64,000 nt of DNA, from sequence record OP557969.1. One strand, given 5' to 3'. Under the pieces are notes generated by a model. It had not been told where the DNA came from. It made no database searches and saw only the letters and a program-made list of their open reading frames with translations. Positions 1 through 64,000 of this stretch are shown here, piece by piece. A program made the position numbers and the translations under genes. How positions within the stretch are numbered: the first letter of the stretch is position 1; every line of letters begins with the position of its first letter.

Positions 1-51
1 AAAGTACACATACAGAGAAGTACTAAAACTTATCTCTATATAAGGTAATAT

Positions 52-240
52 ATGAACAATTTTGAGTACTACTTCAATAAACTAAATTCCATAGAACAAA
101 ATATGCACAAAACATATATTAAGTACTATCAATCATCTGCATCTGGAATTAAAAATATATCAATAAAGATTATCACTAACCGTGTACTGACACCTGAACG
201 TGATATGTATATTGATGTACTGAAACTCATCTCTGTGTAA
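52..240 (+). CDS. small hypothetical protein, MNNF paralog 1
   Basis: ORF with RBS-like AAGG; aligns by eye with 251-430 (MNNF...KYY...KNI...LxSV). Confidence 0.75.
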   Translation: MNNFEYYFNKLNSIEQNMHKTYIKYYQSSASGIKNISIKIITNRVLTPERDMYIDVLKLISV

Positions 241-250
241 GGAATAAACT

Positions 251-430
251 ATGAACAATTTCTATATAGAACACATAAACATTAAAGACCGTTTCATGTA
301 CGACACCTTCGTGAAGTACTACAACCTCGCAACTAACAGTACTAAAAATATTAATCTCAATAGCTGCATACACCAAGCACTAACAAAAGATAATCCCTTC
401 AGGGAAATCCTCGCTCTCGCATCTGTATAA
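251..430 (+). CDS. small hypothetical protein, MNNF paralog 2 (59 aa, below ORF-track cutoff)
   Basis: AAGGA RBS; MNNFYIEHINIKDRFMYDTFVKYYNLATNSTKNINL...LALASV. Confidence 0.75.
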   Translation: MNNFYIEHINIKDRFMYDTFVKYYNLATNSTKNINLNSCIHQALTKDNPFREILALASV

Positions 431-441
431 AGGAATCTAAT

Positions 442-1104
442 ATGAAACTTAATCAACACAGCAAACAATACCTTAAGCACTTTAAATACCTCAACAGTAT
501 TCAAGCAGAATCAGTTACATCATCTTATACGTATCACCCGAATATACTAAAGAAACGAAATAAAAAGAAAAAATCCAGAAATGTTCTCGTATCTAAGAAC
601 CTCAAATCGTACTTGAAGAAAAATAATATAGCTCTTGCTTTTATTAGTATCTATAATACTGATTTAAAAGTATTGAGTACTAATACCAGCACAAAAGCAC
701 TAAAGAATGCATCTATCTATATACACATTGATAATATCCCGTGCACTATAATTCTATCTTTCGGGAATGTATACTTCTTCGGGAATTGTAATAGCACCCA
801 TGATATCAGTACTGCACAATTCCAAATCGGAGATATGTACTGCATGGGTTCAGAAAAAATACACGATAACATGCACTTCTTCCAAAAGCAACGTACTAAC
901 GAAACTGATACAGTACTGCAATTCCTCAAAGAACTAGAACACAAAGAATTATCCGACGAAGAAGAATTCATGTACAGTACTGTAATCGATAATCCAGGAC
1001 TCTATAAAAACGCGTACAAACTAACAAAACATGTCCAGGAACTTATCAGTACTGATAAGAAATTTCATCACCTCATTACGTATATAACCTCTACAATGTC
1101 CTAA
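442..1104 (+). CDS. hypothetical protein with family C-like motif
   Basis: 220-aa ORF, AAGGA RBS, LSDEEEFMYSTVID near C-terminus. Confidence 0.75.
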   Translation: MKLNQHSKQYLKHFKYLNSIQAESVTSSYTYHPNILKKRNKKKKSRNVLVSKNLKSYLKKNNIALAFISIYNTDLKVLSTNTSTKALKNASIYIHIDNIPCTIILSFGNVYFFGNCNSTHDISTAQFQIGDMYCMGSEKIHDNMHFFQKQRTNETDTVLQFLKELEHKELSDEEEFMYSTVIDNPGLYKNAYKLTKHVQELISTDKKFHHLITYITSTMS

Positions 1105-1125
1105 CTCTAATATATAGATACTAAT

Positions 1126-1317
1126 ATGAAAAATCAATACAAAGAACTATACACAAAATATTTCCCCCAGTACCTGATCGAACACCTGGAACATACCAGA
1201 AACTTAAACACTAAAATTAATAAAGCAAGATTCATTATGTGCACTAAATCAGTAATAGATACTACCAACTATAATAGCGTACTATATCACATCCTGTACC
1301 TAACATTCGTGTACTAA
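1126..1317 (+). CDS. family A paralog
   Basis: QYKELYT...F.MC...YHILYLTFVY. Confidence 0.8.
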   Translation: MKNQYKELYTKYFPQYLIEHLEHTRNLNTKINKARFIMCTKSVIDTTNYNSVLYHILYLTFVY

Positions 1318-1327
1318 AGAGAACAAT

Positions 1328-1510
1328 ATGCATAAAGAATACTACACAAATAAACTCCCTATGCATCTACAACACCTTATACCAATAAAACCTATTGGCA
1401 TAAAAGATCATGAAAAAATAATGTTCCAACAATGTACTAAGTACACCCTAATAGACGATGACAATCCATATATGCTGTACTATATAATAATGCTAACATT
1501 CAGGTACTAA
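1328..1510 (+). CDS. family A paralog
   Basis: MHKEYYT...FQQC...YYIIMLTFRY. Confidence 0.8.
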   Translation: MHKEYYTNKLPMHLQHLIPIKPIGIKDHEKIMFQQCTKYTLIDDDNPYMLYYIIMLTFRY

Positions 1511-1511
1511 T

Positions 1512-1700
1512 ATGAATAACCACAAAGAATACTACACACAATTCCTCCCCAGCATTTTTGAACACTACGCCAGATATAAAGTCCCTCTGGATAACGAGTT
1601 GGCAGTACTCGGATTCAATAACTGCATAGAACGAAGTATAGAAAATAGTAGTACATATGACCAATTGTTTAACACTATCCTACTTATATTCAGGTACTAA
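1512..1700 (+). CDS. family A paralog
   Basis: HKEYYT...FNNC...ILLIFRY. Confidence 0.8.
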   Translation: MNNHKEYYTQFLPSIFEHYARYKVPLDNELAVLGFNNCIERSIENSSTYDQLFNTILLIFRY

Positions 1701-1701
1701 T

Positions 1702-1890
1702 ATGCATAAAGAATACTACACAAAAGATTTTCCAATGTACCTCAAAACTAATCTATTAGATAAACCCCGCAACATCAATGCTCAAAACGATAAAGTGTAC
1801 TTTACTATGTGCACTAAAGCATGTATACTAGATTTTGATAGCTATCATCGAGTACTGTATCATACCCTGTACCTAGCTTTCGTGTACTAA
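1702..1890 (+). CDS. family A paralog
   Basis: start moved to MHKEYYT; FTMC...YHTLYLAFVY. Confidence 0.8.
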   Translation: MHKEYYTKDFPMYLKTNLLDKPRNINAQNDKVYFTMCTKACILDFDSYHRVLYHTLYLAFVY

Positions 1891-1900
1891 AGAGGCCAAT

Positions 1901-2107
1901 ATGAACGAACAGAAAGAATTTTACACCAAACACCTCAGTACATCAGAACAAATGTTTCTAAGGAGTGTATCACCTTTACGTTTAGATACACCACACGCCA
2001 GAGATTGCTTTAATAATTGTATACGTATTACTCTAGAAGCTTTAGAAAACAATAACAAAAATATTCAGTACTCAGGCGTAATGGGACTAATATTCTTCTA
2101 TGAATAA
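1901..2107 (+). CDS. family A paralog
   Basis: QKEFYT...FNNC; close to 2481-2690. Confidence 0.8.
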   Translation: MNEQKEFYTKHLSTSEQMFLRSVSPLRLDTPHARDCFNNCIRITLEALENNNKNIQYSGVMGLIFFYE

Positions 2108-2288
2108 CAAAGAATTCTACTTAAACCATCTGGAACTAAACTCCCAAATGCTTATACCACTAAAACCAATAGATATCAAGGATAAGAAAAATACCAAACA
2201 ATTCCACTACCACACACTATGTGCTATCAACCCAGATTATAATACATATAAATTGTTCTACATCATCACCCTAATACTCAGGTACTAA
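2100..2288 (+). CDS. family A paralog
   Basis: NKEFY...ITLILRY. Confidence 0.8.
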   Translation: MNNKEFYLNHLELNSQMLIPLKPIDIKDKKNTKQFHYHTLCAINPDYNTYKLFYIITLILRY

Positions 2289-2289
2289 T

Positions 2290-2475
2290 ATGCACAAAGA
2301 ATACTACACACAATTCGTTAAAGAAAACTACAAACACGCCGTACACATAAAACCATTAAATTCTAATGACCCAAATACCATATTCTTGTTTAAGGACGCA
2401 ACACGTACAGTACTCAATACTAAAGATGAACAGGTGCAGTACGTATTCTTACTATTACTTATATACAGACACTAA
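2290..2475 (+). CDS. family A paralog
   Basis: MHKEYYT...LLLIYRH. Confidence 0.8.
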   Translation: MHKEYYTQFVKENYKHAVHIKPLNSNDPNTIFLFKDATRTVLNTKDEQVQYVFLLLLIYRH

Positions 2476-2480
2476 CTAAT

Positions 2481-2690
2481 ATGAATACAGAACATAAAGA
2501 ATTCTATTCCAAACACCTCAGCCCCTCAGAACAAATGTTTATAAGATCTACACCACCATTAAGTACTGATACATATTTCGGCAGAGTATGCTACAATAAA
2601 TGTGTACAAATGACTTTAAACGCAAACGACAATAATAACAGTACTAACATGTACTCAGGTATAATAGGTATACTATTTCTATATGATTAA
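2481..2690 (+). CDS. family A paralog
   Basis: HKEFYS...YNKC; close to 1901-2107. Confidence 0.8.
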   Translation: MNTEHKEFYSKHLSPSEQMFIRSTPPLSTDTYFGRVCYNKCVQMTLNANDNNNSTNMYSGIIGILFLYD

Positions 2691-2865
2691 AGAACATAAA
2701 GACTTCTACATAAGAAAACTAACATTCGTCCCCGTAAAAATATACAAAGAATGCGACCCAAGATTATACCTGTGGCACTTCAATGAGTGCATAAAAGATT
2801 CTATATACCCTAAGAACTACAAAGAACAATTGTGCTCAGTACTAACACTAGTACTATCATATTAA
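2683..2865 (+). CDS. family A paralog
   Basis: HKDFY...FNEC...LTLVLSY. Confidence 0.8.
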   Translation: MIKEHKDFYIRKLTFVPVKIYKECDPRLYLWHFNECIKDSIYPKNYKEQLCSVLTLVLSY

Positions 2866-2878
2866 TAGAGATAATACT

Positions 2879-3082
2879 ATGAATAAAGAACATAAAAACT
2901 TCTATATAAGTAAACTAAAAGAAAATGAACAAGCATGGATTAGAACTATAATAATACTTCCATTTAATAGATACGCACTGAATAGATGTACACAGATTGC
3001 TATAGACCCTTATCCCATTGAAGAGGATGTACAGTACAATCAATACTACTATATCTTAATGCTTATATATAGACCTATATAG
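2879..3082 (+). CDS. family A paralog
   Basis: HKNFY...LNRC...LMLIYRP. Confidence 0.8.
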   Translation: MNKEHKNFYISKLKENEQAWIRTIIILPFNRYALNRCTQIAIDPYPIEEDVQYNQYYYILMLIYRPI

Positions 3083-3099
3083 GAAATTACACAGGCGAA

Positions 3100-3148
3100 T
3101 TGTTAAAATTCAGCCTGCCATACGTCTGTATTGTTAAAATTCAGCCTG
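3100..3148. repeat. 18-bp direct repeat x2
   Basis: TTGTTAAAATTCAGCCTG at 3100-3117 and 3131-3148. Confidence 0.85.
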
Positions 3149-3487
3149 GACAAATTCGATCACCAGGATTCTCTCCAGGCTAAACCACGTAACTCTACAG
3201 AGAAGCTATTAGCTTCTCTTTGTCATATGTAGTCATAAGTAATCATATATAAACATTTAAGTAATCATTTATAATCACAGTAGTGAACAGTAGTGAGTAC
3301 TAGAGTACAGGAATGTGCACGTTTAATCAAGAACGTAGCAGTACTGATATGCCACTAAGTAGGCAGAGGAAGTCTGCCGTACTTTGTAGTTTCCAAGCTC
3401 CTTTTCCATTTTGCAAATTACATCAACTGTAATCAAAAGTAATCACATAATGATTAGTACTGAATTATTACTTTCACCTTAATTTCA

Positions 3488-3560
3488 ATTACCCCTTTAC
3501 CCTTCGGGGTAAATGTATTTTTATCCATTTACCTTTGGGGTAAAATCCCATTACCCCTTG
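3488..3560. repeat. TTACCC(C)/GGGGTAAA repeat cluster with hairpins
   Basis: TTTACCC-TTCG-GGGTAAA, TTTACC-TTTGG-GGTAAA and flanking TTACCCCT copies. Confidence 0.7.
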
Positions 3561-3752
3561 AGGCTCCAGCAAAAAGTTGGAAAGTACTCCATCGTAAATC
3601 TGGATCGTAAAAATTTTGGAGTACCTATGAAATAAAAGTTGGATCTTCGAAAGTTGAAATTTACGTTGGGACGTTTATGATTTGTGGGATATAATGAGTT
3701 TTGTAGCGATACAGTTTATACGATTTTAGAACTGCATAATGAAAGAAAGCTA

Positions 3753-3780
3753 TTGACATTATGATTCAGTACTGTATAAT
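3753..3780 (+). promoter_or_regulatory. sigma70-type promoter with no downstream ORF
   Basis: TTGACA-16 nt-TATAAT. Confidence 0.75.
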
Positions 3781-3785
3781 GTTCT

Positions 3786-3897
3786 ACATAGGGTGATGAC
3801 TTGCCGCAAACATTTCATTGACTCTACCTCCTGTCGTGAGACAGTACAGAAAAGATAGTTCCTCCTGTGGTGGTACATCTTTTTGAACCTCATGTAA
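3786..3897 (+). ncRNA. candidate structured sRNA with two CCUCCU motifs
   Basis: follows promoter; CTGTC-GTGA-GACAG hairpin, AAAAGAT/ATCTTTT hairpin, ends partly complementary. Confidence 0.35.
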
Positions 3898-4170
3898 AAA
3901 AACGTAATAACAGTACTGATATTAACAGAATGGTGTCAGTACTGACTTTAATCTAATACATTATGCCACCAGCACAAGCTGGTGGATTCCCTCTAACAGT
4001 ATTCAGTACTACATGATAGTCTTCATCCTCCTAGGGTAACATAGTGAGGGCTATTGTGGGAGTACTGAATACTCCTTTCAAAAGATAGAATAATGGTATA
4101 GTACCGACGGATTTTGGGCGTAGTTACCCTGGGTGGATTTTGGACGTAGATATGTCTAGCCCTCCAGAAG

Positions 4171-4296
4171 TCTGGAAGTAAAGATGGCTATCTATCTAGA
4201 CGGCTAAACGGCTAGATTTCTAGATGGCTGTATGGCTAGACGTTTGGATGGCTAAACGGCTAGATGGTTACACGTCTGGAAGTATAGACGGCTAAA
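4171..4296. repeat. degenerate short tandem repeats (RYGGCTA), iteron-like
   Basis: about 10 copies of (A/G)(C/T)GGCTA-like units; TCTGGAAGTA twice. Confidence 0.7.
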
Positions 4297-4479
4297 TCAA
4301 AATTTTTATTTTGTTTTTCCAATAGTTCCCCTACCGCGTGAGGATATTTTTCCCCGCAGTATCTGGAGTTAGATTTTTCTGAATCTGGAATCATTATCTA
4401 ATAAACTGGGGGCAATGTCAACCGCCTGGATGAATATTTTTAAAAAAATAATCTAGTACTGAATTTTGGGCGTAACTAT

Positions 4480-4547
4480 GCACCCGGTGGGCTTGAGTCT
4501 TTCTCGACTTGATGGAACTATTATACAGTACTGAAAAAATAAAGCAA
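4480..4547 (-). ncRNA. motif-1 element with own promoter
   Basis: minus-strand TTGCTT-16-TATAAT, then hairpin and CCCACCGGGTGC. Confidence 0.5.
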
Positions 4548-4582
4548 TACCCTGGAAGCAAAAAAATTTTAATTAATTTGCT

Positions 4583-4663
4583 TGCTATTCTGGGCCGTAC
4601 TATGGTACTATTAATTCAGTACTGAGAAAGTGCTTTTACCTGCTAGGGTGCGGGAGTGTATCC
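4583..4663 (+). ncRNA. motif-1 variant with own promoter
   Basis: TTGCTA...TACTAT, then CCTGCTAGGGTGCGGGAGTGTATCC. Confidence 0.45.
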
Positions 4664-4696
4664 TTTTTAAATTTTATGAATTTTGGGCAGATCTCC

Positions 4697-4765
4697 GCAC
4701 CCTGTGGGTTAGTGCCTTGTGTCCGGCTTATGTAGTAATTATACGCTTTTTCAGTACTGAGTCAA
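4697..4765 (-). ncRNA. motif-1 element with own promoter
   Basis: minus-strand TTGACT...TATAAT, then CCCACAGGGTGCGGAG. Confidence 0.5.
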
Positions 4766-5075
4766 TACCTAAAAACAAAATAATTGAAAATAATTTAACG
4801 CGTTTAAACGGCCCGTAAAGCCCTGGAATGATTAGAATGGTGCAAATGTATAGCTTAGGTGTATTAATGCGTTAGAATGCGTCTGAGGCCGTTTTACGGG
4901 GTATAGGGATGATTTAGTGGATTGATTCAGTACTGAATAATAGTACTCCTATATAGAAAGAAAACTATTTTAAAAGTATTTGTAGAAAGTACTTGCACCG
5001 TACTGATAAAAGCGTATAATGTTTTACATCGAGAGCGGGAACACTTCCCGCTACACATTAAGAGAGATTAAAACG

Positions 5076-5438
5076 ATGGCGACTCAAATCAATAAAATTA
5101 TTGCTAACCTGGTTAACTTCCGTGAAGAGATGAAAGGTCTTCCGGCTGAAACGGTAAAAATTCACATTTCAGCTTATCGGGAACTTATTGCAATGTTACC
5201 GCTTAAGCGTGAACAATACGCCGCTACCGTGATGCTTGATGCGATGATCAATAAGATGATCGCCAGTGATTTAACGATGGTTTATCAGTACATGGGCGAA
5301 AATTTCGCGGTGTCTGGTAAGCCAGTACCAGGGATGGCAACTACTGAGGAATTGCACGGTTTAAATTTAAAACAAGATGCATGGGATAATATGCCTCGTT
5401 TCCTGGTATGGGCTGACAGTGGCAAAATTTACAAATAA
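5076..5438 (+). CDS. early hypothetical protein
   Basis: promoter cassette and GAGAG RBS; start moved to MATQINK. Confidence 0.8.
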   Translation: MATQINKIIANLVNFREEMKGLPAETVKIHISAYRELIAMLPLKREQYAATVMLDAMINKMIASDLTMVYQYMGENFAVSGKPVPGMATTEELHGLNLKQDAWDNMPRFLVWADSGKIYK

Positions 5439-5530
5439 GTTTAATAAAGTACTTGCATACTAAGTTAAAACAAGTATAATACTTTCTATCAGGTGGGGAA
5501 TAGTTCCCCACTATATAAGAGGATTAAAAA

Positions 5531-5770
5531 ATGGCTAAATCAAAAATGTTCTTAGGTCACAAAAACAAAACTCATTGGAATGTAAGCCTTTGGATTAATA
5601 ACGATGAATCATTATACCGGTTGGCCCTGGACTTTATTGCCGCCAATACTAATCGCAATGATGCGGCCCGTCATATGATGTTATTTTTAGAACAGACTGG
5701 ACAAGATAAAACACCGGACGGATTCAAATATAGCACTACTGCGATCCGTGCGGCGATGGTTGGAATGTAA
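5531..5770 (+). CDS. early conserved phage protein (HKNKTHWNVSLWINN family), copy 1
   Basis: near-identical N- and C-termini to 7569-7808. Confidence 0.85.
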   Translation: MAKSKMFLGHKNKTHWNVSLWINNDESLYRLALDFIAANTNRNDAARHMMLFLEQTGQDKTPDGFKYSTTAIRAAMVGM

Positions 5771-5860
5771 TAGAATAGAATTTATTTAAAGTACTATCAT
5801 TTTTTGCGATAGTACTTTATAATAGTGTTTTATTCATACACCAACGATAAGGGCAATAGC

Positions 5861-6127
5861 ATGAATATTAAGTATTTTGCGACGCGTGAACAAGCTCGGA
5901 AGGCGGCGAAAGTGGAAGGTGCAACGTTTAAAGATATGGGCATACAATCGGAACGTGGTAAACGTTGGGCCATTGTAAAGCGTAGTACAGCCAGATCATT
6001 ACAGTACTGGTTAGCGGCTTTAAAAAGTCCTGCTAGTGTATCGCGTCGAGTGGTAGAAATAAAGCTCGACCGTAAGGGGAATCGTGTTACCGTGTACCGT
6101 ACTAAAAAGATAGCAGTACTTGAATAA
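5861..6127 (+). CDS. early basic protein, paralog of 18547-18942
   Basis: shared KYFATREQAR..A..EGATFKDMG and DRKGNRVTVY. Confidence 0.75.
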   Translation: MNIKYFATREQARKAAKVEGATFKDMGIQSERGKRWAIVKRSTARSLQYWLAALKSPASVSRRVVEIKLDRKGNRVTVYRTKKIAVLE

Positions 6128-6214
6128 AAAGTACTTGCAAACTATGCTTAAAAGCGTATAATACTTTATATCAGGGCGGGGGAATAGTTCCCGCCTATAA
6201 CCGGGAGTAATAAA

Positions 6215-6445
6215 ATGACTAATATGTATATGACTGAAGTTAAAACCGTAAAAGATACTACCACGAATAAAACTACTTACTTACAGCGGATCTGTGGTGT
6301 CTGGCAACGTATCAGCAAATCAAAGTACTTTAAATTAACATCATATGCCAATCGTTCGGATTCATTCAGTACTGAAATAAAAGGTAATAAAGTACACCAA
6401 TACGGCACTTATTATTATTATAGCCTGGACGCGATTGCAGTATAA
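6215..6445 (+). CDS. early hypothetical protein
   Basis: own promoter cassette and GGAG RBS. Confidence 0.75.
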   Translation: MTNMYMTEVKTVKDTTTNKTTYLQRICGVWQRISKSKYFKLTSYANRSDSFSTEIKGNKVHQYGTYYYYSLDAIAV

Positions 6446-6475
6446 GTAGTTTACAAATCTTTACAATTGCCGGTA

Positions 6476-6555
6476 TTGACTTAAAATGTCAGTACTGGCA
6501 TAATGTATTCATTGGCAGATAAGCCGTGGCCCATAGGGTGCGGAAGTGTATCTAT
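6476..6555 (+). ncRNA. motif-1 element with own promoter
   Basis: TTGACT-17-CATAAT, GGC/GCC hairpin, CCCATAGGGTGCGGAAGTGTATCTA. Confidence 0.5.
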
Positions 6556-6586
6556 AGAAAAATTAGTTTAGTACAGTTACAATTGT

Positions 6587-6648
6587 GCACCCTGTGGGTT
6601 AGCTGTTGTCATGGGGTATATTATGCCAGTACTTGATAATGCTGTCAA
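6587..6648 (-). ncRNA. motif-1 element with own promoter, convergent with 6476
   Basis: minus-strand TTGACA...CATAAT, then CCCACAGGGTGC. Confidence 0.5.
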
Positions 6649-6728
6649 TACTTTTTTACTATTCAGTACTGAAAACTATTTGATAAAAAGTACTTGCAAA
6701 CTATGTTTAAAGGCGTATAATGTTTTAC

Positions 6729-6803
6729 ATCAGGACGGGGAACGAAATAAGTAACTTCCCGTTAAGTAGCCCAGGAGTAAGGCATACGAAAAACTCCCCT
6801 GAT
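6729..6803 (+). ncRNA. motif-2 structured RNA, copy 1
   Basis: starts at promoter +1; ATCAGG/CCTGAT closing stem; GGAGT-AAG-N4-ACGAAAA-ACTCC hairpin; no ORF. Confidence 0.6.
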
Positions 6804-6871
6804 AAAATAGTTTGACAATTGTTTTTAAAAGCGTATAATACTTACATCAACTACTGAATGAGGGTTACAAA

Positions 6872-7483
6872 ATGAAAACTATCACTACTACTACTTATGT
6901 TATGGATTTTTCTGAATTGAACGCAGAACAAAAAACGTCAGCTATCGAACTGGTTCGGGAACGTGAAAAAAACTTAAACGACGATTATTTTTCTGAAAGT
7001 GAAATTGAATACTATAAAGAAACAGTACTACCGGAATATGGCATTAATGACGCAGAAATACAATTCAGTGGTTTTTGGTCGCAAGGTGACGGTGCATCAA
7101 TTAGTACTGACCACGTTGACGCAGTGAAGTTTTTACGTAAGGTAAGAGCATTAACTAAGTATCGCTCAATCCGTCACCTGCTGAATGAAGATGATTTGGC
7201 GATGAGTGTAAAGCGTTCTCACTCCCGCTACTCACATGAGAACACTGTAAGCGGGTACATTGAATCGGCTTACACTGATTTAACCGCAAAACAAGAAACG
7301 TTAGTTAATGAGCTTGAGGAACTGCTCACTGATACTATTCGTGAATTGTCACGCAAGTTATACCGTGATTTAGAGAATGCATATGAGGATCAATTCACTA
7401 CTGAAAACATCGTATCACTGATTGAGGGTAACGAATATCAATTCAATGTTATTGATGGCGTAGTAGAATCAATTGCATATTAA
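6872..7483 (+). CDS. conserved phage/plasmid protein (FSGFWSQGDGA family)
   Basis: 203 aa; motif IQFSGFWSQGDGAS; own promoter. Confidence 0.8.
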   Translation: MKTITTTTYVMDFSELNAEQKTSAIELVREREKNLNDDYFSESEIEYYKETVLPEYGINDAEIQFSGFWSQGDGASISTDHVDAVKFLRKVRALTKYRSIRHLLNEDDLAMSVKRSHSRYSHENTVSGYIESAYTDLTAKQETLVNELEELLTDTIRELSRKLYRDLENAYEDQFTTENIVSLIEGNEYQFNVIDGVVESIAY

Positions 7484-7568
7484 AAAGTACTTGCAAACTA
7501 AGTTTAAAAGCGTATAATACTTTATATCGAGGCGGGGAATGGTTCCCCGCTCAAACGAGGATTTAAAA

Positions 7569-7808
7569 ATGGCTAGTACTAAAACTTACAACGGTCACAA
7601 AAACAAAACTCATTGGAATGTTTCCTTATGGATTAATAACGGTGAGTCATTGTATCGGCTTGCTCAAAGTTGCATCGCACAATGTAAAACTAAAGATATT
7701 GCGGCCCAATGTATGTACCGCAGATTAAAAGCCAACGGTACTACTACAACGCCGGACGGATTCAAGTATAGCACTACGGCGATCCGTGCTGCAATGGTTG
7801 GAATGTAA
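7569..7808 (+). CDS. early conserved phage protein (HKNKTHWNVSLWINN family), copy 2
   Basis: duplicate of 5531-5770; start moved to MASTK. Confidence 0.85.
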   Translation: MASTKTYNGHKNKTHWNVSLWINNGESLYRLAQSCIAQCKTKDIAAQCMYRRLKANGTTTTPDGFKYSTTAIRAAMVGM

Positions 7809-7864
7809 CATTCAGTACTGAATCAATGGCGGGTGTGGTTCCCGCCTTTACTGAGGATTATCTA

Positions 7865-8146
7865 ATGAGTAAAGTAATTAACTATACAGTACTAAGCAAG
7901 TCATTATCTATTAGCCAGTGCACCGATGGTTTTTGGCTGTACGATGAAACGCGTGGTATGAATTTAGCTATGCAGGAGAAAACTCCTGATGCGGCATATC
8001 TTAAAGCACTGGAATACTACCAGAAGCGTTTAACGGAAGTAGAAAACAATTATCAGAATCTCAAAGAGAAAGTAGATAATTTCGTTGGTCAATTCGTTGA
8101 CGATGACGAAGGGCACTACTGCGACCGTTGCGGATCTTACAGTTAA
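7865..8146 (+). CDS. early hypothetical protein with C-terminal CxxC
   Basis: GAGGA RBS; coiled-coil segment; YCDRCG. Confidence 0.75.
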   Translation: MSKVINYTVLSKSLSISQCTDGFWLYDETRGMNLAMQEKTPDAAYLKALEYYQKRLTEVENNYQNLKEKVDNFVGQFVDDDEGHYCDRCGSYS

Positions 8147-8163
8147 GTACTAAGGATTATATA

Positions 8164-8367
8164 ATGAGTGATTTAATTGAACGTATCAAAGAGCTTGAAG
8201 AAAAAGAATTACAGCTAATCGGCTTACAGAATAAAATCTATCATGATTTGGGGAGTTTTATCAATGCTTGGGATAGTGGCGATCCTGATGCGTTACCTGC
8301 TAACCGCCAGGCAATGATCAATGATGTGCGTGGTGTCTTTGAGTATGTTTTAAAGCAATTAAATTAA
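8164..8367 (+). CDS. early hypothetical protein
   Basis: AAGGA RBS; start moved to MSDLIER. Confidence 0.7.
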   Translation: MSDLIERIKELEEKELQLIGLQNKIYHDLGSFINAWDSGDPDALPANRQAMINDVRGVFEYVLKQLN

Positions 8368-8454
8368 AAAAGTACTTGCAATTAGTTTTTAGTACTGTAT
8401 AATGTTTTACATAGAGGGGAGAAAATGGTTCTCCCTAGTAAAGAGGAAAATAAA

Positions 8455-8676
8455 ATGGCTAATATTACTACTCTTTCCCAACTTGAAGCACTGGTTAAAT
8501 CTATGCGGGAACATGCCGACAAAATCGGCGTAAAAGATCCAGCCGTTTGCTTTTGTGACGAATTGAATGATGATACATTGGTAATAGCAGAAGTCCAGGA
8601 CGTTTCTAACTATTCATCGCGTTACACTGGCGGCGTAGCAAATAAAGGTGACTTCTGTTTATACCTTACCAAATAA
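8455..8676 (+). CDS. early hypothetical protein
   Basis: promoter cassette, GAGGA RBS. Confidence 0.75.
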   Translation: MANITTLSQLEALVKSMREHADKIGVKDPAVCFCDELNDDTLVIAEVQDVSNYSSRYTGGVANKGDFCLYLTK

Positions 8677-8677
8677 C

Positions 8678-8710
8678 AACGCGGGGAGATAATAACTCCC
8701 CGTTACTTTT
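8678..8710 (+). terminator. intrinsic terminator
   Basis: CGGGGAG/CTCCCCG stem followed by T-run. Confidence 0.6.
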
Positions 8711-8742
8711 TCAGTACTGAATCATTTAATAGACGGATCTAT

Positions 8743-8812
8743 GCACCCGGTGGGTTAGTGACTGTTTCGTCTTGATGTAGTAATTATGCCAGTACTGGAT
8801 GCGGTTGTCAAG
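8743..8812 (-). ncRNA. motif-1 element with own promoter
   Basis: minus-strand TTGACA...CATAAT, GAC/GTC hairpin, CCCACCGGGTGC. Confidence 0.5.
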
Positions 8813-8924
8813 AACTATTTTTCAAATACTTTTTACTAAAGTACTTGCTAATAGTTTTTAAACGCGTATAATGTTTTACATAGCAAGGGGAAACGGTTTC
8901 CCCTGGTAACTAAGGAATAAGAAA

Positions 8925-9161
8925 ATGATCGAACAAATCAAATCAACGTCTGCGAATGTAACGGGAACGGTATCACACTTTACTAGTGATGAATCGCGGG
9001 GCGTACCCTATTGTGCTGTACATGTAAACACTGAGGGTAACTACTGGTTTACGGTTTACGGATCATATTCATTTGGACGGCCAGGGCATCAAAAAATTCT
9101 GGATAAAGTACAGCCAACGGGTAAAAATATCACTGCTGAAATGTTTTATAAAAAATCATAA
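8925..9161 (+). CDS. early hypothetical protein
   Basis: promoter cassette, AAGGA RBS. Confidence 0.75.
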   Translation: MIEQIKSTSANVTGTVSHFTSDESRGVPYCAVHVNTEGNYWFTVYGSYSFGRPGHQKILDKVQPTGKNITAEMFYKKS

Positions 9162-9245
9162 AGTACTTGATAATAGTTTTTAGTATTGTATAATATTTTA
9201 CATCGCAAGGGGGAGCGGTTCCCCCTGGTAACTAAGGATAATAAA

Positions 9246-9545
9246 ATGAAAATTGCAATCATCGCCCTGGCTTTATCTGTTTCCTCTTTCGCTGTTAATG
9301 CGTCATTAGATGTAAGTAGTGAAAAATTCATTCAGTGCACTGTTGCAATGACCGATGAAAGAACTGGCGAGATTGTATTAAAGGATTTAGAGATCCAGCC
9401 GGAAGCATTTAAAAACGGCCCGTTCCATGAAGAAGACGAAAACGGTAGTACAACAATTTATTATGATGCTAGTACTAAACGCGGTTCGGTCACGGTTATG
9501 GATACTGAGAAAGTAACTCATACAGGCGTTATTAATTGCCGTTGA
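9246..9545 (+). CDS. predicted exported protein with signal peptide
   Basis: MKIAIIALALSVSSFAVNA signal-peptide pattern; two Cys. Confidence 0.75.
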   Translation: MKIAIIALALSVSSFAVNASLDVSSEKFIQCTVAMTDERTGEIVLKDLEIQPEAFKNGPFHEEDENGSTTIYYDASTKRGSVTVMDTEKVTHTGVINCR

Positions 9546-9566
9546 TTGATACTACGGGGTAACATC

Positions 9567-9797
9567 ATGACTAAGCGAATAGTTTTACTTAACGCTGGAA
9601 GTACTACACAACTCCTTAACGCCGTGCATTATGATATTGAAACGAGCGTCAATCTTATCAGTACTGTAGTATTGTTGGACACTGGAAAGGTCGCAAATGA
9701 TAAAGCGATTGCAGGTATACTAACGGATCTTAAACCAGGTTGCAGTACTCCAATAACTTTAAATGATAAAGTGTTTAATATTTTACTAACTGATTAA
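9567..9797 (+). CDS. early hypothetical protein
   Basis: GGGG RBS; ends before terminator. Confidence 0.65.
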   Translation: MTKRIVLLNAGSTTQLLNAVHYDIETSVNLISTVVLLDTGKVANDKAIAGILTDLKPGCSTPITLNDKVFNILLTD

Positions 9798-9803
9798 GTA
9801 CAT

Positions 9804-9825
9804 AGCCCACCAGGTGGGCTTTTTT
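9804..9825 (+). terminator. intrinsic terminator
   Basis: AGCCCAC-CAG-GTGGGCT-TTTTT. Confidence 0.85.
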
Positions 9826-9914
9826 GTTTTTGTAGTATTGTAGTACTGAGATACTTTGAAAATAGTTTTAAAAAAGTAGTTGACATTACCGCAAAAAGGC
9901 GTAGAATGTATTAC

Positions 9915-9987
9915 ATCAAGACGGGGAGCACTAAGTAGACCGCCAGTAAGTCGAACGAAAAACTGGACACGTCGAGAAAACTTTGAT
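9915..9987 (+). ncRNA. motif-2 structured RNA, divergent copy 3
   Basis: ATCAAG/CTTTGAT ends; CCAGT-AAG-N4-ACGAAAA-ACTGG hairpin with compensatory changes. Confidence 0.5.
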
Positions 9988-10030
9988 ACACTAATAAACG
10001 TAAACTAAACTTTAATTGAGGATTTATAAA

Positions 10031-10513
10031 ATGGCGAATGTAAAATCATTTCTGAAAGCACTGATTTCCAACGATACTGCTATTGCGGCTGAACTGCTGG
10101 CGGATCTGGATAACGATACCATGAAAGCAGTACGCAACAATTTTAACATTGCGTACAGTGAAGCTAAAGAACTGCAAGCCAAAAAGGTAGCAGAACTGGA
10201 AGAACAGAAAAAAGCCCGTGAAGAAGAACTACAAGCAACGATTGAAAGTATTCAGGCGGCAGTTGCTGGGTTGGATCTGGATGTAGTTGTAGAAATGGCA
10301 CATAAAGCCCTGGCAGTTAAGTACGGGGAAGATAAGCCAGTAGCTAAACCTAAAAAATGGATTCAGGAACGCGTAACGGTTGTTCTTGATAATGGCGAAG
10401 AACATTTAATTCCCGTGCGTGGTAACTGCATTGCGGTAGTTCTGGATGCTATCAAAGAAAGCGGATTGACTCGCGAGGAATGGATCGAAGCTCACCGCAA
10501 AATTGAAGCATAA
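10031..10513 (+). CDS. H-NS/StpA-like protein lacking the QGR AT-hook
   Basis: coiled-coil N-terminal half; C-terminus DNGEEHLIPVRGNCIAVVLDAIKESGLTREEWI parallels H-NS [34 protein letters not shown]. Confidence 0.55.
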   Translation: MANVKSFLKALISNDTAIAAELLADLDNDTMKAVRNNFNIAYSEAKELQAKKVAELEEQKKAREEELQATIESIQAAVAGLDLDVVVEMAHKALAVKYGEDKPVAKPKKWIQERVTVVLDNGEEHLIPVRGNCIAVVLDAIKESGLTREEWIEAHRKIEA

Positions 10514-10534
10514 CAATTAAAGTACTGAATCACT

Positions 10535-10561
10535 AGCCCACTTCTTATAGTGGGCTTTTTT
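10535..10561 (+). terminator. intrinsic terminator
   Basis: AGCCCACT/AGTGGGCT stem and T-run. Confidence 0.85.
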
Positions 10562-10603
10562 GTGTTTATCGTTTACCAGTCCACTAGCACCGCCTAGAGT
10601 CGA

Positions 10604-10684
10604 TTCTAACGCATTAAACTGATTATCTGATGAATAGCCCTAGCTGGTGGCGTTAATGCCGTTAGAACGCGATTGAGGACGTTT
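10604..10684. repeat. palindromic intergenic element (relatives at 4806-4896, 14953-14977)
   Basis: TTCTAACGCATTAA/TTAATGCCGTTAGAA inverted repeat; shared CGTTAGAA..GC..GAGG.CGTTT arm. Confidence 0.55.
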
Positions 10685-10788
10685 AAAGTATTTTGCAAAA
10701 AGTAATAAAAAGTACTTGCACGATTAAGAGATTAGAGTATAATTAATTACATCAAGACAAGACACCTTAACTAACTGAGGATATAAAG

Positions 10789-10941
10789 ATGAATACTTAT
10801 GAACTGGATTGTTTCACTTTACAAGTAATGTCAGTATGCAGTAAAAAAGATTGGTCATCAAAGGAATTTAAAGCAGTTATTGCGTGTGCAAAACACGGCA
10901 AGACTATCAATGAAACGGCATCAATCATTGATAAACTTTAA
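10789..10941 (+). CDS. small early protein (50 aa), paralog of 14732-14875
   Basis: promoter and GAGGA RBS; C...GK...T..II.K. Confidence 0.7.
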   Translation: MNTYELDCFTLQVMSVCSKKDWSSKEFKAVIACAKHGKTINETASIIDKL

Positions 10942-11012
10942 AAAATAGTTTGACAATAGTTTTAAGTACTGCGATAATACATACATCAACTACTGAATAG
11001 GAATAAAAAACA

Positions 11013-11240
11013 ATGGCTATCGTAATCACTCGCGTAACTGGTACTACTGGCACTGCTTCAACTGTTGCTGTAATTACTAATAAGAAAGGTGCAGAATTAC
11101 ATTTTGCAATGGATAAATGGGCCGTTAATGAGTTTGGTCAGTGGGCAAGTGTAGAATACATTGAAACCTATCAAGTGCCATCGATTAGCTTAACTGATTT
11201 AGGTGTAGAACGTATCCTTTGCCTGGATGAATTAAATTAA
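11013..11240 (+). CDS. early hypothetical protein
   Basis: own promoter, AGGA RBS. Confidence 0.75.
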   Translation: MAIVITRVTGTTGTASTVAVITNKKGAELHFAMDKWAVNEFGQWASVEYIETYQVPSISLTDLGVERILCLDELN

Positions 11241-11326
11241 AAAAGTACTTGCAAAGTAAATCAAATAAAGTATAATACATTACATCAAGGGGAGAAAATG
11301 GTTCTCCCCACTAAGAGGAAACTAAT

Positions 11327-11470
11327 ATGAAAACTTGTCAATGTGGTAAAAAATCTATTACGGGTTTGAAACGGGGCGTTGCACTTTGCCAGTATCATTA
11401 TAATGCTCAAGTATGGGGTAAAGAATGGGCCGACCAGGTGGAAGCAGCAAAGAAAGCAAAAAGTAAGTAA
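11327..11470 (+). CDS. small putative zinc-binding protein (47 aa)
   Basis: promoter cassette, GAGGA RBS; CQC...CQYH. Confidence 0.7.
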   Translation: MKTCQCGKKSITGLKRGVALCQYHYNAQVWGKEWADQVEAAKKAKSK

Positions 11471-11551
11471 AAATATTATCACAGTACTATTGACATAGAT
11501 TGATAGTACTGGCATAATAGATTTTATCAAGACAACTAAGAGGAAATTAAA

Positions 11552-11896
11552 ATGGCTAACATCAATACTATAGCAGCACAAAATATCAACCTGTCTTCTG
11601 TTGAAGTTGTACACATTGCCGCCCGGCGTTGGTTCCAGGCGTCTTATGGTAATACTTATTTCTCTTTAACGGTAGATGTTGAAATCAATGGCGAATTTAT
11701 TGAAGTAGTAAACGTGCCGTTCCAATATGGCTACGGGGATCATTTTGACACTGTAGCAATGGAAGAATTTAGCAAGGTTATTAATATGGAAGGTAAAGAG
11801 TTTTTACGCGGTTCTTATCTTTCCCGTTTTTGCCGTGATAATAATATTACTGTTTATAGTTCTGTTAGTGATGTTAAACGCAAAAAAGATCTTTAA
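11552..11896 (+). CDS. early conserved phage protein, paralog of 18128-18451
   Basis: RW...GNTY.S...F.YGYG...DVKRKKD. Confidence 0.8.
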   Translation: MANINTIAAQNINLSSVEVVHIAARRWFQASYGNTYFSLTVDVEINGEFIEVVNVPFQYGYGDHFDTVAMEEFSKVINMEGKEFLRGSYLSRFCRDNNITVYSSVSDVKRKKDL

Positions 11897-11976
11897 TTAG
11901 CTTTACTTTATGCAGATACTTTGATATAGTGTCTGCATAGGGGAAAGAAATTAAATCAACTTAAGAGGATAGTAAA

Positions 11977-12246
11977 ATGAAAAATATCAGTACTTTAATC
12001 GATGCAGGTACACATGTTCGTCGGTCTATGGTTGCAACCAGTTCTACAAAACAAGTAGCGAGCGGTTATCTTGTATTTGTGCACGATGGTAAACTCCTGG
12101 AACGTTCAATCAATTTTGATGTTAAAAACAATTGCCGTTTTATTATCTTTCGCCGTGAACAATATAAGATCGACATTCCAGCGAAGCCCATTAGCGGGGC
12201 GTACAACGTGCAATCATTGTTTGAGCGTCAACCATACACCTATTAA
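11977..12246 (+). CDS. early hypothetical protein
   Basis: GAGGA RBS. Confidence 0.7.
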   Translation: MKNISTLIDAGTHVRRSMVATSSTKQVASGYLVFVHDGKLLERSINFDVKNNCRFIIFRREQYKIDIPAKPISGAYNVQSLFERQPYTY

Positions 12247-12297
12247 TCAAAACAACGTTAGCGGTCGATTTAGGCCGCTTATACTGGGGATTATATA

Positions 12298-12570
12298 ATG
12301 AATACTAATCAAGTACTGAACGAGATTGAAAGCATCATTAAACCGATGAAGCGTACTGATGCAATGTTAACACCGGAAGAATGCCGCTTATATGAGCGTT
12401 ACAGCGTCGAACAAGTACAGGAAATGGCTATGGCTATCCCTGCCGTTCAACAGCCTGAGAACGCAGTACAGGACGTTACAGGGGATTATAACATCAATCC
12501 AGTACTAGGGAAGATTACACCAATTACCGAAGAACAAAAAGACTACTTAAGCCAGTACTTAAAAGGTTAA
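12298..12570 (+). CDS. early hypothetical protein
   Basis: GGGGA RBS. Confidence 0.7.
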   Translation: MNTNQVLNEIESIIKPMKRTDAMLTPEECRLYERYSVEQVQEMAMAIPAVQQPENAVQDVTGDYNINPVLGKITPITEEQKDYLSQYLKG

Positions 12571-12575
12571 TTAAT

Positions 12576-12785
12576 ATGCTTACTGTACAGGATAAGATCG
12601 ACATCTTAAAGGTTAATATGTATGTGATTGATGCCGTACCTGGTAAAGTATTTGCATACGATGACACCACTGTAAGCAATTTCTACTATAGCCAGGAAGT
12701 GGGGGATCTTTCTGTACAGTCGGTTATTGAAAACGTAGTTAATGCAGCGTATGAGCATTTACTTTCAAATAGTACTTGCAATTAG
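12576..12785 (+). CDS. early hypothetical protein
   Basis: coupled to upstream ORF. Confidence 0.7.
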   Translation: MLTVQDKIDILKVNMYVIDAVPGKVFAYDDTTVSNFYYSQEVGDLSVQSVIENVVNAAYEHLLSNSTCN

Positions 12786-12853
12786 TTTTTAAACGCGTAT
12801 AATGTTTTACATGAAGGGGAGAAATAGTACTCCCACTAATTAAGGAATAGTAA

Positions 12854-13000
12854 ATGAAAGCATCAAAAAAGAGTACTAACAAGAAAGCACGTTCAACTTT
12901 AGATGGGGTATTCCCTTTGCGTTTTGTGGATGAAGTAGTTTCCTACCCGCTGGGCCTTACTCCTGAGATGGTAGAAAGTTTGCGTAAATCTAAAAAATAG
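12854..13000 (+). CDS. small basic early protein (48 aa)
   Basis: promoter cassette, AAGGA RBS; MKASKKSTNKKARSTLDG... Confidence 0.65.
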   Translation: MKASKKSTNKKARSTLDGVFPLRFVDEVVSYPLGLTPEMVESLRKSKK

Positions 13001-13081
13001 TACTTGCAATTAGTTTTTAGTACTGTATAATGTTTTACATGAAGGGGAGAAATGATTCTCCCCAAGAACAGGAGAAACAAA

Positions 13082-13234
13082 ATGAAACAATACAACGCTC
13101 GGTTTGATGTTACTATCGGCAACGGCAAAGGTCAATTCTCTTTCAGTACTCGTAAGAGTTATACAGAAAACTTCTTGCGTAATTGTGCACTGACCGCCGC
13201 ACAAATTAAACATTATTTTCAGGCTAAAAAATGA
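13082..13234 (+). CDS. small early protein
   Basis: promoter cassette, AGGAG RBS; start moved to MKQYNARF. Confidence 0.7.
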   Translation: MKQYNARFDVTIGNGKGQFSFSTRKSYTENFLRNCALTAAQIKHYFQAKK

Positions 13235-13320
13235 AATCATTAGCTTATTATAGTTCGGCCCTGGTCGGTGCATTGATCGCGGCATTGTTAGTAGCTTATC
13301 TATTCTTTATGGTGATTTAA
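13231..13320 (+). CDS. 29-aa single-pass membrane peptide
   Basis: ATGA coupling; MKSLAYYSSALVGALIAALLVAYLFFMVI. Confidence 0.55.
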   Translation: MKSLAYYSSALVGALIAALLVAYLFFMVI

Positions 13321-13458
13321 ATGAATCCTAACGGTATAATTTACAGTACTCCTAAAACGAAAGCAGATAAAGCCAAAGCACGTAAAGCGAAAGTAAAGGA
13401 GTACATCAAGCAAGGCATGACACGAAAGGCGGCAGTACTGAAAGCTAAAAATAAATGA
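13321..13458 (+). CDS. 45-aa Lys/Ala-rich basic protein
   Basis: MNPNGIIYSTPKTKADKAKARKAKVKEYIKQGMTRKAAVLKAKNK. Confidence 0.55.
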   Translation: MNPNGIIYSTPKTKADKAKARKAKVKEYIKQGMTRKAAVLKAKNK

Positions 13459-13459
13459 A

Positions 13460-13496
13460 AAAAGTGGTTGACTTCGGTCAGCCATTTTGCTATTAT
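13460..13496 (+). promoter_or_regulatory. composite terminator hairpin / extended -10 promoter
   Basis: AAAAGTGGTTGAC-TTCG-GTCAGCCATTTT hairpin containing TTGACT-17-(TGC)TATTAT. Confidence 0.7.
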
Positions 13497-13499
13497 ATA

Positions 13500-13548
13500 T
13501 TCATTGAGAGATAGCTCACTAGCCCACGGGGTGCGGGAGTGTATCTAT
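13500..13548 (+). ncRNA. motif-1 element
   Basis: TGAG/CTCA hairpin, then CCCACGGGGTGCGGGAGTGTATCTA. Confidence 0.5.
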
Positions 13549-13678
13549 TATATAAGCATTGAGTACTGAAAACTATTTTAAAAGTATTTGTAGAAAGTAC
13601 TTGCAAACTATCTCAATAGGCGTATAATGTTTTACATCAAGGGGGAAACGGTTTCCCCTAGTAATAAGGAATAAAATC

Positions 13679-14020
13679 ATGACTATTGCAATTGTACAAT
13701 CTAACTTTGAAAACGAAATCATCGCCCAAGCACTGCGTTTAAATGATGGTCGGGCCGAAATTAATTACGGTTTCAATTCAGGCGGTTGTGAAAAATATCA
13801 GTACTTTATAACTGCTGATGGCGGTGTCCTGGGTATTAATACAGTTATTGTAAACATTCAGAAAATTAATTTCAATGATCCAGACGATAGCCAGTTTTAC
13901 ATTATAGGCGTAGACGTGAACTATGAGGATGACTCACTAACTGATGATTACACTGGCGAGAAGTTAGAAAGTGCATACGGTGAAGATGATTATCAGTCAG
14001 TACCGGAAGATTTTGAATAA
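13679..14020 (+). CDS. conserved acidic phage protein (GG...YFITADGGVL...DVNYED...ESAYG family)
   Basis: motifs as named; promoter cassette. Confidence 0.8.
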   Translation: MTIAIVQSNFENEIIAQALRLNDGRAEINYGFNSGGCEKYQYFITADGGVLGINTVIVNIQKINFNDPDDSQFYIIGVDVNYEDDSLTDDYTGEKLESAYGEDDYQSVPEDFE

Positions 14021-14143
14021 TATTAAAAAATAGTTTGACAATAGATTATAGTACTGTATAATATTTTACATGAAGGGCAACGGGAAGTTTTTAAAACTTC
14101 CCTATAGGGAGAATAGTTCTCCCACTAACAGAGAGAAAACAAA

Positions 14144-14356
14144 ATGGCTAATATCTGCACTGTACTGAAAAATGCAAAACAAGTTTTATTTTCTGATCAC
14201 GATCATTTAAACAAGGATATTACTGGCGTTCGGAATATCAAAGATGTAAAAAGTGTTATGGGCATCTATTGCAATATGAAACGTGTTGGAACGTTCGGTA
14301 ATAAATTTCTATACCAAGCGGGGGATTACAATTTTACACTGACTATCATTAACTAA
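14144..14356 (+). CDS. early hypothetical protein
   Basis: promoter with double hairpin leader. Confidence 0.75.
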   Translation: MANICTVLKNAKQVLFSDHDHLNKDITGVRNIKDVKSVMGIYCNMKRVGTFGNKFLYQAGDYNFTLTIIN

Positions 14357-14438
14357 AAATATTATCACAGTACTATTGACATAGATTGATAGTACTGGCA
14401 TAATAGATTTTATCAATTACACTACTAAGGAATTAAAA

Positions 14439-14618
14439 ATGGCTATCATCGCAAAAACTGAAATCATCGGCCTGGATTCTATCATCATGACGTTTGAAGA
14501 TCAAAAAGGTATGTATGTAGTTTCCTATGGTGATTATGTTCGGGAGTATGAAACGGTAGACGAAGCCTTTGAAAGTTACATTCGCCAGGTGAATAAAGCA
14601 TACGACGATTACCGCTAA
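14439..14618 (+). CDS. small early protein (59 aa)
   Basis: promoter, AAGGA RBS; MAIIAKTEIIGLDS... Confidence 0.7.
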   Translation: MAIIAKTEIIGLDSIIMTFEDQKGMYVVSYGDYVREYETVDEAFESYIRQVNKAYDDYR

Positions 14619-14731
14619 AATATATTACCAGTACTATTAAAGATATTGACAACGTTTGATAGTACTGGCATAATAAGTTTTATAAACAGTAGTCAAATAG
14701 TAGTTAACTTAACAAAAGAGAGAGAAACAAA

Positions 14732-14875
14732 ATGATCGCACTGGATTCATTCATCGATGCAGTTCTGGCAAAAACTGGCGAGGATCTGACCGCAGAACAA
14801 TACGCGATGATCGAGCAATGCCAGCAAGACGGTAAATCGGTGAAAGATACTGTTAAGATTATCCGCAAGATGTAA
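14732..14875 (+). CDS. small early protein (47 aa), paralog of 10789-10941
   Basis: GAGAG RBS; QCQQDGKSVKDTVKIIRKM. Confidence 0.7.
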   Translation: MIALDSFIDAVLAKTGEDLTAEQYAMIEQCQQDGKSVKDTVKIIRKM

Positions 14876-14881
14876 GATTAT

Positions 14882-14910
14882 AAGCCCATTAGTTAACGCT
14901 GGTGGGCTTT
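14882..14910 (+). terminator. intrinsic terminator
   Basis: AAGCCCATTAG/CTGGTGGGCTTT stem. Confidence 0.65.
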
Positions 14911-14975
14911 AATCATTTACCCTATACAATGCCAGTACTAAACCGTTTATCTCGTTAGAATGCATTACAGGACGT

Positions 14976-15179
14976 TTGACAATGATTAGCATGAAATCAG
15001 TACAAAAACAAATAGAAACATTATCAAAAATTAAACGTAAACAGTACTCATTAGAATATAATATCAATGGTAACTATCATCTAATGAAAGAGAATAATTT
15101 TATCGTCATTGATGAATCATTGCAAATTATTAGTATAGTACTGAAAGCATTAATTAATGATAGAAAAAGGTTAAAATAA
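14976..15179 (+). CDS. hypothetical protein
   Basis: ORF coupled to the TraR-like gene; start uncertain. Confidence 0.5.
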   Translation: MTMISMKSVQKQIETLSKIKRKQYSLEYNINGNYHLMKENNFIVIDESLQIISIVLKALINDRKRLK

Positions 15180-15436
15180 TGGCAGTAGGATTCGCGAAAG
15201 ATGGAGCCGAGCAAGATGAGATTAACGCAGTTATTCAAGCCGCCGTTAACCACGCTAGAAAGCAAATTAACGCACAAATAGAATCACTGATACATTGCCT
15301 CGACTGCGGCGATAAAATCCCTGAGAATCGCCGACAGGCTGTTAAGGGTTGTAAGTACTGCATAACTTGCCAGGAGGATCATGATAGTACTTTTAAACGT
15401 CCCCCGCGTAATTGTTGGCATAGATCTATGAGATAA
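15179..15436 (+). CDS. traR: DksA/TraR-family C4 zinc-finger protein
   Basis: CLDCGDKIPENRRQAVKGCKYCITCQ = CxxC-IPxxRR-CxxC; acidic N-terminal helix. Confidence 0.9.
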   Translation: MAVGFAKDGAEQDEINAVIQAAVNHARKQINAQIESLIHCLDCGDKIPENRRQAVKGCKYCITCQEDHDSTFKRPPRNCWHRSMR

Positions 15437-15500
15437 AAAGTAATTGACAGTACTGAAAGATAGTGTATAATGTTTTATATCTTAACTGAGGATAGAAATC

Positions 15501-15857
15501 ATGGGAATACAACATATCACGCGGACCACTGACAATGGCGAGATCACTGGTTATCAAGTACAGGGCAAAGTAGCACAATTGCAGTACTGGTTTGTTAAAC
15601 GTGGAATCATTGCACCGGATCTTGATTATGACCGTGTAGCGTTTATTGATTCTCTTTATGTTGATCCTGATAGTCGGGGCAATGGTGAAGGTAACGAATT
15701 AATGAATGCCTTTATTGATGCCGCCGATGATTCAGATTGTATCATCTTAGAATGCGATACGGGAGAAGATAACGCCTTTAATCTTAAAGAATGGTACGAA
15801 GGTTTCGGATTCGAGGTATTGATAGATAGTGAATATCCTATCATGATTTTATCATAG
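15501..15857 (+). CDS. GNAT-family acetyltransferase
   Basis: IDSLYVDPDSRGNGEGNELM (motif A) and WYEGFGF. Confidence 0.85.
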   Translation: MGIQHITRTTDNGEITGYQVQGKVAQLQYWFVKRGIIAPDLDYDRVAFIDSLYVDPDSRGNGEGNELMNAFIDAADDSDCIILECDTGEDNAFNLKEWYEGFGFEVLIDSEYPIMILS

Positions 15858-15936
15858 TACTTGCATTTAGTTTTCAGTACTGTTATAGTACTTGCATCAA
15901 GGGGAAACATCTTCCCCTACTAAGAGGAAATAAAAA

Positions 15937-16125
15937 ATGGAAAACTTATCAAGTATTTTAGTACAAGATGATTTCGGTAATCCTGGAAGTGCTATCATTG
16001 TTCGGGGCAATAAAGCAACGTTTGTTATTGCTGGTGGACCCGTACAGCGTAGCATTAAAAATAATGCTGTTACCATTAATAATGTACGCTATCGCTTAGA
16101 TAAAGAATTAATTCATAAACTGTAA
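15937..16125 (+). CDS. early hypothetical protein
   Basis: promoter cassette, GAGGA RBS. Confidence 0.7.
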   Translation: MENLSSILVQDDFGNPGSAIIVRGNKATFVIAGGPVQRSIKNNAVTINNVRYRLDKELIHKL

Positions 16126-16152
16126 TATTAATTTAATAGAGGATAACAATAA

Positions 16153-16476
16153 ATGTACATTCATACTACTGTCACAAAGGAAGTCCGTTGCCAGTTCGAA
16201 AGTATTCCGGGCGTATGTTTCATCACTGGTACGTTTTCCCCTGGTGATCGTGATAATCCAGTACTGTTACAGTTACGCCATCCATTATGGGATAAAGCAT
16301 TTGATCTGCCGTTGAATGAATTCGCAACCACTGCTGATAAGTACATTAAAAATATTCGCGAGAATGATTGCCTATTCATTAATGCTTTTAGTGATGCCGC
16401 GTTAAGTGAGATCCATGCTGTATTGGTTGCAATCATGGAATCAATGGAGAAAACTATATTCAAACAAGGTGAATAA
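16153..16476 (+). CDS. early hypothetical protein
   Basis: GAGGA RBS. Confidence 0.75.
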   Translation: MYIHTTVTKEVRCQFESIPGVCFITGTFSPGDRDNPVLLQLRHPLWDKAFDLPLNEFATTADKYIKNIRENDCLFINAFSDAALSEIHAVLVAIMESMEKTIFKQGE

Positions 16477-16559
16477 AAACTATTGACAATGCAATCCAGT
16501 ACTGTATAATAGTTTACATGAAGGGGAGAAATGATTCTCCCCACTAAGAGGAAAGAAAA

Positions 16560-16772
16560 ATGCAAGGTCAACTAATCGTTCGTAAATGGTCTGATACTAA
16601 CGAAAAACCGTGGGATGTACAATACATCGCCCCAAATGGTGAATCCAGATATCAACCAGGTGTAACGCATAGTACTGAGCAATTCGCCGCCGCTCATCGC
16701 GAACGTCTGTTACAATCAATGCAGCACGGTTCCGGTGAAAAATTCATTCAGGATCATTGGCTGAAAGATTAA
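16560..16772 (+). CDS. early hypothetical protein
   Basis: promoter cassette, GAGGA RBS. Confidence 0.75.
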   Translation: MQGQLIVRKWSDTNEKPWDVQYIAPNGESRYQPGVTHSTEQFAAAHRERLLQSMQHGSGEKFIQDHWLKD

Positions 16773-16858
16773 AAAGTACTTGCACAGTACTGAATAAAGT
16801 GTATAATGTTTTATATCGGAAGGGGAATAGTTCCCCTCCTAACAAAGAGGAAAGTATA

Positions 16859-17032
16859 ATGGTCCAGGTAGAATTAACAGTACTGAAAGATCTGTTTTAT
16901 CGGATTGGTACTACTGGCGAATATCCGAAGGGTGATAATGCAAAACTTTACGTATCACTCGACTTATGGCAACGCGAACAATTAGCAACGGCCTGGCGTA
17001 AAGGCAAAGCAGATAGCGAGGTGAAAGCATGA
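16859..17032 (+). CDS. small early protein
   Basis: promoter cassette; start moved to MVQVELT. Confidence 0.7.
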   Translation: MVQVELTVLKDLFYRIGTTGEYPKGDNAKLYVSLDLWQREQLATAWRKGKADSEVKA

Positions 17033-17178
17033 AAGAATTCTTATTTGAAGTAGTGTTTCAAGGTGTCGGTAATAACCAACTGATTCGATCAAGTGGTTAT
17101 AATGTTAACCAGGCATGGAATAACATTAAACAAATGTACCCTAACGCTATCACATATCGCAACCCGAAAGAAGTTTAA
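17029..17178 (+). CDS. small early protein (49 aa)
   Basis: GAGG RBS, ATGA coupling; MKEFLFEVVFQG... Confidence 0.65.
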   Translation: MKEFLFEVVFQGVGNNQLIRSSGYNVNQAWNNIKQMYPNAITYRNPKEV

Positions 17179-17188
17179 AAATATTTGA

Positions 17189-17272
17189 AAAAGGGATTGA
17201 CTCCGGTCAGTCCCTTTGCTATTATATACGCATAGAAACAAATCAGCCCACAGGGTGCATAAATGTATCTAT
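17189..17272 (+). ncRNA. terminator/promoter composite followed by motif-1 element
   Basis: AAAGGGATTGAC-TCCG-GTCAGTCCCTTT, TATTAT, then CCCACAGGGTGCATAAATGTATCTA. Confidence 0.5.
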
Positions 17273-17351
17273 TGTTTGCTGGTGGCTAGTACTGAAAACT
17301 ATTTTTAAAAAAGTACTTGCATTGTACTTAGAATCAAGTATAATGTTTTAC

Positions 17352-17424
17352 ATCAGGACGGGGAACGAAATAAGTAACCCCGTTAAGTAGTCCAGGAGTA
17401 AGACATACGAAAAACTCCCCTGAT
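17352..17424 (+). ncRNA. motif-2 structured RNA, copy 2
   Basis: near-identical to 6729-6803, at promoter +1. Confidence 0.6.
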
Positions 17425-17493
17425 AAAATAGTTTGACAATAGAAAGTAAACGAGTATAATACTTACATCAACCACTGATAAGGAAACATTAAA

Positions 17494-17769
17494 ATGCGGA
17501 CTTTACTTACAGCTAACGAAATCGAGCAAGTACTGACTACTAATCTGGAACAATGGAAACGTGAAGCAGATATCCAGGCGGTTCAATGCCTTAACGATAA
17601 GTTAACGCCAGATGACTTAAGCACGATTGTTGATCCACAATTTTATGAAGATATTCACGACACGTCTTTAAGCGTCGAGGATGTACTTGATAAGCACTAC
17701 ATTGATACTGATTTACATGTTTACGGTCGTAAAAACTTTATCACTATTCACGACATTTACAATACTTAA
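17494..17769 (+). CDS. early acidic hypothetical protein
   Basis: promoter, AAGGA RBS. Confidence 0.75.
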   Translation: MRTLLTANEIEQVLTTNLEQWKREADIQAVQCLNDKLTPDDLSTIVDPQFYEDIHDTSLSVEDVLDKHYIDTDLHVYGRKNFITIHDIYNT

Positions 17770-17857
17770 GTATTGACAAAGTATCTTAGTACTGTATAAT
17801 AGTTTACATCAAGTGAGGGGAAACGGTTCCCCTCCTAACAAAGAGAGAGAAATTAAA

Positions 17858-18040
17858 ATGGCTAAGTGCACTATCTGTAAGAAAGAAATCGTATTAGTTC
17901 CAAGTGCCCGTGAACGTGCCGCTCGGTTCGGTGGCAAAGCGTCAGACTATACAAAAATGTTTACTGCCCATGCAGCTTGTCAAGTAGCAAAACGTTCACA
18001 AGAAAGCGTAGAATTAATGCGTAAACTTTCCAAAAAATAA
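17858..18040 (+). CDS. small zinc-binding protein
   Basis: CTIC...HAAC; start moved to MAKC. Confidence 0.75.
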   Translation: MAKCTICKKEIVLVPSARERAARFGGKASDYTKMFTAHAACQVAKRSQESVELMRKLSKK

Positions 18041-18127
18041 GTATTGACAAAGTATCTTAGTACTGTATAATAGTTTACATCAAGCGAGGGGAATGGTTCC
18101 CCTCCTAACAAAGAGAGAGAAATAAAA

Positions 18128-18451
18128 ATGGCTATGATCCTTACCCAGAAAGTAGAACTGAAAATTGTAACCTCCTTTGACATTAAAGTTAATCGGTGGA
18201 CTGATAGCCACGGCAATACTTACCACTCCTGCTACGTGTCCGCATTGATTGGTGATCGCTGGGAAGACCTGGGACACGAAACCTTTACATACGGTTACGG
18301 CACACAAGGCGAGTACACGGGTTTAGAAATCATTAAGGAAACTGTAATAGGTTTCAACCCGAAAGAGAAAGTACTACACAGAATTGAGAAAGAGATCAAC
18401 AAAGAAATTACAGTTCGCTACTACGATGTAAAACGTAAGAAAGACATGTAA
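18128..18451 (+). CDS. paralog of 11552-11896
   Basis: RWTDSHGNTYHS...FTYGYG...DVKRKKDM. Confidence 0.8.
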   Translation: MAMILTQKVELKIVTSFDIKVNRWTDSHGNTYHSCYVSALIGDRWEDLGHETFTYGYGTQGEYTGLEIIKETVIGFNPKEKVLHRIEKEINKEITVRYYDVKRKKDM

Positions 18452-18546
18452 TAGAATCCATTTAAAGTACTATTTGACATTGCCCAGATAGTACTTTATA
18501 ATAGACTCTAACTTGTAGTACTAACTTAACTAATAGGATGTATACC

Positions 18547-18942
18547 ATGATTACTAAATTCTACGCTACCCGTGAAGCTGCCCGTATTGTTGCACGCGAG
18601 GAAGGAGCAGCATTTAAAGACATGGGCAAAGATGCACCGAAAGGTCAACGCTGGGCCGTACAGTTCAAAGAAATCTCTGATATTGTGAATTCACCTGAGC
18701 CAGTACTGACAGCAGCAGAACTAAAACGAGCGGATATGCTGGCGGCAATACTTGACGCACAAGATGAGTTTATCGCTGATTCTGATATCAAAGTACAGGT
18801 AAACCACACCGCATGGACTCACGCGGATCACCTGGCAAACCTTAAGCGTCCAAGTGAACTGATTCGCAACCAGAAAGAGATCCGACATGATCGTAAGGGT
18901 AATCGTGTAACAGTATACAGTAAACGCCGCCAGGTTATCTAA
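18547..18942 (+). CDS. paralog of 5861-6127 with central insertion
   Basis: KFYATREAAR...FKDMG...DRKGNRVTVY. Confidence 0.75.
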   Translation: MITKFYATREAARIVAREEGAAFKDMGKDAPKGQRWAVQFKEISDIVNSPEPVLTAAELKRADMLAAILDAQDEFIADSDIKVQVNHTAWTHADHLANLKRPSELIRNQKEIRHDRKGNRVTVYSKRRQVI

Positions 18943-18964
18943 TAACTTGCAGTACTAACAACAC

Positions 18965-18989
18965 GGCGGGATCAGTTCCCGCCTTTTTT
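18965..18989 (+). terminator. intrinsic terminator
   Basis: GGCGGGA/TCCCGCC stem and T6. Confidence 0.75.
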
Positions 18990-19003
18990 ATAGGACAAAC
19001 AAA

Positions 19004-19258
19004 ATGATTAAGGTTCAACTATATAAAGATAACATCTTACGGGTACACTATAAAGCACCGAAGAGAATCATCACAAAGGCCGTACAGCTTGCTAATGAGT
19101 TTATTAATGGTAACCTATTACCGAGGAAGTTAAGCAACGGGAAACTGCGTGTAATCGATGTGGACACTAACAACAGGATAGTAATCGAGAACACAGGAAA
19201 GATAAACCTTTATGAGCATCAACAATACAATAAGAAAATAAAACTAATATCACGTTGA
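19004..19258 (+). CDS. RelE/ParE-like small protein
   Basis: RKL..G.LRVIDV...RIV...LYEHQQYNK resembles ParE-like phage proteins ending xHExYN. Confidence 0.5.
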   Translation: MIKVQLYKDNILRVHYKAPKRIITKAVQLANEFINGNLLPRKLSNGKLRVIDVDTNNRIVIENTGKINLYEHQQYNKKIKLISR

Positions 19259-19311
19259 CAGTACTCAATTGTTTTAGTATTATGTACACATACCAACACG
19301 GGAGAAACAAA

Positions 19312-19530
19312 ATGAAATTATCTAAAATCGAAAAGAAAACTATTGATGAAGCAGTTAAGCACGGTTATACCTTTCGTAATGATTCACATTTTACCAATTT
19401 TCAACAAGGGTATCGTACTATTAAAAAACTAATTGACAAAGGTTTATTAGTTGAAGTCAATAACGGTAACGGTATCGAGTATCAACCAACACAGGACGCA
19501 TTTTATTTTAAGAAATATAATATTATCTAA
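19312..19530 (+). CDS. small protein, possibly winged-helix
   Basis: TIKKLIDKGLLVEV pattern; start moved to MKLSK. Confidence 0.65.
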   Translation: MKLSKIEKKTIDEAVKHGYTFRNDSHFTNFQQGYRTIKKLIDKGLLVEVNNGNGIEYQPTQDAFYFKKYNII

Positions 19531-19588
19531 TTGACAGTACTCAAATGTTTTAGTACTATATGTACATACCAACACGGGGGGAAACAAA

Positions 19589-19831
19589 ATGATTACTTTA
19601 GAAAAACGTATCAAAGAAACTACATCGCTGGTGGAACTGTTAACAGTACTCAAATGTAAAACAACACCATTCAGCACGCCGGACTTTATTAATATGGTTG
19701 ATGTTAATGGTCGCTATCGTATCACGGTCGAACAAGGAGCGGCGAAAGTATTCAGTACTAAAAACACGAAGGAAGTGATCCACGCCGTTAATGTTAAAAA
19801 AGTAGTTGCCATTGATAGTAAAGTACTGTAA
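19589..19831 (+). CDS. early hypothetical protein
   Basis: leader duplicated from the 19257 cassette. Confidence 0.75.
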   Translation: MITLEKRIKETTSLVELLTVLKCKTTPFSTPDFINMVDVNGRYRITVEQGAAKVFSTKNTKEVIHAVNVKKVVAIDSKVL

Positions 19832-19862
19832 TATAGTTTCATTAACTCAAGGAGAACATGCA

Positions 19863-20447
19863 ATGCGTAATTATACTAAATTCATCCGTACACTGTCAGA
19901 AATGGAAACCAACAAAGAGATCCTTTCAGCTTGTCGGTTAGCTGGCCTGGAGATCATCGGTGCTGGTTCTTCCCGTATAGTTTTCGCTTTAAATGATCGG
20001 TTAGTGATTAAGGTCGCGAATTGTGATGCGGGTGTAGAACAAAATGAAACTGAATGTAAGGTATGGAATTTTTTAGACTATGACCGCCCTCAATTGAAAC
20101 AGTACTTTGCAAAGGTGCATATGCATTTATGCGATCCTGATAATATGTTTATCGTTATGGATCGGTTGAGTACTGCAAGCAAAGGCAGTGTGAAGCACGT
20201 AAACGCGTGCAATGAATTAAAGTACAATATTAAACGTAATGCAATCGAACGCCAGCACCGCTTTGCTGATGCACTACAACACGTTGATGATACATTATCA
20301 ACACTAACGATAAGAGATATCAGAAAACAGAATATCGGCCAGGATCGTAATGGACTTATTAAAGTACTTGATTACGGTTTAACCAGCAATATCTGGAATC
20401 AGTACTATAAAAAGCGTGATGTGGCAGCAAGTAAGGTAACACGATAA
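19863..20447 (+). CDS. Ser/Thr protein-kinase-like protein
   Basis: GAGSSR Gly loop, VIK lysine, QNETE alphaC Glu, DIRKQN catalytic loop, LDYG (DFG-like). Confidence 0.85.
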   Translation: MRNYTKFIRTLSEMETNKEILSACRLAGLEIIGAGSSRIVFALNDRLVIKVANCDAGVEQNETECKVWNFLDYDRPQLKQYFAKVHMHLCDPDNMFIVMDRLSTASKGSVKHVNACNELKYNIKRNAIERQHRFADALQHVDDTLSTLTIRDIRKQNIGQDRNGLIKVLDYGLTSNIWNQYYKKRDVAASKVTR

Positions 20448-20458
20448 AAAAGATTAAA

Positions 20459-20546
20459 AAAGGGATTGACTCCGGTCAGTCCCTTTGCTATTATATATCC
20501 ATTGAGAGATAACTCACTGACCCATAGGGTGCGGAAGTGTATCTAT
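20459..20546 (+). ncRNA. terminator/promoter composite followed by motif-1 element
   Basis: same hairpin-promoter as 17189; CCCATAGGGTGCGGAAGTGTATCTA. Confidence 0.5.
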
Positions 20547-20667
20547 TATATAAGTATTCAGTACTGAAAACTATTTTTAAAAAAGTACTTGCATTGTACT
20601 TAGAATCAAGTATAATGTTTTATATCGAGAGGGGGAATGGTTCTCCCTGGCAATAAGGAATAAAATC

Positions 20668-20889
20668 ATGACTACAATGACTTGCATTTACGCTTCTAAT
20701 CTTCTGAATGATGCGGCCTTTAATGTTGATTCAGAATATCAATGTTATCGGGATGAAAATAAAAAAGTTTTTGTAGTTGATAATAATGGTTTCCATATTG
20801 AATTACAATCCGGCTTCACTGGTGTTGATGGTAAATCAGTATGGGGCGTACAGGATGATAAAGGCACATATCATTTTAAACGTAATTAA
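20668..20889 (+). CDS. early hypothetical protein
   Basis: promoter cassette, AAGGA RBS. Confidence 0.75.
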   Translation: MTTMTCIYASNLLNDAAFNVDSEYQCYRDENKKVFVVDNNGFHIELQSGFTGVDGKSVWGVQDDKGTYHFKRN

Positions 20890-20972
20890 GTATTGACAAA
20901 GTATATCAGTACTGTATAATAGTTTACATCAAGGGGAGAATAGTTCTCCCCGATACTAAAAGGAATAAAATC

Positions 20973-21377
20973 ATGACTACTACTAATCAAGCTCGGTCCA
21001 TCGCCAACGATAAAAATCATGCTGCAATGGTCGCTGGTTACATTGAAGCTATGCAATTCAGTACTGTACACAATGAGAACGGCGATTACCTGGAAGATTA
21101 TGAATTATCAGAGCAAGCCCATCAAGCGGCGGTGATTGCATGTTCTCGCTTCATTGAGAAACACGGTAATGATCTGGAAGTAGTTCGCGGTATGTTTATT
21201 GATTACGGTTATGAGCAAGCTGGTCATGATCTCTTTCTTACTCGCGAAGGTCACGGCACTGGTTTTTGGGATCGTGGTTTAGGTCACTATGGCGATGTAT
21301 TCACGAAGTACTGCGAAGAAATCAACGTTTGCGATCCCTATGTAGGCGATGATAATCTAATCTATATGGGCGAATAA
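20973..21377 (+). CDS. conserved phage protein (AGHDxxLTRxGHGxGFWDRG family)
   Basis: AGHDLFLTREGHGTGFWDRG...YVGDD. Confidence 0.85.
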   Translation: MTTTNQARSIANDKNHAAMVAGYIEAMQFSTVHNENGDYLEDYELSEQAHQAAVIACSRFIEKHGNDLEVVRGMFIDYGYEQAGHDLFLTREGHGTGFWDRGLGHYGDVFTKYCEEINVCDPYVGDDNLIYMGE

Positions 21378-21461
21378 AAGTATTTGACAAAGTATATCAG
21401 TACTGTATAATAGTTTACATCAAGGGGAGAATAGTTCTCCCCACTAAAAGGAAACAAAATT

Positions 21462-21734
21462 ATGTCTAGCTACTCCGCAACTATGATCATCAAAGATATG
21501 AATAACAATCCTACCGCCGCTGGTGGATCGTTCGGTAACATTAACCTAGATGGTCGGTTATCCATGCAATCAGCCATCGATGCAGCGAAAGAAGTTTTTA
21601 AGAATGAATGTACTGTTAGTAAGCTGGATTATATGGGTTTCGCTATCGAGAAAACTACTCGTTTTGTGAACTACAAAAATCCACTGATGATTGATACTAA
21701 CCTGAAAGCTAACGAAGTGGGGTACTTATTATGA
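21462..21734 (+). CDS. early hypothetical protein
   Basis: promoter cassette duplicated from about 20890. Confidence 0.75.
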   Translation: MSSYSATMIIKDMNNNPTAAGGSFGNINLDGRLSMQSAIDAAKEVFKNECTVSKLDYMGFAIEKTTRFVNYKNPLMIDTNLKANEVGYLL

Positions 21735-21922
21735 CAGTAGAAGAAGTTAAAAAAGTACTGGCAGTACTACGATATCATAATCATTGCAAGGTGAAGAATG
21801 ATCCTGATTATCTTGATTCATCCCTGGAGGAAGACACCTTGAACGCTATAAGCCATATGCAGACATTAGCAAAGCGTATGACTGAAAAGAATATGCCGGA
21901 CTATATCGGAAATAAAATTTAA
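21731..21922 (+). CDS. early hypothetical protein
   Basis: ATGA coupling. Confidence 0.7.
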   Translation: MTVEEVKKVLAVLRYHNHCKVKNDPDYLDSSLEEDTLNAISHMQTLAKRMTEKNMPDYIGNKI

Positions 21923-22009
21923 AAAGTACTTGCATTGTAGTTAGATTAACGTATAATGTTTTATATCGAGAGGGGGAAATGGTTTCCCCTCAAGTCCAGG
22001 AGATACACC

Positions 22010-22273
22010 ATGAACACTATCGAAATCACTATCAATGCACACGTATACGACAACGTAGTACTGCAAACTACTATGACCGCCAATGATACCAGTACTTTGC
22101 GGAATACTGTTATTAGTGCCGTATGTGCCGCTATCGGTGATGTCGCCCTGGAAAATGCAAAACACGTAAACGATGGTTTCACTATGTGCAAACGTGATAA
22201 CGCAAAACATATCATCGTGGAAGGTTACGGCGGTGTAGAATTTAATGTTTATATGAAAAAAGTACTTGCATAA
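22010..22273 (+). CDS. early hypothetical protein
   Basis: AGGAG RBS; start moved to MNTIE. Confidence 0.75.
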   Translation: MNTIEITINAHVYDNVVLQTTMTANDTSTLRNTVISAVCAAIGDVALENAKHVNDGFTMCKRDNAKHIIVEGYGGVEFNVYMKKVLA

Positions 22274-22340
22274 TAACTAAAACAAAGTATAATGTTTTGC
22301 ATAGGGGGAGATATCCTCCCCCACTAAAAGGAGTAATAAA

Positions 22341-22565
22341 ATGGCTAACTTTGATGAACTGATGCGGGAAGTAGCTAACCTGGCAGAAGAGAAGAAATCA
22401 TTCGATTCTATCTATAACACCGCTCACCGTGATTCAGTACTGGCATGTAACCAGGATCAAAAAGATGAACTAATCGCCACCTATCATGAAGCATGGAAGT
22501 ACTACCGACAATGGGAGAAAGAAGAAAGTGAGTCTACCATTGACGGCCTCAATAATCTAATCTAA
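22341..22565 (+). CDS. early helical protein
   Basis: promoter cassette, AGGAG RBS. Confidence 0.75.
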   Translation: MANFDELMREVANLAEEKKSFDSIYNTAHRDSVLACNQDQKDELIATYHEAWKYYRQWEKEESESTIDGLNNLI

Positions 22566-22641
22566 AAGTTTTATTTCAGTACTATTGACATAGCTTGATA
22601 GTACTGATGTAATAACTTTACTAACTACAAGGGGAAACATA

Positions 22642-22899
22642 ATGGATCAGTTCACACAATATCGGGTAAATCCACAAGCTATGGCCTACGTAGAAGACCA
22701 TAAAACGTTACCAGTACTGCAACCAGTTAAAGGCCATATCTATCGTGCAATGTCGTGGTGTACGGCCCAGGATGGCTATAAAACCGTAGCCGTGGGTATG
22801 TATTGCGGTGATGGTGAATGGTTTGATCCAAATAATCCGGTAGCCATTGACAGTACTGAAAAAATGAAATGGGCCGACTACATCGAAGATATTTCATAA
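22642..22899 (+). CDS. early hypothetical protein
   Basis: promoter, GGGGA RBS. Confidence 0.75.
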   Translation: MDQFTQYRVNPQAMAYVEDHKTLPVLQPVKGHIYRAMSWCTAQDGYKTVAVGMYCGDGEWFDPNNPVAIDSTEKMKWADYIEDIS

Positions 22900-22989
22900 A
22901 AACTATTTGACAGTACTAACCAGTAATGTATAATGTTTTACATAGAGCGGGGGAATAGTTCTCCCGCCAATAGTTTGGAGTAAAACATT

Positions 22990-23190
22990 ATGTCTATCGC
23001 TATCGCCATGGTTGAAGTACTGAAAGAAGCTAAAGCCAACCAGATCGACGTAAAGATCCAGGAACTACAAAACGGCTTAATCGGCTGTACTTGTACCGCT
23101 GGTGGAGCGGCAGACTATCGAGAACACGAATCACTCGAATCACTGGTTCGGTATCTTACCATGATCGTTGATGATTGGAGAATCATCTAA
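22990..23190 (+). CDS. early hypothetical protein
   Basis: promoter cassette, GGAG RBS. Confidence 0.75.
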   Translation: MSIAIAMVEVLKEAKANQIDVKIQELQNGLIGCTCTAGGAADYREHESLESLVRYLTMIVDDWRII

Positions 23191-23204
23191 CAAAAAAGAA
23201 TAAA

Positions 23205-23288
23205 AAAAGGGATTGACTCCGGTCAGTCCCTTTGCTATTATATACGCATAGACAAAAACTAGCCCACAGGGTGCATAGGTGTATCCAA
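23205..23288 (+). ncRNA. terminator/promoter composite followed by motif-1 element
   Basis: same hairpin-promoter; CCCACAGGGTGCATAGGTGTATCC. Confidence 0.5.
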
Positions 23289-23435
23289 AATATATAGTTA
23301 ATAACGGTGAGTAACTATCTGCTGGTGGAACTAAAACTATTAATAAAAAAGTATTGACAAAGTATATCAGTACTGCAATAATGTATCTCATAGGGCGGCA
23401 ATGGTGCGACGGCCCACAAAGTTAGGAGATTCAAA

Positions 23436-23768
23436 ATGACTACTTCAATCGCTATCGTTAAAGCTTTCATCCGTACTAATGTTTCCTCTGTATTCATCGA
23501 CGGCCTCGACCGTAACGTAGAATACTCAATCATTATCGCACAAACGGCAAACGGTTCTCGGTACATCCTGAATGATAGTGAAGCAAATCACTACTACTTC
23601 ACTAAAGCCACTGGCTTTAAACGCATCGATGCTGATGTAGTATACGCTAAGATGAATAAGCTGGTAGATAAGATTAACGCTAAAGGTACTATAGATTTAC
23701 AGTACTGGACCGAAACCGATCCAGAATATGGATCTCACCGCTACCTGAATCCAGGTATTAAAATGTAA
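23436..23768 (+). CDS. early hypothetical protein
   Basis: promoter, AGGAG RBS. Confidence 0.75.
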   Translation: MTTSIAIVKAFIRTNVSSVFIDGLDRNVEYSIIIAQTANGSRYILNDSEANHYYFTKATGFKRIDADVVYAKMNKLVDKINAKGTIDLQYWTETDPEYGSHRYLNPGIKM

Positions 23769-23857
23769 AAAGTACTTGCATAGTACTTAGATTCATGTAT
23801 AATGTTTTACATAGAGAGGGGGAAATGGTTCTCCCTCCTAAATTAAGGAGTTTTATC

Positions 23858-24259
23858 ATGACCTTCTCAATCACTTCCTTCGCTGACGTTTTAGTACTGG
23901 CTCGGACTTTTGGTAAAGATGCACTGGAGTACGCTGTAAGTAATGGCACTATCCAACCGGAACAGTGCCGCATCATTGGAAACTGCAAACGTTGGGCGGT
24001 TTCCAATACTATTGCACTGGAAAACTTCCACGATGGCAACAATGAATATTCTGTTGATGTAGTATTCGAAGCCGTTGATCTCGGCGGTATCTATAATACT
24101 AACCTGAATGATGTGCGTATCGTTCGCACTGGGTTCGGTGCTTATGATGTATCTATTCGTGAAGCTATGAACACCGGATACATTAGCAAGGACTTACTTG
24201 CTCACATCATGCAGCTGTGTACGGAACGTAACGAAGCACGCACTATCTTAGGGTTGTAA
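23858..24259 (+). CDS. early hypothetical protein
   Basis: promoter cassette, AAGGAG RBS; start moved to MTFSI. Confidence 0.75.
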   Translation: MTFSITSFADVLVLARTFGKDALEYAVSNGTIQPEQCRIIGNCKRWAVSNTIALENFHDGNNEYSVDVVFEAVDLGGIYNTNLNDVRIVRTGFGAYDVSIREAMNTGYISKDLLAHIMQLCTERNEARTILGL

Positions 24260-24327
24260 GCGTTACACATCATCAAACATCATAGGCCGCTCTCTAGCGG
24301 CCTTAACTATATCAGGAGTACATACAC

Positions 24328-24537
24328 ATGATCTATACAGTATACAACGTTCTAGGCACTATTGCAGGCGTACATGATAACGTCGATGGTGCTATGCGTA
24401 CAGTACTGCAACAGGTTCCACTAAAGCCTAAGACCATTAAGCAGATGACAGCACGACTAACCAGGGCGACGGCTGGCGTGGAAGTATGGCAGGACTATGG
24501 GGATACACAGATAATCGTAAGCGTAACGAAGGATTAA
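24328..24537 (+). CDS. hypothetical protein
   Basis: AGGAG RBS. Confidence 0.7.
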   Translation: MIYTVYNVLGTIAGVHDNVDGAMRTVLQQVPLKPKTIKQMTARLTRATAGVEVWQDYGDTQIIVSVTKD

Positions 24538-24564
24538 TGCGTAAAAGGATTTAGTACTGATTCA

Positions 24565-24632
24565 GAAAAAAGTCAAGGCGTTTTTAAAATTATGCGTTAA
24601 AAAAATGCATAGGTAATCCCTTGACTTTTTTG
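24565..24632. repeat. inverted repeat at early-block boundary
   Basis: AAAAAAGTCAAGG ... CCTTGACTTTTTT. Confidence 0.65.
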
Positions 24633-24756
24633 AAATAAAAGGGATTGGACTATGGCAAAATGCGTAGGGGGCTAAAGGGCGGGTAACCTTAGCGACTTCG
24701 ATAAAGGGGTATTACGAATAAAATGTTATTGACTTTTTATATAAATCGTATAAAAT

Positions 24757-24984
24757 ATGATTGATAATAATTTTAAGGGAGTCCCTGTGCGTATTTTAAC
24801 TCAAGCAGAACACCACGAAAGACTTATTAACAATATGGCTATGATAATGTATAAGTCACATAAACGTGGTATTGCCTATAAGCATGAATTAGTACTGGAA
24901 CTATTCATTGGGACTAACTATCAGGAAAGGTATGTCAACGATTGGATTTGGTATTTAATTGAAGATATAACGAGTAAACTATGA
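24757..24984 (+). CDS. family B paralog
   Basis: FIGTNYQE. Confidence 0.85.
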   Translation: MIDNNFKGVPVRILTQAEHHERLINNMAMIMYKSHKRGIAYKHELVLELFIGTNYQERYVNDWIWYLIEDITSKL

Positions 24985-25175
24985 TAATTTTAACTAAAGA
25001 AGAATATCAATCACTGTTACGTAAAAACTACGTAAAGATTTACAATACAGACACACACGTAGAACGAATGGAGTTATACCTTTTGATTACATTGGGAACT
25101 AACTATCAGGAAAGATGGGTGATTCAATATATGGATACATTGAAAAATAAAATATTGTCCACGAGGAAACAATGA
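24981..25175 (+). CDS. family B paralog
   Basis: LGTNYQE. Confidence 0.85.
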   Translation: MIILTKEEYQSLLRKNYVKIYNTDTHVERMELYLLITLGTNYQERWVIQYMDTLKNKILSTRKQ

Positions 25176-25381
25176 AAACTATAACACGAACCAAATCATT
25201 AGGTCTTATCTTGAAATACATGGACTTAATGGTGGATATCAGCAAAGACCTTCCTAAAACTGCAATTGAAGTTGCAAGAGCAGAGTACCGTCTATTAGCA
25301 GTACTGAATACTAACTACCAGGATGAATATGTTGACGATTGGATTCTATCATTAAAAAAAGATATAAAGAGTAAACTATGA
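25172..25381 (+). CDS. family B paralog
   Basis: LNTNYQD. Confidence 0.85.
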   Translation: MKTITRTKSLGLILKYMDLMVDISKDLPKTAIEVARAEYRLLAVLNTNYQDEYVDDWILSLKKDIKSKL

Positions 25382-25590
25382 TTTTTTTAACGCCAGAAGA
25401 ATATAAGAAACGTTTCAATTCTGTCCAGATTGACATTTTACTTATATACAATTCAAATGCAGACCTTGGCTTATCAAGGGTATTAGAAAAAGATTTACTT
25501 ATGGGTGCATTTTTGGATACAGACTTTCAGGTGTATTATGTAGGGGAATACTTAATTGCACTTCAGAATTACATTAAGAGTAAACTATGA
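25378..25590 (+). CDS. family B paralog
   Basis: LDTDFQV; close to 25587. Confidence 0.85.
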   Translation: MIFLTPEEYKKRFNSVQIDILLIYNSNADLGLSRVLEKDLLMGAFLDTDFQVYYVGEYLIALQNYIKSKL

Positions 25591-25799
25591 ATAGCATTAA
25601 CTCAAATCAATATACCGAACGCGTCGCTGCAAGGCAACTTGAAATCCTCATATTATATGAAGAGGCTGATGATTTGAACTTAGCATCAGTATTGGAAAAT
25701 GAAATACTATTGGGTGCATTCCTTGGTACTGACTATCAGGAGCATTTCTTGAATGAGTATATAGTTGCCCTCCAGAAATACATTAAGAGCAAACTATGA
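25587..25799 (+). CDS. family B paralog
   Basis: LGTDYQE. Confidence 0.85.
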   Translation: MNSINSNQYTERVAARQLEILILYEEADDLNLASVLENEILLGAFLGTDYQEHFLNEYIVALQKYIKSKL

Positions 25800-26014
25800 A
25801 ACATTTAAGTAATTACGAGAAGAATAAAATTATCGTTGCTGCAATAAACAAATATTTTACACTTCCTCACACAGAAGGTTTATGTGTAAGGGAACACAGG
25901 ATAAACACCACCGATATACGCATGATGGCTGTACTGGGGACTAACTTTCAGGAAGAGTATGTTGTTGCACACATAGTTGCCCTCACTGATTTAATAAGGG
26001 ACAAATGCAAATGA
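25796..26014 (+). CDS. family B paralog
   Basis: LGTNFQE. Confidence 0.85.
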   Translation: MKHLSNYEKNKIIVAAINKYFTLPHTEGLCVREHRINTTDIRMMAVLGTNFQEEYVVAHIVALTDLIRDKCK

Positions 26015-26229
26015 AAGACATAAACACTCAAGAATATCTTAAACGATTAGAACAAGGGAAGAACTTTAGACTTCAAGTTTACGATGATGAATCACTAACA
26101 TCCAATGAAAAGTATGTTTTACTAACAGACTCATCATTAATACCATTTGTGGGAACGAACTATCAGGAGGTTATGGTAGACAACCACATCACGGCCTTAA
26201 AATGTTATGTCAGGGATTTAGGTAAATGA
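26011..26229 (+). CDS. family B paralog
   Basis: VGTNYQE; ATGA coupling. Confidence 0.85.
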   Translation: MKDINTQEYLKRLEQGKNFRLQVYDDESLTSNEKYVLLTDSSLIPFVGTNYQEVMVDNHITALKCYVRDLGK

Positions 26230-26483
26230 AACACTTAACACTGGATGAATATGAAACTATAGTTCGTAAACTAACCCCTATAGCAAGGATAGTCTACGAT
26301 GACCCCAGCCTTACATGGAACCAAATGCGAGCTAAAGTTAATGAGCTATGGTTGTTGTACTTTATGGGGACTCAATATCAAGAGAAATATTGTACCGAGT
26401 ATATTGAACAACTAATGAATGTTATACAGGATAAACTAGATGATTATTGGCTCACAAAGCATGAAGATTTTATCAGGGGTTGA
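26226..26483 (+). CDS. family B paralog
   Basis: MGTQYQE. Confidence 0.85.
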   Translation: MKHLTLDEYETIVRKLTPIARIVYDDPSLTWNQMRAKVNELWLLYFMGTQYQEKYCTEYIEQLMNVIQDKLDDYWLTKHEDFIRG

Positions 26484-26727
26484 GTATCAGACTGCCCTCT
26501 TCTCTCTTCTAAACACCCTCCGCACGAACAATAAACTTTATAATTCCAGTACTGCTGATATTGTCAACGCTGATGTATATCTTAATAAATTTATAGGGAC
26601 TAACTATCAAGAACTGTTTGTTTTACGATATATCTCTACATTAAGAAACGAAATATCAGATAAAACCCGTCAAGCCAGAAGAGAATGGAAGAATGCGACA
26701 AAGACTAAATCACAAAATGTATTGTAA
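26461..26727 (+). CDS. family B paralog
   Basis: IGTNYQE; start moved to MKILS. Confidence 0.8.
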   Translation: MKILSGVEYQTALFSLLNTLRTNNKLYNSSTADIVNADVYLNKFIGTNYQELFVLRYISTLRNEISDKTRQARREWKNATKTKSQNVL

Positions 26728-26944
26728 ACTATTACAGGAACTGGCACAGAAACACTATGATACAATATCTTCCATATTACCCTATGATATCATGCGTTTA
26801 ATTCATAGTGAGGCAGAGATGTTAGTACTGATGACCGGTACTGATAAAATAGCAATCACCAGATCGATAGAGCAATATATTGATGCACACTGTCAATGTA
26901 TTAGAACTGAGATATGGAGGCGAGTAAATGAAAGTACTGAATGA
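26693..26944 (+). CDS. divergent family B paralog
   Basis: MTGTDK variant. Confidence 0.7.
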   Translation: MRQRLNHKMYCKLLQELAQKHYDTISSILPYDIMRLIHSEAEMLVLMTGTDKIAITRSIEQYIDAHCQCIRTEIWRRVNESTE

Positions 26945-27143
26945 GTTTCAGTATCATTGGAGGTTACAAGCAATAAGAGGGAAAGTTGTTAGTATTTCTT
27001 TAGACAAGTCTATTGCACAAGAGGACAAATGTGTTATAATAGCTGAAATGAAGTTGGGTGCTTTCGTAGGGACAAACTATCAAAACATCTACACAGACGT
27101 ATTATTAAGTGCCTTACGCAACAAGGTGTTATCCAGAGAATGA
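26928..27143 (+). CDS. family B paralog
   Basis: VGTNYQN. Confidence 0.85.
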   Translation: MKVLNEFQYHWRLQAIRGKVVSISLDKSIAQEDKCVIIAEMKLGAFVGTNYQNIYTDVLLSALRNKVLSRE

Positions 27144-27358
27144 GAAAATTAATAGGTTACGAATATGTTAAGCTTCTGAAAACCTGTAGTAGTAGCAGGG
27201 TAAAGATTCAATCTGATAAGAGCATCCCTGCCAACCTAAAACATGTAATGATAGCTGAACTCTATGCAGGGGCACTCATAGGGACAAACTATCAACAAAT
27301 GTATATAGACATGTGGGTTGATGCATTAGTCAAGGAGATCCGAAGTAAATGCAAATGA
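27140..27358 (+). CDS. family B paralog
   Basis: IGTNYQQ. Confidence 0.85.
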   Translation: MRKLIGYEYVKLLKTCSSSRVKIQSDKSIPANLKHVMIAELYAGALIGTNYQQMYIDMWVDALVKEIRSKCK

Positions 27359-27567
27359 TTAATTTAAGTAAAGATGAATATTATGTTCGTCTTGCAAAAA
27401 CTTATCCAGCACGTAACGCCGTTTATAATAGTAACATTATTGAACGCTCAAAGAAGTTGATCGTAGTAAATGAGATTAAGATGCTTTCAGTCTTAGGAAC
27501 AAACTATCAAGAGAAAGCTGTACTGTTGTTAATTGATGCCCTCAAGAGAGAGATACAAAGTAAATGA
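27355..27567 (+). CDS. family B paralog
   Basis: LGTNYQE. Confidence 0.85.
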   Translation: MINLSKDEYYVRLAKTYPARNAVYNSNIIERSKKLIVVNEIKMLSVLGTNYQEKAVLLLIDALKREIQSK

Positions 27568-27800
27568 TTCATTTATCTTACCATGAATATCAAAAACGTT
27601 TAAATGCATCAAGGAATATAAGGATTCAAATCTTCAATAATAAAAGATTGAAATCTGAAGCCAAAAAAATCAAAATGATAGAAGCAGAGTTATGCAACTT
27701 CCTGGGGACGAACTATCAGGATGATAAGGTAACAAACTATCTTAGAGAACTAATGATTAGTATCAAGAGTAAATGCAATGCTTTGGAGAATAAAAAATGA
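27564..27800 (+). CDS. family B paralog
   Basis: LGTNYQD. Confidence 0.85.
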   Translation: MIHLSYHEYQKRLNASRNIRIQIFNNKRLKSEAKKIKMIEAELCNFLGTNYQDDKVTNYLRELMISIKSKCNALENKK

Positions 27801-28054
27801 TCAATTTAAGTAAAGATGAATATACCGAGCGTATGACAAAAATTACGCACAAACGTAATACAATCTATCACAACCAAGAAATTCAACACAGTAAGAAAAT
27901 GATCATGATGCGTGAGTTAAAGATGGGTGTATTCTTGGGAACAAACTATCAAGAGCCAGAAGTAAATCGCTTAATTGCTGAGTTACTAATGGAAATCAAA
28001 GGTAAGCTGTACTTTTATCAAATGACCCAACCACTGAGGTGTACTGAACGATGA
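27797..28054 (+). CDS. family B paralog
   Basis: LGTNYQE. Confidence 0.85.
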   Translation: MINLSKDEYTERMTKITHKRNTIYHNQEIQHSKKMIMMRELKMGVFLGTNYQEPEVNRLIAELLMEIKGKLYFYQMTQPLRCTER

Positions 28055-28311
28055 GTACTATGAGTACTATGAATAAAATTAATAACATCAGATTATCAGA
28101 AAGATTTGATAGAATTGGTGAAGCCAGTAGAAGATACAATAGGGAATATGGTCATTTAAGCTTTTCTTTGGAAAAGAGATATGAACTTGAAGCAGAGTTT
28201 AAAATGCAGAGTCTCTTAGGTACACAGTACCAAGATCATTATGTAGAAAATTGGATTTCACTTCTAATCCAATCAATTTATGTAAGGAGTATTAAATGCA
28301 AAATGGAATGA
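28051..28311 (+). CDS. family B paralog
   Basis: LGTQYQD. Confidence 0.85.
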   Translation: MSTMSTMNKINNIRLSERFDRIGEASRRYNREYGHLSFSLEKRYELEAEFKMQSLLGTQYQDHYVENWISLLIQSIYVRSIKCKME

Positions 28312-28526
28312 TATACTTAACCAACGAAGAATTTCAAGAAAAAATGATTAAATCAGGTAAGATTACTCTTGAACATATACCAAATCAATCAGTATATGAA
28401 GTAGCAGCGAATGTATTGTTTCAGAAGCTACCTTACTTTCTGGGAACAGATAAACAAGAATTTTTGGTACAAAATATGATTGAGCATCTTCTAATGAGTA
28501 TTAGGGAAAAAGTAAATGCAACATGA
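28308..28526 (+). CDS. family B paralog
   Basis: LGTDKQE. Confidence 0.85.
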   Translation: MIYLTNEEFQEKMIKSGKITLEHIPNQSVYEVAANVLFQKLPYFLGTDKQEFLVQNMIEHLLMSIREKVNAT

Positions 28527-28776
28527 AATTATATACTTAACACATGATGAGTTAAAAGAAAGACTAGATAAATCCAAAAGACTTACAAATCAACTTCCTC
28601 ACAACCCAAACCAAACCCCAGCGGAAAGGAGTGCAGAAGTTTTATTCCAGTCTTTGTCATACCTTCTTGGAACTGATAGGCAGGAGTATCACGTTGAACG
28701 TATAATTAAATATCTTAAAATTACTATTCAGGAAAAGATATATGAACATCAATATAAAAATCTTGACGGTCAATGA
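28516..28776 (+). CDS. family B paralog
   Basis: LGTDRQE. Confidence 0.85.
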   Translation: MQHEIIYLTHDELKERLDKSKRLTNQLPHNPNQTPAERSAEVLFQSLSYLLGTDRQEYHVERIIKYLKITIQEKIYEHQYKNLDGQ

Positions 28777-28993
28777 ATATCATAATATTATAATGAAGAC
28801 TAATAGTGCAATTTCTAAAAAATCAAATCCAAAATACATACTGGAGCACACATTTGAAGAACGTCAATTAGCTTTAGTTGAAGCAAAACTTCTTGCACTC
28901 CTAGGAACAAACTATCAAGAAGAGTACGTTAGAAAACTAATATACCTTTTAACTAAACACATCAGGAAAAGAAATGCAGTACTTGACCGATGA
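28742..28993 (+). CDS. family B paralog
   Basis: LGTNYQE. Confidence 0.85.
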   Translation: MNINIKILTVNEYHNIIMKTNSAISKKSNPKYILEHTFEERQLALVEAKLLALLGTNYQEEYVRKLIYLLTKHIRKRNAVLDR

Positions 28994-29183
28994 CGAATAC
29001 GGTGTTATCATCCTTGATGTTATCAATAAAGAATACCACAGGAAACAACGTTACGCTTGTTATGAAGATAAGCAGCTTTCTATAGCTGAACAACAATTAG
29101 TTCATTTATTAGGAACAAACTATCAAGAACAATGCACTGAACGTTACCTGTATCTTCTGTCGAGGAAAGCACAAAGATTATGA
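28974..29183 (+). CDS. family B paralog
   Basis: LGTNYQE. Confidence 0.85.
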   Translation: MQYLTDDEYGVIILDVINKEYHRKQRYACYEDKQLSIAEQQLVHLLGTNYQEQCTERYLYLLSRKAQRL

Positions 29184-29395
29184 AAATTTTAAGCCACAGT
29201 GAACAAACAGAATTGTTAATCTTTAATACAAGTAAATTCTTAAACATAACATTGTCTGATATAGATGAGGATGAAAAAGAGTTACTTAGAGCAGATTTAA
29301 GAGTTCTTTTATATATTGGAACTAACTTCCAAGAGCAATTCGTCGAGGACTACATCGATGAACTAAAGTCTGCTATCCAACGGAAATACAAATGA
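29180..29395 (+). CDS. family B paralog
   Basis: IGTNFQE. Confidence 0.85.
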   Translation: MKILSHSEQTELLIFNTSKFLNITLSDIDEDEKELLRADLRVLLYIGTNFQEQFVEDYIDELKSAIQRKYK

Positions 29396-29628
29396 AAATT
29401 CTTTCAAGTTCTGAATACCACGAACTATTAAGTAGTTTAATTCTAAAGTTGTTTATAACAAAAAGCACAAAATTACCGGATGAAGAAGTACGTGTTCTAG
29501 TAAGTGAAGTATATGTTAAAGCTACTCTAGGAACTAATTATCAAGAATGTAATATTAATGATTATATCAATGATCTAAAAAGGTATATACAAAACAAATG
29601 CGAATCATTACCGAAGAAGAATACCTAA
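29392..29628 (+). CDS. family B paralog
   Basis: LGTNYQE; close to 29598. Confidence 0.85.
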   Translation: MKILSSSEYHELLSSLILKLFITKSTKLPDEEVRVLVSEVYVKATLGTNYQECNINDYINDLKRYIQNKCESLPKKNT

Positions 29629-29834
29629 CAATCATAAATGGACTATTTTTGAAGTTATTTGCCATTAACACATCAAAAATACCAGATACTGATAAAATTA
29701 TTAAGTTAAATGAAATCTACGTTCAAGCTACTCTAGGAACTAACTATCAAGATGCCAATATGTATAATTACATTAATACACTCAAAAGGGTAATAAAATT
29801 AAAATGTACAAACAGCCAATACACAAACCTCTAG
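29598..29834 (+). CDS. family B paralog
   Basis: LGTNYQD. Confidence 0.85.
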   Translation: MRIITEEEYLTIINGLFLKLFAINTSKIPDTDKIIKLNEIYVQATLGTNYQDANMYNYINTLKRVIKLKCTNSQYTNL

Positions 29835-30034
29835 GAACAGCAGAATACATTGAACTAATGGCAGCAAACTTCTCATCCTTTCAGAAACTGATGCAAGAAT
29901 CAAATAATGATTTAGAATATCATATCAAAAGTTCAGATTTAAGATTGCTACTCACTCTAGGAACAGACAGTCAGTACCAATTCGTACAGGAACATATTAG
30001 AGCACTTTTAAATGGCATCAGGGATAAACTATGA
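29804..30034 (+). CDS. family B paralog
   Basis: LGTDSQY. Confidence 0.8.
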   Translation: MYKQPIHKPLGTAEYIELMAANFSSFQKLMQESNNDLEYHIKSSDLRLLLTLGTDSQYQFVQEHIRALLNGIRDKL

Positions 30035-30246
30035 AGGTAATATCAAACCAAGAGTACTTGGCACTATTCAGAAAAAATAGTCAAGAATTTCTGAATATTG
30101 ATATGAGGACTGATATAAGTGAACTTCAGAAAAATCTTTTGCGTTCAGAGATGATAGTACTGACACTCTTAGGAACACAGCATCAAGAGAGAACTGTTGA
30201 TTCATATATTGAGATTCTTAAGAAGCTTATACAGGAAAAACTATGA
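30031..30246 (+). CDS. family B paralog
   Basis: LGTQHQE. Confidence 0.85.
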   Translation: MKVISNQEYLALFRKNSQEFLNIDMRTDISELQKNLLRSEMIVLTLLGTQHQERTVDSYIEILKKLIQEKL

Positions 30247-30464
30247 GAATCATAACACAAACAGACATATTTAAGTTAGCAAGGGAACATACATCTGAAA
30301 TTGATGCTATAGTATCAAAAAGTTACAATGACCCTTATACACAAGATGTACACTACAATGAATTATGGGTGTATATACTTTTAGGTACAAATTATCAAGA
30401 GTACGCATTACAGAAGTATTTGTTAGCTTTACGTGATGCTACTGCTAATGGAGTGATTGTTTAA
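30243..30464 (+). CDS. family B paralog
   Basis: LGTNYQE. Confidence 0.85.
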   Translation: MRIITQTDIFKLAREHTSEIDAIVSKSYNDPYTQDVHYNELWVYILLGTNYQEYALQKYLLALRDATANGVIV

Positions 30465-30465
30465 T

Positions 30466-30708
30466 ATGAAAGTACTATCTGAATTACAAATGGGACAGAG
30501 ATTTAATAAGTACTATCATTTACTGAAACCTATACAGAGGATTAAATGTTCTTATGATGAGAAACAGGTTTTAATTTATGAGCACAAGTTCTTTGTATCA
30601 TTAGGTACGAATCATCAAGAGTACTATTTGAAGTTGTACTTGATTACATTAATAGATTTAATTCACTATAAAACCAAACAAGCTAATAAAGAGAAATATG
30701 AAAACTAA
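30466..30708 (+). CDS. family B paralog
   Basis: LGTNHQE. Confidence 0.85.
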   Translation: MKVLSELQMGQRFNKYYHLLKPIQRIKCSYDEKQVLIYEHKFFVSLGTNHQEYYLKLYLITLIDLIHYKTKQANKEKYEN

Positions 30709-31042
30709 TATACAACTCAAGGTGTATAAATCCTATGAACATATATATATCAAAAGTAGTCTATGTAGAGATGTAATGGACTACAAGGGTAAGCCATTCA
30801 CAATTACGTATGATTCTTATATTAATGATTTATATATATCATTTGTTAATTACGAAAATAAAATATACAAGCACGTTGATATTAAAGATTTAAGTACTTT
30901 ATCTGAAGAGGAATACTTTCAAGAATCATTAGTATGGGATTTAGAATTTCCTATGCCATTAGTACATAAAATGATAGTACTAATGAAAGAAGCTAAACAG
31001 AAGCCTAATGGTGATTATGAAGAACACATCGTTGAGTATTAA
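30698..31042 (+). CDS. family C paralog (short type)
   Basis: LSEEEYFQESLVWD. Confidence 0.85.
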   Translation: MKTNIQLKVYKSYEHIYIKSSLCRDVMDYKGKPFTITYDSYINDLYISFVNYENKIYKHVDIKDLSTLSEEEYFQESLVWDLEFPMPLVHKMIVLMKEAKQKPNGDYEEHIVEY

Positions 31043-31258
31043 ATGAAAAGATTATCATACAAAGATTACACCAATCTTATCAGGACTTTACAACCAGAAA
31101 TTAGAAGAATTAATTCTCTTCCTATATCTAATGAAGAATGTTCAGTACTGAAAGATGAGTTAATCTTAAAACACACAGTAGGAACAAACTATCAAGCTGA
31201 TAGTGTTCGATATTTAATTTGGGGGTTGATGTGTCAAATAAAGTCCAAGTGCTATTGA
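31043..31258 (+). CDS. family B paralog
   Basis: VGTNYQA. Confidence 0.85.
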   Translation: MKRLSYKDYTNLIRTLQPEIRRINSLPISNEECSVLKDELILKHTVGTNYQADSVRYLIWGLMCQIKSKCY

Positions 31259-31322
31259 CAGTACTTGACGGAGCTTTTCATTACTGATATAGTACACTAA
31301 CGTTAATCATAGGGTAGAAATT

Positions 31323-31568
31323 ATGTTAAAATTTTTAAATTTCCTTATCGTCTTGTGTATTGTTCTTGGGATTGCACCGTTTGTACTGGTGTATATGGAT
31401 TCAGATGAAATGCAAAAGATGAATTGCACAAGGACAGGACAGAGTAGAGAAGAGACGATTCTTATGCCTGTTACGGTTATTGTTAACAACATGCCCATTA
31501 CAAACATGGTCCCTACCCTAACGACAACGTACCAGTACTCTTGTACAGACGGGGAGAGGTGGAGATAA
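31323..31568 (+). CDS. N-terminally anchored membrane protein
   Basis: hydrophobic N-terminus, two Cys; upstream TTGAC promoter. Confidence 0.75.
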   Translation: MLKFLNFLIVLCIVLGIAPFVLVYMDSDEMQKMNCTRTGQSREETILMPVTVIVNNMPITNMVPTLTTTYQYSCTDGERWR

Positions 31569-31891
31569 TGCGTAAGTTCAATTGTATTGTACGTAAGAAT
31601 TCATGTTATATTGTAGTAGCTGATTTTAATACAGGTTCTGGGTTGAAGATATTTGAGTACAGAAAATGTAATAATTCTTTTCATTGGAAATTAGGTGCAA
31701 GAAAAACAAAAACAATTTCAGTACCGAATTTATGTTCTATCTCTGAAGAAGAAGAGTTTCAGTACATGTTAGTACATGATGTTTCTTTAGGATTTACATT
31801 TGGAGATATGAAGGAAGTACAAAAGCAGATGATTGCACATTGTCATCTTCCAAAGAATTTTGTTCAACACGTATGTGAATTCCACATATAA
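31568..31891 (+). CDS. family C paralog (short type)
   Basis: ISEEEEFQYMLVHD. Confidence 0.8.
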   Translation: MRKFNCIVRKNSCYIVVADFNTGSGLKIFEYRKCNNSFHWKLGARKTKTISVPNLCSISEEEEFQYMLVHDVSLGFTFGDMKEVQKQMIAHCHLPKNFVQHVCEFHI

Positions 31892-31900
31892 GAGAATAAT

Positions 31901-32212
31901 ATGAAATTTAATATAGCAAAAACATCGAGTATATGTATTTTTGGTTATGCAGAAGAGTTAGGTGATATTGACATTCTTTTGTACAAAAAGGATGGTGTTA
32001 TGCATTTCAAGTACCAAGATGAAGAGGCAGACAATTATCCTTTACCTAATTTAGTACAAATACAGGAAGAGGAATTATTCCAGTACAGTTTAGTATACGA
32101 CATTGATATTTGCACGATGCCAGTATTAATTAATATACAAAAAGTGATGCTCGATATGTATGATAAGCTAATACAAGGTATGTCAGGGAGGATCATTGAA
32201 ATCGATATATAA
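31901..32212 (+). CDS. family C paralog (short type)
   Basis: IQEEELFQYSLVYD. Confidence 0.85.
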   Translation: MKFNIAKTSSICIFGYAEELGDIDILLYKKDGVMHFKYQDEEADNYPLPNLVQIQEEELFQYSLVYDIDICTMPVLINIQKVMLDMYDKLIQGMSGRIIEIDI

Positions 32213-32408
32213 GAATTTACCTAATGCATATATGTTGAAGTACAAAGAGTTTATTAAAGATGTATATGTAGATCCTTTCAATATAAAATTATCAGAGTTC
32301 GATGTATTATTTTATCTAGGGACAATAGTACAGGACCAATACGTTAATAATCTAATAAGGTGTTTGAAAAAGGAGATACAATGCAGACCCAAATGTACAA
32401 AAAAATAA
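32196..32408 (+). CDS. family B paralog
   Basis: LGTIVQD. Confidence 0.75.
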   Translation: MKSIYKNLPNAYMLKYKEFIKDVYVDPFNIKLSEFDVLFYLGTIVQDQYVNNLIRCLKKEIQCRPKCTKK

Positions 32409-32644
32409 ACCGTTATTTGTATGCATCAAAGTACAGGGATTTTTGTTTACAAGGAGGTGAGGACGATTTCGGTCTGAGGTTATCGGAATTTAATATGTTA
32501 TTTTATCTTGGTACATCCGTACAAGAAGAAATGGTTCAGAAATTTCTCAATAACCTTGTACAAAAAATTAATATTCAAATTATGATGCATAAATTACAGA
32601 ATGAGATAAATGAATATGAATCTAGAAATAGTTCAGGATCTTAA
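32381..32644 (+). CDS. family B paralog
   Basis: LGTSVQE. Confidence 0.8.
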   Translation: MQTQMYKKINRYLYASKYRDFCLQGGEDDFGLRLSEFNMLFYLGTSVQEEMVQKFLNNLVQKINIQIMMHKLQNEINEYESRNSSGS

Positions 32645-33005
32645 AAAAGTAATATTTCTTTTGAATACAAGAAGCTCTTTATATAAGGAGTTCAAAGATA
32701 AGGATAGTTCTTTTAAACCAGTATGTATAGAATTCAATGATTTAATTACAGATGCATTGTTTGAATTTTCCGAGAAATATCAAGATACAGTGTTTGGTGT
32801 TAGGAATGCTATTCATCCAATTACAGGCACAAGGAAGATAACGTTATCTCATTTTACATTTGACAATAAAGATTTATTCAGTTATAATCCCAGTACATCT
32901 TTATATTTTATTCCAAAAGGAGACAAGAATAGTCCGATTCATTACGGATGGATTATATCTTATGTAGTGCAAGGAAAGGAGTATCCTATCAAATGGCACG
33001 ATTAG
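32610..33005 (+). CDS. hypothetical protein
   Basis: 131-aa coupled ORF. Confidence 0.7.
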   Translation: MNMNLEIVQDLKKVIFLLNTRSSLYKEFKDKDSSFKPVCIEFNDLITDALFEFSEKYQDTVFGVRNAIHPITGTRKITLSHFTFDNKDLFSYNPSTSLYFIPKGDKNSPIHYGWIISYVVQGKEYPIKWHD

Positions 33006-33145
33006 GACAGGAAGATTATAGTTTAAATATATTATTAAGAAATATTAATGCGGATTATTGTGTATGGGTTAAGAATCGAGACATGATGTATTATGATTTT
33101 TATTTAGATTATGCCATCAAACGCTTTTTAAGAGAAGAATATTAA
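32993..33145 (+). CDS. small hypothetical protein
   Basis: AAGGAG RBS before MARLG. Confidence 0.55.
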   Translation: MARLGQEDYSLNILLRNINADYCVWVKNRDMMYYDFYLDYAIKRFLREEY

Positions 33146-33329
33146 TGAAAGTGGTTAATACAAAAGCAATAAATGATTTAAATGATTCTTTATTAGTAAG
33201 TATTAAGTTGTATTATAATATTCATTTAAAGGGTGGTATTAACGATTTTAGTTATTACTTAAGTGCAATATCACAAGAGCATTTAAATTATCAAGATCAT
33301 TTATTACATCCAAATCATTAAGGCAAATT

Positions 33330-33890
33330 ATGAATGAGATAGAGTTATTATCACACAAGATTAGTACAATAGCTACAGTACTGAACAACAAAAATAAAGT
33401 ACATAGTTCCTTTTTAAGAATTAATAAAGTTGGTAGTAGTTTATATTTGGAAGTAAAAGCGGGTTTTGCAGGACAGTACAATGATAAAATCAAAGAAGAA
33501 GTTAAGGGAAATGAAGATGCTTTCATTGAGGTTTGTGCAACAGTTGGTTCAAATCCAATTTCAGTATCACCGTTAATGCGAAATGAAAATTCAGAATTTG
33601 ATTCCAGTTTCGAAGGTTATTTGTGGTACAATTATGGTGATAATTATTTTATATATCAGAATTCCAAAACGAATTATAGTGAAGAAGGTATAAAATTCAT
33701 TGATCCTTACAATGAAGCAGAAGTATTTCAGAAATCCCTAATATACAATACAAATCAAATGAAGTATCTTATGTTGTTTAGTACAATGCATTTGAATCCA
33801 TTGAAAGATAATTTAAAATTTTTCATTCGTTTAGAATTAGTTGATATTACTTATGATCTTTTAATCCAAGGAAGTAGTTATGAAGTATAA
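33330..33890 (+). CDS. family C paralog (long type)
   Basis: NEAEVFQKSLIYN. Confidence 0.8.
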   Translation: MNEIELLSHKISTIATVLNNKNKVHSSFLRINKVGSSLYLEVKAGFAGQYNDKIKEEVKGNEDAFIEVCATVGSNPISVSPLMRNENSEFDSSFEGYLWYNYGDNYFIYQNSKTNYSEEGIKFIDPYNEAEVFQKSLIYNTNQMKYLMLFSTMHLNPLKDNLKFFIRLELVDITYDLLIQGSSYEV

Positions 33891-34194
33891 AATGATGTAT
33901 ACACCATCATTAGTATATGTAGAATTAGAATCAAATGATAATGGGTGGAATTTCATTAAACATATCGATACCAATACATGGTACATGGCTCACTTGGATA
34001 ATAATGTGGTATCAGACCATTTTATGGATTTCAATATCTTAGATGAAGATGAATTTTTCCAAATGCAATTGGTGCTTGACACAAATGGTTTTGATATGGT
34101 ATTATTAAAGAATATACAGAAAGCTGTTGATGAATTAATAGCTGAACATAATTTGAGCGAAATAAGGATTAGTTATGACCTCGAAGTACTGTGA
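33880..34194 (+). CDS. family C paralog (short type)
   Basis: LDEDEFFQMQLVLD. Confidence 0.8.
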   Translation: MKYKMMYTPSLVYVELESNDNGWNFIKHIDTNTWYMAHLDNNVVSDHFMDFNILDEDEFFQMQLVLDTNGFDMVLLKNIQKAVDELIAEHNLSEIRISYDLEVL

Positions 34195-34525
34195 GTTTGA
34201 AATTAATAAGTTAAGAGAATGGTTTTATAATATTGAAATTGAGGCCATTCCTTATCATACATATGAACAAAGTGATTTACAATGTATTGATATTAGGGAG
34301 TTGTACAAATATTATCAAAGTGCGTTAGAGATGCATAAATTATTTTTGAGTACGGATTTCTTTATGCAGTATAATTTTGAGGAATATAATAATTATAACT
34401 TAGTACAGAAATACGTAGTAGCAAAGTACATGTACATTCAAGGTATTAAAGGTTGTATTGAATTCAATACTGTTCTTGCTTTAGTTGAGGTAATTTTATG
34501 TACAGCATGTGCATATCTAATTTAG
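34175..34525 (+). CDS. hypothetical protein
   Basis: coupled ORF. Confidence 0.7.
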   Translation: MTSKYCEFEINKLREWFYNIEIEAIPYHTYEQSDLQCIDIRELYKYYQSALEMHKLFLSTDFFMQYNFEEYNNYNLVQKYVVAKYMYIQGIKGCIEFNTVLALVEVILCTACAYLI

Positions 34526-35016
34526 AGTTTAGTTTAGATGCAGCCTTTAAATTTGCACATAAGATAGAAACAATATATAGTTTTTTTAGTGAAGTTTATG
34601 AAGTTTGTGCTAAACGATATATCGATACAATAGACATTAGCAATAAGTTCGATGTATGGCACAAAACAATCCAAAGCAAAAAGCAGTGTGCAGCAGTTTT
34701 TAGTGTTTTATCATTTAATCCCAGCAATTGTTACCCAGAGAAGCATGAACGTTATCCCAATGACGACATGTGGTTTGTGTACAAAGAAGATGCTGATATG
34801 TCGTCATTTGAAGTTCCTGATAATTTTGATATCAGTGATTTAACAGAAGAGTGGTGGTTCCAGCAGAATTTAGTACATGATGATATTGATTTATTTTTCT
34901 ATATCGTGTTCAAAATACTTTATCACAACAATATAGTTAAAGATAGTGTATCGTTTTCATGTCTATATATTGATGAGTTGTTCGAAGATATCAAAAATCT
35001 CAAGCCTGTATCGTAA
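34498..35016 (+). CDS. family C paralog (long type)
   Basis: LTEEWWFQQNLVHD. Confidence 0.8.
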   Translation: MYSMCISNLEFSLDAAFKFAHKIETIYSFFSEVYEVCAKRYIDTIDISNKFDVWHKTIQSKKQCAAVFSVLSFNPSNCYPEKHERYPNDDMWFVYKEDADMSSFEVPDNFDISDLTEEWWFQQNLVHDDIDLFFYIVFKILYHNNIVKDSVSFSCLYIDELFEDIKNLKPVS

Positions 35017-35031
35017 GATATGGGCTTTTTT
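35002..35031 (+). terminator. intrinsic terminator
   Basis: AAGCCTGTATC-GTAA-GATATGGGCTT and T-run. Confidence 0.75.
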
Positions 35032-35087
35032 GTTTGACTCAAGTACAAATGAATGGTACAATGTGAAATCATTTTAAGGAGAACCCT

Positions 35088-35636
35088 ATGGAAAATTTTC
35101 AAATACCACAAGATTACGATACAGCGAAAGAGATGGTACACAAGGTTCATTACATTTTTAATGAATTAATTATTGCAAATTCATCCTGTATGCAAATTGA
35201 GTTAAAGGGTATTAATAGTGAAGAAGTTTTTTTGGCTTCTCCAAGTTCAATTATTCCGTTGTATGGTATGGACCGTTTATGGTTCATGAGAGATGCACCA
35301 ATTGACAGGTACAAAATACAAAAAAAATCAGAGAATGATTTTCTTTATGATTATTTTAATATTTCATTACAAGCACACGATATAAGTACAATGAGTGCAG
35401 AGGAATATTTTCAGCACAGTACAGTGTATAGTCCAGAAGAAATCTTTGTTGTTATGCTTGTTGCAAAATTGAGTACTGTTGATTTTGGGACGTACCCAAA
35501 TAAATCATTCAAGATTATTATTCCTGCATTTGTTGATCTTTATGATTTCATTGTGCACAAGAAAGAAAGTACAGTGTACGATATGCAGCGTTCAAATATC
35601 AGTTTAATTGCAGTAAGTGCAGGGGAATTAAAATGA
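35088..35636 (+). CDS. family C paralog (long type)
   Basis: MSAEEYFQHSTVYS; AAGGAG RBS; upstream promoter. Confidence 0.85.
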   Translation: MENFQIPQDYDTAKEMVHKVHYIFNELIIANSSCMQIELKGINSEEVFLASPSSIIPLYGMDRLWFMRDAPIDRYKIQKKSENDFLYDYFNISLQAHDISTMSAEEYFQHSTVYSPEEIFVVMLVAKLSTVDFGTYPNKSFKIIIPAFVDLYDFIVHKKESTVYDMQRSNISLIAVSAGELK

Positions 35637-36241
35637 ACATAGACCAATTAATGAAGTACAGTAAAAGTACAGTTCCAGTACTAAGTAAAGTGTTAGATGC
35701 CTTCACTGCTAAGTACCCTGAAGGTTCAGAGTTAAATATTCCTTTTACTACACCAGGGATTGATGATACTTACATGGTACACATTGGTAGTTCAGGTATT
35801 GTTTTGAAGCAAAAGTACAGTGATAGTGAATATTATGGTTTGAAACTGGATAAAATTTCAGGAGAGAAGACACCTTTTGAGTTTTGGATTCCGAATAGTA
35901 TTGAATCATGGAATACACATATTAATAAGAGAGACGAAGGTAATATTTCTCTTGTAAATTATAAGGAAAAAAGATTTGACGTATTTTATTATTACAGTAC
36001 AGATACGTTTCCAGAAGAGATTTATTTAAATTCAGAGATGTATGAAGATATTGAATCATTTTTCTTTCAGTTATCATTGGTACATGATATCATGCCATTG
36101 CAAGCGTTCAGGGATGAAATAAATTTAGCGAAAGAGATTTCGGATATGTTACCTGAATTTAGTGTTCTTTATGGTAGTAGAGCTTTACCTGAAAATGTGT
36201 ATATAGAATTTATTTCTTGTGTTCAAGGATTGAATATATAA
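35633..36241 (+). CDS. family C paralog (long type)
   Basis: DIESFFFQLSLVHD. Confidence 0.8.
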   Translation: MNIDQLMKYSKSTVPVLSKVLDAFTAKYPEGSELNIPFTTPGIDDTYMVHIGSSGIVLKQKYSDSEYYGLKLDKISGEKTPFEFWIPNSIESWNTHINKRDEGNISLVNYKEKRFDVFYYYSTDTFPEEIYLNSEMYEDIESFFFQLSLVHDIMPLQAFRDEINLAKEISDMLPEFSVLYGSRALPENVYIEFISCVQGLNI

Positions 36242-36242
36242 T

Positions 36243-36437
36243 ATGAACGAAGATGATATCAAAAAAAGGCATACGAAGTTTGAACTGCTCCCTGACGAAA
36301 TCCACATTGATATAGTTAATTTTAACATCAAAGCGTCCTTGCATCCTATATCACAAGATGATTTTGACAACAGAGTGCTTAACATAGTGGTGATTTTGTG
36401 CTATAATCATTTCAGTGAATATTTTAACAAAAGATGA
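36243..36437 (+). CDS. small hypothetical protein
   Basis: coupled ORF. Confidence 0.65.
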   Translation: MNEDDIKKRHTKFELLPDEIHIDIVNFNIKASLHPISQDDFDNRVLNIVVILCYNHFSEYFNKR

Positions 36438-36966
36438 GGTACATATGTATCAGCACACGTACAATACATCATATGAGTATGGGTACAGCATTTTGAAGAT
36501 TATCAAAGCGTTAGAGGGTGGATTGCTTAGTCATAAGTACACCAGAGTAGGTGACAATTGGTTCAGAAATGATGATGATGAGTTCAGAAGTCATAAAATC
36601 GTTTACAGTAATAATTACAGTGCTAATTATCTTCAGGATGTGGTTATGTGCTTTGAATACGTGTTACAGTTCAGGGGTTCCATCAGACCAGAGTTAAGAG
36701 AACACATGTACATTCGATACCTACCAATGCTTGAGGATGAGAAATCAATATTCAATTCAGTACACCACAGAGTACGAGATAGAACATTCAGGAATATTTT
36801 GGAAGATGAAGCTGCCTATTTTCAGCGATCATTGATTGATGCTCCTGATGTGTTACAGATGCAGAATTTGTATAATGTATTAGATGCGAACATCGATACT
36901 GATATCTTTTTTTCCTTAAGTGATTATGAAACATGTTTGGAAGATTTAAAGGAAATAGGATTATGA
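36415..36966 (+). CDS. family C paralog (long type)
   Basis: EDEAAYFQRSLID. Confidence 0.8.
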   Translation: MNILTKDEVHMYQHTYNTSYEYGYSILKIIKALEGGLLSHKYTRVGDNWFRNDDDEFRSHKIVYSNNYSANYLQDVVMCFEYVLQFRGSIRPELREHMYIRYLPMLEDEKSIFNSVHHRVRDRTFRNILEDEAAYFQRSLIDAPDVLQMQNLYNVLDANIDTDIFFSLSDYETCLEDLKEIGL

Positions 36967-37307
36967 GTGGATTTACAGTATATATAGTAAACGTCAGTAC
37001 AGATGGTAGTTTAATTGAATTTGATGTAGTTGATGACGATGATAATGCATATGGTATTAAGGTGCAAGACAATGTTGTGCAGTTCAGTACAAGAACAAAT
37101 TACGAAAATCCAGTTCCTGTTCCTAATTTCATAGAAGACGAAGCTGTACGATTCCAATACGAAACTGCCTTTGACAATATAGCGATGCATATTATTATGC
37201 AACACAGTTTAGTTCAATTAGTTCCTTTATTTAGACAAAATGTATATGTACATGAATTGTCGATTAATAACGTTCAAAGTTCCGTTTTGTTCGGCACAAA
37301 TATGTAA
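36963..37307 (+). CDS. family C paralog (short type)
   Basis: EDEAVRFQYETAFD. Confidence 0.75.
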   Translation: MSGFTVYIVNVSTDGSLIEFDVVDDDDNAYGIKVQDNVVQFSTRTNYENPVPVPNFIEDEAVRFQYETAFDNIAMHIIMQHSLVQLVPLFRQNVYVHELSINNVQSSVLFGTNM

Positions 37308-37316
37308 GGAAGGATA

Positions 37317-37859
37317 ATGAGTTTATTAGATACCATAGAAAAAGACAGAAGTGCCATTAAGAGATTAAAAAATCTGGTTCTGTGTATTGTGAACAACGTT
37401 GAAAAGTTTGAAGTCCAAGGAAGAATTGGTGATATTTCACATACAGGAATAAAATCCCTGAAGTCAGATTTATTAATTCATAAGGAAGATAAATTATTAT
37501 TTGTATTGAGTTCAGATTTATTGGTTGCAAGTAATGGTTTCAATTCGGTATCAACACAAGATGGTAGTACTGGATTATATCTATCACAGGGTGTACAGAC
37601 GAATGAACATAAGTGTTTTAGTTCAAGAGTACAGAATCCCTTTAAGTTTAATACAGAACAAGCTACAGAGCTTTTTGAGGCTTCAGAAGAGATGTTATTT
37701 CAGTACAAAATGGTCTATACAGATTTTGAAATACGATGCCTATACGCTGTTAAGCATTATGTACAAGAGTTCGAAGATTTAAATTATCTTTTAGTTCGAA
37801 CGAATACGAAGAACATTGACATATTAGAAGATTACATTTCAACAGTTGTTAGTGTGTAA
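37317..37859 (+). CDS. family C paralog (long type)
   Basis: ASEEMLFQYKMVY. Confidence 0.8.
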   Translation: MSLLDTIEKDRSAIKRLKNLVLCIVNNVEKFEVQGRIGDISHTGIKSLKSDLLIHKEDKLLFVLSSDLLVASNGFNSVSTQDGSTGLYLSQGVQTNEHKCFSSRVQNPFKFNTEQATELFEASEEMLFQYKMVYTDFEIRCLYAVKHYVQEFEDLNYLLVRTNTKNIDILEDYISTVVSV

Positions 37860-37872
37860 TGGGATGTTGCTT

Positions 37873-38034
37873 ATGAAGGAGTTATTTGATGAACAGTTCA
37901 ATGTATTAATGGATAATATTCTTTTTTATAGCCTTGGTAGTAAACGAGGAAATCGTGCTTACAATATAGATTACATATTAACTGTGTTGAGTTCACAGTA
38001 CACATATGCTGTGCAGAGGACATATTATGAATAG
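37873..38034 (+). CDS. small hypothetical protein
   Basis: short ORF in operon; start uncertain. Confidence 0.55.
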   Translation: MKELFDEQFNVLMDNILFYSLGSKRGNRAYNIDYILTVLSSQYTYAVQRTYYE

Positions 38035-38212
38035 TTATAGTGGTGTTGCTAAGGAGAAGTTAAATTGTAGTTTAGATTTTGGCTTAAATGATTTTCTTAC
38101 GTGCACAATGTTCAGGAATGATGATTATGAACAATCCGTAATTTCGTTGTATAGATATTTTGAAATAATTTACACAAGATACCTTAGAAGGTTAGAGGGA
38201 TTGGAATTATGA
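38027..38212 (+). CDS. small hypothetical protein
   Basis: GAGGA RBS. Confidence 0.6.
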   Translation: MNSYSGVAKEKLNCSLDFGLNDFLTCTMFRNDDYEQSVISLYRYFEIIYTRYLRRLEGLEL

Positions 38213-38427
38213 TTTATGAACAAAAAGTACCAAGTGGTTATAGTGTTGATGGTTTTGAATTCATGATGGATTTGGTTTTAAAGAATACATTAGTAGTACA
38301 CCGTGCATTACCGGACCATGTAGATAGTGCGGTTCAACGAATAATGAATGTATACGAGATGACGAGTCGAAAGCTTTGTGCAATGAAAAGGATTGAAGAA
38401 ATCAAGCGTTCTAGGATGAATAATTAG
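38209..38427 (+). CDS. small hypothetical protein
   Basis: ATGA coupling. Confidence 0.65.
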   Translation: MIYEQKVPSGYSVDGFEFMMDLVLKNTLVVHRALPDHVDSAVQRIMNVYEMTSRKLCAMKRIEEIKRSRMNN

Positions 38428-38567
38428 AGACGTTTCGTATGATGTATTCAAACGTACAATAAAACAATACTATATAACTTTTTATAATTGATATTTTTTA
38501 AAAAATACACAATCACAACGTGCTCCTTTTATTGGAATTTACCTTATTAATTATAGTTGAGGGGAAG

Positions 38568-38945
38568 ATGGAAATGAAATATAAAGATTTTCATATAGGG
38601 ACATGGATGTACACTGGTGAGTTTATTACGTGCTGTAATTTATACAAGCGTGATTTAAACTACTCAAGGGAGAAGGTTATAAAGTTCGCAGATTCACAAT
38701 TTTATTTTATGGAGTTAAGTACTGGAATTCGTGTTAAATCAACCGTTATGCTGGATTATACAGTTCTGGATGAGGCACAATTATTTCAGGAGTCATTAGT
38801 ATTTGATAAGAAGTACAACTGTACATTAGAAGAGATAGTTGAAATCCAGCGTAGGATCAAATTTATTCACAAGGATTGTATCGATAAATGGTGTAAAACT
38901 GGTGAAACTAATTTTAGTAATTATTTCAATCTAGGGGAAGAGTGA
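38568..38945 (+). CDS. family C paralog (CNLxK subgroup)
   Basis: LDEAQLFQESLVFDKKYNCTLEE. Confidence 0.85.
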   Translation: MEMKYKDFHIGTWMYTGEFITCCNLYKRDLNYSREKVIKFADSQFYFMELSTGIRVKSTVMLDYTVLDEAQLFQESLVFDKKYNCTLEEIVEIQRRIKFIHKDCIDKWCKTGETNFSNYFNLGEE

Positions 38946-39301
38946 TGGAATTTGATTTTGTAATATCAGTACATTCTTTCAAGAATAGTTTTCAGTACTT
39001 TTGTAATTTAAACAAAGGTGATTTAATGCACAGTGCAAATGAGTATATTCATTACACTGCTGGTAAATTTACATTTATTGATTACGATTCATTACAGTAT
39101 CCACATCAGGATATGCCGGACTTTACATTAATGGATGAGGCCGAACTATTCCAAGCTGCATTAGTATTCGATAAGAAGTACTTGTGTACACTAGAAGAAG
39201 TAATTGCCATACAAAATGAAATAAAAGAGTATGCTGCTTTGAATAAATCCAATGTAAGTATTAATCAAGAATACAAATTCAATATAGGAATTACAGAATG
39301 A
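38942..39301 (+). CDS. family C paralog (CNLxK subgroup)
   Basis: MDEAELFQAALVFDKKYLCTLEE. Confidence 0.85.
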   Translation: MMEFDFVISVHSFKNSFQYFCNLNKGDLMHSANEYIHYTAGKFTFIDYDSLQYPHQDMPDFTLMDEAELFQAALVFDKKYLCTLEEVIAIQNEIKEYAALNKSNVSINQEYKFNIGITE

Positions 39302-39663
39302 CATTTGATTATTCGATATACGTTTGCAAGTCCAGAACGGGGTGGGATTTGTGCTGTAATCTTGTCAAGGGTGACTCGGAACATGAGTTGAGTTTATATA
39401 TTCAGTACTCGGATTTGTGTTTTAATTTTATTGATGTATTGTATGATGACTTCGACTATAACTCTGAAAGTATTACAGATTATACAGTACTGGATGATGC
39501 TGAACTATTTCAAGCTTCTTTGGTGTTTGACAAGAATAAGTACTCATGTACAATAGAAGATATGATTTTTATACAAAATGAAATGAAGAGATATGTCAAA
39601 GAAAACACCTTTGATACATCTACACCAACAACAAGTAATTATTATTTCAATACAGGTGAGTAA
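39298..39663 (+). CDS. family C paralog (CNLxK subgroup)
   Basis: LDDAELFQASLVFD. Confidence 0.85.
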   Translation: MTFDYSIYVCKSRTGWDLCCNLVKGDSEHELSLYIQYSDLCFNFIDVLYDDFDYNSESITDYTVLDDAELFQASLVFDKNKYSCTIEDMIFIQNEMKRYVKENTFDTSTPTTSNYYFNTGE

Positions 39664-39664
39664 T

Positions 39665-40006
39665 ATGGAATATGATTTTTCTATTTATATGCCTATAATT
39701 AGTTCACAAGATGTGTATTGTAATCTTAATAAAGGTGATTACGAACACAAAATGGATCAGTACATTAAATTTAATGGTGCGTACTTTAGCTTCATTGATT
39801 ATCAGGCCAAAGGATCAGTTGTAGAAAATATGAAAGACTATACAACAGTACATGGTGAGGCTGAAATATTTCAAGAGTCATTAATATTCGACAAGAAGTA
39901 CTTGTGTACTCTAGAGGAAGTAATTGAACTCCAACAGAAGATGAAAGAATATAGAAGAATCTACACAGAGACTGGTTCCAAAGATAGGTATCGTTTTAAG
40001 CTATGA
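39665..40006 (+). CDS. family C paralog (CNLxK subgroup)
   Basis: GEAEIFQESLIFDKKYLCTLEE. Confidence 0.85.
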   Translation: MEYDFSIYMPIISSQDVYCNLNKGDYEHKMDQYIKFNGAYFSFIDYQAKGSVVENMKDYTTVHGEAEIFQESLIFDKKYLCTLEEVIELQQKMKEYRRIYTETGSKDRYRFKL

Positions 40007-40188
40007 ATAAAAAAGAACAAATGGAATCATTCATGAATACAATACTTCGACGATTCGTAATTGATATTAGACATAACAACATTACCAGGAATGACATGTG
40101 CTTCGGTACATATAATATTAGTGAATTGTATATAGCTAATATTCACATGGTGTACCGAGATTATATCCAGACACTACACGGGAGTTGA
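40003..40188 (+). CDS. small hypothetical protein
   Basis: ATGA coupling. Confidence 0.65.
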   Translation: MNKKEQMESFMNTILRRFVIDIRHNNITRNDMCFGTYNISELYIANIHMVYRDYIQTLHGS

Positions 40189-40189
40189 T

Positions 40190-40660
40190 ATGAGTTTTGA
40201 AAGAGCATTAGAAATTGCTAAGTTAATTGATGTATGTAAAAAAGAAATAGTGCTCAACAGACTCAATGGGTATCTATTCAAGGAAGGTAAATCTTATTGC
40301 CGAATGATATACGATGACAGTAGTGAATATATTCACATGTATGAAGAAAATCTTGATGAATCTGAAACAACACTCACTGGGTGTGATGTTAATCTGGAAG
40401 ATAATTACATGTACTTCTGTCGTGATGCTGATATTTTAATACAAGAAACATCATATCAAACTGGGAATCCAGAGGTATATCTTCCATATTCAGTACTGGA
40501 TAATGACTGGGGAAGTGAAGAGTTCTACTTCCAGCAGAATACTATCTACGATGAAGATGTACTTGACAAGCTTGTCATTCTGTGGTACTTTAAGAACACT
40601 GATACTCCTAACTTCTATATAGATTTGGATCTACTAAGAGTTATTAATGAGGATATATGA
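40190..40660 (+). CDS. family C paralog (WxxEEYYFQ subgroup)
   Basis: WGSEEFYFQQNTIYD...LWYFK. Confidence 0.85.
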   Translation: MSFERALEIAKLIDVCKKEIVLNRLNGYLFKEGKSYCRMIYDDSSEYIHMYEENLDESETTLTGCDVNLEDNYMYFCRDADILIQETSYQTGNPEVYLPYSVLDNDWGSEEFYFQQNTIYDEDVLDKLVILWYFKNTDTPNFYIDLDLLRVINEDI

Positions 40661-41097
40661 GTTTAGTAAGTGCACTTGAACTGGCACACAAAATACACAA
40701 CTTCCATGATAAAATAAAAAGTGGGTTTTATGGTGATAACGTAAGTGAATTTGGTAATGAGTATTATCTATCAAGTTCAAATACATACGCTGATGATATT
40801 TTACTTATGGGTCATGATAAAGACAATACTATACAGTACTCTTCATGTAGTCAATATGCTAGTTTTATGGTATATATTCCAGGAACTAAGATTACTTTTG
40901 ACACATCAAATACACCTGTTGACTTCGGGGTACTTGATGGTCCATGGGGTACTGAAGAGTATTACTTCCAACAGAGTCTTATTTTTAGCCAAGAGATGCT
41001 TGATACCTTGGTTGTGTTGTGGTACTTTAAAGAATTGAATTTTGAACCATTCTTTCTTGACTGGGGAGCATGTGAGTATTTAAGTTCAGGAGAATAA
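40657..41097 (+). CDS. family C paralog (WxxEEYYFQ subgroup)
   Basis: GPWGTEEYYFQQSLIF. Confidence 0.85.
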   Translation: MSLVSALELAHKIHNFHDKIKSGFYGDNVSEFGNEYYLSSSNTYADDILLMGHDKDNTIQYSSCSQYASFMVYIPGTKITFDTSNTPVDFGVLDGPWGTEEYYFQQSLIFSQEMLDTLVVLWYFKELNFEPFFLDWGACEYLSSGE

Positions 41098-41099
41098 TA

Positions 41100-41567
41100 A
41101 TGTCATTGCGAAGTGCATTGAAAGAAGCAAAGAAGATCCATAATTACATGATTATGGTACAAGAAGGTTCCGTGCCTGGTGTATATAAAACATCTGATAC
41201 TGAATTTTTCGTAAAAGATCGAGATGATTATGATGAGTCAGAGATATGTGCAGAAACGTTAGTACTGCACATTGATACGGATGATACTGATGACTGTGAA
41301 TATCAGATGCACAATCAATACCTTAGTTATTATAGGGATGAAGATATTATAATTTACACTCCTGATTACGATGATGATAACATAATCATTCCGTATTCAG
41401 TTCTGGAAGGTCCATGGGATAGTGAAGAATATTATTTCCAGCAAAGTACTGTGTATAATGAAGATGTTTTAGATGTTATTGTAATTATGTGGTACTTTAA
41501 AAGTATTGATTCTGACAGTTTCTATTTCGATTATGAATACGTAGAGAATACTGTAGGGGGAAGATAA
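41100..41567 (+). CDS. family C paralog (WxxEEYYFQ subgroup)
   Basis: GPWDSEEYYFQQSTVY. Confidence 0.85.
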   Translation: MSLRSALKEAKKIHNYMIMVQEGSVPGVYKTSDTEFFVKDRDDYDESEICAETLVLHIDTDDTDDCEYQMHNQYLSYYRDEDIIIYTPDYDDDNIIIPYSVLEGPWDSEEYYFQQSTVYNEDVLDVIVIMWYFKSIDSDSFYFDYEYVENTVGGR

Positions 41568-42010
41568 TGTCATTACAAAGTGCTCTTGAAAAAGCAAAAG
41601 AACTTCATGCATATATTGAAGATATTAAGGCTGGGAAGTTCGAAGAAATATACAAAGCCGAGAATGGTAACTACTACAAGGATAGTGATTTTGCTACAAC
41701 TACAGTTATTCTTGGGTTGAATTCCAAAAGTCCAGTAGACTTTTCTCAATACAATCCAGATGCAGAATTTATTAGTTATGCTTATGGTGGCGAAATCCGT
41801 TTTTATAATCGCAGCAGACCTTTAAAATTGAACTTTGAAGTACTGAAAGGTCCGTGGGATAGTGAAGAGTACTACTTCCAGAATAGAACTTTGTATGATG
41901 ATGAAGTTCTAGATACTTTAGTTATTATGTGGTACTTTAAAAGTATTGATAGTACAAGATTTTATTTGGATTATGAATATGTACGTGAAGTTTATAAGGG
42001 TAAACGATGA
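41567..42010 (+). CDS. family C paralog (WxxEEYYFQ subgroup)
   Basis: GPWDSEEYYFQNRTLYD. Confidence 0.85.
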   Translation: MSLQSALEKAKELHAYIEDIKAGKFEEIYKAENGNYYKDSDFATTTVILGLNSKSPVDFSQYNPDAEFISYAYGGEIRFYNRSRPLKLNFEVLKGPWDSEEYYFQNRTLYDDEVLDTLVIMWYFKSIDSTRFYLDYEYVREVYKGKR

Positions 42011-42321
42011 AATTCTTATACAATATTCAGTACATTCCGGGTACAATTAGTTTAATGTATTTCTTCGACCATGATAATTTCCAACATCTTGCAGTTAGGA
42101 GATGTAATGAATCTTTAATGATCGAATATCTTCACGATTGTGATTATCTTCCTGACTTACTTGAATGTGATTACAGAGATGAGCATGAATCATTTCTGTT
42201 TCAGGAATCACTTGTATGGGACAAGAGAATAAATTTTTATGTTTTACTTGAGATACAAAAACAAGTAAAGTACTACTGGGATTACTTAATCACCCAAGAC
42301 TATATAGAGATTGAAATATAA
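42007..42321 (+). CDS. family C paralog (short type)
   Basis: HESFLFQESLVWD. Confidence 0.8.
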   Translation: MKFLYNIQYIPGTISLMYFFDHDNFQHLAVRRCNESLMIEYLHDCDYLPDLLECDYRDEHESFLFQESLVWDKRINFYVLLEIQKQVKYYWDYLITQDYIEIEI

Positions 42322-42764
42322 TGTACGAAAGTGATCTTAAGCACGCTGAAGAATTAGTTAATATAGTAAAGTTCTTTCAAAATAATGTAAAGTACTTAGA
42401 CTATAAAGGGGCTTATATTAGTACTATAAGTGTTGGTACAGATATTCTAGGATTAGGCAATGAATATAAGTACGAGTCCCATGATTATGACTTGGAATTC
42501 AAGTACTTCGTATGGGATTCTGGAACTTTCTATTCTATAGATGAAGATGGCAAATATTTTGAATTCACAGAAGAAGAAGTTCTATTCTTAAATTCAGAAG
42601 ATGCTTACTTTCAATATAGTACTATATACCCAAACGCGGCGTTAAGAGCTTTAGTAGTTTTTAATGCATTTCTGAAAGAGAACTTTAACAATTCTATATT
42701 CATTGATTTAGATTATGTATATGAACTAAATCAGGTGATATATATGGAGTCCAGAAAAGAATGA
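42321..42764 (+). CDS. family C paralog (long type)
   Basis: NSEDAYFQYSTIY. Confidence 0.85.
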   Translation: MYESDLKHAEELVNIVKFFQNNVKYLDYKGAYISTISVGTDILGLGNEYKYESHDYDLEFKYFVWDSGTFYSIDEDGKYFEFTEEEVLFLNSEDAYFQYSTIYPNAALRALVVFNAFLKENFNNSIFIDLDYVYELNQVIYMESRKE

Positions 42765-43216
42765 GTTATGAAAGTGCACTAAAAAAGGCTAATGATATTC
42801 TACGCGTTGTTCAGTTCTTAAAGGACTATCCTGTTTATGTAGATGATGAACGCAGAGAAGTTTCTAATGGCACGAAGATTACAATTGATTCTTTATTTGA
42901 CACTAGCAGCAACAACTGTAGTACTATTGAATTAGCATACGATTATATTTCATTGAACAGAAAATATGATGAAGTTACGATAGAGCGTCATGAGGATGAA
43001 GAATCTTTTAAAATTTCTGATATTTTATCCCTGAGTACTGAAGAAGGGTACTTCCAGGGAAGTACTCTTTATAATGAAGAAACACTTGACAATCTATGTA
43101 CATTTAGTGTACTATATCAGAAGTCAGTACTGGATATATTTTATCTAGACACTGAAAAACTTGATAGGTTAGTTGATTTCGTTACTATAGAAGAGGCATC
43201 CTTTGAGAAAAATTAA
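42761..43216 (+). CDS. family C paralog (long type)
   Basis: STEEGYFQGSTLY. Confidence 0.85.
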   Translation: MSYESALKKANDILRVVQFLKDYPVYVDDERREVSNGTKITIDSLFDTSSNNCSTIELAYDYISLNRKYDEVTIERHEDEESFKISDILSLSTEEGYFQGSTLYNEETLDNLCTFSVLYQKSVLDIFYLDTEKLDRLVDFVTIEEASFEKN

Positions 43217-43739
43217 CATTAATGATTATGATGCATTACAAGATTTATCAAAAAAGATTCGCACTATCGTACCAGTACTGAAGAAATGCAGTACTGGATT
43301 AATCGATCCTAGTACAGTTATTAGTGAGAAGTACAATTTTCATAAACTGTTACAAGGGAATGGTGCATTCCAGAAGTGTGAGATACGTGAGACACACGTA
43401 ATTGATACATCATTGTTTTCTATTGGTGCACCTGTGTCGAATAATACTATTTTCCTAGACAACGCTGGAAATATTCAACAATTAACATTTAAGAAAAGGA
43501 AAAAGAACAATAACATTGGTGTGTATGCGATGAAGTGGGGTCAACCTGATTTGAAGCGTGAAATTCACATCCCTAAGTACAATTACAATGCATTTGACGA
43601 ACAGTGTTTTCAACTATCGTGTACTGACCCTGACTATGCTATCATTCAGTTCTATATGGAATTGCAGATTGCATTTAACAGTAATTTGTATATTAACTTA
43701 TTGGCGATGAACATCGATGAAGTATTCAAAAACATTTAA
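43203..43739 (+). CDS. family C paralog (long type)
   Basis: FDEQCFQLSCTD. Confidence 0.75.
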   Translation: MRKININDYDALQDLSKKIRTIVPVLKKCSTGLIDPSTVISEKYNFHKLLQGNGAFQKCEIRETHVIDTSLFSIGAPVSNNTIFLDNAGNIQQLTFKKRKKNNNIGVYAMKWGQPDLKREIHIPKYNYNAFDEQCFQLSCTDPDYAIIQFYMELQIAFNSNLYINLLAMNIDEVFKNI

Positions 43740-43935
43740 TCGAATTGAATACATGAGAACTGTGAGTGCAGTGTGGGACATATGGTTCACTACTAAACCA
43801 AAAATGGATTACCATGACTTTAAGCTATTGTTCTTCGTTGGCTCTAACAAACAGGATGTTGCAATGAAGGGTTATATTCAGCACTTACAGGAACTAATCC
43901 AGAAGAGAATATATGAAAATAATAGACCAAGATGA
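43717..43935 (+). CDS. family B paralog (outlier)
   Basis: FVGSNKQD. Confidence 0.75.
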   Translation: MKYSKTFNRIEYMRTVSAVWDIWFTTKPKMDYHDFKLLFFVGSNKQDVAMKGYIQHLQELIQKRIYENNRPR

Positions 43936-44104
43936 TATTGCTAAACTATTCAATATATATTCTTCTAAAATGATGCAAATCGACTCATATAGTACTGAAT
44001 TCAAAGAATTAAAAGTACTGATGTATTTGGGTACACAACATCAGGAACAAGTTGTTAAAGAATATATTGATTCATTACAGAAGGATATACGTTATGTACA
44101 ATGA
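43913..44104 (+). CDS. family B paralog (outlier)
   Basis: YLGTQHQE. Confidence 0.8.
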   Translation: MKIIDQDDIAKLFNIYSSKMMQIDSYSTEFKELKVLMYLGTQHQEQVVKEYIDSLQKDIRYVQ

Positions 44105-44648
44105 GCTTGACTTAGCATTTGAACGTGTAAAAATCTTCATTGAAACTTATCTTATGCACAAAACTATATTGAAAACAAAAGGAATATGGTTCACTGATAA
44201 ATTTCTTACTATGGCTAAGAGAGATGGAATGGAACATCTTTACTGTACAGATAGTGCCAGAATTTCAGTACTGAATTATGATGAAAGTGTATCATCTGGT
44301 ACTAGTTTAATTTCGACATATAATGATAATATTACTAGTATTATGTATACTAAAAATTGTTCAAATGTTTCTGTATATAAAAACTGTGATAGTTCATTAT
44401 CGTACAATATCGATCAGTACTTTTATCCTAATACAGAAGAAAACATCTTTCAAAATAGTCTTATATTGGATGATACATCTAATAAATGTATATATCTTTA
44501 TAATAAATTAAAAGAGTACATTGATAACAGTTCAATTAGAACTAATACATTCAGTGTTTCTGTTTTAAATTATAATAAGGAAGATGTGTTTTATTATACA
44601 GAAATTGAAAGAATACATACAATGTATAAGGAACTACTATGTTATTAA
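44094..44648 (+). CDS. family C paralog (long type)
   Basis: NTEENIFQNSLILD. Confidence 0.8.
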   Translation: MYNELDLAFERVKIFIETYLMHKTILKTKGIWFTDKFLTMAKRDGMEHLYCTDSARISVLNYDESVSSGTSLISTYNDNITSIMYTKNCSNVSVYKNCDSSLSYNIDQYFYPNTEENIFQNSLILDDTSNKCIYLYNKLKEYIDNSSIRTNTFSVSVLNYNKEDVFYYTEIERIHTMYKELLCY

Positions 44649-45241
44649 ATGCAAATAAATGTTGTAGTGCTGATGTTCATGTATATTTTAAGAAATTAGT
44701 CAATGATATCATCTATATGCAAGAAATCATTTATCACAAAAGAATGGACTTAGAAAAAGCATTAGCTCAGTTCTCTTTTAATCTAGATGGTGATATATCT
44801 TTAGATGGTGATGGGTTACGTATAACATTAGACAGCAATTCCAATAGAGTTTTCTTTTGGATAGATAATAAATTATGTTCCTCAATTTGTCGCACTTTTT
44901 ATAACCCTATTTCGGACTTGTATCAATTGGTTTATTCGAAAGGTGCGGTTGAAGCATCATATGGTGATAGTTTTGCACTAGGGAAGTCCATTCCATATAT
45001 GCAAACATTTGATATTGAATTAGTCAGTACTGATGAAGATGTAATGTTCACAAATGATCTAACGATGCAGCGTGAATCTGCAATGAGATATATAACAAAT
45101 TCAATGCATACCTTCTTTAAAATAGCAGAATTTGATAATGTATATATATCAAATGTAAATATTTTCACTGACTTGTGTCAGTTTTTGAGAAATATTTTTG
45201 ATTTTGATGAAAGATATTCTAAGTTTTATACTGAGGTTTAA
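44639..45241 (+). CDS. divergent family C-like protein
   Basis: TDEDVMFTNDL (weak motif). Confidence 0.7.
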   Translation: MLLNANKCCSADVHVYFKKLVNDIIYMQEIIYHKRMDLEKALAQFSFNLDGDISLDGDGLRITLDSNSNRVFFWIDNKLCSSICRTFYNPISDLYQLVYSKGAVEASYGDSFALGKSIPYMQTFDIELVSTDEDVMFTNDLTMQRESAMRYITNSMHTFFKIAEFDNVYISNVNIFTDLCQFLRNIFDFDERYSKFYTEV

Positions 45242-45246
45242 ATCAA

Positions 45247-45606
45247 ATGAATACCATTAGTATTACGTACTACACAACTAAAAAATACGTTTGTTGTTTA
45301 CTTTCTTTGAAGACTAATGATGATATGTTCAATAATGTGGCATATACATTAGAATTGTCAGAAGATGGTTTTCAATGTCATGAAGCATACTCAAATACAC
45401 GTGAAGATACAATTGATACTACGCTCATGCAAGAGGATGAATTATTTCAAGAAAGTTTAGTATGGGATAAAAAGTACTATTGTGATTTTGATTTTCTATG
45501 TTTAATCCAGAAAGAAATGAAAAGGATCTTCGACAATTATCCAGTGAAGAGATTAAGTTCTGGACCAGAGCAGTACAGGAGGATGATATTCCGATATGAA
45601 GACTAG
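45247..45606 (+). CDS. family C paralog (short type)
   Basis: MQEDELFQESLVWDKKYYC. Confidence 0.85.
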   Translation: MNTISITYYTTKKYVCCLLSLKTNDDMFNNVAYTLELSEDGFQCHEAYSNTREDTIDTTLMQEDELFQESLVWDKKYYCDFDFLCLIQKEMKRIFDNYPVKRLSSGPEQYRRMIFRYED

Positions 45607-45931
45607 ATTAGTAAAAGTAATGTATGCTACACATATTAAACTACTTCTTGTGAAATTTGATTATAATAAAAAACACAATGAGTTTTATACTTTAATTCGT
45701 AATGAAGAATCATTTTCATTGAGATGTAATAATATACCAATGAAAATAAACGATTACACCACATTAGATGAGGGAGAACTATTCCAAGAATCATTAGTTA
45801 TTGATAGTAATATAAAAATAGATATAGAAATTATTAAGCAGTACCAGACGTTATTAAACAAAATTATGAATTGTTATCCCTGTAGAATAGAAGGTAATAT
45901 GCAATTTAAATCGAAAATGTACGAGTTGTGA
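45596..45931 (+). CDS. family C paralog (short type)
   Basis: LDEGELFQESLVID. Confidence 0.85.
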   Translation: MKTRLVKVMYATHIKLLLVKFDYNKKHNEFYTLIRNEESFSLRCNNIPMKINDYTTLDEGELFQESLVIDSNIKIDIEIIKQYQTLLNKIMNCYPCRIEGNMQFKSKMYEL

Positions 45932-45938
45932 GGTTTTT

Positions 45939-46475
45939 ATGTTAGATAAAATAATCAATACTGGAACACCATACAACCATCTTAAGTTGGATACATTTGA
46001 GTCAGCATTAAGTACTGCCCAAGATATAATTGATATTATTAAGTACATTAAAGAAAATAAGATAAAATGTTTAAAAAAGATAAATCATTCAATGTACAAA
46101 GATGACGACATTCATGTATCAGTTCTAAAGCCAAAAGATAAAGTAAATGGGAGAGATTTTTATAATAATAGTGGACAGTATGAATGCGAATATGACCCAG
46201 AATTTCGTGGCGGGTTCATGTGCTACAGTAAAAATGACACATCACATATTGAGATACGTACAATAAACGGTGGTATAACTAGATTGGAGTTCATTGATAT
46301 AGTTTTAAATCAGGAAAATTACTTCCAACAAACATTAATTTATCCTTCTTATTATGTAGGAGTACTATTCATGTACAAGTACTTCTATGTGCACTTAAAT
46401 GAAGATTTCTATATAGACTTAGAAGATTACCAATTAGTATGGGAAGAAATGATAGAACTTCGCAATAACACTTGA
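45939..46475 (+). CDS. family C paralog (long type)
   Basis: LNQENYFQQTLIY. Confidence 0.85.
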   Translation: MLDKIINTGTPYNHLKLDTFESALSTAQDIIDIIKYIKENKIKCLKKINHSMYKDDDIHVSVLKPKDKVNGRDFYNNSGQYECEYDPEFRGGFMCYSKNDTSHIEIRTINGGITRLEFIDIVLNQENYFQQTLIYPSYYVGVLFMYKYFYVHLNEDFYIDLEDYQLVWEEMIELRNNT

Positions 46476-46501
46476 CCCCCACCAAATCTTTGTGATATAA
46501 T
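46472..46501 (+). promoter_or_regulatory. sigma70-type promoter
   Basis: TTGACC-18-TATAAT with TG extension. Confidence 0.6.
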
Positions 46502-46534
46502 CTCTTTAAATTAATTGTAAAGGGTTATATCGCA

Positions 46535-47008
46535 ATGTCACCAGACCTCAATTTCGATAATGCACAAAAAATCGCACAATATATCATTAAACTTCATAAG
46601 TTTCTCATAACAGTTAAAGAGGATATAATTCTACCCAAAGGTAAACTTTATGTGGGCAAAAATTATTTGTCATATCGTGGAAATTTATTGTATACTACAG
46701 ATGAAAATTTCTGTGGTATTCGTGTAATTGACGATGTACCAACAGGAAACTTTATCTCATATTGTTTCCGTACATCTAGTCGTTTTAAGTACTATCATCC
46801 TAGATATGATGATGAACATGACACATTTGATGTTAGGACAGAAGAAGATTTTTTCCAGAACAGTACTTTACACGATGAGAGAATTGTGTTGAGTTCTACA
46901 ATTTTTACAGTTCTTAAAGATGAACTCAACGACGCAAATGATAGATTCTATATGGATTTAAACTTCGTAGATGAAATTATGGAGTACATGGAGACGAATG
47001 GTTTATGA
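46535..47008 (+). CDS. family C paralog (long type)
   Basis: RTEEDFFQNSTLHD. Confidence 0.85.
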   Translation: MSPDLNFDNAQKIAQYIIKLHKFLITVKEDIILPKGKLYVGKNYLSYRGNLLYTTDENFCGIRVIDDVPTGNFISYCFRTSSRFKYYHPRYDDEHDTFDVRTEEDFFQNSTLHDERIVLSSTIFTVLKDELNDANDRFYMDLNFVDEIMEYMETNGL

Positions 47009-47475
47009 TTACAACAACATATGATTACGATGGTGTTTTGGAATTTGCATCTAACATTCATCGCATTGCTAAGGAGTTCAGAAGTCCCGAACCGTTTGGT
47101 GGAATGTTCCATTATGACATGTTCAGTTCACCCAAAGGAAAACTTGCCTATAAAAATAATAAGGGTAATCAAGTATATGCTGAAATCTTTGACGATAATG
47201 ACTTTCACTACAAAGCCGAATACATTTCATATTGTCCTGGGTCTGATTTGAAGATTTATATTGATAGGGATAAAGAAAATGTATTTGTTCCATATACTGA
47301 TTTAGTCTTCATGTCAGAGGAAATGTACTTTCAGGAATCATTGATTCATGATATAAAAGTTCTTAATGCTATATTATTATATGGTACACTACTTAATTAT
47401 TACAAATACAATCAAAGATTCTTTTTAGATTTAGAAGTATACTATATATGCGTGGATTATTTGAATGCAAAATAA
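47005..47475 (+). CDS. family C paralog (long type)
   Basis: MSEEMYFQESLIHD. Confidence 0.85.
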   Translation: MITTTYDYDGVLEFASNIHRIAKEFRSPEPFGGMFHYDMFSSPKGKLAYKNNKGNQVYAEIFDDNDFHYKAEYISYCPGSDLKIYIDRDKENVFVPYTDLVFMSEEMYFQESLIHDIKVLNAILLYGTLLNYYKYNQRFFLDLEVYYICVDYLNAK

Positions 47476-47827
47476 GAAAACAATTCAGTACATCACTGAT
47501 GGCAATGAATACTTTGCTTCAAGATATGAATTCAGTGAGGGTCATTTCGTAACTTATATACCTGAATATAATCAGTTTTATCTCCAGATTTACCAAAAAG
47601 ATTCCAATATAAATGAATTATATACCGAAATAAAAATCCCAGATTATAGTACTTTATCAGAAGAGGAATTGTTTCAGGAGAGCACGATCAGTACTGAAGA
47701 TGTATACGAACTAATTGAATATCAGAAGGTACTTAAATATTTCCATAAATCACATGATATAGAAATGGATATGGTTAAACCGTGGCGTTATAATACATAT
47801 GAGGTAAATTATGTTAGAAATGATTAA
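47465..47827 (+). CDS. family C paralog (short type)
   Basis: LSEEELFQESTI. Confidence 0.85.
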   Translation: MQNKKTIQYITDGNEYFASRYEFSEGHFVTYIPEYNQFYLQIYQKDSNINELYTEIKIPDYSTLSEEELFQESTISTEDVYELIEYQKVLKYFHKSHDIEMDMVKPWRYNTYEVNYVRND

Positions 47828-48224
47828 AATCATACAACGCTGTCTTGTTGACAAATATGGTATATATGGATATAGTTTAAGTGCTCCTATTGACAAAAAC
47901 AAAACAACCTATGTAAGCTATAATGCAGTGCGTGGGTTTGATATATTCATTAGTACTAATCATCAAATTAAACAAGCTAAAGATGTGTCTATGATGGCCC
48001 CTGACGAGTTGTTTCAGTACAGCTTAGTTCTTCCTACATGTATCGATATACATCGTCTAGGAGCTATACAGAAGGTTTTACGTGAACATAAAATACTACC
48101 TAATAAAATTACACACATCCCAGAAACAATCTTCAAAACCATAGAAGTAGAAACCCCTGATTATATGTTAAGTGATGATGAGTTCTACGAGAAGCACTTC
48201 CCTGGTAAAGTTTGGAGAGACTAA
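47811..48224 (+). CDS. family C paralog (short type)
   Basis: MAPDELFQYSLVL. Confidence 0.8.
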   Translation: MLEMIKIIQRCLVDKYGIYGYSLSAPIDKNKTTYVSYNAVRGFDIFISTNHQIKQAKDVSMMAPDELFQYSLVLPTCIDIHRLGAIQKVLREHKILPNKITHIPETIFKTIEVETPDYMLSDDEFYEKHFPGKVWRD

Positions 48225-48691
48225 TGAACCGAAAGTACAGAGAAACTATGAAGTTCACTAAGGAGTGTTTAGAGGTAGTTGATTTCATTTTCGATAACAA
48301 AGACTCTCTGGGTCATCACTTCGTAATTACAAAGAAAGAAGATAAGAGATACAAGTGTCAAAGACTAGGATACAGTATTGAGTTCTCCTTAATGAGTGAT
48401 GGAATGATTAACTCCTTATATGAATGTGGGAAGACTGATTACATTTCATTTAGATCATGGAGTGATAATATAATGTTCTTGAGTCCTAATGGAAGTAAAT
48501 ATCCATTTCTTAATGATTTATCAGAAGAAAGTTACTTTCAAAATAGTTTAATTTACACAGAAAAAGAACTCAAGATGCTATTCATTATGTCGTACTTTAA
48601 AAAGTACTGCAAATTTAAATTATTATCTTTTGAGATTTCATCAATGAAAGTATTCATTAAAAATGTAAAAGAATTAAAGAGGGTTTTTTGA
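48224..48691 (+). CDS. family C paralog (long type)
   Basis: LSEESYFQNSLIY. Confidence 0.85.
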   Translation: MNRKYRETMKFTKECLEVVDFIFDNKDSLGHHFVITKKEDKRYKCQRLGYSIEFSLMSDGMINSLYECGKTDYISFRSWSDNIMFLSPNGSKYPFLNDLSEESYFQNSLIYTEKELKMLFIMSYFKKYCKFKLLSFEISSMKVFIKNVKELKRVF

Positions 48692-49233
48692 TGTACATAG
48701 AAAATGATAATGTAAAATGCATTTCTGACATTTGTATAAAATTAATGAAAATTTTCATTAACCCAAAATACAAGACTCGTTTATTACGTCATAACATTGA
48801 TGAACATTGTGTAATTACTATTTTAGGTAGTATGCTTGATGTAAAGTACGATGGAAAAATTCTTTTTGGTATAAGAGAAGAAAAGATTGAAGATTCCTTC
48901 TTTACTCCTAAAGATAAATTTGAACCTTCTGATTATAAAGTAATTATTCGTGATGATACACTATACATTAGTAGTGATTATTCCAACTTTTTGGACCAAA
49001 TATATACTGAAAATGTTGACTACTATCATGAATTATTAGATTTACCAAAAACTGACATAGATATGGAGAGAATTAAATTTTCATTATCATATAATGAGTT
49101 CTTAGGTATACAAACATATTATTCACTCAAAGGAAAGATTCCACCTTCTATGTATATAAGGATTGAGATTGGTAATGTATTCAATGAAAAAGTTCTATCA
49201 ATTGCTGATAAAATATTGAGGGTTGAATTATGA
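48691..49233 (+). CDS. divergent family C-like protein
   Basis: same size and layout; MERIKFSLSY weak motif. Confidence 0.7.
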   Translation: MYIENDNVKCISDICIKLMKIFINPKYKTRLLRHNIDEHCVITILGSMLDVKYDGKILFGIREEKIEDSFFTPKDKFEPSDYKVIIRDDTLYISSDYSNFLDQIYTENVDYYHELLDLPKTDIDMERIKFSLSYNEFLGIQTYYSLKGKIPPSMYIRIEIGNVFNEKVLSIADKILRVEL

Positions 49234-49802
49234 ATATTATGAATTTTACAAATTACCAATTTCATAGGCTTGAATTTCGTCATTGTGTTGCATTTGCAAA
49301 AACATTGATGTGTATCATTGACACTCTTTCAAACAAATCATTTCTAAAGGATAATGATTTATTTCTGAAAAAAAATCGTGTGGCATCATCCGATGTCGGT
49401 GTCGAACTATATGTTGAGATCAGTGTTGATACGGAAGATAGTTCAAGAGTGGGGTGTATTGGCACTATTGGTACACATTGTTTTACATGGAATCCAAATA
49501 CAAGTCAAGTTCGTATTGATAGAAACAATTCACGTTGGGTTAATCTTAGTACTGAACCCGATTTAGAATCAGTAATGTTTCAGTTGAGTTTAATACACGA
49601 ACCTAATGAACTTCTTTATATTATTGTATTCAGTTATCTTTCACAAAATTACGATAAACCAACAGGGTTTTTCATAGAATCGGATATAGATGAAATTATG
49701 GAAGAGATTCCTAGTTTAAAGCATATTTTAGTACAGAAAGATTTCTATGAAGACTTCAGAGATTTATATGACATGCACTTAGGGTTATTTAAGAATGGAT
49801 AA
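49230..49802 (+). CDS. family C paralog (long type)
   Basis: DLESVMFQLSLIHE. Confidence 0.8.
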   Translation: MNIMNFTNYQFHRLEFRHCVAFAKTLMCIIDTLSNKSFLKDNDLFLKKNRVASSDVGVELYVEISVDTEDSSRVGCIGTIGTHCFTWNPNTSQVRIDRNNSRWVNLSTEPDLESVMFQLSLIHEPNELLYIIVFSYLSQNYDKPTGFFIESDIDEIMEEIPSLKHILVQKDFYEDFRDLYDMHLGLFKNG

Positions 49803-50313
49803 AGATGGTATTCTAATTAGACTAATTAAGAGTTTGATGAAGTTCACAAATAATGATGTCGATACATACAAAGTTGGGGATATTGAATTCAAATCATTTG
49901 GTATGTACGGTGAAGCCAAAACATATTATGCATCAATAAAATTACAAGAATCACACGAAATGTTAATATCGTTATCATACGAAGATGTTGACCCAAGATG
50001 GAGTTCCAGTATCTCGTTATCGAGAATGGTAATTCGTAATAATCACCGATACATTTCGTCAAGGAATACTCCTAACTTGTTTGATATTGTTTTGAATGAA
50101 AATACCAACCCTATATCTAAACATGATATCGTACCTTTAACTGATGAAGTTCGTTTTCAGTTGAGCACCATTTGTGACGAAGATGTAATATCATGTATGA
50201 AAATTTACGAGAAGGTTGGGAGTGATATTCCCATGAACTATTACCTAACCATCGATGGAACGTACATCCGAGATGATGTTCTTGTGTACATTGACAGTGT
50301 TTTACCAAAATAA
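49795..50313 (+). CDS. family C paralog (long type)
   Basis: TDEVRFQLSTICD. Confidence 0.8.
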   Translation: MDKDGILIRLIKSLMKFTNNDVDTYKVGDIEFKSFGMYGEAKTYYASIKLQESHEMLISLSYEDVDPRWSSSISLSRMVIRNNHRYISSRNTPNLFDIVLNENTNPISKHDIVPLTDEVRFQLSTICDEDVISCMKIYEKVGSDIPMNYYLTIDGTYIRDDVLVYIDSVLPK

Positions 50314-50333
50314 AGACCCGTATGGGTCTTTTT
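50312..50333 (+). terminator. intrinsic terminator
   Basis: AAAGACCC-GTAT-GGGTCTTT and T-run. Confidence 0.8.
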
Positions 50334-50400
50334 GTGTTTTAGGCTTTACATAAGCATTCAGGTGTGTTATACTTGATTTTAAATAAAATTGGAGGAATAT

Positions 50401-50964
50401 ATGAGTACTGAATTAATTAAAGAAGTCACATTACTTCTGAAACATTGTTTTAAGTACATTCCTGATACTGGTTCACGCCAGTACATTAAAGTTAATGAGA
50501 AATATAACATTAATGTCTTAAAGAATGAAACCGTTAACAGTTATGCAAACATTGAGTTAGATGTTGAGGACAAATACACAGCATTACACATCATTTCGTC
50601 AGGCGATAGAAAACAAGATTATCGTTCTACATTTTATGATGAGAGTGTTACTGTTGGTTATAACTTTCATAAAAATAAAATTGCGTACAAGAATACATAC
50701 ACACATGAAGTAATTGAAGAGTACAATTATAAAATTAAAAAAGACGAGTACGATGTACTTTTATTCAATGCGAACCTCATACATAATGCTTGCACAGTTC
50801 GCAATCTTATGTTAGCATATGAAATTCCAAAGGTGATAGAAAGAAATGAATTGATAATCTTCAAAACTATTTTAAAATTCAGTACAGAAGAATTAGAAGA
50901 ACTAGTACTGGCTCTTAAGATGTTCATCAATGAATATGTGCCTGTTAAATTAGAGGACTTATAA
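50401..50964 (+). CDS. divergent family C-like protein
   Basis: GGAGG RBS; YDVLLFNANLIHN. Confidence 0.75.
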   Translation: MSTELIKEVTLLLKHCFKYIPDTGSRQYIKVNEKYNINVLKNETVNSYANIELDVEDKYTALHIISSGDRKQDYRSTFYDESVTVGYNFHKNKIAYKNTYTHEVIEEYNYKIKKDEYDVLLFNANLIHNACTVRNLMLAYEIPKVIERNELIIFKTILKFSTEELEELVLALKMFINEYVPVKLEDL

Positions 50965-51548
50965 TGCAAGCTGAACACATTCAAATTATGAATTTGATGC
51001 ATGACATTGCGGAACTATCTGATAAGTACGATATTACTGTTCATGAGTCTATTGGAAATTATCGACTTAAAGTTGAAAACAAATCACCACATCGTTTTGG
51101 TTCTGTGACACTGGAGTCTTATAAAGATTACGGTTATGGAACGGCAAAAAAGGGTTTCTGGGATACTATGGCAATGTATATACGTACATCAAGACGTAGA
51201 GAACAAATCGGTTCAATTACGCCAAATATGATATTTGTCAATGCTGTACACAGTGATATTAATCGAATTGTTGAATCTAATTTTGGTGACGTTGAGAACG
51301 ATACATATTTGGAAATTCCACCAGAACTAGACCAATGTGAAGACATTCGTGAAGCATACATTTTCCAGAGATCATTACTTAACAACTTCAATGAGTTTCA
51401 GTACTTGATGCTTTGTTATGAAGCTGCAAAAGCTATTAAGACTGGTGAATTGGTAATGTATAATAATTTCATTAACTGCAAATCCGATACACTTAAAGAG
51501 TTACACACTGCCATCAAAAACATCAAGGATACATATGAACGCTTATAG
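50964..51548 (+). CDS. family C paralog (long type)
   Basis: REAYIFQRSLLN. Confidence 0.8.
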   Translation: MQAEHIQIMNLMHDIAELSDKYDITVHESIGNYRLKVENKSPHRFGSVTLESYKDYGYGTAKKGFWDTMAMYIRTSRRREQIGSITPNMIFVNAVHSDINRIVESNFGDVENDTYLEIPPELDQCEDIREAYIFQRSLLNNFNEFQYLMLCYEAAKAIKTGELVMYNNFINCKSDTLKELHTAIKNIKDTYERL

Positions 51549-52113
51549 TTATATGACAGAACGTCATCAGATATTATATGATATCAGTACTAAAATGTTA
51601 TCAATCGTTAATAGTGGAAAAGAAATTGAAAAACAATACCTCATCCGTGATGTAGCAATTTCATCTAAATGTTGGTCCAATGAATATTACAACCACGGTA
51701 TTCTTACGATTTCTGGTGCTAGAAATATTTGTATTGTAAAAAATAAAAACAAAAGTAATGAAGAGTGTGAGATTAGAACCGATATACAAATTAAGGATGA
51801 TGGAAGTTTTTCACACTACCCATTTCATATTAGTACTATTGGTGTTTTATATAATATTAAAGTACTATTCGGTGATGAAGAGTATAAGTTAAAATATATC
51901 GACCCAGAATCGAGTACAGTCCAAGAAGACCTGTTTCAGATGAGCACAATTATGCCCGAAGAAGTTCTTAGTACTGTTGTTTTTTGTAGTTTAATTTATC
52001 ACGAATACAAAAAGAACCAATTCGATTTCCACATGATAGGAACGTACATCTTCAATAATTTGAATGTAGATCGTTTAAAAGCATTAAATTCAGCAATGGA
52101 TAAGGTGCTATAA
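51535..52113 (+). CDS. family C paralog (long type)
   Basis: VQEDLFQMSTIM. Confidence 0.8.
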   Translation: MNAYSYMTERHQILYDISTKMLSIVNSGKEIEKQYLIRDVAISSKCWSNEYYNHGILTISGARNICIVKNKNKSNEECEIRTDIQIKDDGSFSHYPFHISTIGVLYNIKVLFGDEEYKLKYIDPESSTVQEDLFQMSTIMPEEVLSTVVFCSLIYHEYKKNQFDFHMIGTYIFNNLNVDRLKALNSAMDKVL

Positions 52114-52541
52114 TGACAAGAGATGATTGTTTGTACATATGGGATGTAGTTGAAAATACACTTTCAAATCCAGAAAAATATAAAACACAAAAAAGACAGC
52201 GACATAAAACATGGATAGATTTGTTCGTTGAGGACATACACGCAGTGACTATTTGGGATTCACCGAGGGCATCAGCATCTACTCTATTGGACAATGAATG
52301 TATTGATTGCATTAATTCCACTTTTCATCTACACGGTTCTACAATTTTCGGTACATTTCTGGATATTGAAAATAAAGATGATATTGATTCACTTGCGTTA
52401 CAATATCAAGTACTGTATAATACTAAATTAATTTATGATTTAGTTCTAGCTTCTTATGTGTATAAATTAATGAAGAAATATAATTATATTTCTGTTTCAG
52501 TTTATACTAAGGATATTCTTTCATTAAGAGACAAAACATGA
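52113..52541 (+). CDS. divergent family C-like protein
   Basis: IDSLALQYQVLY. Confidence 0.7.
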   Translation: MTRDDCLYIWDVVENTLSNPEKYKTQKRQRHKTWIDLFVEDIHAVTIWDSPRASASTLLDNECIDCINSTFHLHGSTIFGTFLDIENKDDIDSLALQYQVLYNTKLIYDLVLASYVYKLMKKYNYISVSVYTKDILSLRDKT

Positions 52542-53047
52542 ATTTATTAAATGCACGCGAATTGGTTGAGATGTATGAGATATTGTCTACATATAAAAAT
52601 TCACCTGACGATGTAATTATCAACAAAAAGTTCCATGTCAGTGTTGATCATATGACAAATATAGATATGATTTCTTTGGTTGAAAGTAATAAGTCAGGTC
52701 TTGAACGTGATATCATGCGTTTGATTTATATTCCCAAACCATCATATCCTAATGATAGTTCAATTAGTAATGAGACTTTTATATATAATCCTTATACTGA
52801 TTGTACTTTAGTTTCGGTATCGAATCAGAAACAAGATACTTTTCAATTCATCTATACCAGTACTGATAACCTTGAAGAAATCGAATTCCAAAATAATACA
52901 TTAAGTCCATGTGGAAGTATTATTGCATTCATGTCATATCTGTGGTCAATCAAATCAGATACCATAGTATATAGTTCAAATTATACACAGGATTGTATTG
53001 TTGAATCATTTAAAGTTCTAAAGGAATACTATGAAAATAACAAATGA
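52538..53047 (+). CDS. family C paralog (long type)
   Basis: LEEIEFQNNTL. Confidence 0.8.
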   Translation: MNLLNARELVEMYEILSTYKNSPDDVIINKKFHVSVDHMTNIDMISLVESNKSGLERDIMRLIYIPKPSYPNDSSISNETFIYNPYTDCTLVSVSNQKQDTFQFIYTSTDNLEEIEFQNNTLSPCGSIIAFMSYLWSIKSDTIVYSSNYTQDCIVESFKVLKEYYENNK

Positions 53048-53612
53048 TTTTATTAAAAGTTTAGTACACCCTATGCTTAGTGTTATGAAAAAATCACAGT
53101 CTCTACCTGAAGATAACGATTACAAGTATAATCGTTTTGATTCAGATGTGTTTTGTATTGAAATGGAAATTAATAACAATCGTGATTTTTATTTAAAATT
53201 CAAAGAATCTTCAAGTTCGTACTACAATTTTGACATGAATTTCAAAATGGACACAAATATTGAAGAAAACGCAATTTCAAATCATATTAGTAGAAATGGT
53301 TTTATGTATAGATCTAATATGCATAATAATAAAAAAAGTGTTAGATCTAAATGGAACCAGCAATTCACTAAAATTTGTGAAATTGATAGCAGTACTTTTG
53401 GTGAAGAACAATATTTTCAATTAAGCACAATTCATGAACTACCACCATATGATTTTGTTAAAACATGGTTTGATATTCATAATATAATTGATGAAACAAT
53501 TGAACTTCCATTTAGTTTATCAATATCATATACTGCAACTAAAACGTTTATTTTTACTGAAGATATGATTATGAAAAAAATATGGGCAATGCTCCCTCTT
53601 ATGAGTGATTAA
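53031..53612 (+). CDS. family C paralog (long type)
   Basis: FGEEQYFQLSTIHE. Confidence 0.85.
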   Translation: MKITNDFIKSLVHPMLSVMKKSQSLPEDNDYKYNRFDSDVFCIEMEINNNRDFYLKFKESSSSYYNFDMNFKMDTNIEENAISNHISRNGFMYRSNMHNNKKSVRSKWNQQFTKICEIDSSTFGEEQYFQLSTIHELPPYDFVKTWFDIHNIIDETIELPFSLSISYTATKTFIFTEDMIMKKIWAMLPLMSD

Positions 53613-53624
53613 CGGAGAAACTAC

Positions 53625-54176
53625 ATGAATCAAAGTCATGATCTTTTTAAATTATGTGCATCCAAAGATGTTGAAGGATGGACAGATAAAGTCAATACAA
53701 TCATCAATAGATTCCGAGTCTTTAGTGCTCGTGCACGAAGTGATGGTTCTATGAATTTCAAATATTCAATGACAATTGATGGTGTTGTAATTCATGTAGA
53801 TGAAGAAAAACTATCTATTAATCTACATGATTCATGTGTATTTGCTATTCATCAAAAGATGGGTTCAGGATGGGGTTGCAACAACATGAACTCAAAAGCA
53901 TTCTTTTGGGTTGGTCATTACAATACAGTTCTTGATCCTTCCATCAAATCCAATCTATTAGTTAATAATATCGTTTATGATTTATCGTATCCAGAAGAGT
54001 CACATTTTCAATTGAGTACATTACATAATTTAGTCAAATATGAAGATTGTGTCAAAGCATTAGAATTATGTCATTCAATTGATCTTAAAGATAAGTTGAT
54101 ACAAATTTACCCGTTGTTCTTCCATGAAGAAGTACAATGCACACTTGAACATATTTTATATGGGTACGATAAATGA
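53625..54176 (+). CDS. family C paralog (long type)
   Basis: PEESHFQLSTLHN. Confidence 0.85.
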   Translation: MNQSHDLFKLCASKDVEGWTDKVNTIINRFRVFSARARSDGSMNFKYSMTIDGVVIHVDEEKLSINLHDSCVFAIHQKMGSGWGCNNMNSKAFFWVGHYNTVLDPSIKSNLLVNNIVYDLSYPEESHFQLSTLHNLVKYEDCVKALELCHSIDLKDKLIQIYPLFFHEEVQCTLEHILYGYDK

Positions 54177-54775
54177 GAAAAAGTTACCAAGAAGCTATTG
54201 ACCTAATTCGAGAAGTTATTAAGGTTGCACCAGGTGCAATAGCATTCAAGAAGTCTCTATATAAGAAATATGGTCCCATGTCAAGTATGTGCTGTCAAAA
54301 GAAACGTAGTAAATTCACTACGCAGTACTGGCATGACTCTATTATCTTGAGTAATGAACATCAGCGTATTTTAACAATCGAATCAGTAGATAATCAATAT
54401 GGGGAAGGATTGATTTGTATTCCTGACTATGATGAAATTAATTTCAATTGTGGGGATTATGAGACAACATTATTATTACACGAGGGTTATCCTGAAGGTG
54501 ATGTAATGGCAGAGTATAATCCAAAAACAAAAATACTGAAACGTGGTATACAGTTCAAAATCGATAACAAAGATGATGTGGAAGCTGCACTAATGCAACT
54601 GAGTACAAGCGAACCTATCTCTATTGATGTAGAAGAGTTATGGGGAATCATTTCAGTACTTAATGAGTGTTATAAAATTAAATCATTGCATAAGTACTCT
54701 ATAATTTTACATACTAATTGTGCAATGATAAAATGTAAGAACATACAAGAGATGGTGGTTCCAGATGAACTTTAA
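54173..54775 (+). CDS. family C paralog (long type)
   Basis: VEAALMQLSTSE. Confidence 0.75.
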   Translation: MRKSYQEAIDLIREVIKVAPGAIAFKKSLYKKYGPMSSMCCQKKRSKFTTQYWHDSIILSNEHQRILTIESVDNQYGEGLICIPDYDEINFNCGDYETTLLLHEGYPEGDVMAEYNPKTKILKRGIQFKIDNKDDVEAALMQLSTSEPISIDVEELWGIISVLNECYKIKSLHKYSIILHTNCAMIKCKNIQEMVVPDEL

Positions 54776-55349
54776 AGAAATAGAAAGTAAAATTAAGTAC
54801 TTCAAAGATATCAAAAAACTTTGGGAAAAGTATAAAATTGTTTATCAATTCCAAGATGATGATACTGTTCAAACCATTGATATTAGTATTCGTGTGAAGT
54901 TCAAGAATGGTAGTTATGGTGAAGTTAAATTGAATTCTATGGGTGTATATCTTAGAGACTATGATGGTTCCACTCTTGCACAATTTGACTTCACACCTGA
55001 CCCTGATGATATGTTACTGAGTGAAATCAATGCGTATGACCTTGAGATGTTTGGTGGGAAACCTTTATTATTCCGCTTATCAGATGAATGGGATGAGGTT
55101 TACTACACATACAAAGATGGAGTGATTCGAGACGTGAATGATGAGGTTGTAAATGATATGGAAGAACGTCTATTCCAAGAATCATGTGTGTCATCTGAGT
55201 CATATACATACCAATACCTACTTGACATGTTCGATTTGTATAGTAAAATAGATTCAGAAATGGGTACATTGGGTATTCATTATCTCACAATAAATGACTA
55301 TGCTCAACTCGAAACCGCAGTGAAAGCATTATCTAAAGTTCTGAAATAG
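54765..55349 (+). CDS. family C paralog (long type)
   Basis: MEERLFQESCV. Confidence 0.8.
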   Translation: MNFKEIESKIKYFKDIKKLWEKYKIVYQFQDDDTVQTIDISIRVKFKNGSYGEVKLNSMGVYLRDYDGSTLAQFDFTPDPDDMLLSEINAYDLEMFGGKPLLFRLSDEWDEVYYTYKDGVIRDVNDEVVNDMEERLFQESCVSSESYTYQYLLDMFDLYSKIDSEMGTLGIHYLTINDYAQLETAVKALSKVLK

Positions 55350-55358
55350 GAATGAATT

Positions 55359-55772
55359 ATGAAACTGTATCATGCGAGTACTGTAAAAATTGATAACTTT
55401 TATATCCCGTATGGTGGCCTTCATATGGGAGGTAAACACAGTGCACTTGAAGCTGCATTACGCAAGCTAAGAAGCCCACTGAACGTTGTTGCCGCTGATA
55501 CAGTATACTTGCATACTTTAGAAGTTGATGTTGACAACGTGCTTCTATGGGAGGATTTGGGTAGTGATGATGAGTGGCGTTCACTAATTGAACATTGTAA
55601 TTCTAAAGGTTACGATGCTGTTCAATACACAAATGAATACGAGCCGGATAATGTTCCTAGTTATATGATTTGGGATACGTCTAAGGTTCGCATTGTCGAA
55701 GTTGATGCTATGCATATGGATGATGCAGAAATGATCATCGAAGATTTCCTTGATGAATATGAAGGTGTATAA
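55359..55772 (+). CDS. ADP-ribosyltransferase-fold protein (PolyVal-ART-like)
   Basis: LYHAS start, GLHMG strand, GYDAVQY and SYMIWDTSKVRI terminal motifs. Confidence 0.6.
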   Translation: MKLYHASTVKIDNFYIPYGGLHMGGKHSALEAALRKLRSPLNVVAADTVYLHTLEVDVDNVLLWEDLGSDDEWRSLIEHCNSKGYDAVQYTNEYEPDNVPSYMIWDTSKVRIVEVDAMHMDDAEMIIEDFLDEYEGV

Positions 55773-56290
55773 TGATTGAACCTATGACAGTACTAGCACG
55801 TACTAAATTATTATTGAAGATTGGTGAGATATTAACTGATATTTTGTACAGTGAGATTGATATACATGAATTATGCATTATACAACCATGGGAATTAACC
55901 AAATTCTCTGCGTTCTATCGTTTATCATATAAAGGGGAAACAGTTCTGGACTGGAACCCCAAAGCCAGATTTATGGAGTATGCAGCTTTATATGGAACAT
56001 GTGGTGGAATAACAAATGATTTTAAAGAAATTAAAACTCAAACAGCGTCACATGAATTTAATGATTTATTATATCCAGAATTTAAGTTAACAGAAGAATC
56101 ATTATTCCAGCACTCATTAATTTTAAAAGATCTTAATGATTTAGAGTACTACAAAGAATTAGTAGATATTTTTATGAATACACGACTTTCAAAAGATATT
56201 GTGATATTCTGGTATACAGAGCATGTTACGGAGGAATTGCTTACTGAATTTCTTCTAAATATGACAGCTATAAAGGAGAAGTTATGTTAG
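55772..56290 (+). CDS. family C paralog (long type)
   Basis: LTEESLFQHSLIL. Confidence 0.8.
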   Translation: MIEPMTVLARTKLLLKIGEILTDILYSEIDIHELCIIQPWELTKFSAFYRLSYKGETVLDWNPKARFMEYAALYGTCGGITNDFKEIKTQTASHEFNDLLYPEFKLTEESLFQHSLILKDLNDLEYYKELVDIFMNTRLSKDIVIFWYTEHVTEELLTEFLLNMTAIKEKLC

Positions 56291-56757
56291 ATATTTTAGG
56301 AAACATCGATACTGCAAATTATTTTATCCAAGACGCACTGTTTAATACACTACAAAAAGGTTTAGAAGTTCGTCACAATGTATACCAAGGTGATGGTTAT
56401 TTCGTTGATATTATTGAGGCACGAAAGAATACGTTTAATCTTAACGTTACGACGCTTGGAAGACAGAACATTGCACGAATTTTAGTAAGTAAAGATGAAA
56501 TTGTATTAAGATACAGTGCTAAGTTTATGCTGACTTACAAGAAAAAAACTGACATGTTCAGTACTAATTTATTTGATGAGCCATTTGACCTTGAAGATAT
56601 TGAAGCTACTTTCTTCACTCAAAGTACTATGGTAAAATACACTGATGTTCAATTTTCAGCAGACGTTATGTCTGAAACATTACAAATGATCAAGGTATTA
56701 TTTTATGCTTTTGAGCAATTTAGAGAAGAAAGAAATAAGGTTAACAACCACAGATGA
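56284..56757 (+). CDS. family C paralog
   Basis: DIEATFFTQSTMV. Confidence 0.75.
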   Translation: MLDILGNIDTANYFIQDALFNTLQKGLEVRHNVYQGDGYFVDIIEARKNTFNLNVTTLGRQNIARILVSKDEIVLRYSAKFMLTYKKKTDMFSTNLFDEPFDLEDIEATFFTQSTMVKYTDVQFSADVMSETLQMIKVLFYAFEQFREERNKVNNHR

Positions 56758-57118
56758 ACTAATAGAGGCGATTACTAAGGATTCAAAATACCATAAAGGG
56801 ATTCGTCTATACTTTATAGATACTGGCTCAATGGAAGGTACATACATTTATGGCTCACAATCTTTGTCTTATGTTGTAATACCAAATAAAAATGTAAAAA
56901 TCTTTTTAGGTTCAAGTAAAAAAGCGTTCTTGACAGTTAATGACAACAGTGTTATTATGAATTCCTTGGGTCATGACAAGGTAGAAATTGATCTAAACAC
57001 ATTAGAAGAAATGGATTTTTTTCAGTACGAGTGTTTAGGCGTTGACTTACATGGTATCAGTAGTGATATGATAAAATCATTAATTAAATATTTCAAGGGT
57101 GTTTATAAATGTATCTAA
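56705..57118 (+). CDS. family C paralog
   Basis: LEEMDFFQYECL; start uncertain. Confidence 0.7.
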   Translation: MLLSNLEKKEIRLTTTDELIEAITKDSKYHKGIRLYFIDTGSMEGTYIYGSQSLSYVVIPNKNVKIFLGSSKKAFLTVNDNSVIMNSLGHDKVEIDLNTLEEMDFFQYECLGVDLHGISSDMIKSLIKYFKGVYKCI

Positions 57119-57606
57119 CAAAATCGATGAAAAATTCATTTGATAAGATCAAGAGTGTTCTTGGTGGTGAGCATATTACTAGTGTGACTCAAACGGCTGA
57201 CCAAATTCAATGCAGTTCAAATGATTATACTGTAATTCTAGGTTTACATAGTCTACGTTTGACAATAGTAAATAATATTGACAACACTGCAATTGTAATA
57301 ACACCATGCCATATCAAAAATGAAAATGGTGTATATCTTCATCATATGGGAACAGTATTTCATATTTTTAATACAAATGAAAATATTGTTAAAGAATACA
57401 ATACACTTAATATTGATTCAGGTGAATTATTTCAAATGAGCACGTTGTACTCATGTAATTTTACAGATACTTCACGTATTTTACCATTCTTCTTAGAAAT
57501 TATTAAGAAAATGGAAAATTTAAAACGTGAATACAATAAAGAAATGGTTCCTGAAGCTATATTAAATATTACTAATGCTATAGAGAAGTATAATTCAGTG
57601 ACTTAA
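57109..57606 (+). CDS. family C paralog
   Basis: IDSGELFQMSTLY. Confidence 0.8.
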   Translation: MYLTKSMKNSFDKIKSVLGGEHITSVTQTADQIQCSSNDYTVILGLHSLRLTIVNNIDNTAIVITPCHIKNENGVYLHHMGTVFHIFNTNENIVKEYNTLNIDSGELFQMSTLYSCNFTDTSRILPFFLEIIKKMENLKREYNKEMVPEAILNITNAIEKYNSVT

Positions 57607-57648
57607 TAAAAACGCACATGGAGTGCATGAGAAGATCAAGGATAGATC

Positions 57649-58122
57649 ATGGAGATTAAAACCGTTGAAAATGGGGAAATTGATGACATTTTAGAGTTGG
57701 ATGCCTTCAAAGTTCATGATATAATGTTCAATGTGAAAGACATTATTCAATGTCTGTTTTTGTGCAGCAAGACTATGCATGACTTTTTTCACAACCCAAA
57801 TACAAATGTTTTTATACTAACAATCAGTACTGAAAGCTCGTTCATCATGGGTATGCCTATGAGTACGAATGAACAGTATATTGATTGTGTTATTCGCAAT
57901 AACGATAGTATTACACCTCAATCTGAAGTACGTAAAAAGAAAAACACTTACACAATCAAAGATGATAAAATTATGATGTGCTGTAGTAAGGGGTTTATAT
58001 TAGATAATTTTATTGTCAAAGATAGTTATCATGACTTTAAAGTTTCCGAAAACCAATCTAATGTAGTTCTTTATGCAAGTGACATAGAAAGTCTAACAGT
58101 AAAAGATCCCAGTTTGGAGTAA
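57649..58122 (+). CDS. hypothetical protein
   Basis: AAGGA RBS, 157 aa. Confidence 0.75.
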   Translation: MEIKTVENGEIDDILELDAFKVHDIMFNVKDIIQCLFLCSKTMHDFFHNPNTNVFILTISTESSFIMGMPMSTNEQYIDCVIRNNDSITPQSEVRKKKNTYTIKDDKIMMCCSKGFILDNFIVKDSYHDFKVSENQSNVVLYASDIESLTVKDPSLE

Positions 58123-58124
58123 TT

Positions 58125-58256
58125 ATGTCGAAGAAAGTTAATAATTTCGTACAGAAACACATGAATGAGTTTAATAAACCTCAAACACATGTGGATCGTA
58201 AAAAAGAAATGAAAAATGGTAAAGTAAAACATAAGTCGAGATTTATTCTCGACTAA
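58125..58256 (+). CDS. small basic protein (43 aa) of a type widespread in myoviruses
   Basis: NNFVQKHMNEFNKPQTHVDRKKEMKNGKVKHK; GGAG RBS. Confidence 0.65.
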   Translation: MSKKVNNFVQKHMNEFNKPQTHVDRKKEMKNGKVKHKSRFILD

Positions 58257-58285
58257 TTTTTTGTCCAAATTTATGGAGATTGTAT

Positions 58286-59134
58286 ATGTTAGATAGTACA
58301 GAATTTCGCAACTTCAAAAAGTATTCAGTACTTGAACATATCAACGAATTTCTGAATTCTCCAACACCATTTGGTATCAGTACATCAGATTCATACGATG
58401 GATATAGAATCTTCACATGTAATGACTTTCAAATTTCTGTCAAAAAAGGTACTTCAAAAGAAGTTGCAATTCGTGATGTAGTACTGTATAGCGATTCTTC
58501 CATTTCTTACTGTCATGATGTGAACAATTTTGAATCTCTTTCAACACCTAATTGTTCATACTACAAATCCCATGACACGATGATGTATAAAGAACAACAT
58601 ATCAATGGCGTTTCGTTCTATAAAACTAGCAGTGATAAATCATATACATCTAGAGATGATTTTGGAAAATACACATGTACTATGTACACGGATAATGAAA
58701 AAACAAATTACACTCATTCATTCGAGTCCAAATTCAAAGAAAGTGAAGTTTCAAATATCACTATACAAGAACAGGTATCAGAAGGCATTGTTTATCGTAG
58801 CACTGCATTCTTTCGCATGAAAGATATTGAATCTGGTAGGCCAATGATGTATAATATTGATATATACATGCAAGGTGAAATATCTGAAGTAGTGATTAGT
58901 GTTGGATATCGTACTAGCTTCACATTTACGATAAACTCACCAGATGCATCATTGGTACACCTCTTTGACAAATTGTATACATTCCAAGTTGAGTTTTGTC
59001 TCAATTCAAACGAATATCAAATATTCGATATATTAAAAAGTAATATCATTAATAAATTAGAATATTACTATAAGTTGGGTGGGAAGATGAGTATAGTTAA
59101 TACAATGATACATAATATAAAAGAAACATTATAA
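58286..59134 (+). CDS. beta-rich hypothetical protein
   Basis: GGAG RBS, about 282 aa. Confidence 0.75.
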   Translation: MLDSTEFRNFKKYSVLEHINEFLNSPTPFGISTSDSYDGYRIFTCNDFQISVKKGTSKEVAIRDVVLYSDSSISYCHDVNNFESLSTPNCSYYKSHDTMMYKEQHINGVSFYKTSSDKSYTSRDDFGKYTCTMYTDNEKTNYTHSFESKFKESEVSNITIQEQVSEGIVYRSTAFFRMKDIESGRPMMYNIDIYMQGEISEVVISVGYRTSFTFTINSPDASLVHLFDKLYTFQVEFCLNSNEYQIFDILKSNIINKLEYYYKLGGKMSIVNTMIHNIKETL

Positions 59135-59150
59135 ATCTGGAGGATTTGGT

Positions 59151-59444
59151 ATGGATACTAAATTCAAAATTATTTTTAAAACGAAGCCGTATATACCATA
59201 TACTGCCGAACGTTTTATACCACCTGGTGCAGAGGAAATTATTCACCAAGATGGTACAAAGTTATATCTAGTTCCATGTTCATATGAACGTGCAGTAGAA
59301 ATGCTACTCATGAATTCTAAACTATGCACAAATAAGTATATTAGTTACCTATATAATGAACATATCTTAGAGTTCAATGATGAAAATATGTTTATTCTTG
59401 CAATTGAAGATTTTAATAAATGGTTTGAATTTATTAAAGTCTAA
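59151..59444 (+). CDS. hypothetical protein
   Basis: GGAGG RBS. Confidence 0.75.
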   Translation: MDTKFKIIFKTKPYIPYTAERFIPPGAEEIIHQDGTKLYLVPCSYERAVEMLLMNSKLCTNKYISYLYNEHILEFNDENMFILAIEDFNKWFEFIKV

Positions 59445-59516
59445 TGAAAAAAATAATGTGGACAAATTAAATCCCTGTGATATAATGTTCGCATCTTTTT
59501 GATAACGGAGATATAG

Positions 59517-59903
59517 ATGAATACAAGTTCAATCCTAAAAGCAATTGGTGGTGTTTTACTCATTGAGGTGAAAGGTGAACCAAAACTATGCTGTTTAGAA
59601 GATATGAAGAACACAAAACACTTCAGTACTGGTCAGATTTTCAATGCAATTCGCGTTCTGAATGACAAATCCATTGCTGATTATGGTAAAGTTTGGCCTG
59701 TATATCAAAATTCTGATGGTGAGATCAGTTCTGATTGGAAAACAATTGAAGAAGTTCGACAAAATTGTGATTGTGATTGGGACTTTATCGTTGAAGTATG
59801 TGACCAACTACAAGAAGATGTACCAGAAATCGTAGAACGAAAGGAAGTTCTGGCAAATCTAGAAAAATTCCGTAATGGAACACTCCAATACGACACAATC
59901 TAA
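59517..59903 (+). CDS. hypothetical protein
   Basis: upstream TGATATAAT promoter, GGAG RBS. Confidence 0.75.
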   Translation: MNTSSILKAIGGVLLIEVKGEPKLCCLEDMKNTKHFSTGQIFNAIRVLNDKSIADYGKVWPVYQNSDGEISSDWKTIEEVRQNCDCDWDFIVEVCDQLQEDVPEIVERKEVLANLEKFRNGTLQYDTI

Positions 59904-59952
59904 TCTGCTTATTTAAAAATAGCTAGTTAACATTATATAAAAGGAATTTAAA

Positions 59953-60258
59953 ATGGAAGACAATGGAATGAAATTTGATATGTTTGAGGGTGTGCCTGAG
60001 TTTGATTTTAACAAACTTGAAGAAGGTGAAGCCACTGAACTTGTCAGTGTTACGCTTAAAGCTGATACTAAAAAGAAATATTCACCATCAGTTCGTGCAC
60101 GCTCAAAAGAAGAATATGAAACATTTATTGAGAGTATTCATTATGAAACATTCTATCACAAAGATGGAACTCCATATGAAGTACGTGTAACAGTTCTGAA
60201 GCCTGAAGTAAACCCAATGGAAAATCTACGTCCTGTTTACTGCTGGGCAAGCCACTAA
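59953..60258 (+). CDS. hypothetical protein
   Basis: AAGGA RBS; followed by terminator. Confidence 0.75.
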   Translation: MEDNGMKFDMFEGVPEFDFNKLEEGEATELVSVTLKADTKKKYSPSVRARSKEEYETFIESIHYETFYHKDGTPYEVRVTVLKPEVNPMENLRPVYCWASH

Positions 60259-60266
60259 TAAACCAT

Positions 60267-60298
60267 AGGACGGGATATAATATCTCGTCCTTTTTTTT
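60267..60298 (+). terminator. intrinsic terminator
   Basis: AGGACGGGATA/TATCTCGTCCT and T8. Confidence 0.85.
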
Positions 60299-60310
60299 GT
60301 CTGGAGATAT

Positions 60311-61159
60311 ATGAAACTTTATCTAATCGTTGACTACAGTAAGGGTTATTATGACTACGCAGAAGAATCTGAAGGGTATTGCTCGTCTACTAATGTCAAT
60401 GTACGCACCAGTAGTACACATGAGCATGAATCTATTACAAATCTAAAAGATTTTATTGCATATCGAGCATTTGAAAAGAATTTCTGTCGTAGTAGATATT
60501 CGAAGTTTGAGTACCCGTTAATTGATGTTCCTGATGAATTGATGTTCCAGTTAATGCTCACTGGAGTACAAGATTATGATTACATTGCGTACAATCACAT
60601 TACTAAGAAAATTTATATCGGTACGTCAACGCATGACATTTCTATGTATGCATCATGCCCCGATGATCGAATGAATGATAGAAAATCATACTATAGTGGT
60701 TCAGTTGGTTCAAATGTTCCATCAAATAAAAATTTATTCTTTGAGTACGAGTTTGATAATCATCGAGGGAAAACAGACCGAGAAGATTATTGTACTGAAA
60801 TTAATAGTTCAAATGGATATGAAGAAGTGAAAGAAGCAATAATGCCATATATCCTAGACAAGTACTACAAAGATTTTCAGTACTGTAGTAATTTTCTAAT
60901 CCGAAATTCTATCAAAATCGGTCGTCAAAGCACTGCATTCTCTAAGTACTACAATGATTCCCCTGTTGCTGAAAATGAATACTGTAATGTTCTCTCAATC
61001 CCACGTGAAGATATGGTATTCATGTTCACATCTTTCATTGAAGATGATGAGTTGTATGTAAAAAACAAGCACAGGTTCATGCTAAGTAATATTGAGGTTA
61101 TGAGAAGCTTAAGTGCAGATATATTAACGAATTTCACTGAAAAAACAGAATACAACTGA
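60311..61159 (+). CDS. hypothetical protein with internal family C-like motif
   Basis: 282 aa; VPDELMFQLML. Confidence 0.75.
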   Translation: MKLYLIVDYSKGYYDYAEESEGYCSSTNVNVRTSSTHEHESITNLKDFIAYRAFEKNFCRSRYSKFEYPLIDVPDELMFQLMLTGVQDYDYIAYNHITKKIYIGTSTHDISMYASCPDDRMNDRKSYYSGSVGSNVPSNKNLFFEYEFDNHRGKTDREDYCTEINSSNGYEEVKEAIMPYILDKYYKDFQYCSNFLIRNSIKIGRQSTAFSKYYNDSPVAENEYCNVLSIPREDMVFMFTSFIEDDELYVKNKHRFMLSNIEVMRSLSADILTNFTEKTEYN

Positions 61160-61187
61160 GACATACCATAAGTTTATGATATAATAT

Positions 61188-61220
61188 AAGGTGACAGCAG
61201 AATATGTTGTCACCTTTTTT
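61188..61220 (+). terminator. intrinsic terminator
   Basis: AAGGTGACAGCA/TGTTGTCACCTT and T-run. Confidence 0.8.
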
Positions 61221-61760
61221 AATCCTGAAAGGTTCCTTTAAAGGAAACGTTTAAAACCTAATCCACTCGAAAATGTAGAGGGTAGATGAGTAGTCCTTTC
61301 AGTACGAACAGCAGATGAAACCCGTTAGATGATGGCATAGTTTGAACCACTCACGGCAATGCGGCTGTATAAAGAACTCCAATAGGATAAAGAGAGTTCC
61401 TCGATAGACATATAAGGATCGCACCTTACCAATTATCTAAGGGAGATTTCATGAGAAATATGCGGTCGGAATTATACAATATAGTTGCGTCCAAATTTTG
61501 TGAAATCAAATACAAGTACTGGTCATATGGTATTTGTATTATGTGTTGGGATGTTTAAGACCAACGACCGTTGCTACAAGAACCGCGATAGAGAGAAACC
61601 GAGCAACCCGCTTTCGTCTCGTATGAGAATTCGTGATATGAACTATGTGAAGACCACCAGCGTCAAATTTTTTTGTTCTTTCCCCTGCGGGGGGATGAAA
61701 TATGCTCAAACAAACCTCGTCAATATTAATTAAAAGAATTATTATTACTTGTAGAATTTG
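61221..61760. ncRNA. candidate long structured non-coding element
   Basis: about 540 nt without a credible ORF, GC-richer than flanks, several hairpins. Confidence 0.3.
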
Positions 61761-61843
61761 ACATGCGTAGCATGGATAATTCTACTGGTGTTGATGTAAT
61801 CAACATCACGTATATATTCATTGAAGTTTCCACAGGAATAATG

Positions 61844-62386
61844 ATGGCATTTATTAAAAAACAAAAAACATTTACCTATAAGACTTTGGATTTTATTGAT
61901 TGCGAAAATCAAACACAGAATGAAGATAACTTTACTGGATTTGTTGTTATTAAAGAAAAAGGATGTATTTCGTATATCAAGGAATTACAAAATGGAATTG
62001 AAGTAACGTCGGTTAAATTACTTCCTACACAAAAGCCAACAATATCCAAAGCACAATATGGTAATTATTTTGAGGAAAGATATAGTAATAATTTAATAAG
62101 TGTTAAGGCTCATATTATAAAAGGAGAACTAGAAGGAGAATATAGAAAATTCAATCCACAAGGAAAATGTGTTTGGGTTAAATACTTCAATTCAGGAAAT
62201 GATGTAACATCTGAAATAATTGAGTTTTTAGGTTTAACATGTACCCCTGAAACTCTTCATGACTACAAATTTAATGCTGAAGAAGAGTTTAATCTGATGA
62301 TGCGTTATGGAACACATTTTAAATTTTTATATGAATATAACATTGACAGTGGTGTTTTTGATAGGATAGTACAAAACTGTCTTTAA
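61844..62386 (+). CDS. MORN-variant-repeat-like protein with family C-like motif
   Basis: GELEGEYRKFNPQGKCVWVKYFNSG; NAEEEFNLMMRYG. Confidence 0.65.
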   Translation: MAFIKKQKTFTYKTLDFIDCENQTQNEDNFTGFVVIKEKGCISYIKELQNGIEVTSVKLLPTQKPTISKAQYGNYFEERYSNNLISVKAHIIKGELEGEYRKFNPQGKCVWVKYFNSGNDVTSEIIEFLGLTCTPETLHDYKFNAEEEFNLMMRYGTHFKFLYEYNIDSGVFDRIVQNCL

Positions 62387-62402
62387 CAAAAGGATTTATA
62401 AC

Positions 62403-62927
62403 ATGTCGAAGAAGGATACTTCGAAGAAAAAGCAATCAGTACATTTCAGTACTGGAAAAGATAACTGGACAACTCCAAAGGATTTCTTTGAAGAGTTGGA
62501 TGAGTTATGGGGATTCACACTTGATGCTGCTTGTGTTGATGAGACGGCATTATGTGAAAATTATTTTACACCAAATGACGATTCTCTATCACAGGATTGG
62601 GGAAAGAATATAGTTTGGTTAAACCCGCCATATAGTGATTTGAAAACATGGTTATCTAAAGCAGTAGATGCGTATAATAAAGGAGCAACAGTCGTAATTC
62701 TAGTTCCATCACGAACTGATACAATAGCCTTCCATGAATATGCTGCAAAAGTTTGTGATTGTATTTGTTTCATTAAAGGAAGATTACGATTTGGTATCCC
62801 AGAAGAACCAGAGAAGAAGACAGATTCAGCACCATTTCCTTCATGTCTTATAGTTCTTGATAATTACTTAACTACTGCTAAAATAAATTATCTTAAATCT
62901 ATTGGGTTGGTAATGAAGAAACTATGA
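62403..62927 (+). CDS. dam: phage DNA N6-adenine methyltransferase
   Basis: WTTP...FTLDAAC...SQDW...VWLNPPYS...RLRF; NPPY motif IV (T1/HP1-type Dam family). Confidence 0.9.
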   Translation: MSKKDTSKKKQSVHFSTGKDNWTTPKDFFEELDELWGFTLDAACVDETALCENYFTPNDDSLSQDWGKNIVWLNPPYSDLKTWLSKAVDAYNKGATVVILVPSRTDTIAFHEYAAKVCDCICFIKGRLRFGIPEEPEKKTDSAPFPSCLIVLDNYLTTAKINYLKSIGLVMKKL

Positions 62928-63457
62928 AAGAAACATGTATTTTATCATTTATGAGATGTAACCCTGTACATAATGGACATGGTTTAGTTTTTGAAAAGGC
63001 CAAAACATTACAAGAACAGTACAATGCTGATTTGAAAATATATCTAAGTACCAGTACTGACAATATAAAAAACCAACTCCCACCTGAACTAAAAATGTAT
63101 TATACAGAGGGATTTTATCCTTCAGTACAAGAGAACATCTACACCGAAGACAATCTATTTGATATAATGAGAGAACTGGATGGAAAATACTTAGATGTAT
63201 TTTTCATATGTGGTTCAGACCGTATTGAATCTTTTCAGAAAACTCTTGACAGTTACAATGGGAAATTATATAATTTTTGTAATATAAAAGCAATTCAAGC
63301 AGGTATTGATCGCCAATCAAGTCAATATAGTTCAACACAAATGCGTAACTTCGCAAAAAATGAAGATTTTGATAATTTTCGAGAATTTTTACCAGGTAAT
63401 GATGAGGACTTAAAAATTCAATTATTTGAAGATGTTATCAAATACATGAGGAAATAA
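62924..63457 (+). CDS. cytidylyltransferase-like (HIGH-family) nucleotidyltransferase
   Basis: RCNPVHNGH (HxGH), CGSDR, SSTQMR (KMSKS-like). Confidence 0.85.
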   Translation: MKETCILSFMRCNPVHNGHGLVFEKAKTLQEQYNADLKIYLSTSTDNIKNQLPPELKMYYTEGFYPSVQENIYTEDNLFDIMRELDGKYLDVFFICGSDRIESFQKTLDSYNGKLYNFCNIKAIQAGIDRQSSQYSSTQMRNFAKNEDFDNFREFLPGNDEDLKIQLFEDVIKYMRK

Positions 63458-63459
63458 CT

Positions 63460-63753
63460 ATGACAGTACTGTTCAAAACTAATCCAGTTCTTTGGGAACA
63501 AAATGAGCAAGCAGGATTCCGTTCTATCCATGTTGAATACAAGGGTAACACGGTAGTTGCAATTATTGCTAATAAAACTTTAGGAAAATGGACTGCACAA
63601 GTTGTTCCTATGGGATATTCTTATACATCTGATGAGGTAGAATTTTTGGCTGATCTTTATCGTCAAATGCCTTTTATCATTAATGTTCTAGAACAAAGTG
63701 ATACATTAACACATGAAGATGTAATCAACTTTCTTGGAAACTTACATGTGTGA
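63460..63753 (+). CDS. hypothetical protein
   Basis: GAGGA RBS. Confidence 0.75.
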   Translation: MTVLFKTNPVLWEQNEQAGFRSIHVEYKGNTVVAIIANKTLGKWTAQVVPMGYSYTSDEVEFLADLYRQMPFIINVLEQSDTLTHEDVINFLGNLHV

Positions 63754-64000
63754 TGTGATTAATCTTACTGGATATTTTTTACAAGAATCAATGATTAAAT
63801 TTAGTGAACACTTTCCAGTACTGGATGGTATAGAAATGTGGCATGTTAAGCCACTTTTCAACTCTTTCAGTAAAGAGCACAAAATGTTATTGACAGAAGC
63901 GAGTAAATCTAATAACATATGTGAAATCAAGATTGGTGTGAATGTCTATAAAGGGTTGGTAATCTTTTTTGACAATAACAGCAATTATTTTTATATTGTT
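63746..64000 (+). CDS. partial ORF with hydrophobic segment, runs off window
   Basis: MCDVINLTG...GLVIFLTITAIIFI; no stop in window. Confidence 0.55.
   Translation, partial: MCDVINLTGYFLQESMIKFSEHFPVLDGIEMWHVKPLFNSFSKEHKMLLTEASKSNNICEIKIGVNVYKGLVIFFDNNSNYFYIV

Follow-up and report, generated by a model that had tools for sequence, protein, structure and literature searches.

A hypothetical protein of RaK2-like jumbo phages as a probable divergent member of the H-NS/MvaT superfamily with an invariant Gly-Asn loop

H-NS silences AT-rich foreign DNA, and phages are known to interfere with such silencers: T7 gp5.5 and T4 Arn relieve H-NS silencing, and LUZ24 Mip is a known MvaT antagonist. The locus studied here raises the question of what an H-NS-like protein without the usual DNA-contacting hook could do for a jumbo phage. 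An earlier note on this DNA had read the protein as a candidate dominant-negative anti-silencer, an early-expressed H-NS mimic that would oligomerise with the host protein and not bind DNA. The analysed window was the first 64 kb of Escherichia phage ph0011 (OP557969.1, Asteriusvirus, 348,217 bp), with 100% identity to the record and a G+C content of 33.9%; the phage is an AT-rich, 348 kb jumbo phage of E. coli. Taking all data together, the best explanation is that the gene product, WAE76875.1, is a full-length, highly divergent nucleoid-associated protein of the H-NS/MvaT superfamily carried by RaK2-like jumbo phages.

The open reading frame proposed at 10031-10513 proved to be real and is equipped with a ribosome-binding site (Table 1). 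It constitutes a monocistronic unit with its own near-consensus sigma70 promoter and its own terminator. Within the first 20 kb, the strand of the gene bears nine perfect TTGACA-16/17-TATAAT promoters, and promoter-like sites number 101 in all, versus 74.9 +/- 8.5 in shuffled sequences. The leader of the gene folded without significant secondary structure (z = +1.24) and gave no match in an Rfam scan; Pfam returned no informative match for the small ORFs adjoining the gene. The gene is present once per unique genome sequence, and its product falls into phrog_27871, a group of unknown function, and matches phrog_20181 more weakly.

Table 1. Coordinates of the gene for WAE76875.1, its flanking signals and the segments of its product in the window
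Feature	Position	Strand	Description
Intrinsic-terminator-like hairpin	9804..9820	+	AGCCCAC...GTGGGCT followed by T run; closes the unit upstream of the WAE76875.1 gene
Sigma70-type promoter-like site	9880..9907	+	TTGACA-16 nt-TAGAAT; 11/12 consensus matches
Leader of the WAE76875.1 gene	9908..10030	+	~120 nt between promoter-like site and ATG
Ribosome-binding site	10018-10022	+	GAGGA, 5' of ATG 10031
CDS	10031..10513	+	ATG 10031, TAA 10511-10513, 160 aa; WAE76875.1, "hypothetical protein" in OP557969.1
N-terminal helical domain, residues 1-97	10031..10321	+	two short helices, one ~50-residue helix, fourth helix; order as H-NS alpha1-alpha4
G80-L81-D82 turn, long helix to helix 4	10268..10276	+	G80 invariant, D82 nearly invariant in the family; aligned with H-NS G69-I70-D71
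Linker, residues 98-113	10322..10369	+	low pLDDT; mildly basic; least conserved segment
C-terminal domain, residues 114-160	10370..10510	+	beta-hairpin, loop, two helices; predicted H-NS/MvaT-type DNA-binding fold
R130-G131-N132 loop	10418..10426	+	replaces H-NS Q112-G113-R114; G-N invariant in all homologues, R130 invariant in Asteriusvirus
Intrinsic-terminator-like hairpin	10535..10556	+	with T run; end of the monocistronic WAE76875.1 unit

Homologues with 38-100% identity were present in 38 phage records. With a distant member as query, 55 records were retrieved, from jumbo phages of Escherichia, Salmonella, Klebsiella, Erwinia, Pectobacterium, Cronobacter, Serratia and Yersinia, and Xanthomonas phage XbC2 gave a partial match. 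Where the termini of RaK2-like jumbo phages are annotated, the gene lies within the ~20-kb direct terminal repeat, 1-7 kb from the end. Muenster gp011, vB_Ec-M-J gp013, CBB_3, fENko-Kae01, fHe-Yen9-04 g001 and XbC2 gene 1 are examples of a location in the terminal repeat or the first kilobases, and in an IMG/VR contig of 366 kb a homologue was found at 1.4 kb. Some relatives carry tandem paralogues. Promoter and genome position together suggest early expression of the gene. This aspect of the earlier note is plausible in view of the TTGACA-16-TAGAAT site, the array of consensus sigma70 promoters and the terminal-repeat location in related records; a look-up of RNA-seq data returned wastewater metatranscriptome contigs of related phages only, which carry no timing information. 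The ~30 listed Asteriusvirus annotations all call the gene "hypothetical" or leave it unannotated, and our literature search found no paper tying RaK2-like jumbo phages to H-NS.

Standard searches gave little indication of the nature of the protein. Pfam models PF00816, PF22470 and PF22055 did not match WAE76875.1, and PF00816 matched nothing in the whole phage genome. Searches of Pfam, NCBIfam and PDB sequences yielded nothing meaningful, whether the query was the single protein or the family profile; the best PDB sequence matches, PKG2 and ApeA, were attributed to chance. A BLASTP comparison with E. coli K-12 H-NS (reference taken from NC_000913.3) aligned residues 88-152 to H-NS 74-134 with 27% identity and an E value of 0.002, valid for this single comparison. 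N121-G122-E123 was paired with N103-G104-E105, G131 with G113, A135-V136 with A117-V118, A140 with A122, E143-x-G145 with E125-x-G127, E149-E150 with D131-D132 and W151 with F133, while phage L126-IPVRG-N132 came to stand under H-NS T108-WTGQG-R114. The alignment that the earlier note had made by eye (NGE, G, AV, A, ExG, acidic pair, aromatic) was thereby reproduced residue for residue, and LIPVRGN in place of TWTGQGR is true as sequence.

Statistically supported homology to the H-NS family was seen by profile-profile comparison, where single-sequence and HMM-versus-sequence methods fail. The phage family was gathered from 21 close and about 13 distant homologues (22-51% identity), and the comparison set comprised 37 diverse H-NS-family proteins from Pseudomonadota genomes. 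Aligned by hhalign to 12 gammaproteobacterial H-NS/StpA sequences, the phage family reached Prob 89.8, E 1.8e-6 and a score of 43.0 over 84 co-linear columns. The alignment relates WAE76875.1 63-152 to H-NS ~49-134, spanning the C-terminal domain and, ahead of it, the linker, helix 4 and the last part of helix 3. Column-shuffled H-NS scored 12.0 +/- 2.3, H-NS shuffled in 8-column blocks 15.7 +/- 2.8 (maximum 26.1) and reversed H-NS 22.6, which puts the real score ~10 sd above the shuffled controls. The Asteriusvirus sequences on their own gave 32.6 over 113 columns (query 24-151), the distant homologues on their own 39.2 against H-NS, and a repeat with independent alignments (12 homologues, eight of them from named phages, against 12 enterobacterial H-NS/StpA) Prob 84.3 and E 7.2e-6. 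On the same scale, short-type H-NS scored 46.2 and gammaproteobacterial H-NS 29.5 against MvaT. Since the phage score of 43 compares with 46 for short-type H-NS and MvaT, the phage family is separated from H-NS by about the same distance as MvaT. For gp011 of Klebsiella phage Muenster (QOE32183.1), a 38% identical homologue, GenBank carries the note "putative DNA-binding protein, HHpred hit to NP_417155.1" with 97.2%, and we confirmed that NP_417155.1 is StpA. As judged from these profiles, the resemblance of WAE76875.1 to H-NS exceeds chance, and we consider it very probable that the protein is a divergent member of the H-NS superfamily.

An AlphaFold2 model of the full-length protein (mean pLDDT 78) showed helices at residues 7-12, 16-23, 28-77 and 83-97 and a low-confidence linker at 98-113. 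In its C-terminal part, strands at 114-118 and 124-128 were followed by a loop at 129-134 (V-R-G-N-C-I) and by helices at 135-144 and 148-155. The model bore out the long helical N-terminal half and the small C-terminal domain expected from the letters, and the C-terminal fold of the H-NS family (hairpin, loop, helix, short helix) was present in the model as well as in the structure searches. When a C-terminal model of residues 101-160 (pLDDT 79) was compared with 48,161 PDB chains by VIA-align, a method independent of Foldseek, only four chains had Z >= 2. The MvaT C-terminal domain in the DNA complex 2mxf ranked first (Z 3.6, rmsd 2.8 A, 44/47 residues) and the Ler domain-DNA complex 2lev third (Z 2.2); with the full-length model, matches to the long helix drowned the signal. 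Foldseek against the AlphaFold models of Swiss-Prot returned H-NS at ranks 1, 2, 4-11, 13, 16 and 25, with E values of 0.27-1.7, probabilities up to 0.77 and 24-27% identity over ~50 residues. Among 2.3 million AFDB clusters, the three best matches to the full-length model extended end to end (E 1.8e-3 to 2.2e-2, probability 0.97-0.99) and bore the names 'DNA-binding protein', 'Histone' and 'H-NS-like N-terminal domain-containing'. H-NS proteins thus led both AlphaFold DB searches. Against the PDB, Foldseek found only spurious ubiquitin-like and GDH fragments with the full-length and C-terminal models, none of which reached Z 2 on realignment. As a lead only, 86 of the 100 nearest ESM-Atlas clusters (score 0.75) contained H-NS or MvaT domains. 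Absolute structural scores were low because the C-terminal domain has only ~45 residues. On predicted models, the independent structure searches meet on one superfamily, that of MvaT, Ler and H-NS. The designation "H-NS-like" is hence supported by profile-profile, structural and language-model evidence.

In the N-terminal half, the order of the helices (two short, one long, a turn and one short) matches H-NS and not MvaT, in which alpha1 and alpha2 are missing (PMC6936261). Residues ~61-97 align with H-NS ~49-83, the region of oligomerisation site 2, including the G-h-D turn. For the first ~60 residues no similarity to H-NS dimerisation site 1 was detectable, and residues 1-82 alone gave no signal against H-NS 1-70 (Prob 1.3). 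A distant homologue, P0026, scored 21.5 bits against PF22470, below the 24.5-bit cut-off.

One departure from H-NS concerns the loop that contacts DNA. The H-NS core motif T-W-T/S-G-x-G-R/K-x-P with its Q/R-G-R hook is absent, and WAE76875.1 reads L-I-P-V-R-G-N-C-I, keeping only the Gly of the hook plus an Arg at the Q/R position. Since T-W-T-G-Q-G-R-x-P is missing, we regard the protein as a variant within the H-NS/MvaT superfamily and not as a canonical H-NS. All alignments place G131-N132 at H-NS G113-R114 and R130 at H-NS Q112. G131 and N132 did not vary among 17 C-terminal domains or among 12 full-length homologues representing at least six phage genera, at identities down to ~22%. G80, G122, R148 and I152 were likewise invariant; D82, L83, R114 and V115 were nearly invariant. 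In 5 of the 12 lineages the residue immediately before G-N is basic, as V-R-G-N in Asteriusvirus, CBB and fHe-Yen9-04, V-K-G-N in XbC2 and T-K-G-N in Muenster. Within Asteriusvirus, mean column identity was 0.93 for residues 108-134 and 0.91 for 63-100; the worst value, 0.69, belonged to linker residues 101-107. Hairpin and loop are therefore among the best-conserved segments, which argues against a vestigial DNA-binding domain.

A loop without Q/R-G-R has a precedent in MvaT, whose loop 2 reads K-G-G-N-H (Ding et al. 2015, PMC4466236), a sequence that we checked against PDB 2MXE. Superposition puts MvaT N100 onto H-NS R114, and MvaT R80 takes over the site of Q112; DNA affinity and silencing were lost in both R80A and N100A (PMC4466236). 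G131-N132 of WAE76875.1 thus occupies the position of H-NS G113-R114 and of MvaT G99-N100, the G-N of the 'AT-pincer' in loop 2. As N100 is functional at this very position, MvaT sets a precedent for a G-N, such as the invariant one of the phage family, that works as a reader of the minor groove. R114 of the phage protein had been considered as the counterpart of MvaT R80 and was dropped, since residue counting puts it at MvaT K83. For the same reason R130, at the Q112 position, would be the better candidate for a second groove contact. By analogy, the R-G-N loop seems to combine the H-NS solution with that of MvaT.

The charge of the region points in a different direction. Linker and C-terminal domain together have a net charge of -1 (pI 6.1) in Asteriusvirus versus +4 (pI 9.6) in H-NS, and linker residues 101-113 carry +2 where the linker of H-NS carries +5. 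In the helix that follows the loop, C-I-A-V-V-L-D-A-I-K, there is a single Lys where H-NS and MvaT have several. Because of this near-neutral charge and the missing lysines, DNA affinity may be weak or lost in the Asteriusvirus lineage. In several distant family members, linker and domain have a charge of +2 to +5. Linker charge aids DNA binding by H-NS, whereas Rok binds DNA despite a neutral linker (PMC6936261). The earlier note was therefore right that the hook is replaced, but its conclusion that DNA binding is abolished is not supported: G131-N132 is invariant, N132 and R130 stand at the positions of MvaT N100 and H-NS Q112, hairpin and loop are the best conserved, and the best structural match is an MvaT-DNA complex. 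The near-neutral charge would rather favour weakened binding.

Comparison with known systems helps to situate the protein. With H-NS and StpA (PF22470 + PF00816) it shares the predicted order of elements, significant profile similarity over H-NS ~49-136, and the N-G-E hairpin turn, loop glycine, A-V, E-x-G, acidic pair and aromatic residue; it is, however, 23 residues longer, phage-encoded and without detectable sequence similarity over its first ~60 residues. MvaT/MvaU (PF22055; 2MXE/2MXF) provides the best structural match for the C-terminal domain, with a loop that also ends in Gly-Asn and not Gly-Arg. The lysine network that follows the loop in MvaT is nevertheless missing, and the second pincer arm, R80, has no clear counterpart, its role falling perhaps to R130 at the H-NS Q112 position. 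The phage family gave Prob 0.1 in hhalign against a 10-sequence MvaT profile and no PF22055 match; on the former value a sequence relationship with MvaT was rejected, and fold and loop position alone agree. The Gly-Asn parallel with MvaT thus concerns position and structure and gives no evidence that the motif was inherited in common.

Ler of the LEE island (2LEV), the third-best structural match, resembles the phage protein in combining an H-NS-type C-terminal domain with an N-terminal oligomerisation domain unlike that of H-NS, and in being encoded by a horizontally moving, AT-rich element. Unlike the phage protein, Ler still has Arg in the G-R motif; it is also shorter and does not stem from a phage. 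It is an H-NS-family counter-silencer that competes with H-NS on AT-rich DNA (PMC4466236). H-NST and other truncated silencers are mobile-element proteins that relieve xenogeneic silencing as dominant negatives (PMC7074111). H-NST lacks the C-terminal domain, whereas WAE76875.1 has a complete and conserved one and no similarity to site 1. Full-length silencer homologues are also found on mobile elements, such as phage EPV1 H-NS and plasmid-borne Sfh, Acr2 and Pmr, with a presumed role in controlling how the element or host defences are silenced (PMC7074111); these are close to their hosts' silencers and keep the canonical motif, whereas the phage family is far from H-NS. Phage gp5.5, Arn and Mip are small and not homologous to H-NS, in contrast to the full-length homologue described here. 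Muenster gp011 is a true homologue (38% identity) with the same terminal-repeat position and a GN loop, but its loop, T-K-G-N-K-G-S-M-K, is more basic, as are its linker and domain, judged from the 92%-identical P0026 (net +3).

How, then, could WAE76875.1 act? We would give roughly even chances to a DNA-contacting, self-oligomerising competitor or co-filament former that shields the AT-rich phage genome from silencing by H-NS/StpA. Such a protein has to be weighed against the dominant negative of the earlier note, which would be blind to DNA, join H-NS/StpA oligomers through its helical domain and poison filament formation or bridging, as truncated H-NS and H-NST do. The absence of the canonical TWTGQGR and the near-neutral linker and C-terminal domain of Asteriusvirus speak for this mode of action, truncated silencers are known to work in this way (PMC7074111), and a heterotypic contact at site 2 is conceivable because the best-aligned region includes the site-2 helix-turn-helix with its G-h-D turn. 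A decoy, however, needs no C-terminal domain, as H-NST illustrates, whereas in the phage family domain and loop are the most conserved part and G-N stays invariant at ~22-38% identity. Nor do residues 1-60 detectably resemble H-NS site 1, and several distant members have retained a basic, H-NS-like charge of linker and domain. We therefore find the dominant negative unlikely; from the sequence data, action on DNA or on H-NS filaments is more likely than that of a DNA-blind decoy.

Similarly improbable to us is a chromatin or regulatory protein of the phage's own, which would work independently of H-NS by coating or bridging DNA of the phage, or of the host, and thereby organise the very large genome, time the switch from early to middle expression or shield the DNA from nucleases and defence systems. 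Its fold and architecture are those of DNA-bridging proteins, its N-terminal site 1 differs from the one in H-NS, tandem paralogues occur in some relatives, and in many jumbo-phage genera, with a Xanthomonas phage among them, the gene is one of the first in the terminal repeat. Yet nothing ties WAE76875.1 to a specific target, and the neutral charge in Asteriusvirus fits poorly with bulk coating of DNA. The phAPEC6 homologue, gp528, is moreover probably not packaged with DNA, since the main text of the virion-proteome paper does not mention it. That the likeness to H-NS arose by chance or convergence, in an unrelated coiled-coil, scaffolding-like protein with a small beta-alpha domain, we regard as very improbable. 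Weak matches of coiled-coil type to scaffolding families (PF06810, E 0.1; phrog_206, E 0.009) were indeed obtained, no curated H-NS model reached its threshold and the Foldseek search of the PDB was negative. Against this stand the co-linear profile alignment some 10 sd over shuffled controls, replicated three ways, the convergence of independent structure searches on MvaT, Ler and H-NS, and the location of the gene in the early region under a sigma70-type promoter and not in a late structural module. Genome context and the convergent H-NS evidence led us to reject the scaffolding-protein reading.

For the competitor or co-filament former, the course of events might be the following. Host RNA polymerase would transcribe the gene at the very start of infection, and the product would self-associate via its own N-terminal domain. 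Asn132 may then take the role of MvaT Asn100 and H-NS Arg114, and Arg130 that of H-NS Gln112 and MvaT Arg80. By occupying or remodelling nucleoprotein filaments on the 34%-GC phage genome, WAE76875.1 could prevent silencing by host H-NS/StpA. It would thereby behave like Ler or Sfh, as a competitor or co-filament former and not as a DNA-blind decoy. The link to H-NS silencing is drawn only from homology and from the AT-richness of the genome. A bolder version, which we put forward tentatively and hold to be possible rather than probable, sees in RaK2-like jumbo phages a third H-NS/MvaT lineage, about as far from H-NS as MvaT and with a minor-groove loop whose G-N is invariant. Its gene being one of the first in the terminal repeat, the protein would build phage-specific or, via site 2, mixed H-NS filaments from the first minutes, a 'phage chromatin' preventing xenogeneic silencing and perhaps the access of defence nucleases.

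To our knowledge, the known phage answers to H-NS are small, non-homologous inhibitors, namely T7 gp5.5, T4 Arn and LUZ24 Mip. With a full-length H-NS-family protein that has diverged deeply, the phage would follow a different strategy and bring a private version of the silencer; the protein is conserved near the genome end, inside the terminal repeat where this is annotated, in jumbo phages of Escherichia coli, Salmonella, Klebsiella, Erwinia, Pectobacterium, Yersinia and Xanthomonas. A gene labelled hypothetical or left unannotated in Asteriusvirus thereby gains a name and a testable hypothesis. The invariant Gly-Asn loop connects the 'Q/R-G-R' solution of H-NS with the 'R...G-N' solution of MvaT and constitutes a natural test of how far the DNA-reading loop of H-NS can change with recognition of AT-rich DNA kept or altered.

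The plus strand of the first 20 kb of the window (1-20000) carries nine perfect sigma70 consensus promoters, and sites of the form TTGCAA-16-TATAAT were numerous there as well. Each such promoter site is followed by a small ORF. Promoter-like sites on this strand totalled 101, as compared with 74.9 ± 8.5 in shuffled sequences. The pattern looks like an array of early genes within the terminal-repeat region, driven by the host RNA polymerase.

Other ORFs lie upstream of the H-NS-like gene. The small ORF 9246-9545, located just upstream, begins with a signal-peptide-like N-terminal stretch (MKIAIIALALSVSSFAVNA); its product may be an early protein destined for secretion or for the periplasm, and a Pfam search with this ORF returned no match. 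In the terminal repeat of Klebsiella phage Muenster, gp006 (locus L145, 347-958, 612 nt) is annotated as a YeeU-like antitoxin. ORF 6872-7483 of the window is equal in length to gp006, and it, too, had no match in a Pfam search.

The H-NS-like gene itself is flanked on either side by terminators with a common stem. In one metagenomic contig aligned to the window (run X1), position 9535 was joined to 10521, skipping 985 nt including the H-NS-like gene, with an anchoring side of just 21 nt at 85% likeness. With so short an anchor, the joint is a faint hint of a natural deletion variant devoid of the gene. Another metagenomic contig (L149) carries two tandem paralogues that belong to the family's long form; they are 61% identical to each other, and both have a T-S-G-N-M loop.

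Coordinates of features in the window and in loci carrying relatives (L149-L151, L154)
Feature	Position	Strand	Remarks
Terminators either side of H-NS-like gene	9804-9820; 10535-10556		stem AGCCCAC...GTGGGCT
Tandem paralogues, long form	L149 698-1291; 2047-2640		197 aa each
Perfect sigma70 promoters, examples	3753, 6812, 14035, 15444, 16483, 17433, 17773, 18044, 18474	+	TTGACA-16/17-TATAAT match
DksA/TraR-type zinc-finger gene	window 15179-15436; L149-L151; L154 1046-1306

Along with the H-NS-like gene, the window, Salmonella phage Munch and three metagenomic contigs have a gene for a DksA/TraR-type zinc-finger protein. In Munch it lies directly downstream of the H-NS-like gene, and in the three contigs two genes downstream; in the window the distance is about 5 kb, again downstream. 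Judged from this gene order, the two may form a conserved early-gene pair, both encoding transcription-related proteins.

Follow-up and report, generated by a model that had tools for sequence, protein, structure and literature searches.

The first 64 kb of the genome of Escherichia phage ph0011 (Asteriusvirus), here called the window (64,000 nucleotides of an E. coli jumbo phage genome of 348 kb), carry a head-to-tail array of small overlapping genes.

A family of 32 small paralogs

Using a profile HMM with a seed of 25 array ORFs, we recovered 32 members of this family (family B) in the window, and the profile search returned no further members in the remaining 284 kb of the ph0011 genome. 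The ORF listing and the HMM yielded exactly the set described by the initial annotation, 27 contiguous and about 32 total paralogs, including all of its outliers (31043, 32196, 32381, 43717 and 43913); the third of these positions is the first ATG of the ORF that begins at 32360. The ORFs are 63-95 aa long, with an encoded protein of ~70 aa.

The contiguous block of 27 overlapping genes (24757..30708, + strand), delimited by ORFs, HMM, and promoter and terminator scans, opens with member 1 (24757..24984, E=5e-21), which likely starts at the GTG at 24787, with AAGGGAG ahead of it. Downstream, on the same strand, lie members 2 (24981..25175, E=2e-20), 3 (25172..25381, E=2e-22) and 4 (25378..25590, E=4e-23), the nearest paralog of the latter being its neighbor at 25587 (46% identity), that is, member 5 (25587..25799, E=3e-23). 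Member 6 (25796..26014, E=2e-25) precedes member 7 (26005..26229, E=5e-25), for which, of the eight phages compared, fEgEco12 and Turkey3 alone have close orthologs (96%). After member 8 (26226..26483, E=5e-27) and member 9 (26440..26727, E=1e-21; family-consistent start at 26461) comes the degenerate member 10 (26693..26944, E=0.035), which has lost the turn motif and gained a 7-residue insertion within an intact ORF. The series continues with members 11 (26928..27143, E=1e-24), 12 (27140..27358, E=2e-27), 13 (27349..27567, E=7e-25), 14 (27564..27800, E=3e-26) and 15 (27797..28054, E=1e-27), the last of which was chosen for modelling, and with members 16 (28051..28311, E=2e-20), 17 (28296..28526, E=8e-20), 18 (28516..28776, E=8e-12), 19 (28742..28993, E=1e-21), 20 (28974..29183, E=6e-21), 21 (29180..29395, E=2e-25) and 22 (29392..29628, E=2e-26). 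Members 23 (29598..29834, E=3e-24), 24 (29804..30034, E=1e-21), 25 (30031..30246, E=8e-24), 26 (30243..30464, E=3e-22) and 27 (30457..30708, E=5e-21) complete the block.

The initial annotation placed the array at 24757-31258. The interval also holds an unrelated 114-aa gene (30698..31042, + strand; phrog_13866, E=5e-9), which belongs to a second paralog family with nine copies in the window and separates the block from member 28 (31043..31258, E=3e-18). The other outliers, also on the + strand, are member 29 (32196..32408, E=7e-10; TTG start), member 30 (32360..32644, E=4e-7) and the distant members 31 (43717..43935, E=9e-8) and 32 (43913..44104, E=1e-14); all five were outside the HMM seed (E = 3e-18 to 4e-7). 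A further family in the same window, family A (1126-3080), shows no similarity to family B in profile-profile comparison (hhalign probability 0.8%).

At the DNA level, the 17-mer core quoted in the initial annotation occurs 19 times at up to three mismatches, against 0.27 expected, and 17 of these matches fall inside family-B genes (four exact, two with one mismatch, seven with two and four with three). The description of this core as recurring almost verbatim is thus true of about half of the members.

Gene organization and position relative to the terminal repeat

All 26 junctions in the block overlap, and 4-nt ATGA overlaps are found at 14 of them by longest ORF or at 17 with family-consistent start codons. 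For 20/32 members an SD-like motif lies within the gene before. The + strand of the window has 32 near-consensus sigma-70 promoters, with none scoring at least 11/12 between 23382 and 32860. Neither a + strand terminator nor a strong internal promoter was detected inside the block, and its sole candidate promoter is a sigma-70-like element directly 5' of the first gene (TTGACT-16 nt-TAAAAT, 10/12; 24729..24756, + strand). Judged from this layout, the block is probably transcribed as one polycistronic unit and translationally coupled.

The direct terminal repeat of phage fEgEco12 measures 20,993 bp, as determined by PhageTerm and restriction digests (PMC13070987). Mapped by blastn, its equivalent in the window extends from ~3358 to an inner boundary at ~24690, and the array starts ~40 bp beyond that boundary, i.e., outside the repeat. 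A promoter-free block beginning so close to the repeat is probably one early operon, and PA5oct, a related phage, expresses the genes at its repeat end early, relying on host RNA polymerase (PMC7318152). We infer early expression for the array; since ph0011 encodes its own sigma factor, middle expression is also possible.

Host-takeover modules at phage genome ends, such as the SPO1 terminal-redundancy module, the T5 pre-early genes and the Kayvirus Tre genes, encode numerous small proteins without known function; their genes sit at the repeat end, are expressed early and are transcribed by host RNA polymerase. These modules, like that of PA5oct, lie inside the repeat and comprise mostly mutually unrelated genes, typically with their own promoters. 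The genes of the upstream repeat in ph0011 fit this description, whereas the family-B array is a single paralog family just outside the repeat with one weak promoter. The repeat region has at least 23 promoter cassettes, one per gene; the array contains none of them, and its own promoter is weaker and of a different form. Given its position outside the repeat and its lack of strong per-gene promoters, we rejected assignment of the array to a terminal-repeat module of the SPO1/T5/PA5oct type.

The 62-protein virion proteome of phAPEC6 (PMC7247149, Table 1), where the array corresponds to gp467c-gp489c, has no gp46x-gp49x entry, small proteins being easily missed by mass spectrometry. With this reservation, we also rejected T4-type internal proteins (polymorphic, injected anti-restriction proteins), which are packaged in the virion.

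Distribution and evolution of the array

The family has 20-31 copies in eight related phages (for example, 25 in 121Q and 30 in phAPEC6, both at the syntenic position), with single slots gained or lost among them. Five of six metagenomic or assembly loci have 12-31 copies and the sixth, a contig of 3.8 kb, has three. Among 1.84 billion proteins family B forms just 99 clusters, always in similar arrays of related phages, and all seven places sampled were phage contexts. Between phages, positional orthologs share 60-97% identity, against 25-35% for paralogs, and they are kept throughout the genus, in 121Q, JNE01 and uncultured relatives among others.

For 11 of 27 members the nearest paralog is the neighbor (2.0 expected, P<0.0002), a clear signature of tandem duplication. 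Family B is a lineage-specific multigene family that originated in local duplications of this kind, followed by deep divergence. Paralogs share 25% identity on average (maximum 51%). All 32 ORFs are intact and the pooled dN/dS is 0.33-0.37 (about 0.35), falling to 0.17 in the turn motif, so the pseudogene decay that had been considered leaves no sign here. Even the degenerate member 10 has orthologs at 76-84% identity with a dN/dS of 0.23-0.31, and member 26 is the sole one with values of 0.8-1.6 against all seven phages. The array as a whole is under purifying selection; no alignment column has a pN/pS above 1, and hence there is no family-wide arms-race signal. The pooled value equals that of the adjacent variable genes (0.35-0.40) and is three times that of the terminal repeat genes (0.10-0.14), so the data could also be read as relaxed constraint.

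Within one phage pair, dS between neighboring genes ranges from 0.02 to 1.3, a spread that shows mosaic exchange. Whole-gene alleles are swapped between phage lineages, mainly at gene junctions: identity switches between phages average 0.133 there and 0.084 across the conserved core. The proposed role of core recombination in maintaining the array is not borne out by these larger switches at junctions or by the stable positional orthologs across the genus.

Conservation and predicted structure

In the alignment of the 32 members (mean column identity 24%), conservation is limited to a Gly-Thr-x-x-Gln turn and core hydrophobic positions: the Gly is present in 29/32 members, and the Thr, the Gln and one Leu in 31/32 each. 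Variability is spread over all helices, not confined to a hypervariable middle as first supposed. Predicted pI values span 4.4-9.8; 16 members are basic (pI above 8) and 11 acidic. No member has a TM segment, and the 0-3 Cys residues of each form neither a conserved column nor a pattern.

The AlphaFold model of member 15, for which the alignment input was the 32 paralogs only, consists of four helices (residues 6-15, 17-24, 31-45 and 52-77) and has a pLDDT of 95.4 and a pTM of 0.79. The turn is bridged to residue 2, and helix 4 is long, with conserved hydrophobic positions at heptad-like spacing. BFVD models of relatives superpose on this model. The family-B proteins are soluble and have one compact four-helix fold in common. 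One pole of this fold is conserved: it holds the Gly-Thr-x-x-Gln turn together with the N-terminus, a Glu-Tyr pair and a Glu of helix 3. The remaining surface is free to vary. The common fold, the restricted conservation, the spread of pI and the purifying selection support the view of a diversified repertoire on a fixed scaffold.

Comparison with known families and systems

Profile comparison with PHROGs v4 identifies family B as phrog_4148, annotated "unknown function": nine of nine members tested match it (E = 9e-6 to 2e-25, seven of them between 1e-14 and 1e-25; member 32, E=1e-17), over positions 1-72 of 74 of the profile, i.e., full length. The phrog is a catalogue entry alone and carries neither a function nor a structure or genomic analysis. 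None of the 32 members scored above the curated cut-off in Pfam-A/NCBIfam (Ty3_capsid and pheT_bact appeared below threshold for one of 32 members each), and among PADLOC-DB defence profiles the only match was that of one of the 32 to MTase_II (E=0.0099), which is noise. The best hit of the family profile to PDB sequences, including solved anti-CRISPR and anti-defence proteins, had E=1.3. Foldseek of the model against the PDB gave no fold match (best E=2, TM at most 0.49), and neither HMM nor structure linked the family to a known single-function one.

[quoted passage not shown] These arrays are almost certainly the same as that of ph0011, and the two papers neither define the family nor treat its fold, selection or context. 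At 25% average identity the paralogs are old, not "very similar". Bacillus phage G has a lineage-specific expansion of ~35 zinc-ribbon proteins of unknown function (Iyer et al., 2021; PMC7824862). In both jumbo phages a single small protein has multiplied into a very large tandem series; the sequences are unrelated, with a zinc ribbon there and four helices here, and the absence of paired CxxC motifs led us to reject a zinc ribbon of that type for family B.

Possible functions of the array

The explanation that we favor, though tentatively and at somewhat less than even probability, is that the family-B proteins are cytoplasmic binders, diversified to serve host takeover or counter-defence. 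Host RNA polymerase would transcribe the block as a single operon during early infection. The members would all be produced together in the cytoplasm, and each, with its own variable surface, may recognize a separate partner from the host or its defence systems. The conserved pole could be a folding nucleus only, or also a dock for a common partner.

Bacterial polyimmunity loci are head-to-tail series of small, diverged immunity paralogs of the SUKH or Imm type, thought to give breadth against polymorphic effectors. In a narrower form of the favored explanation, each member would act as antitoxin to a single variant of some polymorphic toxin, for instance a contact-dependent or abortive-infection effector. 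The one-strand tandem array of small diverged paralogs made together and the exchange of whole-gene alleles between lineages fit this idea, but the array matches no immunity-protein family of Pfam/NCBIfam, no toxin gene was recognized beside it among neighbors that have no domain matches, it resides on a virulent phage, and the family was always in a phage context in the places sampled; we consider such an antitoxin set improbable. Nucleic-acid binders, either regulators or proteins with a structural role on DNA or RNA, of the kind suggested for the phage G zinc ribbons (PMC7824862), would account for small, helical, in half of the cases basic proteins and have the precedent of that phage. We nevertheless regard this as unlikely, because the acidic members do not conform to it, Pfam/NCBIfam contain no helix-turn-helix or zinc-ribbon match, and the best PDB fold match, a TetR-type regulator, is poor (E=2, probability 0.33, TM 0.41); a helix-turn-helix regulator was rejected on the last two grounds.

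Alternatively, the paralogs could assemble into one cytoplasmic structure, docking to each other by way of the conserved pole or of the C-terminal helix, which is long and amphipathic, with co-transcription and translational coupling matching their doses. Conservation of one pole in all members and the heptad-like pattern of helix 4 are what such a hetero-oligomer would need, yet copy number varies from 20 to 31 among viable phages with single slots gained or lost, charge differs widely among members, the model is compact and confident as a monomer, and no member was detected in the phAPEC6 virion proteome, which together make this assembly quite unlikely. The least probable reading, very doubtful in our judgement, is that the array is a functionless or nearly neutral remnant of tandem duplication during genome expansion, as implied by the statement of Hua et al. 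(2017) on 121Q (PMC5646251). The duplication signature, the dN/dS higher than in the adjacent repeat genes and the lack of a known function speak for it, whereas a dN/dS far below 1, intact ORFs throughout, genus-wide retention of positional orthologs, constraint even on member 10 and the age of the paralogs all speak against it.

Returning to the set of cytoplasmic binders, the array may be viewed as a takeover or counter-defence repertoire analogous to polyimmunity loci and to the terminal multigene families of large eukaryotic DNA viruses, of which the poxvirus Bcl-2-like proteins and the asfarvirus MGF families are examples. The latter are tandem paralogs close to a genome end and beside the terminal repeat, with a small helical scaffold, diversified surfaces, isolate-variable copy number and early expression. 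The analogy is functional only, without homology and with other hosts and targets. A more specific and decidedly speculative version, to which we assign a low probability, would make the array the phage counterpart of these families: ~30 co-expressed scaffolded binders, one host factor or defence effector per slot, the conserved pole docking all of them to one common hub, and whole-gene allele exchange tuning the repertoire to local hosts. The ph0011 genome has annotated ClpP, Clp ATPase and ClpS-domain genes, and the phage's own Clp machinery is, by co-occurrence only, a candidate hub for the conserved pole.

The family B array of phage ph0011

The sequence encompassing the array is 100% identical to Escherichia phage ph0011 (Asteriusvirus; OP557969.1, 348,217 bp), with equal coordinates, and 35 further jumbo phages (Escherichia and Salmonella; PBECO4/121Q/phAPEC6 group) show 83-90% nucleotide identity to it. 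Between 24757 and 30708 the ORF listing gave 27 overlapping ORFs, all on the + strand and 64-95 aa long, coding for the small GT[N]YQE paralogs referred to here as family B. A family profile HMM seeded with 25 of these ORFs matched all 27, together with five outliers at 31043, 32196, 32360, 43717 and 43913, and returned nothing better than E = 1 in the rest of the window and no match better than E = 0.07 in the remaining 284 kb of the genome. Therefore, ph0011 has 32 members, one of them degenerate (26693), in agreement with the 27 contiguous and approximately 32 total paralogs proposed in the initial annotation. The same genome-wide search ruled out a second family B array elsewhere in ph0011. 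The interval originally assigned to the array (24757-31258) does contain family B genes, and it also holds an unrelated 114-aa gene (30698-31042).

The genes of the contiguous block overlap at all 26 internal junctions, with ATGA overlaps at 14 of them when the longest ORFs are considered and at 17 with family-consistent starts. The DNA core, a recurring 17-mer, occurs 19 times at up to three mismatches, where 0.27 would be expected; 17 occurrences lie inside family genes. Tandem Repeats Finder detected no long-period DNA repeat; the array is visible only at the protein level and at this short core. A search of the window against Rfam gave no matches, and an exact scan of IMG/VR with the 17-mer retrieved 13 loci, none with a family member and all chance matches.

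Sequence conservation and predicted fold

The 32 members are highly divergent, with a mean column identity of 24% and a mean pairwise identity of 25% (maximum 51%). The glycine of the turn motif Gly-Thr-x-x-Gln is conserved in 29 members, and the threonine, the glutamine and one leucine in 31 each; the other low-entropy columns correspond to hydrophobic positions and to a Glu-Tyr pair close to the N-terminus. High entropy extends across all helices and is not restricted to a hypervariable middle, as had been suggested from the sequence. AlphaFold2, given an alignment of the 32 paralogs, produced a four-helix model (pLDDT 95.4, pTM 0.79) where the Gly-Thr turn connects helices 3 and 4 and is bridged to residue 2. 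Judged by topology only, the conserved polar residues would cluster at one pole of the protein. The members have pI values from 4.4 to 9.8 and none contains a transmembrane segment.

Foldseek gave no match in the PDB (best E = 2), and its matches in BFVD are only to proteins from the same phage group. Sequence searches with family members against Pfam, NCBIfam, PADLOC and the PDB produced no match, and PHROGs assigns the family to phrog_4148, annotated as of unknown function. In many members the final codons double as the ribosome-binding site and overlapping start codon of the following gene (e.g. 24966-24984, 25363-25381 and 25572-25590); part of the C-terminal conservation may therefore stem from this dual coding and not from constraint at the protein level.

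Evolution and distribution of the family

In each of eight related phages, the syntenic locus holds 20-31 members, always on a single strand. For almost all ph0011 members, the reciprocal best match in another phage occupies the same slot of the array (a positional ortholog), with 60-97% identity compared to 25-35% between paralogs. A neighbor is the closest paralog for 11 of the 27 contiguous members (2.0 expected), which implies that the array grew by local duplication, long ago. The pooled dN/dS is 0.33-0.37 and drops to 0.17 in the turn motif; the degenerate member at 26693 is likewise constrained. No column has a pN/pS above 1, so a family-wide hotspot of positive selection cannot be claimed. 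Family B is a real, old multigene family under selection, whose members share one soluble fold. Only the member at 30243-30464 has a dN/dS of 0.8-1.6 in every comparison with the seven other phages, which could be due to either relaxed or positive selection.

In the repeat region upstream of the array, genes are 90-99% identical between phages with dN/dS values of 0.10-0.14, and the variable genes downstream have values of 0.35-0.40. Conservation shifts sharply at the repeat boundary, from 90-99% identity in 14976-24537 to 36-90% in 24538-40000. Within a single phage pair, the dS of adjacent genes ranges from 0.02 to 1.3, a spread that indicates allele exchange between lineages. The initial annotation had considered that recombination at the conserved core could maintain the array; switches in identity between phages are larger where genes meet than over the core (0.133 vs. 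0.084, with significance only indicative given that phage pairs are not independent), so this is not the main mode.

A profile search over 1.84 billion cluster representatives matched only 99 clusters, 52 of them corresponding to the nine phages compared and 47 more distant. Six of the latter were traced. Five come from Asteriusvirus-like genomes or uncultured contigs, where they sit in tandem arrays of 12-31 members, and the other from a 3.8-kb contig with three members. For one of the traced contigs, no GenBank phage gave a nucleotide match. A natural fusion (protein P0081; L009-L011, 8001-8810), in which a family B domain is joined to an orphan C-terminal part of 200 aa, was located in Asteriusvirus-like contigs of approximately 350 kb inside the E. 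coli assemblies GCA_036253055.1 and GCA_036253035.1. P0081 has no Pfam match, its C-terminal part has no relatives and its single-sequence structure model is poor (pLDDT 33); therefore, the fusion offers no functional hint.

Genome position and expression signals

The related phage fEgEco12 has an experimentally confirmed direct terminal repeat of 20,993 bp (PMC13070987). Mapped to the window, the first base of this repeat, the physical left end, falls at around 3358 and its inner boundary at around 24690. GC content and GC skew also change sign at around 3358 (composition change, 0-4 kb), which together with the mapped end implies that the ph0011 record is permuted with respect to the packaged genome; its terminal repeat is collapsed in the assembly. 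The unique part of the genome opens with the array, which forms one compact block. About nine overlapping copies with 8-bp periodicity (family D9, 4144-4295), some 800 bp inward of the presumed left end, could be iteron-like or packaging-related.

Within the terminal-repeat equivalent, a regulatory cassette of 60-90 nt recurs gene by gene over 3734-23854, in at least 23 copies, the last of which ends near 23854. It combines promoter elements (a -35 and an extended -10) with an A-rich tract, a GC-rich 5' hairpin and a ribosome-binding site. No such cassette is present in the family B array. Three identical 28-nt hairpins (17190-17217, 20459-20486 and 23206-23233) have a -35 hexamer within their stem-loop and a -10 element after it; they resemble promoter stem-loops of T4-type phages, for which a role as mobile regulatory cassettes has been proposed.

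The window contains near-consensus sigma-70 promoters, 32 on the + strand and five on the - strand, none of them between 23382 and 32860. The sole candidate promoter of the array is a 10/12 match at 24729-24756, and no + strand terminator was found within the array. In PA5oct, a related phage, the genes at the repeat end are expressed early and require the host RNA polymerase (PMC7318152). These features point to early co-expression of the array from a single transcript. No array proteins were present in the virion proteome of phAPEC6 (PMC7247149). Elsewhere in OP557969.1, genes annotated as ClpP, a Clp ATPase, a ClpS-domain protein and a sigma factor (at 84302-84997, 170840-173128, 259249-259794 and 313766-314731) might, speculatively, be partners or regulators of the array.

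Possible roles and significance

In the favored reading, the family B members would serve as a set of diversified binders in host takeover or counter-defence. Alternatively, they could be subunits of a hetero-oligomer, nucleic-acid binders, a polyimmunity-type antitoxin set or neutral filler. The last of these fits the selection data least. The array shows growth by tandem duplication and then long-term selected retention of each copy, not decay. As diversified binders, the members would make up one of the largest repertoires on a single scaffold known from any phage and would provide a compact, well-folded and naturally diversified scaffold, whose partners could show which host functions a jumbo phage has to handle first. 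Should they be filler or one oligomer instead, the array would bear directly on the published idea of genome expansion by duplication. Most genes in jumbo phage genomes have no known function, and the way these genomes grew is debated; the array accounts for 32 of the 582 annotated features of ph0011.

The existence of the array is not new, since it was already mentioned for 121Q by Hua et al. (PMC5646251), a point repeated in the phAPEC6 paper (PMC7247149), and a comparable zinc-ribbon expansion is described in phage G (Iyer et al., 2021; PMC7824862). The papers searched do not describe the definition or fold of the family, its orthology slot by slot, its selection regime, the mosaic exchange, or the operon form and repeat-boundary position of the array.

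Other expanded families

A second tandem array (family A), with at least nine paralogs of 60-77 aa, spans 1126-3080, continuing from OP557969.1 346656-348072, just before the right terminal repeat; remote kinship with family B was rejected (hhalign probability 0.8%). Downstream, nine phrog_13866-like paralogs of 104-141 aa are located at 30698, 38520, 38942, 39298, 39593, 42007, 45247, 45596 and 47465, and a further family has seven members of approximately 150 aa at 40190-48212. Thus, the whole 25-48 kb region is made of expanded families.

Follow-up and report, generated by a model that had tools for sequence, protein, structure and literature searches.

Related arrays in other phages

Tandem arrays comparable to the one described here are carried by RaK2-like jumbo phages, i.e., RaK2, Munch, GAP32, and phages of Yersinia and Erwinia. 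RaK2 ORF412-439 and Munch_054-081 are syntenic arrays carrying the same motif, with approximately 26-29 copies in these two phages vs approximately 43-50 in the present one.

The present array belongs to Escherichia phage ph0011, a giant E. coli phage of the Asteriusvirus with a 348-kb genome. The window, i.e., the whole stretch of DNA that was analysed, comprises bases 1-64000 of it. At 30698..57606 (+ strand, approximately 27 kb), a small and so far uncharacterised protein fold recurs in about 45 diverged copies that are marked by an FQ motif: 43 supported members, approximately six ORFs with a decayed motif, and a few unrelated small ORFs. The best reading is an old uncharacterised gene family rather than a set of proteins with a detachable docking or packaging tag. 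On balance, we favor a very large, ancient tandem paralogy that encodes early, non-virion, probably host-interaction proteins.

The supported members are all on the + strand, 103-202 aa in length, and share merely 15-20% identity. They are small, acidic, soluble proteins (median pI 4.9). In Foldseek searches against BFVD, the matches were uncharacterised RaK2-like jumbo-phage proteins only (TM ≤0.76 at 18-22% identity), and structural and sequence relatives were found solely as similar tandem arrays in these phages. No relative of the family was found in Pfam or PDB, where the best Foldseek matches reached E 0.11-0.28 and TM <0.3.

Members of the array

An HMM iterated within the window recovered 37 ORFs, and six further ORFs, starting at 36933, 50964, 53031, 53625, 52538, and 48688, were added via a wider HMM or hhalign. 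A motif-like stretch alone was found in seven ORFs (43203, 44639, 50389, 52113, 54173, 56284, and 442). With 43 supported and approximately seven possible members, the preliminary count of about 50 proteins is fair. Membership usually rests on the window-iterated HMM together with codon-level motif coordinates, and this applies below unless another basis is given. All members are on the + strand.

The first member, 30698..31042 (short type, 114 aa; HMM E 5.7e-21), carries the motif SEEEYFQESLVWD at 30902-30940. It is followed by the short-type members 31541..31891 (116 aa, motif 31742-31780) and 31901..32212 (103 aa, motif 32063-32101), the long-type 33330..33890 (186 aa, motif 33711-33749, phrog_19795), the short-type 33880..34194 (104 aa, motif 34042-34080), and the long-type 34498..35016 (172 aa, motif 34843-34881, phrog_34516). 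Next to these are 35088..35636 (182 aa, motif 35394-35432), 35633..36241 (202 aa, motif 36050-36088), and 36415..36966 (183 aa, motif 36805-36843). The ORF 36933..37307 (124 aa, motif DEAVRFQYETAFD at 37137-37175) is a marginal member by the wider HMM (E 1.8e-4), and 37317..37859 (180 aa) has its motif at 37683-37721.

Two quartets of adjacent members are recent tandem duplications. One, at 38520..40006, is of short type (38520-38945, 38942-39301, 39298-39663, and 39593-40006), and the other, at 40190..42010, is of long type (40190-40660, 40657-41097, 41100-41567, and 41567-42010).

Beyond the quartets, the short-type 42007..42321 (104 aa, motif 42184-42222) precedes two long-type members, 42321..42764 (147 aa, motif 42594-42632) and 42761..43216 (151 aa, motif TEEGYFQGSTLYN at 43037-43075). 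Further members are 44052..44648 (198 aa, motif 44433-44471), the short-type 45247..45606 (119 aa, motif 45430-45468) and 45596..45931 (111 aa, motif 45767-45805), and the long-type 45939..46475 (178 aa, motif 46308-46346) and 46535..47008 (157 aa, motif 46838-46876). The long-type 47005..47475 (156 aa, motif SEEMYFQESLIHD at 47314-47352) was modelled with AF2. After it lie 47465..47827 (short type, 120 aa, motif 47657-47695), 47811..48224 (137 aa, motif 47997-48035), and 48212..48691 (long type, 159 aa, motif 48521-48559).

In 48688..49233 (181 aa), Q is replaced by S (DMERIKFSLSY), and its membership rests on hhalign (76%, E 2.3e-5, 52 columns in register). The member 49230..49802 (190 aa, motif 49563-49601) has a cross-genus ortholog in RaK2, and 49795..50313 (172 aa, motif 50140-50178) adjoins it. 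The ORF 50964..51548 (194 aa, motif 51348-51386) is marginal (wider HMM E 3.8e-4), and 51535..52113 (192 aa, motif 51919-51957) follows. Three members were placed by hhalign probability, i.e., 52538..53047 (169 aa, motif 52871-52909; 53%, E 1.4e-4), 53031..53612 (193 aa, motif GEEQYFQLSTIHE at 53400-53438; 94.5%), and 53625..54176 (183 aa, motif 53991-54029; 86%). The remaining members are 54765..55349 (194 aa, motif 55158-55196), 55772..56290 (172 aa, motif 56090-56128), 56705..57118 (137 aa, motif 57005-57043), and the last one, 57109..57606 (165 aa, motif DSGELFQMSTLYS at 57415-57453), which also has a cross-genus RaK2 ortholog.

Conservation of the motif

In the 43 supported ORFs, the motif consensus is [STD]-E-E-x-[YLF]-F-Q-x-S-[LT]-[VIL]-[YHFW]-[DSTN]. 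The strict pattern [DE][DEA]..FQ.[STN][LTCM][VILM] gave 26 matches, all within 30.6-57.7 kb, vs 0.01 (maximum 1) in residue-shuffled proteins. The motif lies where the preliminary description had placed it, on the + strand, and its position two-thirds along the protein also agreed (motif F at median 67% of protein length).

A sequence logo was built from 196 retrieved sequences. F and Q were present in 196/196 across phage genera, E-E was kept in 81% and 68%, S was kept in 83%, and conserved hydrophobics occupied 6/13 motif positions. This invariance is partly ascertainment because the HMM score depends on the motif. Compared with phAPEC6 orthologs, the members are under purifying selection (median dN/dS 0.26), and the motif has the lowest value of three regions (0.14, vs 0.28 in each flank). 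The conservation of F, Q, and E-E exceeds the usual need of a helix cap, at 15-20% identity and across genera, and a functional site is therefore possible.

Selection acts on the protein, since the codons at motif F, Q, and S match background usage (TTT 26/TTC 17; CAG 24/CAA 19) and Ser is encoded by both AGY (18) and TCN (12), codon families that are said to differ at all three positions. The uneven dS of the phAPEC6 orthologs (0.13 to >2) suggests that the array recombines often, which would suit a DNA- or RNA-level element within the genes, e.g., a recombination hotspot, promoter, or RNA structure. However, synonymous variation at the invariant residues is free, so conservation at the nucleic acid level was rejected, and we give this explanation next to no chance.

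The motif also resembles a protease processing site, reading E-x-x-Y-F-Q then x-S. The site of the potyviral NIa (TEV) protease is E-x-x-Y-x-Q followed by S or G. The family motif is similar at P6, P3, P2, and P1, and ORF 42761 reads EEGYFQGS, but P1' is variable in the family. Proteases need extended and accessible sites, whereas this stretch is predicted to be helical within a well-packed domain (pLDDT >90), with both halves in one fold. No NIa-type protease is known from these phages, the scan covering the 64-kb window. Cleavage at the motif is hardly credible.

Predicted fold and the role of the motif

AF2 gave a confident single domain for the long member 47005..47475 (pLDDT 91.8, pTM 0.88) and for the short member 38942-39301 (pLDDT 86.3, pTM 0.83). 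The elements come in the same order in both models: a beta-meander leads to the motif helix, which a tight corner connects to a long helix, and a strand follows. The motif forms an N-capped helix with a corner into the next helix inside one compact domain, and pLDDT is 93-96 across residues 101-120. In the model of 47005..47475, S104 is the N-cap, residues 105-112 are helical, and D116 N-caps the next helix. These models suggest that the motif is buried in the domain.

Sequence similarity between subfamilies is limited to approximately 33-80 residues around the motif. The short-subfamily HMM aligns to long members over approximately 80 residues and vice versa, hhalign of long vs short type gave 94.6% probability, and the homology reaches approximately 55 residues upstream of the motif, into the beta-sheet. 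A profile comparison between subfamilies with the motif masked found nothing, so the single fold is drawn from the two AF2 models, HMM cross-hits, and Foldseek rather than from direct superposition.

All members would share one alpha/beta fold. Its common core would comprise an antiparallel beta-meander of 5-6 strands, then the motif helix, which a tight corner would connect to a long helix, and a beta-strand after that. Long-type proteins would carry one extra helix at either terminus. The two architectures of the preliminary description, short and long, agree with the AF2 secondary structure. In the motif, [S/T/D] would be the helix N-cap with E-E in the first helical turn, while [Y/L/F]-F, [L/T]-[V/I/L], and the next aromatic residue would make hydrophobic core contacts. 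S would terminate the motif helix, and the subsequent D/S/T/N would cap the following helix. The motif would be the best-conserved structural element of the fold, and because it joins the sheet to the helical layer it would have changed least, while the remaining sequence drifted below detectable similarity. As a built-in helix of a shared fold, it argues for an old gene family and against a detachable tag.

The proteins had been described earlier as otherwise unrelated-looking apart from one constant element, and this holds. What does not is a short docking or sorting signal on variable domains, in view of the motif's place inside the compact domain, its hydrophobic positions, and the upstream homology. 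A motif that serves as a structural part of one common fold is the first half of what that description had itself set against docking.

A docking site could still lie on the fold. The polar face (E, E, Q, and S) would then hold all paralogs on one common partner, as in an adaptor or effector library. This partner could come from the host or be a conserved protein of the phage, e.g., the 157-aa product of 57649-58122. The conservation of F, Q, E-E, and S across genera, the low dN/dS of the motif, and the extreme conservation of this single-copy gene at the array end would fit. No conserved basic partner of E-E is visible in the long-type alignments, which hints that E-E is exposed. On the other side, the motif helix sits within a compact domain, in contrast to a linear motif placed in a terminal or disordered stretch, nearly half of its positions are hydrophobic, its polar residues suit N-cap and C-cap positions, and part of its invariance comes from motif-based retrieval. 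Moreover, at least one supported member lacks Q, i.e., 48688..49233, yet purifying selection on it persists (dN/dS 0.22), so a change of the motif is tolerated, and several ORFs of the array have a decayed motif. A docking partner shared by all paralogs is therefore unlikely.

Somewhat more doubtful is a module for small-molecule or nucleotide binding, or for sponge- or decoy-type homo- or hetero-oligomerisation. In that case, F, Q, S, and E would be lining residues of a pocket or interface, with the ligand or oligomer partner varying from paralog to paralog. Small, acidic, soluble proteins with an invariant aromatic beside invariant polar residues would suit it, and the family alignments show no enzyme-like pattern of conserved residues outside the motif. 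However, the PDB search matched no known sponge or binding fold. Known sponges are single-copy and are not known from 45-copy arrays, which counts against a sponge.

For the ancient paralogous family that we favor, a diversified effector-like library is the most plausible functional guess. The products may form a cytoplasmic, diversified host-interaction set for take-over or counter-defence, in which a constant scaffold would present a different beta-sheet surface in each paralog.

Transcription and virion proteomes

The termini of phage fEgEco12 have been determined (PMC13070987), and by mapping to that phage, the array starts approximately 6 kb inward from where the left direct terminal repeat ends. 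In the related phage PA5oct, the terminal-repeat genes are early (PMC7318152). The array genes are co-oriented, with frequent stop-to-start overlaps. Between 24 and 64 kb, sigma-70-like sites of at least 11/12 numbered 12 on the + strand and 0 on the - strand, with 2.2 expected. They lie at 32860, 34076, 36379, 37171, 39527, 46472, 47848, 55222, 56930, 59459, 63246, and 63969, and a strong match within the array is 36379..36407 (+). Terminator-like hairpins, one between members at 35002..35027 (+) and a second at 50312-50331, indicate that the array is split into transcription units. Early expression by the host RNA polymerase appears probable.

No family orthologs (gp404c-gp466c) were among the 62 proteins of the phAPEC6 virion proteome, and none were in the structural clusters of RaK2, whose virion proteins map to two other genome clusters. 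The absence from two published virion proteomes contradicts the products as virion components. It also disagrees with the proposal of capsid targeting, packaging, or export, in which the motif would direct proteins to the virion or the cell exterior. The sole point in favor of this proposal is its logic, namely that variable proteins bear one constant tag. The capsid-targeting sequence of T4 is an N-terminal tag, whereas the family motif is internal, within a folded domain. In addition, no hydrophobic signal or transmembrane segments were evident in the family proteins (GRAVY negative). Sorting by the motif is thus very improbable.

Possible members and neighboring genes

Six ORFs inside the array (+ strand) are possible members. 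The ORF 43203..43739 (178 aa) has the motif FDEQCFQLSCTDP at 43593-43631, aligned in register by hhalign at 1% probability. The others would be decayed copies, i.e., 44639..45241 (200 aa, motif-like DEDVMFTNDL, hhalign not significant), 50389..50964 (191 aa, LFNANLIH), which has a BLAST link to 50964-51548, 52113..52541 (142 aa, LALQYQVLY, in register at 10%), 54173..54775 (200 aa, AALMQLSTSEP, in register at 7%), and 56284..56757 (157 aa, EATFFTQSTMV, 1%).

The ORF 442..1104 (+, 220 aa), which the preliminary description had included, is a possible outlying decayed member. Its motif-like stretch SDEEEFMYSTVID, with Q replaced by M, aligns in register, but the hhalign probability is 2% (E 0.02). 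It has its own phrog_29152 and sits at the opposite end of the unique genome region. The ORFs 60311-61159 and 61763-62386, likewise included before (the latter as the 61844 region), are dropped, as they gave no family HMM hit even at E<10, had an hhalign probability <1%, and each belong to a separate PHROG. The earlier size range of roughly 100-280 aa holds for the members at its lower part, but ORFs of 282-284 aa fall outside the family.

The array is closed by a single-copy, non-member gene at 57649..58122 (+), and this highly conserved gene ends the array in three genera. Its 157-aa product shows 98.7% identity to that of phAPEC6 with dN/dS 0.012, 60% to Munch_081, and 64% to RaK2 ORF440.

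Genomic Position of the FQ Array

In megablast, the segment 38000-50000 was 100% identical to OP557969.1 (348,217 bp) with unchanged coordinates, so the window corresponds to bases 1-64000 of Escherichia phage ph0011. Thirty-five further Asteriusvirus records matched the same segment at 85-89%. All credible genes were placed on the + strand, with gene starts set mechanically as longest-ORF starts, and no tRNAs were found in the 64-kb window. The genome termini were determined experimentally in phage fEgEco12, which has a direct terminal repeat of 20,993 bp (PMC13070987). By alignment to fEgEco12, the repeat maps to approximately 3.4-24.7 kb of the window, which places the FQ array, i.e., the tandem paralogous genes at 30.7-57.6 kb, just inside the left terminal repeat. 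It is thus a tandem array of paralogs near a genome terminus, and with approximately 27 kb it occupies roughly 8% of the 348-kb genome.

Motif and Family Membership

The 13-residue motif [STD]-E-E-x-[YLF]-F-Q-x-S-[LT]-[VIL]-[YHFW]-[DSTN] was present in 43 + strand ORFs at 30698-57606. The strict pattern gave 26 matches, every one within 30.6-57.7 kb, compared with 0.01 in residue-shuffled proteins. The logo of window members and database representatives (n=196) was [S32/T27/D18]-E81-E68-x-[Y37/L30/F10]-F100-Q100-x-S83-[L53/T41]-[V40/I35/L18]-[Y42/H17/...]-[D40/S/T/N], and hydrophobic residues were conserved at six positions. The F of the motif was located at a median of 67% of the protein length.

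An HMM iterated inside the window gathered 37 ORFs, and a wider HMM with hhalign added the ORFs starting at 36933, 50964, 53031, 53625, 52538, and 48688. In ORF 48688, the Q of the motif is replaced by S. Seven more ORFs, including ORF 442 (SDEEEFMYSTVID), carried only motif-like remnants. The preliminary description had counted about 50 proteins with the motif about two-thirds along their length and quoted example strings; count, position, and strings agree with the 43 motif ORFs, the seven remnants, and the 67% given here. Membership of ORFs 60311 and 61763 in the family was not borne out by HMM, PHROGs, or hhalign, and ORF 442, listed in that description, is only a possible decayed copy.

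By BLASTP, the proteins of the array fall into many small groups. In profile-profile comparison, 19-29 columns were aligned between subfamilies when the motif was included, and no signal was left between them when it was masked. With deeper alignments, the long and short types, i.e., the two architectures found among the members, were aligned by hhalign with 94.6% probability (E 7e-8) over only 33 columns, and subfamily HMMs covered approximately 80 residues of the opposite type, comprising the last sheet strands, the motif, and the next helix. These HMM cross-hits and the hhalign result give statistical support to homology between subfamilies past the 13-residue motif. The proteins had been called otherwise unrelated-looking, which holds at the sequence level, but the conserved core in the HMM alignments is longer than 13 residues.

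Members were already contained in phrog_12674, 9317, 15629, 13866, 34516, 19795, 22855, 34636, and 38478, all without assigned function. They matched their PHROG profiles over the full length (E 1e-49 to 1e-110), and several of these PHROGs were joined by weak cross-hits. PHROGs records the family as many groups without links between them and does not note the motif and fold that unite it. In Pfam, none of the 37 members matched any family, the sole exception being a chance-level RINGv hit (E 0.004). The PADLOC anti-phage defence profiles likewise gave no family match among the 37 members, only two isolated hits (E ~0.003-0.006).

Predicted Structure and Role of the Motif

The long type was modelled with AF2 on ORF 47005-47475 from a 73-sequence alignment (pLDDT 91.8, pTM 0.88). 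The model consists of a helix at 8-24, six strands in 48-95, helices at 105-112 and 117-132, a strand at 139-142, and a helix at 143-155. In this model, the motif helix is N-capped by S104 and has E105-E106 in its first turn and Y108-F109-Q110 further along, S112 ends the helix, L113-I114-H115 form a linker, and D116 N-caps the next helix; the pLDDT of the motif helix is 93-96. The short type, modelled on ORF 38942-39301 from a 44-sequence alignment (pLDDT 86.3, pTM 0.83), has five strands, a helix at 66-76 containing F70 and Q71, a helix at 84-100, and a strand at 110-113. Both models share the order of sheet, motif helix, long helix, and strand, and the long type has extra terminal helices as had been guessed from the sequence. 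The short and long types would have the same fold, judging from these two models and from indirect matches. In Foldseek searches, no structural relatives in PDB were found for either model (best E 0.28 and 0.11, TM <0.3), and sequence-profile searches of PDB with the family were empty. Against BFVD, the long model matched only uncharacterised proteins of RaK2, GAP32, Yersinia phages fHe-Yen9-03/04, Serratia phage BF, and Asteriusviruses, and its target-normalised TM to RaK2 proteins of 124-140 aa was 0.53-0.69.

On the most economical reading, the family would be a case of ordinary paralogy with an undescribed alpha/beta fold. In the long model the motif is helical, and model and logo together place its polar residues at helix-cap positions. 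It would act as a structural hinge, in which cap residues stand at both helix ends and the hydrophobic stripe packs onto the sheet. The preliminary description had compared the motif to F-box proteins and other adaptor families, which have a constant docking module and a variable substrate domain. The FQ paralogs do combine a constant element with a variable remainder. However, in the AF2 models the motif forms a helix inside a single domain and is not an autonomous docking module, and the Pfam search of the 37 members gave no match to adaptor-domain profiles, including F-box.

The invariant E-E...F-Q..S helix could nevertheless be a docking surface by which more than 40 diversified early proteins engage one common partner. 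In that case, the undescribed fold would serve RaK2-like jumbo phages as the basis of a built-in combinatorial library of adaptors. The E-E, Q, and S residues are conserved across genera more strongly than capping alone usually explains, and no conserved basic partner for E-E is visible in the long-type alignments. The docking reading is still judged unlikely for four reasons. In the predictions the motif lies within a folded domain, and hydrophobic residues make up half of its positions. Moreover, the Q is missing from at least one supported member that is still under purifying selection, and the invariance is partly due to the way sequences were retrieved. Candidate partners would include a host hub protein or the ultra-conserved 157-aa protein closing the array in three genera. 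The latter is a single-copy gene product (57649-58122, phrog_16362), 98.7% identical to its phAPEC6 counterpart with dN/dS of 0.012, and 60% and 64% identical to Munch_081 and RaK2 ORF440, respectively; it is conserved far beyond any array member. It is a candidate for the common partner of the FQ family, or else for an essential early protein.

The motif E-E-x-Y-F-Q-x-S also resembles the recognition site of the TEV NIa protease, E-x-x-Y-x-Q↓S/G, and ORF 42761 reads EEGYFQGS at 43037-43075. A TEV-like protease site was rejected since the site is helical within a folded domain in the AF2 model, so that the resemblance is probably a coincidence. No cognate protease for an NIa/3C-type site was found in the window.

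Distribution in Related Phages

The profile search of 1.84 billion representatives recovered 144 proteins of 55-215 aa, of which one was a spurious repeat protein. FQ was present in all of the others except P0139, and the full motif surrounded it in nearly every case; no domain fusions were seen among them. P0080, a hit of 773 aa with 13 motif-like repeats, was rejected as a relative, being the translation of a tandem repeat. By tblastn, members were detected in 36 Asteriusvirus genomes, in Erwinia phage Hallingskeid, and in the Salmonella/Klebsiella Munch group.

In phage Munch, approximately 28 tandem ORFs of similar size (CPT_Munch_054-081) lie at 21-37 kb of the linear genome, and 18 of them were HMM matches at E<=0.01. 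The RaK2 array corresponds to ORF412-439, and the RaK2 and Munch arrays both carry the motif found here. The HMM matches per locus were 40 in this window, 29 in RaK2, and 18 in Munch, and the copy number varies between relatives, i.e., approximately 45 here versus 26-29 in RaK2 and Munch. Both the RaK2 and Munch arrays are followed by the same block, in which a 157-aa protein, a protein of approximately 290 aa, and more genes precede Dam and a cytidylyltransferase. In an uncultured relative, the members sit between Dam and an RNA ligase. From this distribution, the FQ family is clade-wide in RaK2-like jumbo phages. Both its position and its motif are retained in the E. coli, Salmonella, and Klebsiella phages of this group at least, and relatives by sequence or by structure were also seen in phages of Erwinia, Cronobacter, Yersinia, and Serratia.

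Evolution and Selection

The array is syntenic with that of phAPEC6, and the median dN/dS over 34 ortholog pairs was 0.26, close to the 0.27 of neighbouring genes. The pairs were 39-95% identical at the amino acid level, with dS of 0.13 to >2, and flanking genes were 97-99% identical; two members had no reciprocal best hit in phAPEC6. This unevenness of dS and identity suggests mosaic exchange, in which alleles may have been replaced by recombination. By region, dN/dS was 0.14 in the motif and 0.28 on either side of it, and no positive selection was seen in this crude regional comparison.

Recent duplications were limited to two quartets, 38520-40006 and 40190-42010. For most paralogs, the mutual distance is as large as the distance to copies of other genera, and a few clear cross-genus orthologs exist; the paralogs are therefore old and individually maintained. 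Codons at the invariant residues follow the background, and Ser is drawn from both codon families. This free synonymous variation, together with the use of both Ser codon families, excludes a DNA-level element behind the motif.

Predicted Expression and Absence from Virions

The FQ proteins are hydrophilic and acidic, with a median pI of 4.9 versus 6.5 in other ORFs. Strong sigma-70-like sites (>=11/12) numbered 12 on the + strand and 0 on the - strand, where 2.2 were expected, and several of them lie 8-190 bp upstream of start codons. Stop-to-start overlaps were found between many array genes. Terminal-repeat genes are expressed early in phage PA5oct (PMC7318152), and the equivalent region of phage CBB is suspected to be early. 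By the enrichment of the promoter consensus and analogy with PA5oct and CBB, we infer that the FQ genes are early.

The motif had also been proposed as a capsid-targeting signal, and this was rejected by two virion proteomes. None of the array orthologs gp404c-gp466c is among the 62 virion proteins of phAPEC6, the list of which is empty between gp347 and gp549, and the RaK2 virion proteins fall in two other clusters, away from the array. With the motif at a median of 67% of the length, it does not have the position of an N-terminal targeting peptide cut by the prohead protease. The position, promoters, and non-virion status of the FQ proteins point to probable early cytoplasmic host-interaction factors, which would present variable surfaces on a constant scaffold.

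Comparison with Known Systems

Terminal multigene families are known in large DNA viruses, i.e., MGF360/505 of ASFV and the terminal host-range families of poxviruses, and phage SPO1 carries a host-takeover module in its terminal redundancy. These may be the closest analogues, with the same genomic logic. Like them, the FQ array comprises dozens of diverged paralogs arranged in tandem close to one genome end, all in one orientation and encoding no structural proteins, with early-type promoters and a copy number that varies between related viruses. In contrast to them, most FQ paralogs are ancient and kept as cross-genus orthologs, with no rapid turnover, and Pfam and Foldseek gave no sequence or fold relationship to these families.

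The internal proteins of T4 have an N-terminal capsid-targeting sequence. These proteins resemble the FQ family in being paralogous phage proteins with a short conserved element, as does the inner-body paralog family of phiKZ, PF12699 (10.1101/2025.11.23.690004). However, the T4 and phiKZ proteins enter the head and are substrates of the prohead protease, whereas the FQ motif forms an internal helix and neither of the two virion proteomes contains FQ proteins.

The existence of many paralogues in RaK2-like phages was already published, i.e., approximately 10% of gene products in RaK2 and 22 ORFs in CBB. In the searched literature (RaK2, CBB, phAPEC6, Sharanji, fEgEco12, PA5oct, Iyer et al.), the FQ family, its motif, and its fold were not described, and no member has a name, Pfam family, solved relative, or phenotype. 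When the many PHROGs are joined into a single fold family defined by one signature, a large block of jumbo-phage "dark matter" becomes accessible as a unit, through an HMM, two confident models, and FQ to AA as the obvious mutant. If the members are host-takeover or counter-defence factors, they would be a ready-made panel of diversified binders and could help explain the host range of phages considered for therapy. If the motif is only structural, the signal peptide-like reading is removed and the region is an ordinary, though unusually large, case of paralogy.

Neighbouring Genes and Elements

The block after the array, 58280-63457, is syntenic with RaK2 ORF441-448 and Munch_083-091. It includes proteins of approximately 284 aa and 282 aa, a Dam methyltransferase (62403-62927, PF05869, E 7e-33), and a cytidylyltransferase-like protein (62924-63457, phrog_3041).

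On the other side, 31 ORFs of 61-95 aa make up a second paralog family (phrog_4148), located at 24757-30708, and also at 31043, 32196, 32360, 43717, and 43913. Its array runs head-to-tail from the exact inner edge of the predicted terminal repeat up to the FQ array. A third paralog family, nine ORFs of 60-77 aa at 1126-3082, lies where the window aligns with the right end of the fEgEco12 unique region.

At 3734-24765, at least 23 copies of a promoter cassette, AAAAAGTACTTGCA-N17-GTATAATGTTTTACAT, were found, mostly followed by a GGGGGAAnnGTTCCCCC hairpin, an AGGA ribosome-binding site, and ATG. The cassette is found only where the window maps to the direct terminal repeat, with essentially no copies in the FQ array. 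It appears to be a dedicated immediate-early promoter with its leader, serving almost all genes of the terminal repeat. A different element of 93 nt (GGGATTGACTCCGGTCAGTCCCTTTGCTATTATATA...) is present in three copies at 17177-17269, 20446-20538, and 23193-23285.

Within the terminal repeat, a 213-aa ORF (19806-20447) gave a sub-threshold Pfam match to protein kinase (E 0.005). Its counterpart is annotated as protein kinase in ph0011 and fEgEco12, and Munch_046, a "putative protein kinase", is similarly placed. The segment 19000-24000 had megablast matches in 79 phage records, including Campylobacter, Klebsiella, and Shigella phages, which indicates that some short piece there is widely shared. 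A tandem repeat whose period is 8 bp (ATGGCTAG / ACGGCTAA ...) lies at 4144-4295, close to where the genome is predicted to have its physical left end, and the GC skew changes sign at approximately 4 kb; the repeat and the skew change may be related to the terminus or to packaging.
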